This document shows, piece by piece, positions 1 through 64,000 of a DNA stretch of 64,000 nt. Numbering within the stretch: position 1 is the stretch's first letter; each line of letters starts with the position of its first letter. The stretch is from Prorocentrum cordatum. Its lineage: Eukaryota. The position numbers were made by a program, and so were the translations under genes. The notes beneath the pieces were generated by a model. The model did not search any database and was not told the DNA's origin. It was given only the letters and a program-made list of their open reading frames with translations. The stretch is taken from the NCBI GenBank assembly GCA_963575745.1, contig CAUYUJ010000002.1, positions 1,798,001 through 1,862,000 of the forward strand, read 5' to 3'.

Positions 1-2401
1 GCGTGGTTTCCTTGGAGACCAGATCGCTCTGAATTTAGAGTTCAGCGGCGAGTTTGATACTTTAGATTGGCGTTGGAACGTGATGGTTGGCACGAACGCA
101 CGCCAGCCTTTTCCGCAACACTGCGGGGCTTTACCGTCGTGCGTTGTTCATGAGGCTCACGTATTGCATTGGGCTTGCACGCGCACCAAGCCATTCCATT
201 TACCCGTCGGATCTTCCCCATCGGACGTGCAGTACCAGCATTTTGAGCCTTACGACCTCCGACGGAATTGTTTGGCACCTGGAGGCAGATAGAGTGCCCC
301 TCCCGTTTTTGGCCGGGTTCACTTGGTCCATGATTCGCAGAGAGGCTTGCAGTTCACAGGGCATCGTTGCATTCGTTATCTCCTGCCCCATCGGAGTCGC
401 ATTCCTGCACCAGCAGTCCGAGCCCTTTGGGCCTAACCAGGCTCATCGTCCGCCGCCAATGCCGACGCCGCGGGCGACGAGGACGAGGAGAAGGAGGAGG
501 CGGACCCTCAGCAGACCCGGCGAAGTTGCTGCGCCCTGCGAGCGACGACATTTCGCCACGTGTCTGACATCGAGCAGGAGGAGGAGGAGGAGGAGGAAGG
601 AGGAGGAGGCGGAGGAGGAAGGAGCAGGAGGAGCAAGAGGAGGACAGGAAGACGGGAGGGAGAGGGAAAGGAGGAAGAGCAGCGGAGGTAGAAAATCAGA
701 GGTGGTAGGAGGAGGAGGAGGAGGAGGCAGAAGAAGAATAACAACAAACAGAAGACGAAGAAGAAGCACGAACATGACGAGAATAAGAAGACGGCACAGA
801 AAAAGGGGAGGAGGAAGAGGAGGACGAGGACGACGTCGTCGACGAAGTAGGATCGGAGAGAAGAGAGAGAGGCAAGATAGGTGCGATCGCGCCCTATCTG
901 ACATCCTGCCCCTCCTACCCATCCCCTCCCATTGCGCTGATTGATTCTCTGTCTGCGGACGCGTGTCACAGCGGACCTGGAACTCGCAAAAACACCTCGT
1001 CATGCTATGCGCAATCGAGAAGGGGTAGCTGAGCAGGAGGCTAAAGGAGGAGGATGAGGATGAGGAGGAGTGCGAAGGCGAACGGCTTCAGCGGGAACCG
1101 AAGCGGAAGGAGCGGGGGGAGCAGGAGGACCAGGGGAAGGCGGAGGAGTGGGGTCGACACCGAGGAGAAGGGATCCGGACCCAGAAGATTGACCCGCGCT
1201 GGGGCGAGAACGCCATCCTGAAGGACGGGGGCAGAGCGCCGATCCGAAGATGAGGCCCATGCTGCAGCAGGAGCAGCAGATTGAAACACCGAAGACAATC
1301 GGATTATCAAAACAACATCAGAAACATGTTGTCCACTAGTGTGTGGAGGAAGCAATACGCGAAGAGGGCGGGACATCTTCAGGACAGAGTCAGGGGAGAG
1401 AGGAGAGTAGTATTCGGAATGTGTACTTGTTGGGAGGAGGAGGAGGAGGAGGAGGAGGAGGAGGAGGAGGAGCAGAGAGAAGGACGAGAAGGCGGAGTTG
1501 GAGGGACGAGGAGCAACGGGAAGGATGAGGAGCAGCAGCAGCAGGAGGAGGGGTGGGGTGGAAGAGGCGGAGAGATGGAGATGGAGGGCAGCAGCAGGAG
1601 GAGCAGGAGGAGGGGGGAGGAGGGAGGGAGGCCAAGGAAGGGACGGCAAGAAGAAGGAGGATAATGCGAATGAGGCGGATGAGGAAGGAGGGGGAAGAGA
1701 GAGAGAGAGAGGAGGAGAGTAGGGAGTGGAGGAGCAGGGGGGGGCAGCAGCAGCGGCATTCAACGCTGAGCTCTTCGTTCCGGGGGGGGGGGGAGGGAGC
1801 GATCACTGGCTGTTGATCCTCCACTGGTGCCCACGGGATGTTCTGCACGAGCGCGCGCCCCTCGACGTTCGCGCCTCGTGTTGCTTGCCCGGGAAAGTAT
1901 TGGTGTCAAGCAGGGCATGCCCCGCTGCAGGAAGAGTAGTCAGATACAAACAATAATGTTTAAAAAAGCTTGTGAGCGATGTTTCTATCATATTTGGCTA
2001 TACTTTGAATATGTTCTGACTATGTTTGAGTCTTCTTCTGAAACCCGCCTGTAGGAGGACATGTCCGACCTAATATCAGCGTTCGAGCTGCACTGTCGCC
2101 TCCCCCCCCCACAGGCTACAACAGTTGACACCGCATCACAGGCTACAACAGTTGACCTCCGCAGAAAAGCGGCCTCGACGCGTCGCCCCTCGGGCAAATT
2201 GGCCCACCCACGTTTCGACGCATCTTGGGACCCCCCGTGGGGCGCTGTTGGGACCCTGCCGGGCTGTATTGGGCCCGTCTCGGGCCGGCCGGAGTCTCGT
2301 CGGAACCCTCTCGGGGCGTTCTCGGGCTCTCTTGGAGTGTGCTGCGGCCCTCTCCAGCCCTCCCGAAGCCCTCGCGAGGCCCTCGCGAGGCCCTCCTGGA
2401 G

Positions 2402-2566
2402 TTAAGTCGGGCACATCCTTCGACAGGAGGGTTGTAAAACAATTGTAAAGAAATAGTCTGGGGACGGACGATGCTTCTGGTATTTTTGGGCATTGTGGGA
2501 GTGTTCCTGTTGGTATTTCTCATTTTTCGGCCGAAATCCGCCTGTAGGAAGACATGCCCGACCTAA
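2402..2566. mobile_element. MITE with 26-bp TIR and candidate 8-bp TSD (hAT-like); other copies at 16964-17106 and ~1960-2072 (right part)
   Basis: TTAAGTCGGGCACATCCTTCGACAGG ... CCTGTAGGAAGACATGCCCGACCTAA, flanked by TCCTGGAG and TCCTGGGG. Confidence 0.75.
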
Positions 2567-4170
2567 TCCTGGGGCCCTCACTGGGTCCATCTTCAGCGGC
2601 GCCTGCCCGAGTCGCTTTTGCTTTTGCAGGGCGGGCAGATCCCAGACCAGAGCCACCCGGCCGACGAGTGGACGCACCGTCCTCATCTCGAGGATTTCAC
2701 ACGCACGGGCGAGACGGTAGAGGGGGAAAGGAAACGGGACTGTATGATTGTGCGAGGCCCAGATGCGGGGGAATAGTGGTACCGTATCAGGTGTGATCCG
2801 GACAACATGATATCGTAGGAGATGGCGCTCGATGCAGTCGGGCCGCTGAAGAAGGAACCCTTGTCGTTGAGGAGGGGCTCAGTGATCCTTAATTGCTTTA
2901 CCATTTGTCTTACGTTGTCCATCGGTTTTCTATGGGAAATCGAAGTTTACCTCATGGAAAAAAAGGAGTCTCGTTCCTTGTTCAGAGTTCCTTATGACAC
3001 CGTTTCGACCGTAGGAGATGGCGCTCGATAAGATCAGGATGGGGCGCGCCCAGAAGGGGCGGGCCGAGAGGGTATGATCCGCCAGGTCGCCGCGCGGCCG
3101 CGCGGGCACGGCACAGGAAAGAAAGAGCCCCCCACACTAAGGACGTGAGGAGCACTTTTTGGTCGCGGCGCCAGTCGGACGGGGGGGGACGAGGTAAAAC
3201 AAACTCCGTTCCAGGGCGTGCCGGAACGCCCTCAGAGCGTTCCGGAACGCTCTGAGAGGGCCGCGGCGCCCAGTGTATCTTCCAGAGCCGTCGGATCTCA
3301 AAGCTTCTCGATTTGTCCTCACCCGATGTCATCCTCGCCCTGGCCTCGTCTTGGCCAGCAGTCGCGCGGCGCGAGGAGGCCGAGGCCAGGCTGCGAAGTG
3401 GCAAGGCAGCACCGCGGAGGCGAGGAGAGGGCGAGGGCGGCCGCGGGGAGAGGGGGCCGCGGGCAGGCGAGGCGCTCAGAGCGCCCCGTCCTTCGCGCCG
3501 GTGGCGCGGCCAGGTGTTGGGGAGCACGAGCCCCACACTTCGGCTTGTGGAGCACGGTCCAAGCTCCTCAGGGAGGACGATCGACTTCCCAAGGGCACCC
3601 TTGCAGCCTTGCCTCCTCGGTCCATCCTGGATCCCGTTCGATGGCCAGCCCCGCTCGAAAGAGCTTCAGCACGGGCGTCCGAGTGGCGTGCATCCTCATC
3701 GCGCATGCTTACTGCCAGTTCTGACTGTAAGCCACTGACGCTGCGAACATCAGTCCTTTGCGAAAGTGGCCTGGCGCTGCTGCTTGAGTGACGTTCCAGA
3801 TGGCTGACCAGATCCAAACAGTCTGCCTCACGTACCACCCCCGCTGAAGTTTTGACCTGCGTTCAGTACTGGCATGTCGGTTTTGTCACACATCCCAGAT
3901 GCGAGATTCTTCTTAAGCCCACGCACATCTATTTTGACACGGAACTTGGGCCTCCCTGTTTCAGCATCCGCAGCCCTCTCCCAAGCAAAGCGTGCTTTTC
4001 AGGCGGAGGCAGGGCCTTCAAGTCGAGAGATGCCCAATAATGTCCCGAGACTCGATTGGCACACGCACCCCGCCCGACGGCGGCCGATTGGCACGTCGAT
4101 CTGGCGACCTCCGCAGAAGAAGGGCGTGTGAAGCTTCATGTTGGTTGCCCGCCTGCTCCTGTGAGAGTGA

Positions 4171-8135
<3,965 letters not shown>

Positions 8136-8189
8136 GCGATGAAGCAAGTGGCTGGTACTTTGAAGCTGGAGTTGGCGCAGTACCGTGAG
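8136..8189 (+). CDS. atp1: F1 ATP synthase alpha subunit, next exon
   Basis: CAG|GCG ATG AAG... encodes AMKQVAGTLKLELAQYRE, continuing the previous exon exactly in phase 0. Ends GAG|GC (GC donor). Confidence 0.93.
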
Positions 8190-11100
8190 GCTCCCATCTT
8201 TGTTATTTGCAAGTGTTTCTCACATGTTCCTTCAATTGATTTCACCCCCATTCCCCACCATCCTCGTTCCCTTCCCCCCTTCCCACCTGGCCCGTCTCCT
8301 CCATCGTCGTATGACACCAACGGCCCCATCACAATATTGACGGTGCTTACAGACAATTATCGAGTGTTCGTGATGTGCGGTAGGTTAGCGTAGCGCGTTG
8401 CACGCGAATACCAGTATGTAATAATCGAACGGCGGTTTACATTTGCTCAACACATGTTAATCCACCAGCTGTGAGAACCATGCCTCCCTGTTATCGTGGA
8501 GAAAGTGTTGTCATATGCGCCGCTTGGCCATTTTGTGAAGCCCAGGCCGTCTGTTTAGTCGCCGAAGGGTACCATCGATGCCACAAAACAGCCGATCTCC
8601 TCGTTTCTCGCATGCACAAGAGCGTCGTTCGAGCTCTGGGGGGGATTCAGAGTCGGGAGTACATTACGGAGTTTGACAGAGGGGCAACTTCAGTTTCGAC
8701 AGGCTGTCGGAGTTGTCCACGTAATGCCAACATCCATCGTAGAGGAGTTAATTTCTACAGACTCTAGGCCCCACGCACGGGAGGAACCCAGAACCCAAGA
8801 CACGGCCACCTTCCTCGCCAACATCATGTTCATCATCACCCTCATCCTCGCCTGCCGATCGCCCTCGCACCTTCCTCGGCTCACTCATCTCAGCACATGG
8901 CCTCCTGTGAAGCATCCAGCCTTCATCACACCTATCGCCAGCACTCCACCGCACTCCTCCTCACCGCCCTCGTCCGTGCTCGTGCTTACCATCATCCGCT
9001 GCCACACCAGCACCGCCTCTGCTCTTCAGTGTCGCCACTCACCGCCAGAGCCCCCGTTTCTCGCTCTCGCGGCTGGCCCTTCGTCCGGGTGCGGGCGGCT
9101 CGTGTCTGAGCGGCCGTTTCCCCCCTACGCTCTGCAGAGGCGCTGGCGCGGTGCCCTCCAAAAGAACCCCTCCGCCGAAGGGTCTGAAGATTTGCGCGGC
9201 CGCCGGCGGACCCTATCAAGATTACGTGCGAAGTGGACGTCCAGGTCCCCCTGGGGCTCCCACCGAAGGGTTTGAGTCCGAGCGGCCGTCGGCCTCAACC
9301 TCATCAGAATCAGCCTCCACGGCGTGTTCCTGGTCCTGCCTTACTTTGCTCTTGTTCTTGGTATAATTTTCCTGGTCCTGTTCCTGGAAATCCTGTTCAT
9401 ACTACTCCGTCTCCTGCTCTTCGCTTCATCTGGCAGCGCTACTCTGGGGCAACCTCTGCACTTGCTCCCTCCAGGCAGCACCCCTTGTGAAAGCGTGCCC
9501 TTCCTCGTCCTCATCCGTTTCCTCCTCCTCGTCACCCTCGTTCACTCGCCATACTCCGCCTTCTCGTGATCGCCTTGCTACTGGTAATGATTGCGTTTGT
9601 TGCTCAAGCTCGCCCTCGTACCCCGACCCAAACGCATACACACAAACACAGACGCAATACATATCGCTTTGTAGAAAACCGATATAGAGAAATATATACA
9701 GATACGCGACTGCATTCGCTGCCACCTCGGCGTAAGCTTCGCAGCAGGCAGCGAGCAGAAGGCCCCCGCCTCTTTCGCGCCTTCCCATGGACCCCTCGCC
9801 CGCCATCTGATGTGTGGACACAGGTCCTGAGAGGGGATCACATGCGGTTTCTCTTGCGGGTGGCCGTTTACAACCCATTGTCTCTCATTCAGAGCTCACG
9901 TTTGGAGGAGATCGCGAGTGTGTTGGATGTGGATGTACTTCTTCTCAACGGCACGCGAGTCAGATAGTGGCCAGATAGACCGTATCACGTTCAGAATTTG
10001 TCAAACAGGCGGACTGCAGTTCATTTCGGTTGGCGGCGCTCCCCGTATGTGACCAACTGCGCGGGGACCTACATAGTGCTAGGACGACGGCTGCGACGGA
10101 ATCACGTCACCTCAGTCACCCCAACGCCGCGCGGATTGGAGGGCAGATCAGGCGACATTCGGGTCAAGTCAGGTGGTTTCGATATCCTGGCGGTCACGGG
10201 CTACCCACCGCCACTCTACGAGACGGGTTCGGCCAAACGAGCACAACAGCGCAGCATCGAGCTGACCATGCAGCACATCCACAACCGACTGGCGGGCGCA
10301 CCAGCTCGATGCACACCCATTGCAGGCTTCGACATCAACTCGGGGTTCGGCCAGATGACACGGAGGAGATTCGACTCGATCCGGACGGGCAGCACTTCGG
10401 CGCTTTTCACCTCAAGCGGAGCGGCATCGCAGGCCATCTGATGTACAACACCATGGGCCATGGAGTCCTTCGGCATGGCTTGCGTGAACACCTACTACCC
10501 GAGCGCACGGCCTACATAATTAGACATTGGCCTCATCGCATCATCTCTCTTGGAGGGTATTAAGACGTGCGCAGTGGCTTGGAAACGCGGACGTAAGCTT
10601 CAACTCATTCCCGACGCCCAGCCCAGAGACCACCTTCCCCTTGTTTTTCACGGTCGACCACGAGATGCCGACGTTCGTCCACCGCCAATTGCGACCCAGA
10701 TGGGACTACACCAACCTAGCCCGAGCACTACAACATGGCGAAGACCGACTGGGATTCCACCGAGAGCTCGACCAGCGAATGAACGACATCACCAACCAGC
10801 TTTCCAACTATGCCGACTTGCCGCATCCTGACTTCGTTTACGACATGTGGGCGCAGACCTTGTTGGACACCGCTCAAGCCCATTTCGGGGCTCACGGAGG
10901 CAGACGCGAACATGACGAGGTCACCCACTGGCGCCGCATACGCCTCGAGGAACTACGAGCTCGCCAACAACTACGCGACCAACTCGCCCACCTGTGGCAG
11001 GTCTACGGGGACGTTCTGGACCAGCACGAAGTCTACCTGAACACCCTCAAGAGCGAGATCAATGAGGCCACGTACTACGCCCGAAAGCGGCACGACCGGG

Positions 11101-13894
11101 CTATGCGACCTACCGCAAGTACCTGTACCAGAAGCTGGTGGAGGCCCGACGACTGGGGCACGCGGCGGACGTACATCGCATCGCACGGCCCCTCGCGGGC
11201 AAGGCCATGGGCGTGAAGAACCGCGTATACTGCCATCTCCCGAGCTACAAGCCCTCCCTCACCGAGCTTCGCGCCCGCGTCGAACGCCAAGGCAGCGAGG
11301 GGGGCACGGGGGCGCAACGCATCGATCTACGAGCTGAATTGGACCAACTTCTTTCTCCTCAAGAGGGCGACTTCCTGCGCGCTCGCACGGCGACCATGGG
11401 CTCTACTCCAACATTTTCTGATTCGACTACGGCGGGCCCAAAAACGACGCAGCACCACTAAGTGGAGCGTGCCAGCGGAAGTTGCTCTGATGGCGCTCGA
11501 CCCGACGTACCCGGCAAAGACGTTCACCACGCACGGTGGCTTGGGCTACTACACCACCACGCCAGCGGAGCCTACGACCACGCCCACTCCGACGCCGACG
11601 ACGAAGCCACCTACCACCAGCCACTCCATCCCCGCCTCGACTACACCGACACCACTCCAACAGCCCGACGCCGACCACCAGGAACCATGTGGGACGCTTG
11701 CGACTATGGACCGACCTGACGTTGACCCATTCGACGACCTTGACGTCGGGGACCCCTCCACGCCCGACGAACGCCCCACCATCACCTGATCTGGACCCCC
11801 AACCAGCACCAGCCCCGACGACTTTCGACCACGGCCCTGACCGACATCCACACACGACACGCGCGCAAGACGGAAGACACAACGTATTGGATGCAGCTTC
11901 CCACTACACCAACGCCAAGTCCTACTTCATGGACATCCCCATCCACTGCCTTCGTGCCAACCAACTCCCGACCACATCCTGCATCACCGAAGGCATCCTC
12001 CTCGACAAACGTAACCTGAAGAAGCAGATGTCCAGCCAACGAATCATTCGCCCCTCAGACACGATCTGGAAGAGTTTCTACGCTGTTCTCTACGGCTGGG
12101 GGATCGCAAGCTGGCCTGGACGAATACTACCCCCAGCCATTGGCGCGGATTCCTAACACACCGACGCCGCGAAGAAGCAACCTTGGTACAACGACGGACA
12201 GGCTGGTCACTTCGACGACAGAAGCAACGCCACAGCAACGAGCTTCACGAATTTACCAATGCATTCCTCTGCCCAAGGACAGGTTACCCCCTCCACATCA
12301 GCCATCAACATGTGCGCGACGACCTTCAGGCATTGGCGCGTCAACGGTTAGTGAACAGCATTGTGCTTATTCCAGTGGAGGACAAGGAGGAGGCTGTCCT
12401 ACTGCATGACGGTGGATTGCAGGGATCAAGCGAAAACCCCAAGCAGTTCGCAGGCGTCTATCATGAATGCATTATAGATTGGAAGAGTCTCACCCAGGAC
12501 CCGATCAGTATGTATGACGAGATAGAGGGATGCCACCAGGATGTATTTTTATCAGGCTTCGCCGACGACCTGCTGAAGAAACGACTGTGCCCGTCAGGCA
12601 CGGCGGAGGAGGTTTAGAGATGATTATGGCGGGCGACGAGCTTTTCGACGATGCACTCCACCATTGGCACCTTGCGCAGAACAAATCAACACACAAAAAA
12701 ACGGCATCGTTCCTTGCCTCGGGTCCCATGTCGAAAATTGGAAGCTCCAGGAAGTTCGCCCTCCTCAGGGTCAGCTCCAGGGAGTTATGCCCGCCACCTT
12801 GAAGCTCGCTACACCATGGCAGCTAGTAACAATTTGGGGATCTCGAATCGCGTGCACTCTATGACAGCGGGGCGGTGCCAGCTGGGGAAGTTCTGGAACG
12901 AGAGGGGGCTCTGGAAGCTCAAGAGTGAAATCTTCCTGGGGAAAGTGATCGAGCCTGGGGTCTCGGGTCTGTCTGGAGGCCTTCGTCCTGAAGAAATCCG
13001 AGGAGAAGTAGCTGGAAGCCCAAACCGTGAAGTATCTTCGTGCCTTGATGCAGGGTCGCGCCAAGACGATCCACGTGGGCTTGCACATGACTGCGATGAG
13101 TAACGTCGAGGGTCTCAAGAATTGGAAGATCCTTCCAGTGAGAGCAGAGCTAGCGGTCAGACGAATTAAATGGCTTCAGAGCATGTGTCGACACAAACAA
13201 GCACCTCGTCAAACCCTGGTCGCCATTTTCGGACACATCCCGAACGAACCGTCTACCCTGGACGAAATCGGCCGCACCAGAGCTACTGCGAACCCATGGG
13301 CCCATCAGTTTTCCAGCGACCTCGACCTCTTCAGGGGCACCAGCGGCGCGGAAAGCTTTTGGGAGATCTGGGCCGACACGAACAAGTCTTGGAAGGCCCT
13401 CCTCACCCCGAACTCCGAGTCCGAAGAAGCTTTCCTTAGACTAGACCCAGGCATTCTACGAGCAGCAGCACGCGCCCCAGGGAGCCCCACATGGCCTCGC
13501 TTCTACGACACCCCCACGGACATGATAGATGTGAACCCGAAGGTATTGAAATGCGAACTTCTAGACCACGAAACTGGACGAGGTTGTGAAATGACATTCC
13601 CGAGCTGTCGACAGCGAACTACTTGCCAAGCCTCTCGACATAGACTTCGGTTTACTATCCCGAGCAGTGTGATCACGAACCAGTGCCCTAATTGCTACAC
13701 GGTCCTGAAAAGCCGAGCTTGCGCCCAAACTCACCTGGGCCGTTGTCGCATGGGGCGGAACGCTATGAAATGGCCCTTGACAAACGTGAAGGGCCCCACG
13801 TGCGCCCTCTGTTCCGCTGCCTTTTCAGATCTGGCCTCACTCTACGAGCACAGCAGAATCGAGCACCTTCCGAGGCCAAGCCCGCGCATCGACC

Positions 13895-14550
13895 ATGCCG
13901 GCGCTACTGCAGGTCGGCAGCGGCGACGCCGAGGTGCCCTTCGAACGCAACCAGCGCCAGAGAAAGGACGGGGACGACGAGGAAAACAAGAAGAAGACGT
14001 ACGAGGCGGCGAAACAACAGCTCCCCACTCACACCAAGAAGCTGATGACGCTCATCGTGAAACAGCTACTCCGCTGTGCCCGGCAGAACCGCGACATGAG
14101 CAGCGTCATCTTCGACACCTGGATCTTCAAGAGCGACAGCAAGCTCATCCTTCGCATTCAGGAGCAGACAGCCGCCTGCGGCAAGGTCACCAAGGAGAAG
14201 GGAAAAATCACGACCTCGGACCTCCACAGATCTACGCGATGGGAGGCCTACTTGCAGCGGTGAAGGAGCTTCAACTAGAGGACCCGCCCAAGACACAGGC
14301 CACGAAAATGTTCACGGACTACGACAACTACGACAACGAGCAGAAGTCCGAGCTGGTGCTCTTCTGCAACGTCGACCGCATGTACGAGAAGGAGAAGAAG
14401 AGGCTGAAGCTCGCGGTCCGCGAGCCACAGTTTCGGGGGCACCTGATGCAGGCGTTGAAGACGACCTCAGCCAAGCGGAAATACGGCAGAGCACAAGCGA
14501 CGCACATGGAACGGGAGCTTCAGGAACGGGTGGAACAGCTCTTGATGTGA
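13895..14550 (+). pseudogene. Conserved 3' ORF of family A retrotransposon (~218 aa, one -1 shift at the A run 14203-14207); function unknown
   Basis: ATG at 13895 reads MPALLQ...KEKG, then continues in the neighbouring frame as KNHDLGPPQIY...MERELQERVEQLLM*. Homologous along most of its length to 41139-41915. Confidence 0.75.
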
Positions 14551-14647
14551 TTACCGAGGACACGAGAATGGGTGGCACAGATCACAGTGGGATTACCGAT
14601 GACAGCAGAATGGGTGGGACAGCTCATGGCGGGATTACCGATGAAAA
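14549..14647 (+). repeat. 42-bp tandem repeat, about 2.4 copies
   Basis: gattaccga(g/t)gaca..agaatgggtgg.acag.tca..g.gg recurs at ~14549, ~14591 and partially at ~14633. Confidence 0.8.
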
Positions 14648-17352
14648 GGCTTCGGGCGGGGACGAGGCTGCAGCAATGAGCGAGAGTATTTCAGCTGCAG
14701 CACTGCGTGAGAACGATGCGACCCCAGTTGAGACCAGGAGCGTGCAGTCTGTCACGCTTAGCCCGTCCCCCGTCACGGATCTTCGGGTGTACACGATGTT
14801 TCTGGCCACTAAAAATGTTTTTGTTCCTGGTAGTAGTATTTTTTACAGTTTAGTCTCGAGCAAACACGTGTTGCAACAAGCTAGATTTTGGCATCGATCG
14901 CAAACTTGATCGTCCCGTTTTCTGGTGGGATCCCCTCAATCTCTCTACGTCAGAGGTCGTGGTTCTCATGCTGGGGCTTGGTCGAGCCCGTCGGCTGCGA
15001 GACCACCACATAGGGTGGGGGCTTTTAGGCCCGCCATAAAGATGGGACATCGCTCCGTTTTGAAGGAGAGTTGCGAGCTGCGTTTCGTGCACTAGCTTGT
15101 GATGCTTGAACCTCGGGGCGAATGATGCGAATGAATGAATGAACACGGCGGCATTGGCGCTTCGGTATTTGAGGCTTGGCCTTGTAACATTGGTATTCGT
15201 CATATGTCCATCACGGTATTTCCTCTTCGTCATTCTCGCCCTACCCTGCGAGTTCGTCCCCATCCTCAGCTCTTTGCTTGCGGAGGCTCAGGTTAGGAGA
15301 GCTCCTTGGGAGCTCCACAAAACTTGTAAATGCTTGTTGTGGCCTTCTGGAGGCCTCCTGGCTTCCTTCTGGGGGCCTCATGGGGGCTTCCCTAGGCGAC
15401 CCTGCTTCCAACCGCGGTCTCCCTGAACGACTTGGTCACGATTTGAAATGATTCGGGGGGCGTCTTGAGGCCATATTGGTCCGTTATGGCGCTCTCTTTG
15501 GGCCATATTGGGGCCCTGTTGGGCTGTCTTGGGGCTCCTCTTCGACTGCCTGGAAGCCCTCTTTGTTAGTTTGATGACGATTATCTGGCCTTCCGGGCGG
15601 TCTCGGATGCGTGGAAGATCGAGTAACAGACGGACCATCCCCCAGATCACACAACACCGTAGGAAATCAATGCTTGTTATGTTTCGAATGGTTCTCGGGG
15701 GTCTTCTTTGGATCGTCTGGTGGGTTTCTGGGAGCCCCTGTGGGCTCTCGCGGGGCCGTTCGGCCGCCCTCCTGACCAAGTTGGGCCGACTGCCTAGGCC
15801 CAGCAGGGGCTTCAGGAGCCCCGGAAAACACAGGGGACCGTCTGCAAGTGCGTCCAGTGCAGGGTGCGCCTGGGGCCAGGGATCTGGGTCCATTTTAGGG
15901 AGGGGTTTCCGCAGATTCTCCTCAGAGTGGAAAAATAGAGAGGGGAACATATAAAAACACACAATCCTATTCCTACCCATCGCTCGTTGCGCATGTATTT
16001 ATACATTTTTCATACATGCATACATACATACATACATGCATGCATACATGCATACATACATGTATACACACATCGGTTCTCATATCCCAATTCGGACGAT
16101 TCCATATTTCAGGCATATGGCATGTGTCTCTTCCGCTTGCAGGGGGCAGGCGGAAATTTAATTTATGTTCACCGTTGTTTCTGTCCATCTCATGTCTCTG
16201 TCCACTTATTCCGAAGGATGTGTGTTTATATTCCTGCTCCGCCCCATACGCCTCCTCCAAGTCAGCATATAATCCCACTATCCTCGCCTTCGGTCCTGCC
16301 AGCAACCCTCCAAGCGGGGTGCCCGTCGCGCCCCTCAAAAAAACCACACGAAGCCGGCGCCATTCTTTTCAGCACGGACGTGTTCTCGCCAACGTTGCAG
16401 CATGCACGGCGGGAACGGGACGCTGCGCACATCGCGCGCGCGAGCGAGCGAAGTGCCGTGTCAGCGCCGCGCGTCAGCGCCGCGCCCGCGCCAGGGTTCG
16501 CCGCACTCTTTCCCCGCCGGCTCGTCGGCGGCGGTGTCGCGTGCGCGGGCGAGCATGCGATTCGCGCGCAAGCAAGCGTCGCGCCGTTTCCGCTCGGAAG
16601 TATAGTAGCGTGCTTCGCTTGGTGCGGCGCATACTCTTCGCTCGCCCGGTCGTTGGGAGCGCGGCCCCGTGCTTGCGGGCGAAAGGATGGTCCCCCGCCC
16701 AGCGTCCTCCTCCTCCTCCTCCTCCTCCTCCTCCTCCTCCTCCTTCTCCTCCTCCTCCCCGCGCAGATGGGGTTCGAGAGTGGCGCTCCAGCTTAGACGC
16801 AGCGCTCCGGTCCGTCCCGTCGGAGGCATCATCGCCGCGCGCGCGAGGCCTGCGTGGCGTCGCCAGCCTTAAGCGCCGCGCGGTGGTTTTTGTTCCGAGA
16901 GTTCCGCTCCCGCTATTCTTCGGCGGCGAGGCATAGGCAGTCCGCACCAGCGTGGAACTAATCTTAGGTCGGGCACGTCACTCTACAGGAGAAAGATTCA
17001 AAAATAGTCAAAATGGTTTGGGGACGATTTGTTGAATCTGATTTTTTTTCAGTATTTGTTTATTCTTGTTTTTCCTCCAAAGTCTGCATGTAGGAGGACA
17101 TGCCCCAGGGGCAACCGAAAGGCGAATTGTCCGGCGTGCACGAGGAAGGAACGAAGACGAGCGAGGCCGCGCGAGGGGAGGAGCCCGCCTGTGTAAGGCC
17201 CTTGATCGTTGCTCGGCAGGACGTCGCAAGCGGGGCAAGGCGCGCGCGCGAGCGCCCGCCGTTCGCTGCAGGCGGAAGCGCGTGCCAGTCCCAGCATCCG
17301 ATGGTGACCGCACTGATGTCTGTGGCATGTGGGGATGGGTGGGAGTTGGTCC

Positions 17353-17550
17353 GAAGAACAGAAAGCGCCATAAACATAAACTGTTGGCGCTCAGCGCGGA
17401 TTTCTTGGATCCGCGCTGCGCCCCCCCCCGGCGGCGCCTCCGGCGCCGCCCCTGGCGCACTCCGCGCGCCAGGGCGGGGGGCCCAGCGCAGAGGCAAGAA
17501 ATCCGCGCGGAGCGCCAAAAGTTTATGTCGATGGAGTTGTTTCTTATTCT
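17353..17550. mobile_element. Palindromic MITE-like family D; other copies at 5552-5747, 6772-6905, 19681-19842, partial 50044-50095
   Basis: ~45-65-bp inverted arms: CATAAACTGTTGGCGCTCAGCGCGGATTTCTTGGATCCGCGCTG ... CAGCGCAGAGGCAAGAAATCCGCGCGGAGCGCCAAAAGTTTATG. Confidence 0.75.
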
Positions 17551-20248
17551 ATGCGCGCGGGCAGGCTTCGCTCAGCTCCTCCTCGCCGAACTGCACAGAT
17601 CCAAGACGTCCGCGCGGAGCACCACAAGTTCATGTTGATGCAGTTGTGTCTGCTTCTGTTTGGGGGGGGCCCTGGCTTGTCCAAGACAAGAGCTGGCTAG
17701 CTGGACTCCTGCCAGCTGTCCCACCCCCTCCCCGAGGCGTTGTTGCTGCCCTTTCTTCGTGGCCCAGCTTCCTGTGCGTATGCGCAGGGCCTCCGGTCTG
17801 CTGCTAGTCGCGGTCGTGCTTCGACTAGCGTTCTGCCCACGCACACTCATATGCACGTTTACACTTTTGCTTGTTCTCAGTGCTGTAGGCAATTCCAGCG
17901 TACGGCGAAGCCACAGCCCACCGCATCGCTCTTCCCGTTCTTTCTCCTCGCCCCAATTCGCGATCGTCATTCGTCGCCAGTCAGAGACAGTGTCATCTTC
18001 CCCCCTTTCTCAGCATCACGTTCTTCCTTTTTCACCCTCCTCCTTGCTTTTGTTTCATATGTTCTCCTCACCCTCGCTCATGCTCTGCCACCTCTTCCTG
18101 CTCCTCTTCCTCCTCTTGCTTCCCACGATCCGCCTTCCTCTTCGTCACCCCTGCTTCCTCTCAGCTTCCTCATTCCTCCCTTTTCCTTCTCCCACCCCGC
18201 TCCTCCCGAATATTCCTCACTCCTCCCGTGTGGGGTCGAACCGTTGGAGCAATTCCGTGTGCATCTCTTCGGGTATTGTTTGCAAATACAGCCGCAGTTG
18301 GGGCCAAAAGGGGATTTCGTTCCTTGCTCGAGCTCCCTCGGGGAGCTTCCCTTCTCCATGATGACCGCGCGAGGGCGCGGAACTGAACGCGTTTCGCTCT
18401 TACCTTCGCGCGGCGCCCCCAAAAAACGATTAAAGATTGTCCCGAGCTGCTCAATAGGAGGGGGGGGTGCAAATCTCCTGGGGGTGGGGGTCGAATATGC
18501 CTGTCTGGAGGCAGGTTTGCCGCGCGCAAGCGGGCTGGAACGGGCCGTCGGGTTGAACGGCATGGGGAGGGTGTTTCTTGAACGATCTGGAGTATAGTCG
18601 GACCGATGAATAAGATCGAGGTCGGTTCGGGGAGGGTACCCTAGTGTTCTTCGTGTTTGTTGGGCTTTCCTGTGCATGCTGCGGAGCGGAGGGTACCCTT
18701 GGATATTATGCGTGCTTTGGCCAGGGGAGGGTCTCATGTTCTTGGGGGATGTTCTTATGTCCTGGGTCGACTGAAGTCCGCTAGGCTTCCACAGGCCGGG
18801 CCCAGGAGCTTGCCGTCCGGCAGCACCGAGGGCACGAGAAGCCAGGCCCCCCAAACCTGGATGTGGCTGGCCAACCAGGGCCCTCAAAACACTCCACCTG
18901 GAGAGAACGAGGGCTGGAGAATGGGCTCGACACCCACGGCTGCAGTGGTCCACGGGCGTGCCGACGCCACGGTCTGTCAGAGTCCCCCGTGTCCAGGGCC
19001 CTGAGGGCGGCGAACGTACAGCGAGCGGCTTGAATAAGGAACACTTACTTTTCAAAAGGGGCTCGGTCGTTCCTCAGGCCTGCATGCGTTATCGATCGCT
19101 CCTTAGGCGTTATGTATGCTGGATTCTTCCTTATGCGTTACTCCTTGAAAACAGGGGCTCCGTTCCTTATCTATCGTTCCTTGGGTCAGGCCGATGACTG
19201 TATCCCTGCCCACCCCGTCGCGGCCTGGCTTCCGGGGCGCGATCCCGCGGGCACGCGGTCGCCAGGACACGCTCCATGCGCGCGGGGCAGCCGCGGAGAA
19301 GCGCCCCGTGTCCATGGGGTCGCGGCCTCGCAAGGCTGCGGAGACGTAGTATGCGCTTCCCGCCCACGGACAAACAAAAAAGCGGGCAGAGGACGTTTCG
19401 AGGAGGAACATTTTCATGACACCAATCAAAAACCCACTCAGTGGATTGTTTGAAATGGGATCGATGAAGATATTGGGAGTTCGACCGGGACCTCGGGAAC
19501 CTGGGACCCGGAACACACCGAATTCGGCCCGGAACCAGTGATCAGGAATCCGGGAACCCGGGACCAGGAGCCCGGGAACCCGGGAACCCAGCCAGCCACC
19601 AAAATCGGCGGGACATTTTCGCCAAATCTTTCAATTTCCGCTAGGACCCCTTCAGTGCAAGCACTGATATGGGGAATTACCATAAACTTTCGGAGCCCCG
19701 CACGGATTTCCTGGATCTGCGCTGGCTGCGCTGGGTACCCCCCCTCCCCGGCGCGCGGAGCGCGCCAGGGGCGGGGCCGGGAGGCGCCGCCAGGGGGCCC
19801 AGCGCAGATCAAGGAAATCCGCACGGGCCGTCGAAAGTATGTGAGGCGTTCCAGACAGGGCCTTGCCTTCGAGGATCTAAGGAATTGTCATCTTTTCCTC
19901 GGCGGAAGGCGGCGGAAGGGCGGCGGAAGTTAAACGAGGCCGCCTCCGCCGGCGGAAGCCGGCGGAAGCTCGGCGGAAGGCGGCGGAAGTAAAAGATGTG
20001 CCCCCAAGAGATGAACATTTGTGTTGGTTCAGTGTTTCTGAAATCGCCCATACAGTCGAGATTGATTAGTAGGTCGACCTTGCCAACTCAAGGGTCCCCT
20101 TGTGACCTGAGCTGCGCGATCCATGCCTTCTTACATTTCTATGGCAATGTGGCCCTCGGGTCTTGCGTCCTCTCGCGTATCCTCTCCCATCAACCCCCGG
20201 GCGCGAGCGCGTCGCCACGGCCTCGCCGCGGGCGCGGGGGGCCCGCAG

Positions 20249-20289
20249 GTGGCGGCCTTCGCGCAGTTCGGCTCTGACCTGGACGCGTC
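20249..20289 (+). CDS. atp1: F1 ATP synthase alpha subunit, next exon (3' boundary 20286 or 20289)
   Basis: CAG|GTG GCG GCC TTC... encodes VAAFAQFGSDLDA(S), the exact continuation of ...AQYRE. Possible donors are GC|GT after 20286 or TC|GC after 20289. Confidence 0.9.
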
Positions 20290-20323
20290 GCCGCCTCGGA
20301 GTGCTCGAGTAGAAGGTTGACTA

Positions 20324-20509
20324 CCCAGACATGCGACATCCGATTTTTTTTGATACGGGGTCCCTGGAAGTCCCGACCTTTTCCCCAGTACCTGCTTTTC
20401 GTCTTGAGTCGTTTTTTGACTGTCCCGAGGCCCGGCGAGGGCCCCCCGAGGCCGAAAATTGGCAAAAATCTCCCGTCCTGATTTGTTTTACGACGCGATC
20501 ATGTCTGCG
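20324..20509. mobile_element. ~185-bp MITE-like family T with short TIR CCCAGACATG; other copies at 43576-43762, 44768-44945, 58027-58214, partial 42735-42885
   Basis: A shared internal sequence (ttcggcctcggg..ccctc..ggcctcg..ccgtcaaaaa..gactc..ccggtcccg.ggaaagggtcggg..tccaggga) occurs in both orientations, with termini cccagacatg...catgtctg. Confidence 0.72.
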
Positions 20510-23451
20510 TGCAGACTTGACTTTCCCTTAGAAATACTTAAGGAGGTCTGATTTGAGGGGGGGGTCTGATGTGAGCTGTCATGGAGGGTTCGGGGGAGTC
20601 TGAACGAAAGGCAGCCCTCTCATGGCTGGTTTGAGGTCTGAGGGGGGTCTGAAACGGCCCGTCTGGCGGGTATCAGAGACCCCCTTTATTTCGGCATCGA
20701 GAGTATTTTACGCCGAATCTGCAATAAGTGCGTAGACTGCTGAGTAAAAAACAATTTGGGGTACATGAATTATGTAGTCGATCTTCAAGTCGAATTGCGC
20801 GCCCCACCATTCCGGTCGCCTGAGCTTGGTCAGCGGCGCACGGGGACCCCTGCCATCCTCAAGCAAGACATCAAGCAAGCACGATGGTGGTTACGAAACG
20901 CACACGAGCACGTCGCCACCATCGTGTGGTATCGTGACACGCACCGACTGCGACCCGCCACGCCGTGACCGAAGAGACGGTGTCCCGCCACAGCGCTGGC
21001 ATGGCCGCCCCACCCCCAGCTGCTTCGCAGGCGCGCTCCGTAAGCTTTCTAGGGCCACGTTGCTCGTGGGCGCCCTCTCTTTCGCCGGGTGGGAGGGTGG
21101 AGGAGGAGGGAGGAAAAGGGTTGAAGCATTGTGTACCGCACAGTGTCGTCACTTGGATTTCGGCCGTGAGACATGCACGACGGGAGGAGTTTGATCATTT
21201 TTACCTTGGGCCCTCACCGAGGGCATCAGGAAGCTGATCTCCGAGCACGGTGGCCCGTGGGGCGAGCGGTGGCAGGCCTTGGCCAGAACGTGGCGCGCCC
21301 ATCTCCAGAGACACTGGCGCACGCCTGCCGCCAGGGCGCTCGCAGCAGCGGGCGGGCTGGCTACCGCGCGCGTCATCACCCGGACAGAGAACTTCCTCCG
21401 CGGCAGGGGGACAGGGCGCTTCGGCACACGGCGGGTGAGAGGGAGGCCCATCCGTTGGGTAGAGCATGCGTGATGCTGCGTGTGCATGCGCATTGTATGC
21501 CAGTGTGTTTGTGCGTTGACAGCTTCCTGTGCGCTGCCCTCATCGGCGCCTAATAGTAAAATTGGGCCCTCACCGGCCCCAGGAGCCGTCACCAAGAATG
21601 CTGGGGAGGAAAAGCCAGCCCCGGGGAAGGGTCCAGGCTTTGCGGAGCCGTTTTATGTAAGAGTCACGCCGACGGATGCCTGGGGGAACGCGAAGGGGGT
21701 ATCAGAAGCCTTGCCTCCTTCTGATGAGCATTCTCAGACGGGCGGGGCCCCTTCGAAGAGGCCACGTGTGGAAGGTAGCCCCCTCCGCACCAGGCCCTTT
21801 GCTGCGCGCCGTCCATGGGGGAGCGACGTCTTTGACCAAAGACGGCTTGCGGCAGGAGGGGGGGAGCGGAGGGCGATCCTTGAAGAACGACGATACACAT
21901 GGGTCTCAGGATGTGGTTGAGCTGCTCGTCGTGGGGGCGAACTCCGCTGCGCCCTGGTGTTACACTCCGCCTCCGCACGCCCCGGTCGCCCAGCCGGGGC
22001 AGCAAGGAAGCAGGGGGAGCGGGGAAGGCTTCTTAGAAGCACCCTGCCACCCTGCTTCTTAGAAGGCGCGGGCCTTAACACTACAGAGCAGGCTTGCGCC
22101 TCCTAATCAGCAGCCTCCTTCTAAGAAGCCTTCCCCCCTCCCCCTGCGTACCCCGTTGTGCACGCCGCCCAGGGTGTCTTGGGGGCCTCTTGGAGGTCTC
22201 TGGGGGCATCTTGCAGATTCTGGGGAAGGCACGCTCGGTGTTTGTCGGAGGCTTGGGGACCATCGTGGGGGGCAGAGAGCCAGGACAATCAGGAAGAAAC
22301 CCAGCCCCGTGCCAACGCGGCACGGTAGCATATTCAAAACGTTTGGTGCTGCTTCCCGTTTGAACGTCCTGGATCGATTCGGCGACCTCCTCGGAGTCCC
22401 TTCTCCCCCTCGGTATATCGCCGAGGGTCCGAGCGTCGGCGAAGTTTGCGAGATTGATGGCAGGTCTCCGCGCTCTTGCGTCACGTGCCCAGGTTCGATC
22501 GTGCCTATCGTTCATGTCGTCGTTGTTGTCCATTAGGCTCAAGGAGTGGCAGCTCCGCATGAGGCGATGTGAAACTCGGAGCATTGACACATCGCTCGGC
22601 GAGGTCGGTCGCCATGCGGCGAGACGGTCCGCCGCGAGGAGGTCGGCCGTCGGATGCAGAAGGGCACGAGCCGCTGAGCTACGCCTGCGCCGCCAGCAGA
22701 GGCGACCGGCTGCGGGCCGCACTGGCTGCTCCCTCGGGCGCGTCGCCGCGCTCGTTGGCGTCGCAGTCGCTCGGCACGATAGAGATCAGCGCGACCGAGA
22801 TGCAGGTGCAGGCCGCTACGGGAGGAAGGGAGTGAGGAGGGAGGGGGGAGGAGGGGGAGGCGGGGAGGGGCAGAAAAAGGACGAGAGGAGGAGGAGGAGG
22901 AGGAGGAGGAGGAGGAGGAGGGCAAGGAGGCAAGAGGAGGGGGGGAGAAAAGGAAGAGGAAGAGAAGTAGGACGGGGGAAGGAGGGTGAGGCAAAAAGGG
23001 GCACGGAGAAGGAGAGATGATGGGGGGGGGTTAGCGGCAGGGAGGGGGGAAGAGAGAGGAGGAGGAGGAGGAGGAGGAGGAGGAGGAGGAGGAGGAGGAG
23101 GAGGAGGGGGAAGGGAAGGAGGATGAGGAGGAGGAGGAGGAGGAGGATGCGGAGGAGGAGGAGGAGGTGGAGCAGGATCCTCGTCGGGGACGTCGACGAC
23201 GGCAACGACGTCGACGTCGAAGTCGCCGTCCTGAACATTTGCGGGTGCTCCTGCAGGATCTGACGGGCATGAGCTCGCTGCGGGCTGCCTTGGCGCCACC
23301 GCCGGGCAGCGCGCGCAGGTGGCCCCGGCAGTGCGGAGCCGCCCGCGACGGCGAGGACGCTGGCCTGTGCCAGGCAGAGAGGATCGGACGGGGCTAGGAC
23401 GAGAATAAATCCGGACGACTCAATTTTTTCACAACGGGCGTTTTCCCCTAG

Positions 23452-23712
23452 TTTCGGGCCCCAGGAACTTTATAGAGCGATCTGGCTCGAAAAATGACGC
23501 AGAAAGATGGGGTCCAGAGCTCTGGTCGTGCTGTGTCACGATGTTTCAATTTTTTGAGACGTCGGATCTCAGGGTGGAACGAGGATAAATCCGTTCCAGG
23601 ACGTTCCAGAACGCTCTCAGAGCGTTCCAGACCTCTCTGAGAAGGCCGCGGCGCCAGAGACATTTTCCAGAGCCGCCAGATCTCAGAGATTATCGATGCA
23701 TCCTCACCCGAA
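23452..23712 (+). repeat. Dispersed repeat family (SINE/MITE-like); other copies at 3170-3325, 43354-43478, 44959-45045, 57464-57690
   Basis: Shared gctcgaaaaatgacgcagaaagatggggtccag...gagacgtcggatctcagg...ttccaggacgttcc.gaacgctctgagaaggccgcggcgcca. Several copies are partial. Confidence 0.75.
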
Positions 23713-24037
23713 TTTGTCTTCGTCCGCGCGCTTCGTCTTGGAGCCGGGGGTGGACAGAACCGCCACCTTGACACGTTGATTAGTGATTTGTCAGTTTTCG
23801 GTTTTCGAGAGGGCGCCGCGGCCGTCATTTTGCAGGCTTGCGTCCGCCAGGTTTAGGCACGAGGTCGTTTTCGCTAAACCACGTTTTATTGTAGTGGCCT
23901 CCGGCCAGTGCCGCCGATCCGGGGCGCTCCTGATTATATTGTGGTTGAGATGGACGATGACGACGACAACGGACGACCAACGGTCGACGAGCTGGATAAT
24001 TACGACGACGACCGACGAAGGAGTTCATGACGACGAA

Positions 24038-24038
24038 C

Positions 24039-24108
<70 letters not shown>
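24038..24108. repeat. (GAC)n microsatellite; a (GTC)n tract occurs at ~58620-58715
   Basis: Seen directly in the sequence. Confidence 0.95.
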
Positions 24109-24249
24109 TGACGGCGAACGGCTGCCGACGGCCGACGACCGACGACTGGTGACGGCGACGGGTGGCAGGTTCTTCGTTCATCGCTTTCGCTTCCGAGCAA
24201 TACCAAGTCAGGCCGTGCACCTCTGGCCTGGCAGCACGCGCGTGAGCGC

Positions 24250-24840
24250 CTCTTGGGGCCTCTTGGTTCTTGTTGATTCGTGGGGGCCTTTGGGGCCTCT
24301 TGGGGGCCTCTCGGGGTCCTCTTGGTGGCCTCTTGGGGACCTCTTGGGGGCCTCTGGGGGCCCCTTGGGGGCGCCTCGGGGGCATCTTGGGGGCTCTTGG
24401 GGTCATCTTGGGGTGGAGGACTAGAAGGTCCGTTCGGGTTCACCCTGTTGAGGCCATCTTGGGGGCCTCTCGGGGTCGTCTTGTGAGGCCTCCAGGGCTA
24501 TATTGGGGCCCTCTTGGACCGTCTTGGCTCCTCTTGGGGGCATCTTGGGCTGTCTTGGGGCGATATCGGAGGCCTCTTGGACCGTGTTCGGCGCTTCTAA
24601 GACGGAAAAGGCGATAATGTTAAAATGTTTCAAAACCTATTAGCTCATGTATTATTGTACCCTCTTGGGGCTCTCTTGGGGGGCCTCTTGGGATCTCCTT
24701 GAGGCGTCTTTGAGGCCTCTTGGGCCGTCTTCAGGCCATCTTGGGCGTCCAGGAGCGCTCTTGGGCCGTTTCGGGCGCCTCCTGGACCGTCTTGGTGGCC
24801 TCCTGGGCCCCTTTTGGCCCATCTTGGGGCGGTTTGGGAT
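24250..24840. repeat. Degenerate GGGGCCTCTTG-unit repeat family; related tracts at ~2225-2400, 15340-15560, 22170-22210
   Basis: Iterated ggggcctctt/ggccatcttgg units. Confidence 0.7.
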
Positions 24841-25515
24841 TCCCGGCTGGGTGGGGAAAGAAAGCGTGGACCCGATGACCCCCCCCCCTCCCCCCCCTAC
24901 CCCGGCAGAGCCCCCCCGGCCCCCCCCAGCAGAGCTGAAGCTCAGGTTGTAGCTTTCTTAAACTCACACGCCGGATCGGCGGATTACTGAAGGGGGTCCT
25001 GTCCATCCCCGATAGAGGAGCCTGATCTGCGCGCGCTCGGCCCTGGAGGACAGCCCGCTCAAGTCTCAGAGGATCCTCAGCGAGTACTTCGCGAGCCCGG
25101 CCCCCGAGGACCGTCCGCGCGCGCTCGAGGCGGCGAGGCCCGCGCGCTGGCGCCACGACGGCGCGTCCTCGGCAGGCAGCAGCCTGCTCGGGGAGCAGAG
25201 AAGCCCGAGCGAGTGCCTGCAGCGCGTTGGCCTGGAGGGCGGCAGCCCGCCCGAGGCATCGGGCGTCGCGGAATGGGGGGCGATACCCAGACCTCCTCCT
25301 CCTCCTCTTCCTCCTCCTCCGCCTCCTCCTCCTCCTTCTCCTCCTCCTCCTCCTCCCCCTCCTCCTCCTCCTCCTCCTCCTCCTCCTCCTCCTCCTCCCT
25401 CCTCCTCCCCCGCCTCCCCCTCCTCCTCCTCCCCTCCTCCTCCTCCTCCTCCTCCTCCTCCTCTTCTGCCCCCTCCCCCTCCTCCCCTTCCTCCTCCTCC
25501 TCCTCCTCCTCCTCC

Positions 25516-25547
<32 letters not shown>

Positions 25548-25582
25548 CTCCTCCTCCTCCTCCTCCTCCTCCTCCTCCTCCC

Positions 25583-25604
25583 TCCGTAGTCATTTTGGCT
25601 CAAG
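25583..25604 (+). other. DinoSL spliced-leader copy at the 5' end of a retrotransposon
   Basis: TCCGTAGTCATTTTGGCTCAAG matches DCCGTAGCCATTTTGGCTCAAG at 21/22. It follows a (CCT)n tract directly. Confidence 0.93.
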
Positions 25605-28600
25605 ATGCAAAATTCCTCAGGGCAACAAGTGGATACCGCTAGTCCGCGGCGGGCAAGACCTCTTGAGGTCTGGCAGTGCTTGTGCATCGCACCCACGTTC
25701 GTGTCGGTGGGAAAGCGGAGGCGTTTCCCGTTCCTGCCTGCGCGAGCGTCTCAGATTCGCTAATGGGGGTCGCCGGCCAGAGCGCGCAGCAGGTTCTCCT
25801 CGATGGTTTCGATCCCGCGTCCACCTTCCCCTCGCAGTTTTCTGACGACGCCGCGAAGGGCAACCAGCGTGGGAAGGGTTCTGGTCCATCTCGTGCTGCT
25901 GATGCTGATGTTCCCCCTCCTGGCAAGCGTCGTGCCTTGCCGCCCGCCTCTGAGTGTCGCATGGTCCCGACGGGGCCGTTGAGGATGCCGAAGACGCTGA
26001 GTGGGCTGGAGTGTCAGATGTACACCCACGCAACATTGTGCGATCTGAATGGAGTGGTCTCAAGGAGTTTATGCAGGAAGAAGTGGGCAGGACTGTTGCC
26101 GCATCGGTTTCGGAGTCGAACAAAGCTGTTCTACAGGCGTTGGAAGCCGTCAGGATTCAACTCAATGGACAGGCGTCTTCCCTCGACCAGCAGGTGCAAG
26201 CCGCGATCCAGCCCTCGCTCGACGAGGCCGGGAAGCAGTTCCAGAAGCAGCTTGATGCACAGGCGTTGCGCCTGGACGAGCAGGATGAGAGGTTGGACAA
26301 GCACGGCGCGCAGCTGCAGGCGTTGCAGGGCGAGCTGGTCGAGTTCAGGAAGTTGCTAGCGGTTGCTGAGGAGCGGCCTGTCGCACTGGTTGCGGTGCCG
26401 TCTGGCTTCCCCCGCGACCCCGGCCACGCGATCGTCGTTGTCATGTCGCAGGTGCCGACCTCGCTTGCGGCTGTCAAAAAGTCAACGGATGAGCGGTTGC
26501 AGTCTCTGGCGTTTAAGTCGGAGGAGTACAAGATCGAGGTGGCGGGCCATCCGCCTAGCCGCCGATGCCTCATCAAGTTCGGCGGGCTGGTTGCGCCCGC
26601 GACTAGGAGAATGGCGTTTGGAAGGAGTTCTGGGCGGAGGTCGATGGGGCCCCTGCTTGCCGCCTCCACTTGGGCCCAGACAAAAACCCGCAGCAGGCCA
26701 AGCAAGATATCGCGCTTCGCAAGTGCAAGGACGCGCTTCAAGGCGCGCGCCGTGCTGGTTCAAAGATATTCCTGGATCGCGAGAGGGGGGGTGCTGTGCA
26801 TTGGCTGGGACAAGGTTTTACGTGTTAAAGTCGTCCATGGGGAGACCCCGCCGAAGTTGCGGTGGGTGGTCGAGGGCCTTCAGAAGCATGGGATTACGAA
26901 GGCGCAGGCTGTCGCGGCGACGAAGGTGCCCACGGACCCTCCCTCGGAGCCTCAGTGGTGCCTTCGATGTCGCCTCGGTCTTTCACTTCGGCATGTGGGA
27001 GCGCAGTGGGCCTCCGCCTTCACTGCGGTTTGCGACGTGGAACTGCTGTGCTCTTCTTCAGGCTGCAGGGGTGTAGGCTAGCCTGAAAAGGAACTACTCG
27101 GCGCGGCTTCGCCCACACGACGCGGTCATATCGCTGCAGGAGATCCGCCAGGACGAGCTGCAGTCGCGTGCCTTCATGAAGCAGATCCGCCCCGAGTCCG
27201 CGCAGATTTCGTGCTTCGCGGGCAGGGGGGGGGGGGGGGGGGCGGGCCGCATCAAGGGTGGGGCCGCAATTTTGCTTCCGAAGCTATCCATGGCAGATGG
27301 GGCTCTGACGGTAGTCTCGCATGATAGCCTCATACCTGGGCGAGCGCCGAAAGTGGATATCCAGAGGGGGGATGTCATGCTCACAGTCTTCAACATTCAC
27401 GATCACGGATTGAGTTAGGATGACATTCGTGGCGTGACCGGGCCCATCGGCTCTGCGCTGAAGGCCGCCGCTGACGACCCTGTGCGGAAGTTGTGTGTGG
27501 TCAACGGCGACTTCAATTTTGCTGCGGATGAGGCGCTCATCCTGCGCGCTCCTTCAGCTGCCATTTGGCGGTCTCGCCGTCGGCTCACGCTCTGGAGGAA
27601 GTTGCCGGCGCGCATGCTCGAGCTTGAGGGCGACGAGCCGACCCACTACGTCAGGGGCACCAATGAGTCGCCCAGCATCGACAGGGTCTTTTGCTCCCTC
27701 GCCAGCTGGCAGGCCTGCCAGATGCACATCACCTCGTCGACGGTCGAGTCGGCTGCCGCAGTTTCTGACCAAAAGACCCCGGATCACACTGCAGTGGTTG
27801 TCTCTTTCTTTACCCTCGCCCCTAAGCCCGCTGCCGAGCGCCCCGCCCCACGCGAGCTGCGTCGTGAGCGCGTCTTTCAGGTGCGCCTCGAGGGTCTCAT
27901 TTGTTCCCGTGACTGGGCTTCGATGTCTCCACCCTTTCGTCTTGAACATTGCAAGTTCCTTCGTCGCCAGGCTGGTCTTGACGCGCGTGATCGTCTCTTC
28001 CGCCAGCGACCCCACCACCCGCACACGCTGCTGCTATTTGCTCGGTCCCTGGCCCGCGTGGCACGGGGGCAGGACTGGCGCCTGGCGCGCCGTTTGCAGA
28101 GCTCCCATCCCGAGACCGATACGCGCGTCGTGATTGACGGCGCCAGTGCATCCTTGCGTCGCCCCCCTTCGTTTTAAGAACGGCCCTGTCGTGTCCAACG
28201 CGACGCGGCTGATGCCCTCCGCCGCGAGCTCCAAGCTAGACGTGGCAAGGAAGGGGATGTGCAGCAGATTCGTCTGCAGATCCGTGCGCTTGACGAGAAG
28301 GCGAGGTTGCGGTCCCCGATCGGCAGGCGTCTGTCTCTCTCGGGCGTGGTCGACTCTGCCTCGCACAGCGTCGTGACTGACCCGTCTGACCGCGTCGAGG
28401 CCCTTGGGAGGCACTGGGGCCCCGTCCTTGCCAAGAAGCCGTTTGCTGCTGCCGCTGCGCAGTCGCGTCTTCAGGGGCGCTTGTCGTCGATTGAGGATGT
28501 TATCACGCCGTCGCCGTCGTTGCGTTCGCTGAAGGAAGTGATCAGGAGAGCTCGCCACAGTGCTACGAGGGTGGATGGGTTGCCGCATGATGCCTGGGGG

Positions 28601-31350
28601 TGCAATGAGTTTGGGCTTCGCGTCCTCTTCGACGCTCTGGAGTGGGTGGTGACTGGGCAACGGTTCTTCCTGGCGTCTCATACTACTATTCAGGCCTTTC
28701 TACGCAAGGCCGTTACTGAGCACGAGCTGAGAGGCGGCGCATGCACACGAATTCCAGATAAGATACGAGTATTAGGCTTGAGGAACACGGATGTGAAGAT
28801 CACGTCGGCCGTCGTGAATCGCGCGTTGCGCCCTGTTGTGGCGCATGTCGCCCCTCGGGCCCAGCGTGGGTTTGTGCCTGGGCGTACTTTCGGGTTGCAT
28901 ATCCTGGAGGTTGATGCACATGTTCGGCAGCTGTCTGTGACATGTCCTCAGGGTCCTGGCCTGCCTCTCCTCTTCTCCCTTGACTTCGGCCAGGCCTTCC
29001 CCTCTCTGAACCAGGACTACATGCAAATGGTGCTGCAGATGTTGAAACTCCATGACGCCCTCCTCCTCTTCGTAAGCCCCCTGTGCGCCGCGATCGAGGG
29101 CGTCGTCGCTGTCGGCGGTGTGTTTCGGGTGATTCTCTGGTTTCTCAGTGGGGCCCTCCAGGGCTGCGGGCTCTCTGGGAGCCTCTGCGCGTTGAGTGCG
29201 GCGCCGTTCATCGATGACCTGGAGGTTTCGGTCGAAGTCCCTGGGCTTGGGCTGGTTCGGGCGTGCGCGGACGACATCGGCGGCTCGGTTCGATCGATCG
29301 CGGGGCTTCTGCAGGTCTCTCGCGACGCGCAGCTGGCTGAGGCTTTCGCCAACCTGGTCCTCAAGATCTAGAAATGCAAAGTGGTGCCCCTTGCTGGGCG
29401 CTTTACAGCTCCCTTGGCGGCCCGCGTGAAGGCTGCGATCTCGGAGGCTATCCCGTCTTGGGCTGATCTGGATGTAGTGTCGAAATTGCTCTACTTGGGC
29501 CTGTGGCTGGGCCCTGACGTTGGCCCCTGTGACTGCTGGACGGACCCTGCAGCCAAGCTTCGTCTGCGTGCACAGGCGATTGGCCGCGGCGCAACACCCT
29601 CCAGCGTCTCTGCCATCTTGTGCAACACCCGTGCGGTGGCCACTCTCTCTTACGTTGCGCAATTTGTCTGGCTGCCGCCCGCGCTCCTGGCGCTCGAGCT
29701 GCCGTCGCTGGCGCAGGCGCTTCGTGCGCCACTCGGCGCCCTCTTGCTGGAGTCCCGGGCGCAGCTGGACCTGTGGGGCGGGCCTCGCATTGCGCGCGCG
29801 GGGCACGTCGCCGTCGCCTCGCCGGTGCGCCCCGCTGCGTTCACCTCCCCCGAGCGCGCGCAGATCCTGGACTCGCTGGTTTCCTTTGTCCGCACGCACG
29901 ACGACTGGCGCACGCTGTGCACGCTTCGGCCTGGTCGTCTGCATCCGAGCTTCTGGCGCCCTGAGTCGTATGCGGAGACGTTGGCGCAGGCCGCTGCTGG
30001 GCAGGGCCCTCCTGGTCAGCCCTCGAACATGGCCCCCGTGGCGTGCGCGGCAGCCCGCGAGGAGTTGCTGGCCGCGGTGGACCGCCGCCCCCGCCCTCAG
30101 CGCGCTGCGCATCGAGCTCTTCGCGAGCTTGCTCGGGACGCTGCACCTCGAGCGGGCATCTTGGAGCTGAGACTACGAAAGCTGATTCCCTGACATCGCG
30201 CAGTGCTCGGGGGGATCGACTGGGACGCGATAGTTACTGTACTGAGGCGGTGTCCGACGTCGCGGGCGCGGGCTGCGATTCGGACTTGGGCTGGCGCTTG
30301 GCTCACCTCGCATCGCATCCTTCATGCGGGCGGCTGGCGGCTCTGCGCGCATGGCTGCACGGGCGCGCCCGACTCCGCTGCCCCAGGATGTTCGCTGCGG
30401 TGCGTCGGGCGCCGGTCAGATCTTGCCCTCTTTCCGTGCTACACCGCTGCTGCCTCCTGCCCCCGTCTATTGACAACGTTGCTGCAATGATGGCGGCATG
30501 CAGCATGTGCAGCACTACCCGCGTGATCGAGCAGTGGCCAGTGGACGAGAACCAGACCATCAGTTGCACTCTCGCGGGAGCACGGGCGACGCGGATGGTT
30601 TCGCCGCTGCGCCTCTCGCGCATGGAACGCGTCGCTCTCGAGGTGACGGACTTCGCGAGGAAGCGTCCATGCTCATCCTCCTCTTCTTCGTCGAGCACGT
30701 CCTGCTCGCGCGCGCCCTCGACGCCGCGTTCGAAGGGTTCGTCGAGTGAGTGGGCGGACCTGAGCTTCGACCCTGATGGTTGCGGTAGTGACTCCGACGG
30801 TTTTCGAGCGGTGCCGCGTATCTTGGCCACGCCTCCGCATCGAATCAGCGGAAGCCCGTGCTTGTCACCAGAGCTGGCGCCCTTTCCGACGGCGCGGCGC
30901 CGTCCGCGCCTGACGCGTGCATTGCCGCCCTCGAGCGCGTCGTCGGCCGCGTCGGGGACATGGCGGGGCCGCGAGTCCATGATACGTTCTCGTCTTTTTT
31001 TCATTGTTTTCTTCGTTGATGTCCTCTCCCTGTGCTGCGGGCTCGACTCAATCCGTTATGATTGGATCCTCGAGTGCGTCGATTTCCGCGCGCGCGAGCT
31101 CTTGCGCGCGCGACCGCCCGCGCAGCATCGCCTCAGCGCCTGTTTGTGGCAGTTTCAGCAAGCTCATTTTGTCAGCGGTGCCGAGGCCAGCCGTCGCTCT
31201 CCAGCGGCCGCTGTGCCCGTCTGTCCGATCTTCTCGCGTCTATGTCTCGGCCTCTGGCTGAATCTTCTCCACCCGTCCGTCTGTCCTGAGCGCTTCGACT
31301 GCTGCTGCCCATGCTGCTCCTCTCTCGCCCCCCACCCGCTCTGCGCGGAT
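25583..31350 (+). mobile_element. Near-full-length decayed non-LTR retrotransposon, family B copy 1 (coiled-coil ORF1, EN-RT ORF2); 3' end approximate
   Basis: ORF1 ~25762-26970 (LDAQALRLDEQDERLDKHGAQLQALQGEL). EN motifs FATWN, SLQEIR, GGAAILL, NGDFNF, SIDRVF, PDHTAV. RT motifs DGLP, RVLGLRNTDVKI, QRGFVPGR, SLDFGQAFPSL, GALQGCGLSG, ACADDI, LLYLG. C-terminal WAGAWLTSHR..CAHGC. Confidence 0.92.
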
Positions 31351-31445
31351 TGAAAGGCGCCGCCGCTCTCGGCGCCCCGCCCCCCGCCCGCGGGGGCAGG
31401 CTGGGCTGGCAGGTGATCATGACTGGGGCCCTCCCATACGCTCGC

Positions 31446-32380
31446 CACCTCCCTCATCCCCCCGCCCCCCCCCCCCCCACCCTTCCCCCCCCCCTCCTCC
31501 TCCTACTCCTCCTCTTCTCCTCTCTCCTCCTCCTTCCCCTCCTCCCCCTCCTCCTCTTCTCCCCCCCCCTCCTGCCTCGCCCCCTCCTCCTTCCCCCACT
31601 TCTCCTCCTCCTCCTCCTCCTCCTCATCCTCATCCTCATCCCCCTCCTCATCCTCCCTCTTTTGCTCCTCCCTCCTCCTCCTCCTCCTCCCCCCCCCCCT
31701 TCCCCCCCTCCTCCCCCCCCTGTCCCCCTTCTCCTCCTCCTCCTCCTCCCCTCCTCCTCTCCTCCTCCTTCTCCCCGCCCCTCCTCCCCTCCTGCCTCTC
31801 CTCCTTCTCCTCCTTCTCCTCCCTCCTCCGCCTCCGCCTCCTCCATCATCCTCCTCTTCCTCCTCCTCTCTCCTCCCTCCTCCTCCTCCCTCCTCCACCT
31901 CCTCCTCTCCGCCTCCCCTCCTCTTCCTCCCCCTCCCCCCCCATCCCCCCCTCCCTCCTCCCCTCCCCCTCCTGCTCCTCCCCCTCTCTTCTCCTCCTCC
32001 TCCTCCTCCTCCTCCTCCCCCCTCCTCCTCCTCCTCCTCCTCCTCTCCTCCTCCTCCTCCTCCTCCTCCTCCTCCTCTCCTCCTCCTCCGCCTCCTCCTC
32101 CCCCCCCCCCCCCCGCCCCATATTTCCTCCTCCCTCGCCCTCGTCACCTCGTCGTCGTCGCACTCCGCATCCTCTCTTCCCCGCCCCTCCCCCCCTTCTC
32201 CTCCTCCTCCTCCGCCTCCCCCTCCTCCTCCTCCTCCTCCTCCTCCTCCTCCTCCTCCTCCTCCTCCTCCTCCTCCCCTCCTCCCCTCCTCCTCCTCCTC
32301 CTCCTCCTCCCCCCCACCCCCCCCCATCCTCATCCCCTTTCCTTTCCTCTCCTCCGTTCCCCCCCCCACCCCCCCCCAGG
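31446..32380. repeat. Degenerate (CCT)n/poly-C tract; other CCT/GGA tracts at ~575-730, 1430-1740, 16705-16760, 22830-23170, 25293-25582, 42623-42715, 43953-44243, 57850-57985, 60223-60346, 63480-63690
   Basis: Seen directly in the sequence. Confidence 0.95.
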
Positions 32381-32429
32381 GGTCATCGGCGGCCCCCGCG
32401 GCGCCGCGGCACCGCGAGAGGGGGGTCAC

Positions 32430-35400
32430 CCTCCCCAGCCTGGCGCAGGCGTCGTCGACGGCGGCGGCCGCGGGCTCGACGGCTGCTGCAACTGGAGGTG
32501 GCTCACACCTCGCTCACAGCACATCACGGCCACAGCTCGTGGATGCCGACGCGGGGGCGAAATGGTGACAGCGAGAAGCCGATCGATCCTGGCTGGGGCT
32601 GCGTGGCTACTCGTCAATGCGGCTACGCGGGGAACTAGGCATCCAACCGGCGATGCCATCGCTGCGGCAGGGGCCGCGTGGACAAGCCCCCCCCCGATGG
32701 CCTGCCCGAGCGGCGCCCAGCTCGCCCCCCCGCGCCTCCGCGGCGCACTCGTCAGTCCAGCCGCCCCAGGGGGCAGGCCAAGGGCCGCGGGGGGGGCGAC
32801 GAGGAGCTTGCCGAGGAGCCCCCAGCTGCCGCCTCCGACGCTGTGGCCCGCGCCCGCAAGGCGCTCGGCGCGCCCCGCCGCCTTCGCCCGGAGGACGGCG
32901 CCCTCCTCGCGGCGGCCAAGACGGAGCTCCAGGAGGCAGAGGCGGCCGAGTTGGCTACCAGGACGCCAGACGACCTCTTTCGACGGGCCTTGGAGCGACA
33001 GTCCCAGTGGAGCCGCGGCGTCACAGAGCTTCGCGTGCAGGTGGCAGAGCTCAAAGAGCAGCTTGACGCCAAGACTGCTGAGCTCGAGGCCGCCGCAGCT
33101 GAGTTGGCCATCGTGGATTCTGGGGCGGCTACGGCGAGAGCAGCGGTTCCTGCGGCAGGGACTCGACCTGATGCGATCGCCAGCGGGGATTGCGATGTTG
33201 ATGACGCCGTTGCTCGCCCGGGGCGCGTCGTCAACAGCGCGACGGCGGTCTCTGCAGGGAACGAGGGCACCTACCTCGAGTCGCTCAGCAAGCACTACAA
33301 GGGGCCGCGCCTGACCATCGCGCGGCAGCGCCAGGGGGCGGCGACGCAGCCCGCGGCCCCGCGCGCAGCAGTCTCAGCAGCGCCCATGGCAGCATCGCCC
33401 GTCGCCCCAGATCCTTGGGGCGCCGCGACCCCCAGCGAGGATGGGGATCGGGAGACGACCGCAGGCAGCTACTTAGCTTGATACTGATCTTCATCTCGGT
33501 GCTCTGCCCTGTGCACGAGGGCCACCGGCTCGACATCGCGCGGCGCCAGCTCGAGCGACGGCAACGCCCTATGACAGCCGCCGCGCTCGGGCTGCGAGGA
33601 ACCGTGGTAATGCAGTTCTGGTTGGATGTGCTGACACGGGGTCACCGTCTGGAGTGTGCAACGTCACGGGAACGGGCACTTACACGCCTACTGCGACGAC
33701 AATGTTGGCCGAAGCTAGGGGGCACAATGTATGCGTTCCTCCTTCGGGTCCCGTCTCGCCGCTGGGCAGTTTTACTTTGCCGATGCGAGCAACAGGTCCT
33801 GGGCGCGCTTCTCAGCGCCAGCACCTTGCACGTCGCCGCAGGGTCGCCCGTGCGCGCGGCGTCGTCGACGGACGAGCCGACCTCCGCTTCGCGCGTTCGA
33901 GGTCCGCGAGGCCCCCCAAGCCCGCTGCGCGCACTGGCCAGGTCTGGTGCCCCTGCCGAAGGGGGTGGTCGATGCCGCCTCGCCCGGCGACGATGTTGCG
34001 AGGGGTGTGTAGGGCTGGGCAGCGCGCCGAGGCGAGCCAACCTTGCCCGCGCGCTCCCTGACGATTGCACGACCGATGATGATCAATGGAGTTGGATACG
34101 CCACCTCAGCACCTACTTGCGCCAGTGGGCGGGGGGCCAGATCGCCTGGAAGACCTCGTGGCCGATGGCGACTGGCTGTGGTGGTGCACTCATTACGCCG
34201 AGCTTCCCATATGTGAAGATGAGGCTCTCAGCGCCTGGGCTGCCGACCCCGCTCGTATACGTGCCCTTGCTGAGCACGCGCGCCTCTGCGCATCATTTGA
34301 GAGCGGGGGGGGGGCGGGGGGGGGGGGATCCGCCAGCGCATCATCCGTTGCTAGAAGATATGCGACCGCAGCCGCGCCAAGTGGCACGCGCTGCTGTCGA
34401 ATCGTCTGCGCCTTGCGCGTAACGCCCGCCTGGCCATCGCCATCGAGCAAGCGGGCCAAGCCGATGCCGACCTCCTAGTTAGTTAGGCGACGCGGCAGTT
34501 CGAGACGGCGCTTCAGATGATTGCCGTCGCCAGGGATTCATTCCGCCAGACGGGTCACCGCTACCGGCCGCTGGAGCTGCTGCGCCCACCGCGGGGGGTG
34601 TTCCCATGGACAGCGAGCAGGGTGGCCAGGACATGGATGCCGATGGCGCCGACGCGGAGACCACCAACCTGACGCAGGCAAAGGCTTCATCTACTGGGCT
34701 GCTGGCGGCGGAGCGCCATCGTCGCAGTCAGCGCCCCTTCCCGCGCATTGCGCGTGCGAAACCCAGCAGGATTTCGATTTCCCTGCGCCAGTGGCGACCA
34801 GGCGCTACGAAAGAGATCTGCAGATCGAGCCAGAACTCTGCTGGACGCGGCCCCCCTGGCGGCCAGTCGCCCAGGAAGCGAGCAGGCAAGCGGAGGCATG
34901 TGCTGAAGATGGCCTCATTCGACAGCTCCGGTTGGCCGCAGATGCAGGACCTCCTGGACCAGATGCGTCGCGTTCAGGCGGTATCAGGTCAAGGGCTACT
35001 CCTGCAAGGCCATCGTCGGATTCTCGCTGAAGAGTGGTGCCTGAAGCGAGGCTGGCAGGCCTTCATCTTCGATGCGCAGCTCAGTGATGACGGTAAGTCC
35101 CTTGGTGGAGTTGGGCTTTTCGTTCGGGGGCATATCAGCGCGGCGCCGTTGCAGGCGTTCGCTGCCGCGCACGAGCTTATCCCAGGGCGCAGTGTGGTCA
35201 TGATGATTCAGTATGGGATTCGTGGTGGCCTCATTGTTGGCTCAACGTACCTGCAGCAGGGGCCCCGCTTGAGCGGTGTCAACGTGGACTACCTCCGCAC
35301 CATTGACGAGCGCCTCAGCTACTACGCCACACCGTTTGTCATGGCAGGTGACTGGAACATGCCGCTAGAAGTTCTGCAGATGTCAGACTTTTCATTGAGG

Positions 35401-35610
35401 TTGCGGGCCACGCCAGTTGCTTCTGAGGAGGGCACCTACAAGGGCCCCGCCACAGCCAGCCACTCGACGTTGAACTACTGGCGCGGCCGATGGAAGGCCC
35501 CCCGTACGAGCAACCTTGAACATCCCCTTCTCGGCGCAACTGAGCCCGCGGATGCGTTCCCCCCCAGCCGAATATTGTGGAGACGCTTTTGGAGGACCGT
35601 CGAACCCTTA
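32430..35610 (+). mobile_element. Fragment of a non-LTR retrotransposon (coiled-coil ORF1-like region plus APE endonuclease), 3'-truncated
   Basis: Coiled coil in 32678-33481 (ELRVQVAELKEQLDAKTAELEAAAAEL). EN motifs LLLQGH, SLGGVGLFV, GSTYL, MAGDWN in 34990-35360. Confidence 0.7.
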
Positions 35611-38327
35611 GCTCATTTCTGCATAGTCTGATCGCAACCCAAGTTCCTGCCTGAGCTGACTCCAGCAAAATTCCATTTCCTCAGCCTAGATGCGACGGTG
35701 ACCCTCGCTGCCGGGTGGCTGCAAAGCGCCGGGCCTTTAGCCTGCGAGATGACCAGCAGCAGCTTCTCGAGCTGCAGGCACAGAAAATACACAGCCCGTG
35801 ATAAGGTAGTCTCTACATACTTCGTGCTGCCCGACGCCTGTGATGCGATTTCGTCTACCACATTGAACAGGGCAGCCGACCAATAGAGTTCTCTGGTAAG
35901 GCCCAAGGGGTCCATGAGCATCACACGTAGAAGAGTAGTAGCAAACCCACGCCCCGCAATGATCCCTTTGGAGGCAAGCACAGGGGCCCCAACCGCACCA
36001 CACACTTTGATAATCCTCCTCCCTCGGTAGAGCGACAGCAACAGGCGGAGCTTCATGATATTGAACTTGTGCTTGACGGCCGCAACGGCCCAGGTAATGA
36101 CAGACCTTCTCGCGGGCCTTCGCGGGGTCCACTAGGCACGAGCCTGAGCAGCCTCCAACGCTGACATGCTGCTCCACCGTCAAACTCTGCTCCCAGACTG
36201 CACGTTCACAGTTCTTGCCGTGGACGCCATGCAAATAATCGCGATTATTTTCACGCTCCCACCGCTTTATCTCGCCCCTTGACAGCTTAGAGAACACCCT
36301 GGTGGTAGTTGGTAGCAGAGCTATCGGGCGGAACCCTCCTTCAGGCTTGGCGAGCATCGCAAGGATGGTGGCGAGGAGACTGGCGGGGTACGTGCCTAGG
36401 TACTCCATCTTGGCCCACAAAGCTCCTAGAACCTCCAGGAGGCCATCCGAGGCCTTGTCCAGATCCCGCGGTCGAAGAGCGTCGACCCCACAAGCCGTGC
36501 GTTTCGGGGACTTCCTGATGGCCCCACGGATGTCACTGACCGGCTTCTCTTCAGAACACAACTCCTGCACCGAGACTCCCTGCTCAGCGGTCTGGGCCTG
36601 GATCTGGCGCGTCAGGTAATGGATTGGGCCAGGGAACTTCGAGGCTTCAGGGTGGGCCTCCCAGATCTCATTCCAGTACTTGGTAAGGCCATCAACTGAC
36701 TCCTGAGGCCCCAACGGAACAGCGAAGCCTCCAGACTTGATGGTGCTCAGCTCGGGCGGCGCCCAGCCAATGGGACTCTGAGAATATTTATGCGCCTTGC
36801 CGGCGCCTGCGGAAACAGCTTCCTGCACCCATTGGCGCCAGCGCTTGCTGCGCTCCGAGGTGAACTTGCGCTCGAGCACACGTGCAAACCCTTCAGCTTC
36901 CTCTCCCCACGCCTGCAACCGCTCGAGGGGCGCGTGAAGCACGCTGCCAAAAGATGGCACCCACTGCTGCCAGGTACTGTCTTCGCGCAGCTGCTTAGGT
37001 CCCCGCCCGACCGCTTTCAGGAGCCCCAGAAGGCCCTTCTTTTTGATATGCACCAGCTCCGAGAAACGCTCCGAAATCCGACGCCACCCTCTGCTCTCAG
37101 GACTCCCGACGGGACGCCGACCACCTGAAGTTCTGACAGCAGAGATTTTGAAAATAGCAGGCTGCTCAGCTCTGCCGAAATATTTTGACTGGTCCAACAC
37201 ACCGTGATCGGCCCCAAGCTCGCGCCCGAGCGATTCCACAAAGGCTCTGTAACAAACACCCAATGAATCACGACCCCCGACCGATCTGACAGATTCAAGC
37301 AGATCCCCATAGTCCTGCGGTGCTGGCATGGGCCCTATCACGGCTTCCTGCGGGAACATCCTCGGCGGGCGCAGCGACTGGGCAAGGACGTTGAGCGGCT
37401 CGCCGCGGAACTTGACCACCACAGGCCAGTGCGGCTTCACTGAAGCCTTCCTACTGATCGCACAAGAGTGGACACTGCCTGCCAAGCCCGCAGACACCAC
37501 AGAGTAATCGATGGTTCTCCAAACCTTGGCCGTGGACTTACAGGCGTAGGTCGGTGGTTTGACAATCTGACCCCCGAGACGCCCAGGCCATCCCATGTTC
37601 TGGAGAACGTCAGGAGACACATTCCAGTCGCCTCCTACAAAGAACGAACAACCCCAAGGGTGTAACTGCTCGCCGACCCGACTGAGAATTTGGCACCCCG
37701 TTGGGCCCAGCGGGTCTTGTTCAGGCAGGTAGATGGACCCGAGGATGAAGCCCCCAGGCACAGACGCGTTGATCCACATCAGCTGTTGTCGGCGTGGATG
37801 CGGCAAACTCTCGGGGTCCGTCGGCGGCAAGCCCAGGCCAACGAACTCCCTGCGCGCCACCGTCGCGCCTCCCGAGAGACCTCCTGCACTGGTGACCCCG
37901 GACGGGTGGAACTTAGCCTGCCAGCCTAACTTCTTAACCTGAGATTCGCACTCGGCGCGGTCAGACGGGTCAACAGTTAGCTCTTGAAGCATTACGATGT
38001 GACTCGACGCTTCCCCTTGGAGAAACTGCTTCCCTGACGACCATGCTGTTGTATTACAGGTTTCGAGACAGAACAATTCCCCCTGGCACGACCCTGCAGA
38101 TTTCTTAGCATTCTGCCCAGGTTGGGCAGCTCGGTCCCTCCGAATCCGCCGGGGCCCCGCCAGAGGCCAGGCGCTAGGGGGAGGGGGGGGGAAGGGGCAG
38201 GCAGCACAGGGGGGGTTCGAGCTAGGCGGGGGCGGGGGCCGAACCAGGCGCCAGAAAGAATGCGCCAGGCGGCCTCTCGAGGCCCGCCGCCGCATCACCC
38301 CGCCAGCTGGCGGGGCAAGGCAGGCTG

Positions 38328-39518
38328 CTACCCACCAGGCGTCCTGCCCTGCACCTCCGCTGCCGCCCCTGTGGCGCTCGGGGCGCCTCCAGCACCCCCT
38401 CCAGCACCTCCCCCACCTCCCTTGCCGCCCAAAGCCTCGGTGGCCTTGGCGCGCACATCGACCTTAGGCGAGCTGGCGGTGGCGGCAGTGGCTCCGCCAC
38501 CGCCTGCGGCACGGCCTGTGCCTGCCTGGGCGTAAGATCCAGCCGCAGCAGCAGCTGGGGGGGGCCCGCCAGCAGGCGGCGGAGCCGCGATGGGCTCGCC
38601 CTCGGCGTTGCCGCTCTCGCCCTTCCGCTTCTTCTGCAGCCGCTGGACGTGCTCGGAGTGCTCCTGTCGCAGCTTCTCGGCCGTCTCTTTGGCGGTGCCG
38701 AAGAGCTTCTTGGCCACTTCTTGCACCCCCTGCCACAGCTGCTCCTTCCTGGCAGCTGTGTCCTTCTTATCCGTCTCGGTGAACTCATAGATGTCGGCAT
38801 GGCCGAAGAAGTCGTCGCAGCCGTCGAGGTCTATGCACGACACGTCCCCTGCGAGCAGCTGGTCCAACGATATCTTCGTCGTCCCCGCGGGCTTGTCACT
38901 GTGCGCCTGGCTGTGCATGGCGCTGAGCAAGCCCCTGTATTCGTCGTCCGCTTCACTGAGCTTCGTCTGCAACATCTGGACCTCTGCCTCTTGATCAGAG
39001 ACTCCCTGGCGCAACCGCCCCAGCATGTCGATCGCCCCGTCCATCATCCTCTCGAGCTGCTCGACCTGGGCGCGCGCGCGGCGTGCCCGTACCTGGAGCG
39101 GAGGCTCCTGGGGCTGCTGCGCTTCCTTCTTTTTGAGTGCCAACAACTTCTCATACTTGGTGACGGGCCCTTTGTCGCCTGTCTTCTTGCACAAGGAGAT
39201 GGGCTGGTCGATCTCGTCGATCGCGAGCTGTGTGTCCCCGTTGCCGAGGCCAGGCGGTGGTTGTAGCCCGACTGAACGAGGCCTTGTGCCCCCTGCGGCT
39301 TCGACCTGACACTCGCCTGCATCGCTCGGCGGGAACGCCCCAGGAGACCCGGCAGTGAAGCAGTGCCACATGTTCCAGCCGTGCTTCTTGCAGCCACAGT
39401 GCTCGCACCTCCACCGACGTAGGGGCCCCTTCGAGCCACTTCGCTTGGCACCCGTGCGGTCATCTGCCCACGATACAGTCTCCTGGCGCCTTCGTGAGCC
39501 GGCATCTCCCCACGCCAT
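38328..39518 (-). CDS. ORF1 of family C retrotransposon: RanBP2-like Cys finger plus coiled coil
   Basis: Open from ATG 39518 (MAWGDAG...). Contains WRCEHCGCKKHGWNMWHC and a long heptad region (QVEQLERMMDGAIDMLGRLRQGVSDQEAEVQMLQTKLSE). The last finger cysteine is missing. Confidence 0.7.
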   Translation of the reverse strand: MAWGDAGSRRRQETVSWADDRTGAKRSGSKGPLRRWRCEHCGCKKHGWNMWHCFTAGSPGAFPPSDAGECQVEAAGGTRPRSVGLQPPPGLGNGDTQLAIDEIDQPISLCKKTGDKGPVTKYEKLLALKKKEAQQPQEPPLQVRARRARAQVEQLERMMDGAIDMLGRLRQGVSDQEAEVQMLQTKLSEADDEYRGLLSAMHSQAHSDKPAGTTKISLDQLLAGDVSCIDLDGCDDFFGHADIYEFTETDKKDTAARKEQLWQGVQEVAKKLFGTAKETAEKLRQEHSEHVQRLQKKRKGESGNAEGEPIAAPPPAGGPPPAAAAAGSYAQAGTGRAAGGGGATAATASSPKVDVRAKATEALGGKGGGGGAGGGAGGAPSATGAAAEVQGRTPGG

Positions 39519-39676
39519 GAAGGAGCGCGGAACTTGGGAGTGGGAGCAGGAACGCACAGAGAAACAAAACAGTGAGGACCCTCGCTTTGGGCAGGGCCGC
39601 TGATCGAGGGTCGCGAGGGTCTCCTTGACCAGCTCGAGCCCCAACCCCAGGGAAATCGAAGGCCCCGGGCAATGGC

Positions 39677-39710
39677 CTTGAGCCAAATGGCTTGCGCCAG
39701 TGGCTACGGA
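39677..39710 (-). other. Tandem DinoSL relics
   Basis: Minus strand reads TCCGTAGCCACTGGCGCAAG-CCATTTGGCTCAAG-(GCCATTG): a degenerate full SL followed by a relic beginning at CCATTT. Confidence 0.88.
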
Positions 39711-39756
39711 CCTCTTTCCTCCTCCTCCCCCTCCGTCTCCTCCTCCTCCTCCCCCT

Positions 39757-42622
39757 CATCCAGGAGGACTTAGGCATTGGGCTGTATGTGGACGACGTAT
39801 CACGGATGCATATACATGCATATGAAGCGTCACCACGAGCTATGGAGCAACAGCTGAACAAAGCTACAAGCAAGCTGATCGCGTGCATCGGGGAGACGGG
39901 ACACAAACTGAAGGAAAGCAAATCTAACCACATCACGAACGTTATCGGGACTGGATCGCTTGCAGCCGTCAAAAGCATTGCAGCTTCAAGAACAGTCGTG
40001 GGCATAGTCGTTGGGGAAGCACGCGCACTTGGTCCCGCGATATCGTTCGGCGGCAGCCTTCGAGCCGAACTTCGAGGGCGAATTAAGGCAGCCAGAGCTG
40101 GGTGGAGGTCGCTTGGCAAATTGTGGTCCGAGCCGATCCAACTGCGCATGCGAAGGCTACGTTTTGTTGCGTGTGTGCAAGGAGCAGGCCTCTCAGGTCT
40201 CACTGGATTTGTTCTGCCGCGCAGCTTCGCAGACAAGCTCGACGCGGTTTTCATCAGGTTTCTGCGAGTACTCAGCAGAGGTTCAACGGAATAATTCGAT
40301 TGAAAAGAGAGAAGCGAGACACACACACACAAACGTCCTAAGCCAACACAGGATTTCTCGGGGAGTTGTGGAGTTGCGCATCCAGGGGATTCGGCGGTAT
40401 CAGAAGATGGCCAGGGACCCCCAGCAGCACTCGCAGGTTCTCGCAGGGATCTTCGGAAGCACCCAGATGGACCTCAAAGTGGGGCGCCCCCGACTTGGAC
40501 CCCAAGGAGAGCTAACTTAGCACAGCGCCCCGCGGGCCCGACAGTTCAAGGAGGACTTAGAAGTTTTCGCCAAGATCGATCCAGAGTCGCAGTTCGCGCA
40601 GGCATAGCAGAGAAGAGAAGGTTTACTCGATTTTCACGACGGAGAATTATCGCAAAGCGTTCTTCAAGAAACGCCCCAGCACATCATACACTTGTTCGAC
40701 AAGCACTGCGAGGTAGAGGAGAAGGGGGAGGCCTTCGGCAGGAACGAGCATGTGGAGGGGGAGGAGGACACGAACGAGCATGTGTCCACGCACGAAATGC
40801 CAGAATGAGAAGTTTGTGGGAGCGTGTTGTTTCGACAATGAGGGCCTTGACGGCCCGCCTGAACAAGACCTACAACATGCGGGAGTTGTATTCCATGGTC
40901 ACATCGACCAATGTGTGCCCTTGGTGCCGCAGAGCGTTTGCATCGAGGGCCGGCTGTGCACGGCGCGCGTGGACAATGTCACGTACGAGCCCCATGCGAT
41001 GTCTAACCAGAGCCGTTTCTTTCGAGTTTGCGCCGGTAGAGACATCATCGTATACTTGTAGCTTGTGCGCTCACAGTACTTCAGGGCTCTCACAACCTCT
41101 CGATTACGCCAAGCAGCACGCCGCAGGACCAGCCGAAGATGTCAATGTGGATGATCGGCCTGCCTGCCCAGGGGGCAGCAGGCTCCGCGGCAGCCGCGGC
41201 AGCGCCAGCACGAGGAGGACGCCGCATCAAGCGACCCCGTGGCAAGGGGGGTGGGCCTGGCTCAGACGACGATGCGGATGCGGCACTCTCGGGGCGAATC
41301 TTCACCGCGCAGAAGCTGACGCTCAACAACGCCCAGGTGCTACGCATCTTGATGGGAGCTCTGTTGGACTGCCTGCTGCTGGCGCTGACGCACCAGGTGG
41401 TGCTGGTGACAGACGGGCAGAAGACGGGCCAGGAGTACCACCGCATCGCAACGGAAGAGGGGCGCAAAGTTCTCGTTCCGCCGCACCTGCACATCTTCGG
41501 GTGTATTATTCCCACGCTCGCGAAGATGCAGGGCTTGCCAGAAGATACCAAGGCGATCCTCGAGCCGCTCGAAAAGCTGATGACAGTGATGGACAGAGAG
41601 TTGGTGAACGAGCTGGTGCGCTACTTCCGCATCAAGAAGACGTACAACGAGGGCAACCAGAAAGCCGACCAGGCCAATATTCACATCATGGTGAATCCCA
41701 TCGCGGTCAGCCCGTTCATGAGACCTCAGTTGTTGCAGAGATACAAGGAGAAGACGGGAGACCAGGCGGACATGCCTCAAGCAACGCTCGCGGAGATCCG
41801 CCTTCACATCATCAAAGGGCTGGTGGCCACAGGAGGCGTCGTGAAGTTGGGGAGTCCACCGCCAGGAGCTCTGGAGAGAGCCGTTCAAGCGTCGGTGCAG
41901 GAGCAATCGATGTAGCTGGACTTCAGAGAATGGCTCGTGCGGGCAGCGAGAGAGCAAAGTCAATATTGAGAGAGTTGAACAGACAGCGTCTGGAGTGAGA
42001 GGTGCACTGTATATCATGCCATGCAGTTTCCATTCAGTACTTAAATGCTGGAACGGATAAGTTTCTCTGCGTGGCTTGGATTTGCCTGGCAGTCGGTACC
42101 GAGAAGAACTACGCCGACAGCTGGACCTTCTACTGAGCTTGATGCAGTGTCAACGTGTTGAGAGAATGCTATCACTTTATTTTCCAAGCCTGGCGGCAGC
42201 AGGAGTCTGAGGAGGGGTGGAGGGATGTTGGGTTGGGAGGCGGAGGGGTCTGGAGGGGAGGACTTCGCAGCACGAAGGCACGCGTGCCGCAAACTTTTGA
42301 CGCGGCCCGAAGAGGCCGCTGCACTGCTTTTGTTTCTTATGGTCCCTTTCCCCGAGGAGCCTCCCCCCGCACCTGTCTTCCCCGAGGTTGGGGTCATGGG
42401 CCCAAGTGCTCTAAGCCTCAGCGCTTTGCGAGTTGACCGAATGCGGTGCGCCTTCGTGCTAACGCGGGCTGTTGAAGGCCCGAGATAGGCTACAAAGTCC
42501 CGCAGGCTTGCCCGAGATGCGCATTGATCGTATCAGCAGCAATTGTTCGTGGCTAGAACTCTCACCCAGCAGAGGTGAACCAGAGAGCAGAGGACTACGG
42601 CTGCCCAGGTCTTGCTTGCTTG
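39757..42622 (+). mobile_element. 5'-truncated non-LTR retrotransposon, family A copy 2 (RT C-terminal half, C2H2 fingers, nested 3' ORF)
   Basis: GLYVDDV, RALGPAI..ELRGRIKAARAGWRSLGKLW, ELRIQGIRRYQKMARDP..VLAGIFG (compare copy 1 ELAVRRIKWLQSMCRH..TLVAIFG), TNVCPWC, CSLC. Flanked by CCT tracts on both sides. Confidence 0.85.
41139..41915 (+). CDS. Intact conserved 3' ORF of family A retrotransposon (258 aa); function unknown
   Basis: Uninterrupted ORF sharing four motif blocks with 13895-14550. Confidence 0.78.
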   Translation: MSMWMIGLPAQGAAGSAAAAAAPARGGRRIKRPRGKGGGPGSDDDADAALSGRIFTAQKLTLNNAQVLRILMGALLDCLLLALTHQVVLVTDGQKTGQEYHRIATEEGRKVLVPPHLHIFGCIIPTLAKMQGLPEDTKAILEPLEKLMTVMDRELVNELVRYFRIKKTYNEGNQKADQANIHIMVNPIAVSPFMRPQLLQRYKEKTGDQADMPQATLAEIRLHIIKGLVATGGVVKLGSPPPGALERAVQASVQEQSM

Positions 42623-43998
42623 CTCCTCCTCCTCCTCCTCCTCCTCCTCCTCTTCCTCCTCCTCCTCCTCCTCCTCCTCCTCCTCCTCCTCCTCCTCCTC
42701 CTCCTCCTCCCCCTCCCCTCGAACCACAAAAATATTACGACAGGAGGTTGCTCGCTGTGTTCGGCCTCTGGGGGCCCTTGCCAGGCCTCGGGCCGTCAGA
42801 GACCGACTCGGGGCGGAATGCCGGTCCCGGGGACGGGGTCGAGACCCCTGGGGGTCGACGTTCTGCAAAATCAGGGCGTCGGGGGCAGCGAGGGCTGCAG
42901 AAAAGGCGCCCTCGATGGGCTCCCAGAGGGACCCTTCGGGGCCCCAAAGGGGGCCTTTCGGGCCCGAGGAGTGCACCCTCCTCCCCCCCATTGATCGCCG
43001 ATCGCCCCCTCCCCAGCAAGCGACGCTCAAGAGGCGCCGAAGACGTCGCGCTGGCGCCCCACGCGCACGGCCTCGGAGGACAGCGACCGCCTGCTCGAGG
43101 CGCAGGCGAACCTGAACGAGTACCTCGCGCGCGCGGCGCGGGAGGGCGGCGGCCATGCCGTCGCGGGGCGGAGCTCGCGCCAGCGCCCTGGCCGCTCGGC
43201 CTCGAGGCCGAGTCGGGCCGGACGACAGGGGCAGGATGAGGAGGGGGGTGGGGGGGGGCGAAACCTGCTGCACGCAGCTGGTGTCCGTCCCGCCGCGGGG
43301 CGCATTCCCTGAGATCCTGGCGACTGTTTTTTCGAGCCGAGAGTTGTCGCCCGGTTTCGGGCCCGGGGACCCTCACAGATCGATCCGGCTCGAAAAATGA
43401 AGCAGAAAGATGGGGTCCAGGATTCTGGTCGTGATTTCTCACGATGTCGCAATTTGTTCTGAGACGTCGGATCTCAGGTTTCCTCGATGCATGGGCGCCT
43501 CCGGGCGCCAGGAGGCCCCAGGAAGACCAGCTGCGTGAGCTGATGCTCCACCCTGCCCTCTGCGATCCTACCCCCCCAGACAGGCGACGTCCTGATTTGT
43601 GCAATACAGCGGCCCTGGAAGTACCTCTAGCCTTTCCCCGGGACCGGCGTTTCGTCCCGAGTCGTTTTCTGGCGGTCCCGAGGCCTGGCGAGGGCCCGCC
43701 GAGGACAAAATCGGTCAAAGACCTCCCGCCTTATTTTTGTTACGACGCGACCTTGTCTGGGCCTTCGTCCCCCCCGATCGAGGGAGGGCGACCTGGGCAG
43801 CGGGCGCCGCGCCCTCGCGGCCGCGGGCGGCGGCACCCCGCCCGCGGCGCCGGGCGGCGCGCGCTGGCGCCCCGGAGCCCGCGCGGCCTCGGAGCCTGGG
43901 CGCCCGCCCGAGGTGCTCCAGGCCTCCCAGATGGGGAGGGCTCACGACGGTCTCCTCCTCCTCCTCCTCCTCCGCCTCCGCCTCCGTTTCCGCCTCCG

Positions 43999-44029
<31 letters not shown>

Positions 44030-44317
44030 CTCCTCCTCCTCCTCCTCCTCTCTCCTCCTCCGCCTCCGTTTCCGCCTCCGCCTCCTTCCTCTTCCTCCTC
44101 CTCCTCCTCCTCCTCCTCCTCCTCTCCTTCTCCTCCTCCTCCGCCTCCGCCTCCGTTTCCGCCTCCGCCTCTCTTCCTCCTCCTCCTCCTCCTCCTCCTC
44201 CTCCTCCTCCTCCTCCTCCTCCTTCTCCTCCTCCTTCCTCCTCGTGGGACGGCTCAAGGCACCCATCCAGGGATGGGAAGGCTCACGACGGTCTCCTGCG
44301 AGGTCTGGAGCAGCGCT

Positions 44318-44636
44318 AGGCCTCCTAGATGAGTCCGAGTAGATGGGGTCGGAGGATCGCGCCGCATCGCCTATGCATCGGCGCTGCATCGGCGATGCGG
44401 CTCGATGTGAAGCTTGCGTCTCTCTACGCCGACGTCGCGGATGCATCGCTGGCGTCGCCAGTGCATCGCCAATGCGTCGGCGATGCATCGGCGATGCGGC
44501 TCGATGTGGAGCTTGCTTCTCTCCCTGCCGACGTCGCCAGTGCATCTCGCCGATGCCTCGGTGATGCATCGGCGATGCATCGGCGGTGCGGCGAGATCCT
44601 CCGACCCCGTCTGCTCCGACCCTATCCGGGAAGCCT
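44318..44636. mobile_element. Palindromic MITE-like family P (ATGCATCGGCG-rich core); other copies at 7128-7344 and 57995-58416, partials at 57300-57366 and 59415-59450
   Basis: ~50-bp TIR AGGCCTCCTAGATGAGTCCGAGTAGATGGGGTCGGAGGATCGCGCCGCA with its complement at the right end. The interior is iterated CGATGCATCG palindromes. Confidence 0.75.
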
Positions 44637-45199
44637 CCAGAGGTGCGGAGCCCCGGCGGGCGCGGCTCGCCCACGGGCCAGGGGTGCGTCCACGACCCGT
44701 GCGAGCAGCTGCGCAGGGACCCGTCCTCTCCAGGCTGGGGGGGGGCTCGTCGCGGACGAAGCCCTGACCCAGACATGATCGCGCCGCTAAAAAAAACAGG
44801 ATGGGAGGTTTTTGACCATATTCGGCCTCGGGTGGCCCTCTCCAGGCCTCGAGACCGTCAAAAAACGACTCAGGATGAAGAACCGGTCCCGTGGAAAGGG
44901 TCGGGACTTCCAGGGACCCCGCGTGAAAAATTCAGGACGTCGCGGCGGTCTCGCCCGGTTTCGGGCCCTGGTCCCCCCACAGATCAATGCGGCTCGAGAA
45001 ATGACGCAGGAAGACGGGGTCCAGGGCTCCAGTGGTGATTTTTGAGAGAGCGTGATCAACCGCCGCTGTACTGTGGACTACTCCCCCCTTATTCCTCTGG
45101 AGCCAGGGGGTCCCCCCAACCCCCCCTCCGAAAATCCCGCCCCCCCTGCTCGACGCCCCCCCCTCCTTCCTTCCTTCCCCCCAGCAAAACCCCCTCTCG

Positions 45200-45237
45200 T
45201 CCGTAGACATTTTGGTTCAAGCGCATTCTGGCTTAGG
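45200..45237 (+). other. DinoSL copy plus degenerate second relic
   Basis: TCCGTAGACATTTTGGTTCAAG (20/22) at 45200-45221, followed by GCATTCTGGCTTAGG (11/15 to CCATTTTGGCTCAAG). Confidence 0.88.
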
Positions 45238-48200
45238 TTTTCCACCTGGTCAGTCTCAACCATTCGTGTGCTCGGTTGAGCGCCGCCCGCGAGGCGGTGA
45301 AATCAAGGTACCATCATTCCAACGCCAGCGCCATGGTGCCCCCTCCGCCTGTTCCTCCCGCTGGTGTTCCTGGCGGCGCGGGGTGGGCAGTCCCCTCTGG
45401 GCAACCCGACGGCACGGGCTGGTCTGCAGGTCAAGGGAGCAAGAGCTGGACGCCATGGCACTGGCACCAGTACCAGCGTGGCCCACCGTGGCGTTGCACA
45501 TCATGTGGTTGCAAGAAGAACAAGGCCAGCTGGCGGTTCTGCAAGCAGCGCAAGACCCCACGACCTCACCTTGAAGCCCAACCCAACAGCCTTTTGGTCG
45601 CAGGCGGAGTTTGGGCTTAAGGCCAAGGAGGTCATCAGCCAGCTGGACAGCCACTTCCTCTTCGTGCTGGACCTCACTTCATGGCTCAGCAGCCAATGGT
45701 AGTTGAGCAGACGGAACCGACCATTGCGGAGTTCGAGCAGCTCGTTCGTTTACTCGAGAATTGCGGGGGCGTGCAGGGGGGCAGCCAAGCAGAAGGAGGC
45801 CTTCGCCACCCGCAAGAAAGCTATGGAAGTGGAGGCGCCCCTCAGTCAGCAAGTCAACGGAGCCTTTTCAAGATCTTCGGATCTGCAGGGACCGCTGTGA
45901 CAAGGCGTGCTCTCCTTATGAACGGTTGGCTGAGGAGCTCTCTAGACATCAATCTAAGCTACGTGAATGCTCGGAAGCTTTGGCTCTTGCAGAACAGAAG
46001 CATCTGCACTTGGTCGCCAAGCTCAACGCCTCGGTTTGCAAGAAGCCCAGCAGGGTCGAGATCAAGGGCGCCCTGGAGTGTAACTACCAGGACATACCAA
46101 TCAGCGTTGATCCATTGCTCGGCCCCACCTCTGCATACTATGAGTTTTCGCAGCAGGAAAGAGATGACATCGACAACAGAGTTGCCAAGCTCAAGGAAGC
46201 CTTTCAGCAGTCTATCAGGGACCTCTTCGGCGGCATGGCTGGGCACTTCAAACAATTCCAGGCGCAGCATGCTCAGGAGGTCAAGCGCCTGGCGGGCAAA
46301 AGTCGCCGGTGAGGGCGAACAGCCACCAGCCGACGGTCCTGCTGATGAGCAGAAGGCGGAGTCCCCCGAGGGCATTACCGGCGGCGCAGCGGCGCCCCAG
46401 GCTGCCCAGCAGCCTGCAGCTCAGGCGCCTGCCGCCCTTGCAGCCGCCTGCTCCAGGTGCTGGTTCGGGGGCTCCGCCTACGGCCTGGACAGGGCCCTTG
46501 GAGGTTTTGCGGGGCCCGCGGTGGACGCGTCCTCGGCCGCGAACTCGGGCGTCGACGACGCTGCTGGCAGGCCGCGTCGGTACCAGGGCAGGTCGTCGAA
46601 GGCCAAGCAGCGCACGAAACAAGGCTAAGGGCCGCACTGCGCGTCTAGCGAGGCTTCGACCCACCATTGGTGGGCAGCGGCGCAAGAATTGTTTCTCGGC
46701 TGGCCCAGCCGCGTACGGTTGCGACATTTCGGTATTTCGGATTTTGAACACCTGCAGCTGCGGCGGCTTGCAGGTCAGGTTATGAAGCCGCCGGCGCAAG
46801 GAAGGAGCTTGACCGCGCTCCTCCTGCGCCTCGGCGACCCCGCTTGGATCGCCGCCGTGGCCCCGATCGCGAGATGGGCCAAGGAAGTCTGGATCGCGCA
46901 CCGCAGGCTTGCTACCTTTCTCCACCTCGTTCGCCACGCTTCGTTCGGCTTGGAACGCCGTGTTCTCCAGGGGCCGTGGATAGTGGAGGTCCGTTTCGGG
47001 CCCGATCAGCGCGATGAGGAAGAATCTCGTGGTCCATCCCCTCCTTCACTGTGCTCCGCAATGATCGCGGCATAGATATTCGCGCGACGGAAGTCTCGGC
47101 TTCCATGGTTAGGTCCTTTTTGAAGAGGGCGGCCACTAAAACGCTCGAGTGGGATCTCGGGGCCAGGCTCAATGTGGGCCGTGCCTGTGGTGACGGTATC
47201 TGGTCTTGGCTTCGTAGCAGCAAGATGACTCCGTTCGAGAAGGGGTTCATCCGATCGTTGTTCTGCCATGCGATCTATACCCGATCTCGCGCTCGAGGGT
47301 CAGGGTGCAAGATCTCGACCACTTGCGATATGTGTGGAGAAGCCGACGACACACCTAGGCACAGACTATGGGAATGTTCTGCCTGCGAGGAGGCTCGCGC
47401 CTCCCTCATCCCTTCTAGGGTGCGCGAATGGGCTGAGCAAGCCGACGATGTTCTAGCTTCCTTTCCTTGGGTTGTCGGGCATCCAGATGAACAAAAAATC
47501 TTCAGCTTATGTATTTCGATGGAATCGTTGCCGGGTTGTGCCCAGGCGTCGAGCACCCGGACTTCGAAACCTCGTTTTCTGGTGAACTGTTCGTGGCCGG
47601 GTCCTGCTTCAACCGTGTCATCCCTGAGTTGTCCCGAGCGGGCGGGGCTGCCACGCTGCTGGGTCGCCGGACAAACGAGGAGGTGATTCGCATCAGGGGT
47701 CCTGTCTGGCCCCCCTATTCCCAAACCCTTCAAAGCGCAGAGTATGACGCCGTCGCTGCAGCCGCTCGGCATCTCAGTGGGCTCTCCACGATTTTCAGTG
47801 AGTGTTTAAACGTGTGTGATTATGTGAGAATGTACCGGGCGAACCAGACAATTATGGCTGCTGGCTGCGTTCAATTCATTTGTCACAACCTTCTCAAAAC
47901 CAACATGCAGAAGGTTAAAGCGCACCTATGTGGATGCAACCACAGATTCGGATGACAAGTTTAAGCGATTGGGGAACAACCTAGTCGACGTTTCTGCCAA
48001 AGTTGCCGCCCGCTTTCACCTTCAGCCTTGCCCGCTCGTTAGGCAGGCTGGATCAGAAGATTGCTGTCTCGCGCGCGGGGTTGGTGTTTTGGCAGCAAAG
48101 TTGTTGCCCCTTTGGCCGCCCCTGCGGCCAGGAGAGGGAGTTGAGCGTGAGAAACCGCCTGCGGCGCCCCGTGCCGACCTCGCCCCGCACCGCTGGACTC

Positions 48201-48624
48201 GCCTCTCGAGATTCTGGCGTTGTGATGGTTGTTGTAAGGTCTCCCGCTCCGACAGTCTTCCGCTGCCTGGTCATTGTCGGGGCCTACAGAAGCTAGACCC
48301 TGATGTGTTGAGCAGGCTCCAGCACCGAGTCATAAACCTTGAGTGCTCAGATGGCGTTTCTTTGGTGGTGTGTTTAAAATGCACGGCCTACTCTGGGCAC
48401 GGTAAGATGCGCAACTTTGCGCGCAATTGTCTCGGTCTCCCCAGAAGCGCGGGAGCCAGATTCGCTTGGAAGCAGATTTCCCAGGGCTTTCACCCGAAAT
48501 TCCCAGGAGTCACTGTCCAGGTCGGGCCTTGGTCACATGTTACCTGAGGTAACCGACCAGGGGAAGCCGTATTCCCTCGCTGCGGCTTTTGTTTTTTTTC
48601 AAATGTGAAAGGCCTCGCGGAGGG
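45200..48624 (+). mobile_element. Internally deleted non-LTR retrotransposon, family C copy 2 (SL, ORF1, deletion of most EN/RT, Zn finger, RNase H, C-terminal Cys/His motif)
   Basis: ORF1 from ATG 45333 with WRCTSCGCKKNKASWRFC. CDMCGEADDTPRHRLWEC at ~47323. RNase H-like LFVAGSC, SQTLQSAEY, FSECLNV, KVKAH, GNNLVDVSAK (47570-48005). C-terminal WRCDGC..H..CLKC..C..GFHP. Candidate TSD at 45181 and 48625. Confidence 0.85.
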
Positions 48625-48744
48625 CCAGCAAAACCCTCTTCCCCCTAAACCCCCCCCCCCCCCAGAAAACCGGGGGGGTGGGGCGCTACCGGTTCGGACC
48701 CCCCCCCATTCGCCGGCGGCCGCAAACGATTCCTGGGCCCCAAC

Positions 48745-49445
48745 CACCGCCCTCACAACTGTCCCCACCACCACTGTCCCCACCACTGTCCCACTGCCCC
48801 CAACGTTCCCACCATTACCCCCACCAGTGCCCCCACCACTGTCGCACTGTCCCCACAGTCCCCATCACAATCCCCACCACAATCCCCATGTCCCCACTGT
48901 CCCAACTTCCCCACTGGTCCCACCAGTGTCCCCACTGTCCCCACCAGCATCTCCATTGTCCCATTGTCCCACCACCGTCCTCACCACCGTCCTCACCACT
49001 ATCGCCATCACCACCGTCCCCGCCTCGGCCCTACTGTCCCCACTGTCCCCACCACTGTCCCACTGTCCCCACACCACTCTCCCCACCACCACCGTCCCCA
49101 CCCACTGTCCCCAGTCTCCCCACCACTGTCCCACTGTCCCCACTGCTCCCACAATTGTCCCCACCAGTGCTCCCACCAATGTCTCACTGTCCCCGCTGTC
49201 CCCGCCAGCGTCCCCACACCACTGTCCCCACCACCGCCGCCCCCACCACAGTCCCACTGTCCCCACCACTGTCCCCACCAGTTTTCCCACTGTCCCCACC
49301 CGTGCCCGCACCGGTGTCTCACTGTCCCCACTGTCCCCGCCAGTGTCCCCACCACGGTCCCACACCACTGTCCCACCGCTGTCCCCACTCCCCACCCCCG
49401 CCCCCGCCCCCGCCACCGCCCGAACCACTGTCCCCACCACGGTCT
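48745..49445. repeat. Degenerate (CCACTGTCCCCA)-type low-complexity tandem repeat
   Basis: Iterated cactgtcccca/ccacc units. Confidence 0.85.
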
Positions 49446-50789
49446 CCCATCTGGAGCGGGGGGGGAGAGGGAGTCGTTTGACGGCGGCGAGGAGGGGAGG
49501 GGGCATGACCGAACTTGTATTGGCAACGTTGGATCTGAGGGAGCACGTCCGTTTCCGCGGCCTCGCGGGCCGGGGCCCGGCCCCTGGACCGCGCCCCCGC
49601 GGGCGCGGGACTTTATCTCGCGGGTGCCCCGCGCGGAGCGTATCCGTGCAGCCGCACATCCGAAGGATGGAGCCTTGGAGTCCAGACCTCGAGGGCGTTG
49701 GGCATGATGTTCCAGCCCAGTGCGACCTTAATCGCCAGAAAGAATTTCGAGCACCAAGAAAGTACCGAAACTTGAGGGTCTTCACGCGTCGGGCCCTGGG
49801 AGACGATAGCGGGGGCAATCGATTAAGAAAATGCCCCCCCCGGGGGGCCCCAAAATGAATGAGCGGGGCAGACTAATAGAATTCAACCGCCAGAAACTGT
49901 TTTTAATCGTCTGCCCCCCTGGCGTTTTATTTTGCCGCCTTGCGGAAACTGCTGTTCTATTCGTCCTCATGCGTTCGTTTGATCACCCGCGGCCGCGGGA
50001 AGAGGATTGCGGAGAGGGGGCGTCGGAAGCGCCGCTAGAGAGTCCCAGCGCAGATGCAGGACATCCACTGAGGACCGCCGAAAGTTTATGTTTATGCAGT
50101 TTTTTCGTTCCCGACTTGAGAACCAACCTGGGGACGGCCCAGCTGTCGTCCTCGCGGACGGCGGCATGAGCTTGAAAATGAGGCCAACGCTGCCGCGGGA
50201 GCAGCGTATCGGAAGAACCTAACAAGATTGGATTGAACAACAGATATGAACAACACACTCCCCCAATCCCCTGTGTAGAAACACAGCACGCAGGAGGATT
50301 CGAACCGAGCGGAAGCTCGAAAATGAGGCCAGCGCTACCGCGGGAACAACATTTTGGAAGAGCCGAACACGAACCGATTGAAAAAACAATATGAGGAACG
50401 GATTCGCGCCAAACCTGGTGTGAAATTGAGAACACAATACGCGGAGGGACGCAGGCAACCTTCCAGAGTGCATCAGGGGAGAACGGGGAATAGTTCCCAA
50501 ATCAGAGTTTGCCTCTGTAGGGGTCCTAGCGGATTCATATCATTTGGTTAGGCTTGCCGCCGATTTTCGCCGCACGCCCGAGTGCCCGGGTGCCCGGGAG
50601 TGCCCGGGTGCCCGGGTGCCCGGGCGCCCGGGTGCCCGGGCGCGCCTGGGGGTGCCCGGGTGCCCGGGGGTGCCCGATAGCCCACTAGCCCAATAGCCCA
50701 TATAGCCCATATAGCCTTGTAGCCCTATATCCCTACCTATACGACCACCCTTCGGGTGATAAGGAGGTTCGGGGGGGGGAGGAACCAAC

Positions 50790-51876
50790 GTCTCACTCGA
50801 TCGGTCTCACTATCGATCTCACTATCGATATCACTATCGGTCTCGCTCGATCGATCTCACTCGATCGATCTCTCAATCAATTCACTCGATCTTTTTCATT
50901 TGATCGATCTCACAATCGATCTCACTATCGATCTCACTATCGATCTCACAATCGATCTTACATTCGGTCTAACTATCGATCTCACCATCGATATCACAAT
51001 CGATATCACAATCAACGTCACCATCATCATCATCATCATCATCATCACCACCATCATCATCATCATCATCGTCATCAACACCATCGTCATCAACGTCATC
51101 AACATCATCACCATCACTGGGGCACCATCACCATCATCACCTCATCATCCTCAGCATCAATATCATCATTATCACCATCATCATCATCGGGACACCATCA
51201 TCGGCACCATCGTCATCATCAGCATCAGGACACCATCATCATCATCAGCGTCATCATCATCGGAACACCACCATCATCATCATCATTCTCATATCATCAT
51301 CGTGATCATGATCAACATCATCAACATCAGCATCATCATCGGGACACCATCATCATCATCATCAGCATCATCATCATCATCATCATCATTAACAACCGCA
51401 TCCTCATCAACATCATCACCATCATCGGAACACCATCAGCATCGTCACCACCATCACCATCACCATCACCATCAGCATCATCGGGGCCCCATCATCATCA
51501 GCGACATCAGCATCATCATCACCATCATTGGGCCACTATCATCATCATCATCACCTCATCCTTATTCTCATCATCAACTGCATCATCATCATCATCGGGA
51601 CACCATCATCATCATTATCATCTCCATCGGGACACCAGCATCATCATCACCATCATCATCAGCAGCATCACCAGCAACCTCATCATCATCAACAGGACAC
51701 CATCACCATTATCATCATCATTGAATCATACGATCATCATCAGCATCATCAGGATCATCAACATCATCATCATCGGGGCACCATCATCATCAGCAACATC
51801 ATCATCATCAACATCATTACCGGGGCAACATCATCTCCACCACCATCATCATCATCATCATCATCAACATCGTCAA

Positions 51877-51907
<31 letters not shown>

Positions 51908-51987
51908 GGGACACCATCATCATCACCATCATCAACATCATCATCGCCAACATCATCAACATCATCATCAACATCATCATCATCATG

Positions 51988-52031
<44 letters not shown>

Positions 52032-52120
52032 GATCGGGACACCGACGGGACACCAGCGGGACACCGGCGGGACACCGCGCGCCACCGGCCCCCGAGCGGG
52101 ACACCGGCGGGACACCGGGG
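50790..52120. repeat. Compound simple repeat: (CTCACTATCGAT)n, then degenerate (CAT)n punctuated by CGGGACAC
   Basis: Seen directly in the sequence. Confidence 0.9.
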
Positions 52121-53047
52121 GGACCGGCTGCCGGAAAAGAGATGTTTGATCCGGCCGCGCCTCAGTTACAGGAGACTTATTTCTCGCCCGCCCACGCAGC
52201 TTCGCCTCGCCCGCACGCACGGCACGCACGAACACAAAACCGAAACCGATTTCCCGGTGGGGGGCTCTCCGTTCCATTTCGATCTCACCCCCTCACCTCC
52301 GATAGCCCTACAGCCCTATAGCCCTACAGCCCTAAAAAGATTATGATTGGGTTTTTCTCTGGTATCATATTCATATTGAATCATTGTAGAGGAACAATAA
52401 TTCGCAGGGGGAAGGTGACAAGGGATAGAAAAGCGGGGGGAAGGAGGAGGAGGAGGAAGAGGAGGAAAAGGGGGAGGAGAATAAGGAGAGGAGGTGGGGA
52501 AGGAGATCGCTGTCTGAAGGCGGCGCAGAATGTCTGCCTTCCGCGCAGGATTGGCGGATCTGAAATTTGTACTTCCCATTCAGGGCTGGCCAAGAGCAAC
52601 CCCCGCGGTCTCGAATTGTCCGCCCCTGCGGATTCGATTCGTCAGCCCGCGAAGTCTTTCCAAGTTTTTGCTTGCCCGGCTCTGGATCGACCCCCCGCCT
52701 CCCCGCCCTCAATTGTCAGCCCGCGCCCCCCCTGACCTCCAGACGACCCGGGATTGTCCGCCATCCGTCTGCCTGTCCCGCCCCTCCGCCATTGCGGTGG
52801 CGCGAAGGCCCGCGAAACTATGTTTTAAATCGTCCGCCACAGAAAGTTGTTTTAAGCTTTCGCTCCCATTACTCGTTCGACACCGTTTCGACACTGAGGC
52901 TCTAAGCGGGTTGCGTAGCGTTTGTTTCCCAACCCTCCTGCGTTGGGTTCTCGTTTTGAATAGAGCACTGCTCGCGCGTCTCCTTCCCACCCCCTCCCGT
53001 CCCTCTCTTCCCCCCTGCCTTTCGCCTCGCTCGTCGCTGCGTGCCAG

Positions 53048-54680
53048 CTGGGGGGCTGCGATCTGTGAAACTGTCGCCACTTTCGAGGCCTGCTGGGGGG
53101 CCCAGCACAGTGGCACCCGCGGCGGACTCAAATGGGACCTCGCCATCCCTGGGGGGCTGCGATCTGTGAAACTGTCGCCACTTTCGAGGCCTGCTGGGGG
53201 GCCCAGCACAGTGTGCACCCGCGGCGGATTCAAATGGGACCTCGCCATCCCTGGGGGGCTGCGATCTGTGAAACTGTCGCCACTTTCGAGGCCTGCTGGG
53301 GGGCCCAGCACAGTCTGCACCCACGGCGGATTCAAATGGGACCTCGCCATCCCTGGGGGGCTGCGATCTGCGAAACTGTCGCCACTTTCGAGGCCTGCTG
53401 GCGGGGCCCAGCACAGTCTGCACCCGCGGCGGACTCAAATGGGACCTCGCCATCCCTGGGGGGCTGCGATCTGCGAAACTGTCGCCACTTTCGAGGCCTG
53501 CCCAGCACAGTCTGCACCCGCGGCGGACTCAAATGGGACCTCGCCATCCCTGGGGGGCTGCGATCTGCGAAACTGTCGCCACTTTCGAGGGCTGCTGGGG
53601 GGCCCAGCACAGTCTGCACCCGCGGCGGACTCAAATGGGACCTCGCCATCCCTGGGGGGCTGCGATCTGCGAAACTGTCGCCACTTTCGAGGGCTGCTGG
53701 GGGGCCCAGCACAGTCTGCACCCGCGGCGGACTCAAATGGGACCTCGCCGTCCCTGGGGGGCTGCGATCTGCGAAACTGTCGCCACTTTCGAGGGCTGCT
53801 GGGGGGCCCAGCACAGTCTGCACCCGCGGCGGATTCAAATGAGACCTCGCCGTCCCTGGGGGGCTGCGATGTGCGAAATTGCCCCCACTTTCGAGGGCTG
53901 CTTGGCCCAGCACAGTGGGCACCCACGGCGGACTCAAACGGGACCTCGCCATCCCAGCACAGTCTGCACCCGCGGCGGACTCAAATGGGACCTCGCCGTC
54001 CCTGGGGGGCTGCGATCTGCGAAAGTGTCGCCACTTTCGAGGGCTGCTGGGGGGCCCAGCACAGTCTGCACCCACGGCGGATTCAAATGGGACCTCGCCA
54101 TCCCTGGGGGGCTGCGATCTATGAAATTGTCGCCACTTTCGAGGGCTGCTGGGGGGCCCAGCACAGTGGGTACACACGGCGGACTCAAATTTGACCTCGC
54201 CATCCCTGGGGGGCTGCGATCTGTGAAACTGTCGCCACTTTCGAGGCCTGCTGGGGGGCCCAGCACAGTGGGTACCCACGGCGGACTCAAATTTGACCTC
54301 GCCATCCCTGGGGGGCTGCGATCTGTGAAACTGTCGCCACTTTCGAGGCTTGCTGGGGGGCCCAGCACAGTGGGTACCCACGGCGGACCCAAATGGGACC
54401 TCGCCATCCCTGGGGGGCTGCGATCTGTGAAACTGTCGCCACTTTCGAGGCCTGCTGGGGGGCCCAGCACAGTCTGCACCCGCGGCGGACTCAAATTAGA
54501 CCTCGCCATCCCTGGGGGGTTGCGATCTGTGAAACTGTCGCCACTTTCGCGGCCTGCTGGGGGGCCCAGCACAGTGACGCCACACGCAGATTCAAATTAG
54601 ACCTCGCCATCCCTGGGGGGGTGCGATCTGTGAAACTGTCGCCACTTTCGGTGCCTGCTGGCGGGGCCCAGCACAGTGAC
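53048..54680. repeat. 102-bp minisatellite, about 16-17 copies
   Basis: Unit ctggggggctgcgatctgtgaaactgtcgccactttcgaggcctgctggggggcccagcacagtctgcacccgcggcggactcaaatgggacctcgccatcc. Period 102 (e.g. 53151 to 53253), with a few shortened units. Confidence 0.95.
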
Positions 54681-54983
54681 GCCTCCCAAGTAGCTTACAC
54701 ATCAAGTTGATTGTCCATACAAGTTTCGGCCAACTCCTCGTTTCCATTGATACAAATGGGTTGGGTACGTCACAGGATTTCGTGGTGTTACGCCGTGTTT
54801 TTCACGCACTGATTTTTTGTTTTGCGCAGCCCGCCCACACCGCGGCCGCCAGACCCCAGCGCGCGTGACACAGCCTGGAAAAGGCCTCGGGTTGGCTCCT
54901 CGGGTTGGCTCCGTGGTCTGTCCGCGGGGCGTCGGTCCGACCTGCTGTTTGTATGATTACAACAATGCGTTTTTGATCGATCC

Positions 54984-57160
54984 CCTGCCGATTGGAACGC
55001 TATGGATCATCAGCTTACTCATCCTGCATGTTTGTCGTGTTCGTTCTTCTTCATTTTCCTGTTCCTGTTTCTTCTCCCAAGGTCTTTCTGTAACGCCTTT
55101 ACAAAAGGATTTTTTGCGGCGATTTTACAACACGATTGCACGTGTGGGAGATCTGCAATGGCTTCCAGTATGAGAATCCTTATGTAGCAACCTGTACACA
55201 AGGATTCCTTTTGTGGCGGCCTTACAATTGGGTTGAATTTGCGGGGGATGTGCAATGGCGGCGCCGTGGACCAAGTTAGCGAGGACAACAGGACCTCAGA
55301 AATAATGGCAGTCACAAGTTGTCCGAATTGTTTCCTGTATACCGCTGCGAAAACACACGTTGTTTTACTGTGCTTCCTGTTGTTCTTGTTATCATCTCTA
55401 GCTTTCCTGGGCCCACGGTGCCGCCACTGCAGATTCTCCAACATGAAAACCTTATTGTAAGGCCGACACAACAGGAATCCTTTCGTAGAGGCTGCTACAA
55501 AAGGATTCCGTGTGTGGGGGCCAGTGCAGATCTATCACAAAGAAACACCTTTGCTTGAAAGGTTGCCACACAAAAGGGATCCAAAAAGGAACACAGGAAA
55601 ACAAACATTCAAAAACACCAGAACAATGAAAACATGCAAAAACACACAGAAACAAGGCTGCCAAACTAGAACACAGCACAAAACAAGAAACACATAAAAC
55701 AAATTTGTGTTTTCACATGGGAACAAGAAAAAGCTAGGAACACCTGTGAGTGTCGCTATTGCTAAGGCCTTACGGCCAGTGCCGCCGACCCTGGAGGCCT
55801 CGGCCTTCGACGGAAATGCGAGTGAAAGGGCGGGCCATGGGTCCCGGGAGGGCGGTATTCTGACCCGGGACCCCCCCCGGGACCACATTCCGGGACCACC
55901 CCTTTGGCTTCCCCTCCGCGTCGCGGCCGCTCCCCTCCTCCGAAGGGAGCCGCCTGGGTGCCCCCCCCCCCCCCCCCCCCGGGTATCTGGGTGGGACCCC
56001 CCCCACCCCTCTCCCCCCCCTTCGGGGGGAAGGGGTAAAAGGAGGGAAGGGAAGGGGCCCCCCTTCGAGTAAGCTACGACGTTGCTCAGATTGGCTTCCC
56101 CCCCGTGTCCAGGGAGAAGTCGATCAGCTTCCCCCCCCCAGTTCGCGGCCGCTCCCTTTGCCCGGGGAGAGTCGACCACTCCCCCTCTTGGAGCCGACGC
56201 GGCGGTGTCGTGGTCAGCTCCCCTCCCCCGAGGGGAGCCGACCACCCCTCTTGGAGCCGACGTGACGGTCTCGTGGGCGACGACGACCCACGCAAGATGA
56301 CGAGACCAGGATACGTCTTCCACACGACGACAGGGTCGGCGGATTTTTAGAGCGCGGACGACCTAGCATTTTGTAGCGGCCTTTACAACTAGCGTCCCTT
56401 TTGTGGCGACCTTACCAAAAGGATTTTAAGTGTGGAGGATCTGCAATGGCCCTGTGTTTTACCCATGTGTTTTCACAGGGTAAACAAGAACAAATGGGAA
56501 AACTTGTAATTATACCATTCGTTCTAAGATCCTGTTTTCCTCTCTAGCTTTCCTGGGCCCACGGTGCCGCCACGGCAGATCCCCCGCAATTCTAACCTTA
56601 TCATAAGGCCGCCACAAAAGGAATCCCTTTTGTACATGCTGCTACAACAGGTTTCTAAGTGTGGAGACCATTGCAGGTCCCCCACAATACTTTTGTAAGG
56701 TCGCCACAAAAAGGATCCTTGTGTAAAGGCCGCTACAACATGATTTAAGTGTTAGGTCATCTGCACTTTGAAAATAGCGACTGTCACAGGTTGTCCTAAG
56801 TGTTCTTGTTTTCCCGTGTGGAAGCACCGGCTTTTTATGTTTTTCTTGTTTTTCATTTCTTTTTCTGTTTCTCCTGGGCCAACGGTGCCGCCATTGCAGA
56901 TCCCCCACAATGAAAACCTTAGTATAAGGCTGCCACAAAAGGAACTCTTTTTGTACAGGCTGCTACACAATGATTCTAAATGTGGAGGCCATTGTAGATC
57001 CTCCACAAGTAAAGCCCTTGTGTAAGGTCGCCACACAGGGAATCTTTGTGTACAGGCATTACAAAGAACGGGAAGATGAATAAGAACAGGAATATGAAGA
57101 AGAACGACGACGAACATGCAGGATAGTAAACTGATGATCCAAAGCGTTTCAATCGCCAGG
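54984..57160. mobile_element. Foldback-like element with long (>300 bp) inverted arms built from internal subrepeats
   Basis: 54984-~55330 (cctgccgattggaacgctatggatcatcagcttactcatcctgcatg...) is the reverse complement of ~56780-57160. The tgtggcg.ccttaca and gatctgcaatggc subunits recur. Confidence 0.75.
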
Positions 57161-59611
57161 AAGCATACAAACACTTGGTTATATTCGCACGAACGGCGGG
57201 TCTTACCAGGGGGGGGCGGGGGGGGACGGACAACATCCGGGGCCCCACAGTCGGGGCCCCACAGAGGGGGTCAGCGTATGTGTGGGGCCTGACTCTCTCT
57301 ACGCCGACGGCGCCGATGCGGCGCGATCCTCCGACTCCATTTGCTCGGACCCCAGTTGGGAGCCTTCTGCACAATTTTTCCAGATGCCTGTCGGAGTGAC
57401 AGACCGAGGGCACCCCTCAGATCTTGGCGATGCAATTGTCTCACAACGGGCGTTTTCGTGTTGTTTTCGGGCCCCAGGACCCTCACACACATATCGATCC
57501 GGCTTTAAAAATGACGCAGAGAGATGGGGTCCAGGGATTTGGTTATGATGTTTCACGATGTTTCATTTTTGTTCGAGACGCCGGATCTCAGGGTAGGACG
57601 AAGATACATTCGTTCCAGGCGTTCCGGAACACTCTGAGAAGGCCGCGGCGCCAAAGACATCACCCAGAACCGCCAGATGTCAGAGATTGTGGTCGTGTTT
57701 TTTCAAGATGTTGCAATGTTCGGGGACCGTAGGCCCTGCGCCCCACCCCCAGCCCGCAACCGCCGCTTGTGGGAGCCATCCAAAGCGGCACCACCCGCCG
57801 CCAGGGGCCTTTCCGCCACACTCCGCCCGTAGCTTTCCGAGGCCCCCTCCCTCCTCCTCTGCCTCCTCCCCCCCCTTCCTCCGCCACCTCCTCATTCTTC
57901 TCCTTTTCCTCCTCCTCCTCCTCCTCCTCCTCCTCCTCCTCCTCGTTCTCCTCCTCCTCCTCCTCCTCCTCCTCCTCCTCCTTCTCGAGGCTCTAGGCCT
58001 CCTAGATAGGGTCCGAGCACATGGGGCCCCAGACATGATCGCATTGTTTTTATCAATCAGGACGGCAGGGTTTGGCCAGTTTCGGCCTCGGGGGGCCCTC
58101 GCCGGGCCTCGGGGCCGTCAAAAAGGGACTCGGGAGGAACAGCCGGTCCCGGGGAAAGGGTCGGGGCCTCCAGGGATTCCGCATTGAAAAAATCAGGGCG
58201 TCGCATGGCTGGGGTCAGTGAATCGCGCCGCATCGCCGATGCATCGGCGATGCGGCTCGATGTGGGGCCCGATCTTCTCCACGCCCACGTTGCCGGTGCC
58301 GATGCATCGCCGACGTCGCTGGTGCATCGCCGATGCATCGCCGATGCATCGGCGATGCATTGGCGATGCGGCGCGAGCCTTCGACCCCGGCTACTCGGAC
58401 CCCATCTGGGAGGCCTCCACAGGCGCTTCGGACGGGCCCGCGGCGAGGCAGGGCCGCCGCGAAGCGCCGCCCTGCGCGGCCGGCCAGGGCGCGCCGCCGG
58501 GCTCGCCGCTGGCCGGGTCCTCCGGAGCCAGGTGGCGCGAGGCGGTCGCGCGGTGGGGCGAAGCCGTGGCCGCGCGGGCGTTGTCGGAGCGGCGCACGGG
58601 GGCGGAGGACGCCCAGGCGCTGTCGTCGTCGGTCGTCGCCGGTCGTCGGTCGTCGTCGTCGTCGTCGTCGGCGTCGTCGTCGGCGTCGGCGTCGTCGTCG
58701 TCGTCGTCGTTGTTGTCTTCGCAGTGGTGAAGCGCATTGTGGTCGCTCGCAGGCCGGGAGGCGCTGTCCGGGGGGGAGGCTTCTCAGGGGCAGCGCTCGA
58801 AGGCTTGGGACGAGAGGCTCTGAGGTGCGCGAGACGAAAGGCTTCGAGGTTCGGAGGTTTGCGGACGTTCTCGTCGGCTTTCTGCCTTCCAGCGGCTGTG
58901 CCCAGCCGAGAGCTTTCCCGGGGTGCCCGAATCGTCCCGACTGGCCGCGGGAGAACCGAGTTTTGACCCTAAAGCCAGGGAGCAACGTTAGGGGTGAGAT
59001 GAGCTCAGGGGGGGGGCGCATCGACCTCCAATCGTCACTGTTCGCTGATAGGGCACCGGCAGCCCACCCCGCCCAGGAACATGCGGATTCGCTATCGGGG
59101 ACCTACGGCTGGTCTATCGGCGATGTATTGCCGATTCCAGGTCGCTATTTCCTCCCTTTGACATTCGCCCCCAGACTCGGTTAAGGCACGGCTCTGCGCC
59201 GCACGGGCGCGGCGGCAGCCCAAGCGCGCGCGCTCAAGGCTGAACGCCGCCAGTGGCCCAATGTAGGCCAGGATTGAAGGCTCTGCGCTGTGGGAGAGGC
59301 GCGGTTGCCCAAGGATTCACGCGGTGTCAAAAGCCAACGCCCGAGTCAGCGCGACATGAACCAGTGTGAGTCCAGGCCACCCAGATGAGGCTGGAGTGAG
59401 GTCGAAGGGTCGCCCCGCATCACCGATGCATCGGATGCGGCGCGATCTGGGGCACGATCTGTTCCTAGCATTCTTCGTCTCGTTCCTGGGCCCCGCCGCA
59501 GTTCGCCACAGACTGCCCCTCAAGAGGCCTGGCACTTACGCTGGGCGTCCTCGCACGCATCTCCGTCTCCACCGCACCCTCGCTCGACCCCCCCCCCCCG
59601 CGGGTGCCGAG

Positions 59612-59680
59612 GTGCAGGCCCTGGGGGAGGAGCTGCAGGCCCTGTGGCGCAAGATCTTGGCCCTGGAGAGGAGCGAGAAG
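59612..59680 (+). CDS. Exon of an unknown coiled-coil protein
   Basis: AG|GTG encodes VQALGEELQALWRKILALERSEK with strongly GC3-biased codons. Ends AAG|GA. Alternative acceptor at 59617. Confidence 0.6.
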
Positions 59681-59804
59681 GATCGAGCAGGGGATCGTCT
59701 ACAATGTTCGTAGAGCCACGAACATCATCCGAGCTGTTGGCAGATTCGAAGAGGAAGTCAAGTTTGGGGCAAGTGAATTCTGTGGACGATGCACTGCTCG
59801 AAAG
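59681..59804 (+). mobile_element. Introner-like 124-bp GA-AG intron with terminal inverted repeats
   Basis: TIR tcgagcaggggatcgtctaca (59683-59703) versus the reverse complement of 59781-59801 matches 18/21. AAGGA direct repeat at both junctions. Removal restores a continuous phase-0 coiled-coil frame. Confidence 0.75.
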
Positions 59805-60221
59805 GAGGCCGACCGCTCGCGGCGCGAGGCGGAGGCCGAGCTGGAGGCCGAGCGCCAGGGCAGCTGGGAGCTCCTGCAGGCCCACGAGGCGACCATGGAG
59901 GCGCTGCGGCAGCACACGGCGGGCGCAGAGCGCGCGCTGGCCGAGGTCGGGGAGGCCGCGCAGAGGAGCGTGCGGAGGAGCCTGGCCAGCGAGGAGAGGG
60001 AGGAGAGGGAGAGGGGCCTCGAGGCGCAGCGGGAGAGGGACCTCGAGGCGCGGCTGGCGGACGAGCGCTCGCGGGCCGCCTCGGCGGAGCGCCGGTGCGC
60101 GGAGCTGCAGGCCCAGCTCGAGGAGGCCGCCGCGCACGTCTGCGGGCTCAGCGGTGCGCGCGCCAGGCTCTGGGCGCGGCTGGACGCGGTCCGCTACCGC
60201 ACGAGGGAGACGGATCGGAAG
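59805..60221 (+). CDS. Exon of an unknown coiled-coil protein (139 aa)
   Basis: EADRSRREAEAELEAERQ...RTRETDRK, E/A/R-rich heptads. Ends AAG|GC immediately before (CCT)n. Confidence 0.65.
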
Positions 60222-60346
60222 GCTCCTCCTCCTCCTCCTCCTCCTCCTCCTCCTCCTCCTCCTCCTCCTCCTCCTCCTCCTCCTCCTCCTCCTCCTCCTC
60301 CTCCTCCTCCTCCTCCTCCTCCTCCTCCTCCTCCTCCTCCTCCTCC

Positions 60347-63300
60347 TCTTTGGCGACTGGAATTTCCCGAGCCTCGGCGAGAGTAGAGCCCACAGCGACG
60401 GGAGAAACGTCATCCCGACCAACGCGTTTGCCAGCGAGTTTAGCAGGTTGTTCCCCGAGCTTTTAGAGGTCCACCAGCCCGAGTTTACCCACGCCTCCCA
60501 GCTTACCCAGGCCGGCGTCAGTCTTGGGCTAATCGACCGCACCTATACCAATCACTTCCCTGCACAGGCCCTGGACTTGTTCCCTAACAGCCTCGTTCTT
60601 GGGACCCCGAACAAGCCGAAGAACCCGTCCGACCACGTCCCTGTGTGTGTTACGTTTTCCCCGTGCTCAATCCTGGGCCTCCGAAAGTTCCCCTTCGTGG
60701 GTTTCCCGACATCCATGGTTCGCCGAAGAAGTTGAAAAGCTACTTCATGAAGTTGGCCCACTCTCCCAGGATCTCGGGGCTGCCCTTCAGGAGGCTAAAG
60801 AGGTCCTTCACGGCGCTGCTACACTTGTTCGCCGACGGCTCGAATTGCGCCCTGCAGGGATTACCGACGAGCGCGTCACCTGGTCACTGTCTAATGCGAG
60901 CCGTCCGCACAGGCAACGCCAGCTTGGTGCGTAAGGCTGTAAGTTGCTACCCGCTCCTCAGCTCGTTCGTGCAGGCCGAGGGTGTCGGCTGGACTCGAGA
61001 GCGACAGTTTCATGAGCACCTGCGAGAACTCTCGCTCCAGAGGGTCCAAGAGCGCCAAGACGACATCGAGAGAGCCCCGATGGCCCCCCCAAGAGAAGGT
61101 CACCCTCAAGGCCCGTCTTGAGTCCTACACCTCCGCTTGGGGCAAGTTCCAGAAGAAGGTTTCCCTCACTGGGCTCGTGGATCCGACGGGGCAGCAGCCG
61201 CACGATCCCGACGACGTTGGGCGCGAACTTGCTAGGCATTGGGGGGCCATCCACCAGGAGTTCCAAGGGAACGCCAACACCAGGGAGCTTCTGAGGCCTC
61301 ATGTTCAACCCTGTCCTCCTGGGATCATTTGGGACCCCGAGTTCCCCGGGTTCACAGACCTCCTCAAAGGTATGTGCGACAGCGCTCTTGGGCCCGACGG
61401 GCTCCCTTATTTGTGCTGGGCTCGCGGCGGCCCTGAAATTCAAGCTCTCTTGTTCCAGGTGTACTCCACAGTTCTCCAAGGGCAGCTTCCAGGGGACGAC
61501 TTTAACCGCGGCATGGCAGTCTTCCTTCTCAAGGGCGAGCAACCGAATGACACAATAGGCGCAGGTATCTTTCGGACTCCTGAATGTACGAGGCCCATCA
61601 CCCTCAGCAACACGTGCAATAAGGCAGTATCCGCTGCTTTCAATATCCCCCTGGGCTCAGTATGCCAGCAGACCTGCCTCGATGTACAGAAAGGATTCAT
61701 GAAAGGTCGCAGTATGACTAACAGTATTCTCGACATCGAGGCCAGGGCGATGTCTTGGTTCTGCCAGCATGCGTGTAAGGAAGCAGGTTTTGCCGCCTTT
61801 GACGTGAAGACGGTCTTCCCAGCCTCCTCCACTGCATGATCTCTTGGGTCCTCGTCATGAATGTGCCTACTCATATTCGGTTAGCTGTAGCTTCGCTGTA
61901 CCACAACGTCAAGATTGACGTTTTCTTTGCGGGACTCCGAGGGCACCACTATCTTCAGAAACGGGGAATTAAGCAGGGGTGTCCGCTTTCGGGATCCTTT
62001 TTCAGCCTGGCGCTCGACCCCATCCTTCGCATGATGTGCCTCAAAATTCCGCGGCCGCTTGGGACTATCCGAGCATTCGCCGATGACGTTGGCCTCGTTG
62101 CTCGGGATGTGTATCGTGCTCTGGGTCTCTCTCTCTCTCTCTCTCGAAGTTTGGGTTATCGCTGCCGGTGCTGCCGGCCTCGTCCTGCACGTGAAAAAGG
62201 CCGTCGCGGTGCCATATTCTAGGCTTTCCAGGAGCGAGTTCGAGCAAAAACTGCGGACGCTCGGGATCAGGGGATCCAACTTCTCTCTCGCCCCGGCCGC
62301 CAAGTACTTCGGAGTTTTTTTGGATGGGACGCACGGGCACTGAGTTGGGAGGGGCCGACCAGGAAAATGGAGGGGAGGGCGAGGATCACCAAGAGCCTTG
62401 ATCTCGGCCTCACCAAGAGTATTGCCAGATATAACATGTACGGTTTAGCTGTCTCACGTTCACTGGCCAGTTTCATTACCCATCCGAGCTTGCTGTCTCA
62501 AGGCGTCGAGAAGCTGGCCAGTGCATGACGAATGCCCGTAGGAACGCCCTCCCAACCACTCTCTTGTGTCAGCTCAAAGAGATCGGCGGAGCGTGTCAGA
62601 TCTGCGACCTCGTCTGCATGTGCAAGGCCGCTATGTTTCGGATGTTTTTTTTCCCCCCCAGCCTTCTTCGAGCTCAGGCGGCAAATCTTCGAATTTAACG
62701 GGGGCGACGAATGCGCCATCCTATGGAAGAGGCACCCGATCGCCAAGTCATCGTCCATCATAAGCCTGGTTAAGAACTACGACGAGATGTTGGCCCTCCC
62801 ACGTGCTCCGTCTCATGACCCACCGCTCCAGCGGAAAGTGCACCAACATTAACCAGCCCCGAAAACCCCGAGCTATAGGACCACCTTGGGCAAGCGCATC
62901 AGGTATTTCACTCGTCTCCCCTCGGCGGCTGCCCAGGTTGATGCTTGTGTTTTGTACCTTCGGCGGTTGGGTCAGAATGCCCCTTCCTGGATGTTTATGG
63001 TCGCCCTGAGGGCCTTGTGCAATAGCTGGTGCACGACGCGAAGGTTCCGAGAGCCCACCCGTAGGTGTAAATGGTGCCAATTCGCAGTCGGGGGTGATGA
63101 CATTCTACATGATTATTCATGTCCTATTTCCGATATGTTGTTCCTTGCTCTGCCCCTGCTTCCCCCGTCCTTTCTCACTGCCTCTGCCTCGTCCCGCCTC
63201 CTCAACTTCCCTCTTGGGCCCCTGCCCGTCCCTGCTTTGCTCTCTGTTGGCCTCGTCCATGACATGCTTATTGTCTGCATTGTGCTTCTCGGGAGCGGGA

Positions 63301-63430
63301 GCGGTCGACAACGCAGCTCCGCCAGCTCATCCGAGCTCGCCTGCGATGGGCCAGCCGAAGAGGAGGCCCGACGCTGGCAGCGCTCACGCGCCCAGGCCAG
63401 GTCTAGCCCTCTGACGAACGCCCCTGAGGT
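60347..63430 (+). mobile_element. 5'-truncated decayed non-LTR retrotransposon, family B-like copy 2 (EN C-terminal half plus RT)
   Basis: EN motifs GDWNF, FTH, LIDRTY, SDHVPV. RT motifs GPDGLPY, RPITLSNTCNK, QKGFMKGR, FDVKTVFP, GIKQGCPLSG, AFADDV, KYFG. C-terminal LCNSWCTTRRF..CKWC..H..CP. Confidence 0.92.
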
Positions 63431-63820
63431 TTAGGGATAGGGTCGGGTCGGCCTATTCCCTCGCCTCTCCGAAGCCCGCTCCCTCCTCTTCCTCCTCCTC
63501 TTCCTCCTCCCCCTCCTCCTTCTCCCCTTCCTCGTCCTTCTCCTCCTCCTCCGTTTCCTCCTCCTCCTTCTCCTGCCTCCTCCTCCTCCTCCTTCTCCCC
63601 CTCCTCGTCCTCCTCCTGATCCTTTTCCTCCTCCTTCCTCCTCCTCCTCGTCCCCCTCTTTTTCCTGCTCCCCCTCCTCCTCTTCGATCACTTATCCTCA
63701 TACATAATTTATCCCTGTCGCACCTCGGGGCAGGTTTTTGGGGCGGGCTGGGCGCTTCTCCTGAGAATTCTTCACCGCTTATGATTCTAAAGTTTAAAAA
63801 AGTGATCAGTTTCATGGAGT

Positions 63821-64000
63821 GAGGGCGGGTCGTTTTCAACATGTGGTTCTTGTCTTAGCGCCGCGCGCACTCGTTGTCATTATTTGCAAGTTTTTCACGG
63901 ATTGCGGGCGGGCCGTTTTTTTTTTATGTGGTCTACGCCTTAGCGCCGCGCACATTCATTGTCAAACTTTGCAGCACGGATTGAGGGCGGGCCGTTTTCA
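63821..64000. repeat. ~80-bp tandem repeat running off the window end
   Basis: gggcggg.cgtttt...atgtggt...cttagcgccgcgc.ca.tc.ttgtca recurs at ~63821, ~63905 and ~63983. Confidence 0.7.

What the first reader, a model, noticed from the sequence alone, without database searches (positions are those of the whole stretch)
13895..41915. Unrecognised conserved ORF downstream of RT in two diverged retrotransposons (family A)
Seen: in both copies an ORF starts directly after the last C2H2 finger (13895-14550 and 41139-41915). The two proteins align in four ordered blocks although DNA similarity is not evident: LIVKQLLRCARQNRDMSSVIFDT / TAQKLTLNNAQVLRILMGALLDC; LGPPQIYAMGGLL / LVPPHLHIFGCII; SELVLFCNVDRMY / NELVRYFRIKKTY; ALKTTSAKRKYGRAQATHMERELQERV / GLVATGGVVKLGSPPPGALERAVQASV. 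Copy 1 has no ORF1 upstream of EN, which starts ~230 nt after the putative SL relic. Established: LINE accessory ORFs normally lie 5' of the RT ORF. Inference: this is a LINE-like clade with inverted layout (EN-RT-ZnF followed by an accessory ORF), and the 3' protein may substitute for ORF1 in RNA chaperoning or targeting. I recognise no domain in it.
Basis: partly seen in the sequence, partly recalled or inferred. Interest (0 to 1): 0.85.

Follow-up and report, generated by a model that had tools for sequence, protein, structure and literature searches.

The report
Conserved third gene in dinoflagellate LINEs
A lineage of jumping genes in dinoflagellates carries, right behind its reverse-transcriptase gene, a second conserved gene for a protein with no recognisable relatives, an unusual layout whose function is still untested.

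Summary
Both stretches encode members of one real protein family. A profile built from 77 outside proteins scores copy 2 (41139-41915) at E 7.6e-56. It scores the two halves of copy 1 at 6.5e-14 and 1.4e-18.

Three corrections apply. Copy 1 is not one ORF: a one-base frameshift near 14203-14207 splits it. Copy 2 is a 5'-truncated fragment, and the endonuclease at 34483-35631 belongs to a different LINE family. The pairwise similarity alone is only borderline (E 0.003-0.02).

In both copies the ORF starts 19-28 nt after the last zinc finger, in the +1 frame relative to ORF2. Three database proteins, one from Prorocentrum cordatum, carry the same ORF2-end-to-ORF3 junction. The family has 97 representatives at E <= 0.001. 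It has no Pfam hit (0 of 78 members) and no sequence match in the PDB. The AlphaFold model is confident (pLDDT 89-93) but matches no known fold above noise.

Best reading: an element-encoded accessory protein ("ORF3p") of a dinoflagellate LINE lineage. A role replacing ORF1 is plausible but untested. How it is expressed and where ORF2 ends remain open.

The parts
9842..10648 (+). Copy 1: endonuclease-like region of ORF2, in several broken frames. Met at 9842.
   Evidence: Motif reading only. A GDFN-like stretch at 10322-10351 resembles the N-terminus of P0003. A DH-P stretch lies at 10628-10648. There is no Pfam hit at E <= 1.
12015..12617 (+). Copy 1: RT core in one frame. Four RT motifs in canonical order at 12144-12173, 12246-12266, 12411-12449 and 12555-12569 (FADD).
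   Evidence: BLASTP to P0003 residues 482-557 gives E 0.001 at 31% identity. Motif order and spacing match the RVT_1-positive LINE at 28178-29371. There is no Pfam hit of its own.
13012..13894 (+). Copy 1: C-terminal part of ORF2 with three Cys/His fingers (13552-13641, 13684-13746, 13801-13866).
   Evidence: tblastn of P0011 gives E 2.3e-15 and of P0003 E 3.7e-13.
13895..14203 (+). Copy 1 ORF3, N-terminal part (+1 frame relative to ORF2).
   Evidence: Family HMM E 6.5e-14, profile positions 24-108.
14206..14550 (+). Copy 1 ORF3, C-terminal part, now in the ORF2 frame after a one-base shift at the A-run 14203-14207. Stop at 14548-14550.
   Evidence: Family HMM E 1.4e-18, profile positions 103-233. 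Sequence.
14524..14644 (+). 42-nt tandem repeat, 2.9 copies, starting in the last codons of copy 1 ORF3.
   Evidence: TRF score 151.
39779..41138 (+). Copy 2: 5'-truncated remnant of ORF2, from the YVDD box (39779-39796) to the last finger (41057-41119). It has at least two frame changes and in-frame stops at 40292-40294 and 40301-40303. The first His of the last finger is replaced by Tyr.
   Evidence: tblastn of P0003 residues 575-844 covers 40100-40912 (E 1.6e-56 and 2.1e-27). P0011 and P0008 also match. Frames are and coordinates.
41139..41915 (+). Copy 2 ORF3: intact, 258 codons, +1 frame relative to the finger frame.
   Evidence: Family HMM E 7.6e-56. It is 69% identical to the C-terminal part of P0003 (Prorocentrum cordatum). 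AlphaFold pLDDT is 88.8.
41916..42147 (+). Copy 2: 3' flank that diverged copies in a DNA run still cover.
   Evidence: Contigs of run X1 are laid up to the bin 42057-42147.

Best explanation
The two ORFs are copies of a real, conserved gene ('ORF3'). It belongs to a dinoflagellate non-LTR (LINE-like) retrotransposon lineage whose main ORF reads endonuclease, reverse transcriptase, Cys/His fingers.

ORF3 begins with its own ATG 19-28 nt after the last finger, in the +1 frame. It is carried along with the 3' part of the element when the element is copied. Copy 2 is a 5'-truncated insertion that keeps an intact ORF3. Copy 1 is an old, full-length but decayed insertion with one frameshift in ORF3.

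ORF3p is about 220-280 aa. It has a disordered, mixed-charge, Gly/Ser/Lys/Arg-rich N-terminal tail, one long helix and a compact alpha/beta domain. The strand order of that domain (b-a-[helical insert]-b-b-a-a-b-a) is ferredoxin/RRM-like.

The following is shown: homology, family size, conserved junction, and a confident fold with no known relative.

The following is inferred. ORF3p is an accessory protein of the retrotransposition particle, most likely binding the element's RNA or ORF2p. In this lineage it takes the place that the 5' ORF1 protein has in ordinary LINEs. It is made from its own start codon, either on a separately processed (possibly spliced-leader trans-spliced) RNA or by an unconventional translation event.

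My odds: a real element-encoded gene, about 0.9. A functional stand-in for ORF1p, about 0.35.
For: Family reality:
- An exhaustive search of 1.84 billion representatives found 97 proteins at E <= 0.001, 15 at <= 1e-10 and 3 at <= 1e-30.
- 93 of the 99 proteins held start with Met.
- Conserved positions include invariant P115 and nearly invariant L62, R69, Y100, G113, G238, P241 and E246.

Both window copies are members.

Linkage and position:
- Both copies use the same +1 offset: 41139-41057 = 82 nt and 13895-13801 = 94 nt.
- P0003 is a 1096-aa gene model from Prorocentrum cordatum. It joins EN, RT, a finger and ORF3, and is 69% identical over 97% of copy 2.
- P0011 carries RT C-terminus, a finger and ORF3. 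P0008 carries the last finger and the ORF3 start.
- The ORF2 C-terminal part and ORF3 diverge together. Copy 2 is closest to P0003, P0011 is intermediate, and copy 1 is far in both.
- In a midpoint-rooted FastTree of 81 sequences over 212 columns, copy 1 and copy 2 fall on opposite sides of the root (no support values read). So the layout spans the family's breadth.

ORF3 is part of a repeat. 97 contigs of DNA run X1, at 80-100% likeness, lie over 39600-42147, covering 28 of 30 bins and including ORF3. The listed indels in ORF3 are a 6-base loss (2 contigs), a +1/-1 pair 3 nt apart (1 contig) and one 1-base loss (1 contig).

Fold: pLDDT 88.8 and pTM 0.83 for the whole protein, 92.8 and 0.86 for residues 76-258.

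Complementary pattern in this window. The LINE copies that have a coiled-coil ORF1 (38328-39755 minus strand, 25954-27081, 45707-46312) show no ORF3-family hit. Copy 1 has ORF3 and no detectable ORF1.
Against: - There is no evidence of expression. No RNA run is available, and the spliced-leader idea is untested.
- The tail is only weakly basic: median net charge +1, positive in 50 of 78 members. The core has median charge +2, ranging from -10 to +9. A nucleic-acid chaperone is therefore not obvious.
- No structural match rises above noise. The best Z is 5.0 for the core (PAN3 C-terminal domain). Cas6, RAMP and S6-type ferredoxin-like folds score Z 3.3-4.1.
- The ORF2 frame has no stop codon before or within ORF3 in either copy. 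A simple termination-reinitiation scheme therefore does not fit these copies, and a fusion product cannot be excluded.
- Genomic linkage is documented for only 2 window copies and 3 of 99 database proteins. The other family proteins come without context.
- The absence of ORF1 rests on one decayed copy.
- EN and RT in this lineage are assigned from motifs and from similarity to P0003, not from any Pfam hit.
Confidence: 0.6

Rival explanations
1. ORF3 is not a separate gene. It is the C-terminal domain of the ORF2 polyprotein. It would be reached by a programmed +1 ribosomal frameshift, or be simply in frame in active copies, with both window copies being frameshift mutants.
For: No stop codon closes the ORF2 frame before ORF3 in either copy. 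P0008 and P0011 read from the finger region into ORF3 in one frame. Only 19-28 nt separate the finger from the ATG.
Against: Two very divergent copies (33 of 195 identical positions) show the same +1 offset and each has an ATG at the start of the conserved part. 93 of the 99 proteins held start with Met, and most are stand-alone proteins of about 200-280 aa. Many members carry a short Trp-containing motif within about 25 residues of that Met (listing; my regular expression counted 25 of 78, and more are visible by eye). I saw no known +1 slippery site by eye, which is a weak test.
Confidence: 0.2
2. ORF3 is a cellular (host) gene family, or a captured gene. It would lie beside these elements by 3' transduction or chance, with no role in retrotransposition.
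For: Most family proteins in the database come without context, so stand-alone genomic copies cannot be excluded. Copy 2's ORF3 is intact while its ORF2 remnant is broken.
Against: The junction to the last finger is the same in deep branches of the family. ORF2-end and ORF3 divergence go together. ORF3 is covered by many diverged repeat copies in run X1. Given the rate of frame breaks in the ORF2 remnant, zero breaks in 777 nt of ORF3 is not unusual (my estimate, about P 0.3).
Confidence: 0.07
3. ORF3 is the ORF1 of a second element lying in tandem downstream, or a chance ORF in G+C-rich DNA.
For: G+C-rich DNA here gives long open frames in many frames.
Against: Profile E-values are 1e-14 to 1e-56, against 7.5 bits for the best of 400 shuffles. 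There is no room for a 3' UTR, tail and 5' UTR between finger and ATG. No EN or RT follows either copy. There is no similarity to the ORF1 of family B (hhalign probability 0.07%).
Confidence: 0.02

Closest known systems
LINE ORF1 proteins (for example the L1 ORF1p type: coiled coil, RRM, C-terminal domain). Recalled knowledge, not from a call.
   Same: An element-encoded, non-enzymatic-looking accessory protein of a non-LTR retrotransposon. It has a disordered N-terminal part, a long helix and an alpha/beta domain with ferredoxin/RRM-like strand order.
   Different: It is encoded 3' of ORF2 rather than 5'. There is no sequence similarity: 0 of 78 members hit any Pfam family. There is no relation to the coiled-coil ORF1 of the family-B LINE in the same window. 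No ORF1p structure appears among the 50 listed fold matches. Oligomerisation is untested.
SymbioLINE-Dnmt of Symbiodinium (PMC5890265; passages read).
   Same: A dinoflagellate LINE lineage with an unconventional accessory ORF, old and diversified.
   Different: There the extra ORF (a DNA methyltransferase) lies upstream of the RT ORF, in the usual ORF1 place. Here the extra ORF lies downstream and has no recognisable domain.
ORF3 genes of LTR retrotransposons and Athena Penelope-like elements of bdelloid rotifers (PMC5408684; abstract and passages read).
   Same: Family-specific third ORFs sit 3' of the polymerase gene and are shared and kept within retroelement lineages. In the passages read they are described as typically expressed as separate transcriptional units.
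   Different: Those are LTR or Penelope-like elements. Their ORF3s are env-like, GDSL esterase or DEDDy exonuclease. This is a LINE-like element with an uncharacterised alpha/beta protein.
DIRS-1 of Dictyostelium (PMC5006619; one figure legend read).
   Same: Overlapping ORFs in different frames at the 3' side of the RT gene, with a +1 frameshift proposed but not determined.
   Different: That is a tyrosine-recombinase retrotransposon, and its overlapping ORF is the recombinase.

Membership tests
Non-LTR (LINE) retrotransposon with AP-type endonuclease | Reverse transcriptase domain with the LINE motif series | tested here: inconclusive
   Four RT motifs lie in canonical order in one frame of copy 1 (12144-12569), and there is a YVDD box in copy 2. 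BLASTP to P0003 gives E 0.001. Pfam RVT_1 did not hit copy 1, copy 2 or P0003. There is no BLASTP similarity to the RVT_1-positive RT at 28178-29371. No PDB sequence hit.
Non-LTR (LINE) retrotransposon with AP-type endonuclease | AP-endonuclease-like domain N-terminal to the RT | tested here: inconclusive
   GDFN-like and DH-P-like stretches are read by eye in copy 1 and P0003. Pfam Exo_endo_phos hit only the other LINE families of the window, not this one.
Non-LTR (LINE) retrotransposon with AP-type endonuclease | Dispersed multi-copy repeat with 5'-truncated copies | tested here: met
   There are two copies in the window. Copy 2 starts inside the RT. 97 diverged contigs of a DNA run lie on copy 2.
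Non-LTR (LINE) retrotransposon with AP-type endonuclease | 3' poly(A) or simple-repeat tail and target-site duplications | tested here: inconclusive
   No poly(A) run is seen within about 900 nt after either ORF3. Element ends are not defined, and target-site duplications were not searched.
LINE ORF1 protein (L1 ORF1p-like) | Encoded 5' of ORF2 | tested here: not met
   It is encoded 3' of the last finger of ORF2 in both copies.
LINE ORF1 protein (L1 ORF1p-like) | Sequence or profile similarity to known ORF1 families | tested here: not met
   0 of 78 members hit any Pfam family at E <= 0.001. hhalign against the window's own family-B ORF1 gives probability 0.07%.
LINE ORF1 protein (L1 ORF1p-like) | Coiled-coil oligomer plus RRM-type RNA-binding fold | tested here: inconclusive
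   The strand order is ferredoxin-like. The best fold matches are below noise: Z 5.0 or less for the core. RNA binding cannot be tested here.
C-terminal domain of ORF2 (single polyprotein) | Same reading frame as the RT and fingers | tested here: not met
   There is a +1 offset in both window copies. Two database proteins (P0008, P0011) are in frame.

The most novel reading that the evidence does not exclude
A whole lineage of dinoflagellate LINEs has given up the 5' ORF1. Instead it encodes, downstream of and overlapping the end of ORF2, a protein of a previously unseen fold that does ORF1's job. The host's spliced-leader trans-splicing, or an unconventional translation event, would let one element RNA yield both proteins.

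A bolder variant: the ORF2 frame really runs on across ORF3, having no stop in either copy, so that ORF3 is overprinted inside ORF2.
Probability: 0.2. Interest if true: 0.8.

Novelty: new variant of a known kind. Interest (0 to 1): 0.62.

Why it matters
LINEs are thought to need an RNA-binding partner protein encoded upstream of the polymerase. This is a large, old lineage: 97 clusters at 50% identity, with deep branches sharing the layout. Its only partner gene appears to lie downstream and to have no known fold. That would widen the known architectures of non-LTR elements.

It would also give a name and context to an unannotated protein family that inflates dinoflagellate gene counts. It would offer a handle on how multi-gene retroelement RNAs are expressed in organisms that trans-splice their mRNAs. 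Finally, the protein is a candidate new fold for structure determination.

Tried and rejected
Searches and tools that gave nothing:
- No whole genome is held for the window.
- Word-index searches found only P0002 (near lengths) and P0003 (longer lengths).
- Scans for genomic context found nothing. Alignments A1 and A2 were too diverse to give a pattern. P0001 on metagenome contigs gave none of 103 pattern matches confirmed. A4 on metagenome contigs gave 0 of 25. A4 on viral contigs gave 0 of 13.
- Sequencing runs: no RNA holder is listed, so expression and the spliced-leader idea could not be tested.
- In one search the bins 42148-42300 had no cover and run X2 laid nothing. This is not used as evidence.
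- Codon-position test on the variants: only 8 of the 40 listed places fall in ORF3 (4 at third positions), and 315 places were not shown. That is too few.
- Complex prediction with two copies of residues 43-258 gave no verdict.
- ESM Atlas was unreachable three times, then gave no usable hit.
- Earlier findings of this scan: nothing.

Fold and sequence comparisons that gave nothing:
- Foldseek against the PDB and BFVD gave nothing at E <= 0.001.
- VIA wide on the whole model matched only the long helix (Z 6.7, about 60 residues aligned). On the core the best Z was 5.0.
- The PDB profile search gave only chance-level hits at E 0.0033 or worse.
- phmmer of P0003 and of the family-B ORF2 against PDB sequences gave 0 hits.

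Ideas dropped:
- HUH-nuclease or metal-site reading of the 'GPPH-x-H' motif. The two His are replaced by Tyr, Phe or Gln in many members, including copy 1. The motif also caps a helix rather than lying in a strand.
- Relation of family-A ORF2 to family-B ORF2: no BLASTP similarity.
- Traces of a translated spliced leader at the N-termini of the 99 proteins: none. The one 'ILAQ' match in P0016 lies inside the conserved helix.
- A conserved ORF2 tail beyond the ORF3 stop: none. BLASTP of the two ORF2-frame translations gives E 0.057, only where ORF3 forces it.
- Alignment A5 was too ragged to use.

Literature: four full-text searches and passages of PMC11453091 turned up no description of a 3' ORF of this kind in a LINE. 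Repbase and subscription journals were not searchable.
Full report
**What the window is.** The DNA is G+C-rich, 55-71% in 2-kb windows, and full of retroelement fragments. The closest named relative of the finding is an 'unnamed protein product' of the dinoflagellate Prorocentrum cordatum. Two near-perfect relics of the dinoflagellate spliced leader occur in the window, at 25583-25604 and 45201-45222. I therefore treat it as dinoflagellate nuclear DNA. No whole genome is held.

**Check of the observation, copy 2.** Positions 41139-41915(+) form an intact ORF of 258 codons. It starts 19 nt after the last Cys/His finger of the upstream frame (41057-41119).

**Check of the observation, copy 1.** The ATG at 13895 lies 28 nt after the last finger (13801-13866). 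Blocks 2-4 lie in the frame of the fingers (13012..14550). The gene therefore carries a one-base frameshift. The family profile places the shift between 14188 and 14206, at a run of five A.

**Is the similarity real?** Pairwise similarity of the two proteins is weak.
- BLASTP gives E 0.019 and 0.12, 0.46, and 0.003 with X at the break.
- tblastn of either protein against the window does not find the other.

The outside world decides the matter.
- An exhaustive HMMER search of 1.84 billion representative proteins with copy 2 found 97 proteins at E <= 0.001, 15 at <= 1e-10 and 3 at <= 1e-30. Most are 200-280 aa.
- I built a profile from 77 of them, those of 180-300 aa. I left out 21 shorter fragments or longer fusions and the window's own protein.
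- This profile scores copy 2 at E 7.6e-56, the copy 1 N-part at 6.5e-14 (profile positions 24-108) and the copy 1 C-part at 1.4e-18 (positions 103-233). Nothing else in the six-frame window scores better than E 0.3.
- Read through with X at the break, copy 1 scores 121.7 bits. The best of 400 shuffles scores 7.5 bits.

**Anatomy of the two elements, copy 1 (about 9842-14910).** This is a full-length but decayed copy.
- An endonuclease-like start lies at Met 9842.
- An RT core with four motifs in canonical order lies in one frame (12144-12569).
- The C-terminal region has three fingers. ORF3 follows, and then a 42-nt tandem repeat that begins in its last codons.

**Anatomy of the two elements, copy 2.** This is not a full element.
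- P0003 residues 575-1096 map to 40100-41894, and nothing of its first 574 residues maps anywhere in the window.
- The recognisable RT begins at the YVDD box at 39779.
- The plus-strand endonuclease at 34483-35631, which a reader might take for copy 2's, belongs to another LINE family. It matches the minus-strand ORF2 at 35737-38463 at E 7e-15. That minus-strand element has its own coiled-coil ORF1 at 38328-39755.
- Copy 2 is thus a 5'-truncated insertion, as is usual for LINEs.
- Its ORF2 remnant is broken, with at least two frame changes, two in-frame stops and a damaged last finger. Its ORF3 is intact. With about 2-3 breaks in about 1.4 kb of ORF2 remnant, no break in 777 nt is unremarkable (my estimate).

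**How good is 'RT'?** Pfam gave no RVT_1 or Exo_endo_phos hit for this lineage: not for copy 1, copy 2 or P0003. PDB sequence searches were empty. The assignment rests on three things.
- Motif order and spacing, which match those of an RVT_1-positive LINE in the same window (28178-29371, E 3.5e-5).
- BLASTP of the copy 1 RT core to P0003 at E 0.001.
- Endonuclease-type stretches read by eye.

I call it LINE-like with that caveat. No clade placement was possible.

**Linkage of ORF3 to the element.**
- In both copies ORF3 is in the +1 frame relative to the last finger (offsets of 82 and 94 nt).
- Of the 99 family proteins held, a profile of the ORF2 end finds upstream ORF2 sequence in three. P0003 is EN-RT-finger-ORF3, a gene model that bridges to ORF3 through what looks like a predicted intron. 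P0011 is RT end-finger-ORF3. P0008 is last finger-ORF3 start.
- P0091 joins an endonuclease-like N-terminus to ORF3, by eye.
- The ORF2 end and ORF3 diverge in step across the four linked pairs.
- In a midpoint-rooted tree (FastTree, 81 sequences, 212 columns; support values not read), copy 1 and copy 2 sit on opposite sides of the root. The layout is therefore not a peculiarity of one subfamily.
- Contigs of a DNA run show that the whole of copy 2, ORF3 included, is a diverged multi-copy repeat. 97 contigs were laid, covering 28 of 30 bins. Of these, 11 were at >= 99% likeness, 8 at 95-99%, 22 at 90-95% and 56 below 90%. The listed indels inside ORF3 are mostly frame-preserving.
- An ORF1 of a tandem downstream element is excluded by the 19-28 nt spacing and by the lack of any following EN or RT.
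- The remaining 95 family proteins carry no context, so 'always 3' of this RT' is not shown.

**The protein.** The conserved core reads roughly KL-L---Q--R-L ... AG--Y---V ... LGPPH-H ... FR ... G-AP-G-LER--Q. P115 is invariant, and L62, R69, Y100, G113, G238, P241 and E246 are nearly so.

AlphaFold with the 78-row alignment gives a confident model (pLDDT 88.8, pTM 0.83). Residues 1-42 are disordered, a long helix spans 43-75, and an alpha/beta domain follows. The domain alone gives pLDDT 92.8. Its order of elements, b1-a-(three helices)-b2-b3-a-a-b4-a, is that of a ferredoxin/RRM-like split b-a-b fold with a helical insert. This is my reading of the DSSP string, as no coordinates were available.

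Fold searches found nothing above noise.
- Foldseek against the PDB and BFVD found no match at E <= 0.001.
- The exhaustive aligner gave Z 6.7 for the long helix only.
- For the core it gave Z 5.0 for the PAN3 C-terminal domain, 4.1 for Cas6, 4.0 for an S6 permutant and 3.3-3.5 for RAMP proteins. The tool's own guidance treats Z under 8 as possibly only a common arrangement.
- Pfam: 0 of 78 members hit.
- PDB profile search: chance-level hits only.
- ESM Atlas: no usable hit.

The two His of the 'GPPH-x-H' motif are not conserved; copy 1 has Gln and Tyr there. I therefore do not think it is an enzyme. The N-terminal tail is rich in Gly/Ser/Ala/Pro (median 38%) and Lys/Arg (17%), but its net charge is only about +1 at the median and is positive in 50 of 78 members. 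Many members have a short Trp-containing motif a few residues after the start Met.

**How it most likely works.** It is shown that this is a conserved gene, physically part of the 3' end of a LINE-like element and co-diverging with it.

It is inferred that it encodes an accessory protein of the retrotransposition complex. The best guess is a partner that binds the element RNA or ORF2p and takes the role that ORF1p plays elsewhere. In favour is a complementary pattern in this one window. The three LINE copies with a coiled-coil ORF1 have no ORF3-family hit, whereas copy 1 has ORF3 and no detectable ORF1. That is four elements and one decayed witness for 'no ORF1', so the support is weak. ORF3 is not a displaced ORF1 homologue (hhalign probability 0.07%).

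Expression is open. The gene has its own ATG in both copies, and 93 of the 99 proteins held start with Met. A separate product is therefore my first choice.

Two other LINE copies in this window begin with a spliced-leader relic. This indicates that LINE RNAs of this organism were trans-spliced before being copied back into DNA. It makes a trans-spliced sub-message conceivable, but nothing here tests it.

**An unexplained point.** In neither copy is the ORF2 frame closed before or within ORF3.
- In copy 2 it runs to 41998, 83 nt past the ORF3 stop.
- In copy 1, allowing for the shift, it runs to 14909.
- Codon shuffles predict 4.4 stops over ORF3 in copy 2, and 1.4 + 1.8 in copy 1. None is seen.
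- Other ORFs of the window also show fewer stops than shuffles predict, 0.4-0.9 times the expectation. The joint probability is therefore roughly 0.005 by my estimate, suggestive only.
- The two ORF2-frame translations share nothing beyond what ORF3 forces.

Either the ORF2 stop was lost in both old copies, or ORF2 truly overlaps ORF3, or a frameshift fusion is made. Young copies would tell.

**Comparison with what is known.** Accessory ORFs of LINEs lie 5' of the RT gene; this is recalled knowledge. In dinoflagellates a LINE lineage with a methyltransferase as ORF1 has been described, again with the extra ORF upstream (PMC5890265, passages). Third ORFs 3' of the polymerase are known from LTR retrotransposons and Athena Penelope-like elements (PMC5408684, abstract and passages). 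Overlapping 3' ORFs are known from DIRS-1 (PMC5006619, one legend). Four full-text searches and a recent review of dinoflagellate genomics (PMC11453091, passages) gave no description of a LINE with a conserved 3' ORF of this kind. Repbase and non-open journals could not be searched, so prior description there cannot be excluded.

**Verdict.** This is a real and interesting feature: a new variant of a known kind of element, carrying an uncharacterised and apparently new-fold protein family. The functional claim remains a hypothesis.

Noticed in passing
window 25583-30193 (+): A 22-base spliced-leader relic with 1 mismatch lies at 25583-25604 and is directly followed by ATG. Downstream lie a coiled-coil ORF1-like frame (25954-27081), an endonuclease (27419-28177, Exo_endo_phos E 0.024) and an RT (28178-29371, RVT_1 E 3.5e-5). 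This looks like a LINE copy made from a trans-spliced RNA.
   Followed up: partly
window 45201-47686 (+): A second spliced-leader relic with 2 mismatches lies at 45201-45222. It is followed by an ORF1-like coiled-coil frame (45707-46312, tblastn to the family-B ORF1 at E 5e-4) and a zf-RVT-like stretch (47018-47686, E 0.0035).
   Followed up: partly
window 34483-39755: A second LINE family ('B') is present. On the minus strand it has ORF1 with a coiled coil (38328-39755) and ORF2 with EN and the RT N-terminus (35737-38463). It faces a plus-strand fragment with a B-type endonuclease (34483-35631), to which it is 27% identical at E 7e-15. The 5' end of the minus-strand element abuts the 5' truncation point of copy 2.
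   Followed up: partly
window 13895-14909 and 41139-41998 (+): The ORF2 reading frame has no stop codon across the whole of ORF3, or for 83-359 nt beyond it, in both copies. Codon shuffles predict 4.4 and 3.2 stops over ORF3.
   Followed up: partly
window 14524-14644 (+): A 42-nt tandem repeat of 2.9 copies begins inside the last codons of copy 1 ORF3.
   Followed up: no
protein P0002: A 166-aa protein, 72-75% identical to copy 2 ORF3, is labelled Pyramimonas sp. (a green alga) in EukProt. Given its closeness to the Prorocentrum-type sequence, it may be a dinoflagellate contaminant or a mislabel. This was not checked.
   Followed up: no
window 42620-42710, 25100-25590 and others: Long triplet microsatellites (CCT/GAG type) give poly-Pro, poly-Ser, poly-Leu, poly-Glu or poly-Arg frames on both strands next to the retroelement fragments.
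   Followed up: no

Follow-up and report, generated by a model that had tools for sequence, protein, structure and literature searches.

Spliced leaders at the 5' ends of LINE retrotransposons in a dinoflagellate genome: evidence for copying from trans-spliced RNA

Three elements in the 64-kb stretch of DNA analyzed here (the window), which we call B, C1, and C2, begin exactly at a dinoflagellate spliced leader (DinoSL or SL) and were therefore copied from trans-spliced RNA. We consider it highly probable that they are LINE copies of two divergent families, that their SLs come from trans-spliced RNA, and that the AG inside the old SL has been reused in successive cycles. The evidence below supports the view that the LINE RNAs that were retrotransposed truly began at the SL. 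The elements and their surroundings are composed as follows.

25286..25582, + strand: (CCT)n tract adjoining the 5' end of B; the last 40 nt are 100% pyrimidine
25583..25604, + strand: DNA-encoded DinoSL of B, TCCGTAGTCATTTTGGCTCAAG, 21/22
25605..25763, + strand: 5' leader of B, with a 52-codon uORF from directly after the SL
25763..26925, + strand: ORF1 of B, putative coiled-coil type, frameshifted; positions 219-525 of profile B match 26032-26925
27095..30696, + strand: ORF2 of B, with an APE-type endonuclease (27095-27889), a reverse transcriptase (RT; 28418-30124), and a C-terminal part
30697..31444, + strand: 3' region of B, without poly(A), reaching the downstream CT-rich tract
31445..32377, + strand: CT-rich/(CCT)n tract that separates element D from the 3' end of B
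32639..35481, + strand: element D, C-type, 3'-truncated, with a putative coiled-coil ORF1 that bears a CxxCGRGR finger and with part of an endonuclease
35619..38295, - strand: ORF2 of C1, with the endonuclease and the N-terminal RT half; profile C positions 3-669, then 663-819
38328..39518, - strand: ORF1 of C1, intact, 396 aa, with a putative coiled coil and a candidate zinc finger (WRCEHCGCKK)
39677..39710, - strand: head of C1, a decayed SL (39710-39691, 20 nt) followed by the relic CCATTTGGCTCAAG (39690-39677)
45181..45195, + strand: 5' copy of the C2 target-site duplication, CCAGCAAAACCCCCT, a direct repeat
45200..45236, + strand: head of C2, an SL (45200-45221, 20/22) followed by a decayed second relic, CGCATTCTGGCTTAG (45222-45236)
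45333..46625, + strand: ORF1 of C2, with the finger WRCTSCGCKK and an in-frame stop at 45618
46728..48499, + strand: ORF2 remnant of C2, with the RT C terminus, RNase H, and tail; profile C positions 870-1418 in four frame pieces
48500..48624, + strand: 3' UTR of C2, without poly(A)
48625..48639, + strand: 3' copy of the C2 target-site duplication, CCAGCAAAACCCTCT, 14/15 identical

The window was scanned with the 21-mer DinoSL query CCGTAGCCATTTTGGCTCAAG, allowing up to 3 mismatches and using 100 shuffles as a control. The query matched at 25584-25604 (+) with 1 mismatch and at 45201-45221 (+) with 2 mismatches, and every one of the 100 shuffled controls gave 0 matches. With the preceding T counted, the identity to the SL was 21/22 at B and 20/22 at C2. 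Relaxing the scan to up to 5 edits added a sole extra site, 39709-39691 (-), and a scan with the 15-nt relic returned the same three loci (25583+, 39710-, and 45200+) and no others. The relic of C1 retains 14 of the 15 relic bases and begins at CC, directly past the position of the SL-internal AG; no clear tandem relic follows the SL of B. Overall, three SL-like sites were found in 128 kb (both strands), and each of them precedes a same-strand LINE ORF1 by 96 to 158 nt. The ORF1 ATG is located at 25763 in B (158 nt past the SL), where it overlaps the TAA of the uORF (TAATG), at 39518 in C1 (158 nt past the relic), and at 45333 in C2 (96 nt past the relic); same-strand LINE coding sequence lies downstream of all three SLs. 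The first-pass annotation had proposed three non-LTR elements headed by a DinoSL at these positions, with a 21/22 SL at B, tandem relics at C1, a 20/22 SL plus a second relic at C2, and an ORF1 ATG shortly after each SL, all of which is borne out by the SL scans and the LINE profiles.

In their coding content, B, C1, and C2 are LINEs, with a LINE-type RT and an APE-type endonuclease upstream in the same ORF. In B, ORF1, the APE endonuclease, and the RT are contiguous behind the SL. The endonuclease corresponds to positions 526-762 of profile B, with a relative (P0155) that carries PF03372, while the RT gave a weak Pfam RVT_1 match and had 10 relatives, all named Prorocentrum cordatum and 8 with PF00078. 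ORF1, the endonuclease, and half of the RT are contiguous behind the SL of C1, and the endonuclease matched Pfam Exo_endo_phos. Searching with the C1 ORF2 by HMMER returned 2,589 relatives at E ≤ 1e-3, the best of which carry RVT_1 and Exo_endo_phos; a word-indexed homologue search with the same ORF gave only 1 match. Among solved structures, human LINE-1 ORF2p was the best match to both family profiles (4e-11 and 5e-9), R2 came next for the C family only, and the C profile also matched RNase H and an APE-type exonuclease (exodeoxyribonuclease). The coiled-coil-like sequence of ORF1 and its CxxCGCKK finger were seen by eye, and no Pfam family matched.

The RT is divided between the two C copies, with the N-terminal half in C1 and the C-terminal part in C2. 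C2 is devoid of an endonuclease: its ORF1 passes directly into ORF2-like sequence, the endonuclease and the N-terminal RT being deleted. The assignment of C1 and C2 to one family, made in the first-pass annotation, is supported by a common ORF2 profile and the shared ORF1 motif WRCxxCGCKK, but the two ORF1s are only 20.6% identical and the ORF2 parts do not overlap. Self-BLASTN of the window detected no DNA-level similarity between the elements, its output being swamped by CCT/GGA repeats. All three SL-headed copies are defective and dead: ORF2 of B is broken by in-frame stops at 28175 and 29369 and by frameshifts, C1 has an ORF2 frameshift near 36080 and, facing element D tail to tail, breaks off around 35619 with its 3' end missing, and C2 suffered an internal deletion. 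Element D, whose endonuclease fragment matches profile C positions 9-198 at 34882-35481, counts against our reading, since no recognizable SL was found there in the scan with up to 5 edits despite the presence of ORF1 and endonuclease. The fourth relic that had been reported at 9593, ahead of a "family A," was not confirmed. Only 10 of 12 bases match at 9593/9597, and hits of this quality occur 8 times in the window versus a mean of 2.6 and a maximum of 9 in 100 block shuffles, which is a chance-level match. Moreover, the family A region (9.9 to 14.9 kb) is not recognizable as a LINE: it matched neither the LINE profiles nor Pfam RT or endonuclease families (E ≤ 1) nor solved RTs, and its sole relative is one uncharacterized protein.

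The extent of an inserted unit is defined at C2, where a 15-bp duplication brackets the element from SL to 3' UTR, with the SL at the 5' tip. A target-site duplication at the SL end was one of the checks proposed in the first-pass annotation. This duplication was the top direct repeat in a blind search, and its 12-mer core is unique in the window, even at 1 mismatch. In a local-alignment control, 125 of 2,000 random windows scored as high, but this control is uninformative because of the C-rich flank, and the exact 12-mer count was used instead. Long terminal repeats, whether direct or inverted, were not seen at C2. At B, (CCT)n tracts bracket the element on both sides, and this shared microsatellite would mask any target-site duplication.

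As a small substitute for a genome-wide analysis of SL enrichment at LINE 5' ends, we took 126 metagenome loci with an exact SL and searched their six-frame ORFs with the family profiles. The family B profile matched three of them (L037, 4e-28; L059, 1e-6; L008, 5e-4), in each case with its ORF1 part, on the same strand, and 230 to 500 nt downstream of the SL. The DNA upstream of these three SLs is non-SL genomic DNA, and a relic follows the SL in L008 and L059. The outcome agreed with the reading of SL-headed LINEs, and in viral contigs that carry SLs (1.29 Mb) the B profile gave 0 matches. It is to be weighed against this reading that, of the 34 sites that are not SL genes and have 900 nt or more of downstream sequence, only 3 showed a LINE ORF1, one of them marginal. 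The C profile had no match at these 34 sites, and the C-type ORF1s (C1, C2, and D) and the finger motif had none in the 126 loci. The majority of the SL-headed metagenome copies are host genes or unknown.

These data suggest a replication cycle in which the LINE pre-mRNA would receive its SL by trans-splicing, as do other nuclear mRNAs in dinoflagellates. Target-primed reverse transcription would proceed to the capped 5' end, and the 22-nt SL would therefore become the first 22 bases of the new copy. When such an SL-headed copy is retranscribed from upstream, a fresh SL would be joined at the AG in the old one (between CCGTAG and CC...), so that the fresh SL is followed by a relic of 15 nt; the next copy would inherit both. 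The SL plus relic in C1 and C2 marks two or more splice-and-copy rounds, and the earlier proposal that the SL-internal AG serves as the next acceptor is thereby confirmed for at least one reuse in the C lineage. Since this acceptor AG lies just 7 nt inside the element, the branch site and the pyrimidine tract would have to be provided by the flanking DNA; the precursor RNA would thus start outside the element, whose own promoter would be dispensable. The trans-spliceosome would free and cap the LINE RNA at the AG of the DNA-encoded leader and so restore the exact capped 5' end in every cycle. As judged from sequence, the elements may therefore have a promoter-free life cycle based on co-transcription with host RNA. 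The purine-rich 5' flank of C1, with 2.5% pyrimidine, is a poor setting for AG reuse and argues against this.

Elements specific for SL genes occur in other trans-splicing organisms, and the SLs of the window could be SL-RNA genes hit by site-specific elements of the SLACS/CZAR/NeSL type, a possibility already raised in the first-pass annotation. We give it practically no chance, and for B, C1, and C2 it is refuted. A profile built from 30 environmental SL-RNA genes aligned to the three sites only over model positions 2-31, 2-39, and 6-23, which corresponds to the 22-nt exon plus a few flanking or relic bases at B and C2. The conserved SL-RNA hairpin and T-run (model positions of about 40 to 60) are absent after all three SLs and, because no copy has the SL-RNA intron, the elements are not SLACS/NeSL-type insertions. 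Furthermore, the C2 duplication lies in unrelated sequence outside the SL, and the endonuclease is of the APE type, not restriction-like. For the whole window, Rfam, which covers described families only, reported no family at gathering score and hence no ribozyme, no 5S gene, and no array of SL genes. It is hardly more credible that SLs and LINEs are adjacent by chance, or that host retrogenes merely lie beside LINE fragments. Host genes do make up most of the SL-headed retrocopies in the metagenome sample, but all three SL sites of the window head LINE units, the coding regions of B and C1 run on without interruption behind the SL, and the C2 duplication encloses everything from the SL to the RT remnant.

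The two remaining alternatives concern how the SL was acquired and what it does afterwards. LINE reverse transcriptases can switch templates at RNA 5' ends, as in U6/L1 chimeras, and the SL might have been added by such a switch onto SL RNA or leader-bearing RNA during reverse transcription instead of by trans-splicing. This is very improbable: a switch onto SL RNA should also copy the intron, whereas only the 22-nt exon is present, with a splice-like junction, and the relic boundary sits at the AG. Somewhat better placed, though still unlikely, is the view that the SL does originate from trans-splicing but, once encoded in DNA, acts as a portable promoter via TTT(T/G), which would make read-through unneeded. 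This has been proposed for the DinoSL relics of retrogenes in the accessible parts of Song et al. 2017 (PMC5585692) and of a 2018 review (PMC6050394), and B and C2 do retain TTTTGG, while the C1 relic retains TTTGG. However, the T-run is lost in the first SL unit of C1, and a transcript starting at or after a relic cannot be spliced at the AG of that same relic, as the SL-plus-relic tandems of C1, C2, L008, and L059 need.

Every LINE jump must re-create both a 5' end and a means of transcription, and the known solutions are internal promoters and the R2 ribozyme. If our reading is true, SL trans-splicing by the host would represent a third solution and would explain the tolerance and spread of LINEs in promoter-poor dinoflagellate genomes. 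R2 is co-transcribed with host RNA, and a self-cleaving ribozyme at its 5' end defines the end of the element. The elements of the window may resemble R2 in that a presumed co-transcription would be followed by RNA processing that sets the 5' end, but this processing would be carried out by the host trans-spliceosome, which also adds a cap, and Rfam detected no ribozyme family in the window. SLACS, CZAR, and NeSL-1 are non-LTR elements that insert in SL-RNA genes and encode a restriction-like endonuclease. Like them, the elements described here are non-LTR, linked to the spliced leader, and found in a trans-splicing host, but their endonuclease is of the APE type, the SL exon alone heads each element, and the DNA around them is unrelated sequence or microsatellite. 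The trypanosomatid L1Tc/ingi elements also reside in trans-splicing genomes and, to judge from the portion of the source available, adopted the opposite solution, with unspliced transcripts made from the Pr77 internal promoter (PMC1874656). In Schistosoma mansoni, six SL exons are merged with transposable elements, and "trans-spliced retro-transcribed elements" were suggested (Boroni et al. 2018, PMC5832876). The excerpted text of that study allows for an assembly artifact and gives no target-site duplication or relic evidence, and it deals with another phylum and another SL. SymbioLINE-Dnmt of Symbiodinium (de Mendoza et al. 2018, PMC5890265) combines conserved UTRs with target-site duplications and lacks a poly(A) tail. 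According to the sections of the paper at hand, which contain 0 occurrences of "spliced leader" or "dinoSL," it is like the window LINEs a dinoflagellate element with duplications and without poly(A), while the ORF1 of the latter has no DNMT.

Our findings also touch an open question in the literature, namely, which reverse-transcription machinery lies behind the thousands of DinoSL-tagged retrogenes. Slamovits and Keeling reportedly described DinoSL-relic retrogenes in 2008 as a "recycling of processed cDNAs." Such retrogenes bear the same DNA signature as the window elements, a complete SL ahead of relics truncated at its internal AG, resulting from repeated trans-splicing and retroposition. 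Here, in contrast, the tag sits on a LINE of autonomous type that has ORF1, an endonuclease, and an RT and is bordered by a target-site duplication, and the cycle would thus be the way the element itself replicates rather than a by-product. We found no explicit SL-headed dinoflagellate LINE in the literature, although the gene lists of Song 2017, González-Pech 2021, and Dougan 2023 may hold DinoSL-relic RT genes. Indeed, the available text of Song et al. 2017 (PMC5585692) lists the GO term "RNA-dependent DNA replication" as enriched among DinoSL-relic genes, which places RT genes in that set already. Against our reading stands a preprint (10.1101/783902) that, in the part accessible, reports no functional overlap between RT genes and DinoSL-relic genes in two Symbiodinium genomes and considers the processes independent. 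The accessible portion of the 2018 review (PMC6050394) leans to Ty1/copia as the source of retrogene reverse transcription, and reviews have tentatively credited LTR elements with the massive retrogene recycling. SL-headed LINEs with duplications and repeated cycles point instead to LINE target-primed reverse transcription behind the DinoSL retrogenes. We only tentatively suggest, and regard as less probable than the copying of B, C1, and C2 from trans-spliced RNA, that LINEs without internal promoters, relying on host read-through and on a 5' end made by the trans-spliceosome, form together with their machinery the engine of retrogene "recycling." This same LINE machinery seems to favor tandem-repeat DNA as a target. 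The SL-headed LINEs extend the "mRNA recycling" known from dinoflagellates to mobile elements, its probable driving force.

The spliced leader of dinoflagellates, 22 nt long (DinoSL, or SL), was found at the head of three LINE copies, B, C1 and C2. A search with the 21-nt DinoSL core at up to 3 mismatches returned two matches in the window, 25584-25604 (+) and 45201-45221 (+), and none in 100 shuffles; allowing up to 5 edits added one site, 39709-39691 (-). When both strands were scanned for the 15-nt relic, the leftover of an older DNA-encoded SL that starts after the internal AG, the same three loci were recovered and no others. By direct reading, the heads are as follows:

B head: T-CCGTAGTCATTTTGGCTCAAG, 21/22 to the SL
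C2 head: T-CCGTAGACATTTTGGTTCAAG, 20/22 to the SL, then the decayed relic CGCATTCTGGCTTAG
C1 head: decayed SL of 20 nt, then CCATTTGGCTCAAG

Three of the four SL sites claimed by the first-pass annotation are therefore real. The fourth, a relic proposed at 9593, matches at 10/12 bases. The window holds 8 matches that good, where 100 shuffles averaged 2.6 and reached at most 9, so the site is no evidence. The region behind it, "family A" (9.9-14.9 kb), had been called a LINE and was recognized neither by our two LINE profiles nor by the other homology tools applied. At 22529-22543, CCATTAGGCTCAAG matches the relic at 13/15 bases and lacks the 5' part of an SL upstream; chance is estimated to give about 0.4 matches of this quality, and the site was left uncounted.

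The reverse transcriptase (RT) of B (28178-29368) had 10/10 matches named Prorocentrum cordatum, at 47 to 55% identity. A profile built from those proteins (B profile) matched B at 26032-30696 over ORF1, endonuclease, and RT (positions 219-1315 of 1382) and, elsewhere in the window, a B-like, 5'-truncated RT (61357-62108). Pfam models by themselves matched RT and endonuclease only weakly. When the 908-aa C1 ORF2 was used as the query of a full HMMER search, 2589 relatives were recovered (E<=1e-30 for 101), and the long relatives contain RVT_1 and Exo_endo_phos. Among solved structures, human LINE-1 ORF2p was the best match of the B profile and of the C profile, built from 21 of these relatives (best-match E values for the two, 4e-11 and 5e-9); the latter also matched R2, RNase H, and APE-type exonuclease. 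The C-type elements, including a further one, D, map as follows:

38148-35619, minus strand: C1, C profile positions 3-819 of 1435, one frameshift, 3' side cut off
46728-48499, plus strand: C2, C profile positions 870-1418 only
32639-33478: D, coiled-coil ORF1
34882-35481, plus strand: D, endonuclease fragment

Since C2 matches only this part of the profile, it is internally deleted, and it runs from the SL through ORF1 to the RT C terminus, RNase H, and tail. C1 has no 3' end and, near 35.5-35.6 kb, adjoins D in a tail-to-tail arrangement; D had no recognizable SL in the window scans. D (+) and C1 (-), both 3' truncated, meet within about 140 bp (35481-35619), which points either to a misassembly or to two inverted C-type copies that underwent a deletion or rearrangement between them. 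All SL-headed copies in the window are dead. In B, a 52-codon uORF (25605-25765) has its ATG directly after the SL, and its TAA stop overlaps the ORF1 ATG (TAATG), a layout known from termination-reinitiation sites; the overlap may be due to chance.

A duplication adjoining the SL, a mark named by the first-pass annotation, was found for C2 (CCAGCAAAACCCCCT, 45181-45195; CCAGCAAAACCCTCT, 48625-48639). Its 12-mer core occurs at these two window sites only, even with one mismatch (chance expectation, 0.38). In a blind repeat search it ranked first among the direct repeats, and no LTRs were found at C2. As this target-site duplication brackets C2, the insert extends from about 45196-45200 to 48624, SL first, and its 3' end is without poly(A). 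The SL is the true 5' end of C2.

These SLs could instead be SL-RNA genes hit by SLACS/NeSL-type elements, a reading already raised by the first-pass annotation. We built a gene profile from 30 real SL-RNA genes among the metagenome matches listed (SL, then GTA..., hairpin, and T-run). It did align at all three heads, but only at model positions 2-31 (B), 2-39 (C2), and 6-23 (C1), that is, over the 22-nt exon plus a few flanking or relic bases at B and C2, and stopped before the conserved hairpin and T-run (model positions ~40-60). Neither the Rfam nor the tRNA scan had a match in the window, and the LINE endonuclease here is APE-type. Together, the exon-only alignment, the empty scans, and the endonuclease type refute insertion into SL-RNA genes for these copies. 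The base before CCGTAG is A in 30/30 environmental SL-RNA genes among the matches listed and T in all three window copies, consistent with a first SL base that is specific to the lineage.

The C1 relic starts with CC after the AG of CCGTAG, and the C2 relic keeps this register. Recycled dinoflagellate retrogenes are described with such a signature, in which a fresh SL has been joined to the AG within an older, DNA-encoded one. The reading that these SLs are 5' ends retro-copied from trans-spliced LINE RNA, and reused at their own AG, is well supported. As this AG sits just 7 nt into the element, its splicing would need a branch site and pyrimidine tract supplied by the flanking DNA, and the precursor RNA would start upstream of the element. 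Pyrimidines make up 100% (B), 82.5% (C2), and 2.5% (C1) of the 40 nt upstream of the SL. A putative promoter-free LINE life cycle can reasonably be proposed.

An exact-SL scan of a metagenome collection gave at least 126 loci and at least 141 sites. By simple rules, those among the matches listed comprised 30 SL-RNA genes, 40 sites with AT-rich upstream sequence (many of them giant-virus cassettes), and 71 "other" sites. Against 3397 six-frame ORFs of the 126 loci listed, the C profile had no match and the B profile matched L037 (4e-28), L059 (1e-6), and L008 (5e-4), in each case with its ORF1 part. In all three loci, ORF1 lies 230 to 500 nt downstream of the SL on the same strand, with non-SL genomic DNA upstream; L008 and L059 also carry the relic. 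LINE ORF1 was present at 3/34 non-SL-gene sites with at least 900 nt downstream among the matches listed, where the remaining sites held host genes (ER-retention receptor, scramblase, EF-hand, HMG box, and 2OG oxygenase), a virus capsid, and unknown ORFs. The B profile had no match in 1.29 Mb of SL-bearing viral contigs, which gave one weak match, in the RNase H region. Very AT-rich, TTTTTAAATATAATTTTTA-like sequence before an exact DinoSL recurs many times on giant-virus contigs (L002, L003, L017, L018, L047, L061-L063, and most of L127 onward); in L074, the sequence downstream of an SL encodes an NCLDV capsid protein.

DinoSL-tagged retroposition is already known and is here applied to LINEs themselves. 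In the passages retrieved by full-text literature search, dinoflagellate LINEs are nowhere said to begin with DinoSL. Closest are passages of Song et al. 2017 (PMC5585692), which report the GO term "RNA-dependent DNA replication" as enriched among DinoSL-relic genes and propose SL TTT(T/G) as a carried-along promoter. In the sections retrieved, a 2018 review (PMC6050394) favors LTR elements as the retroposition engine, and retroposition is described as independent of retrotransposition in a 2019 preprint (10.1101/783902). The retrieved text of de Mendoza et al. 2018 (PMC5890265) describes SymbioLINEs with target-site duplications and without poly(A), never mentioning the leader, and that of the P. 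cordatum genome paper is silent on SL-headed LINEs. Schistosoma has six genome-encoded SL exons that are merged with transposable elements, tentatively explained likewise in the part retrieved (PMC5832876). SL-headed LINEs suggest that mRNA recycling in dinoflagellates is driven by LINE machinery.

SL-headed retrocopies often adjoin tandem repeats at the 5' junction. B has (CCT)n on both sides, a tract at 25286-25582 whose last base directly precedes the SL and a 0.9-kb CT-rich tract at 31445-32377; this fits insertion into one repeat array, whose repeats mask any target-site duplication. C1 follows a short (GGA)n (39721-39765), and L054, L059, L116, L066, L070, L019, and L005 also adjoin repeats. 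A perfect microsatellite precedes the SL at 3/97 non-SL-gene sites listed (at least 32 nt upstream) versus 0.25% of background positions, and at 0/28 SL-RNA genes among the matches listed; several more metagenome contigs start within a microsatellite just 5' of the SL. Repeat adjacency may mean that the retroposition machinery prefers such DNA as its target. Arrays of a 21-bp palindromic satellite, GGACCCCGGGGTCCTTTAAAA, hold three SL-headed lake-metagenome insertions, one of them a LINE ORF1, in which the SL begins a few bases past a TTTAAAAGG unit:

L037:1336-1854, satellite-array insertion
L006:1-144, satellite-array insertion
L044:1-201, satellite-array insertion

The window also contains long internal tandem arrays. 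A CCCCACCACTGT-like one (48738-49449) starts about 100 bp past the 3' copy of the C2 duplication. Others lie at 50790-52057 (50.8-52.1 kb) and 53048-54683, the latter with self-matches offset by about 102 bp at 83 to 93% identity. An unclassified short interspersed repeat family, 73 to 88% identical and often beside CT-rich tracts, occurs in both orientations:

7144-7345, repeat copy
20324-20510, repeat copy
43574-43759, repeat copy
44318-44943, repeat copy
58028-58426, repeat copy
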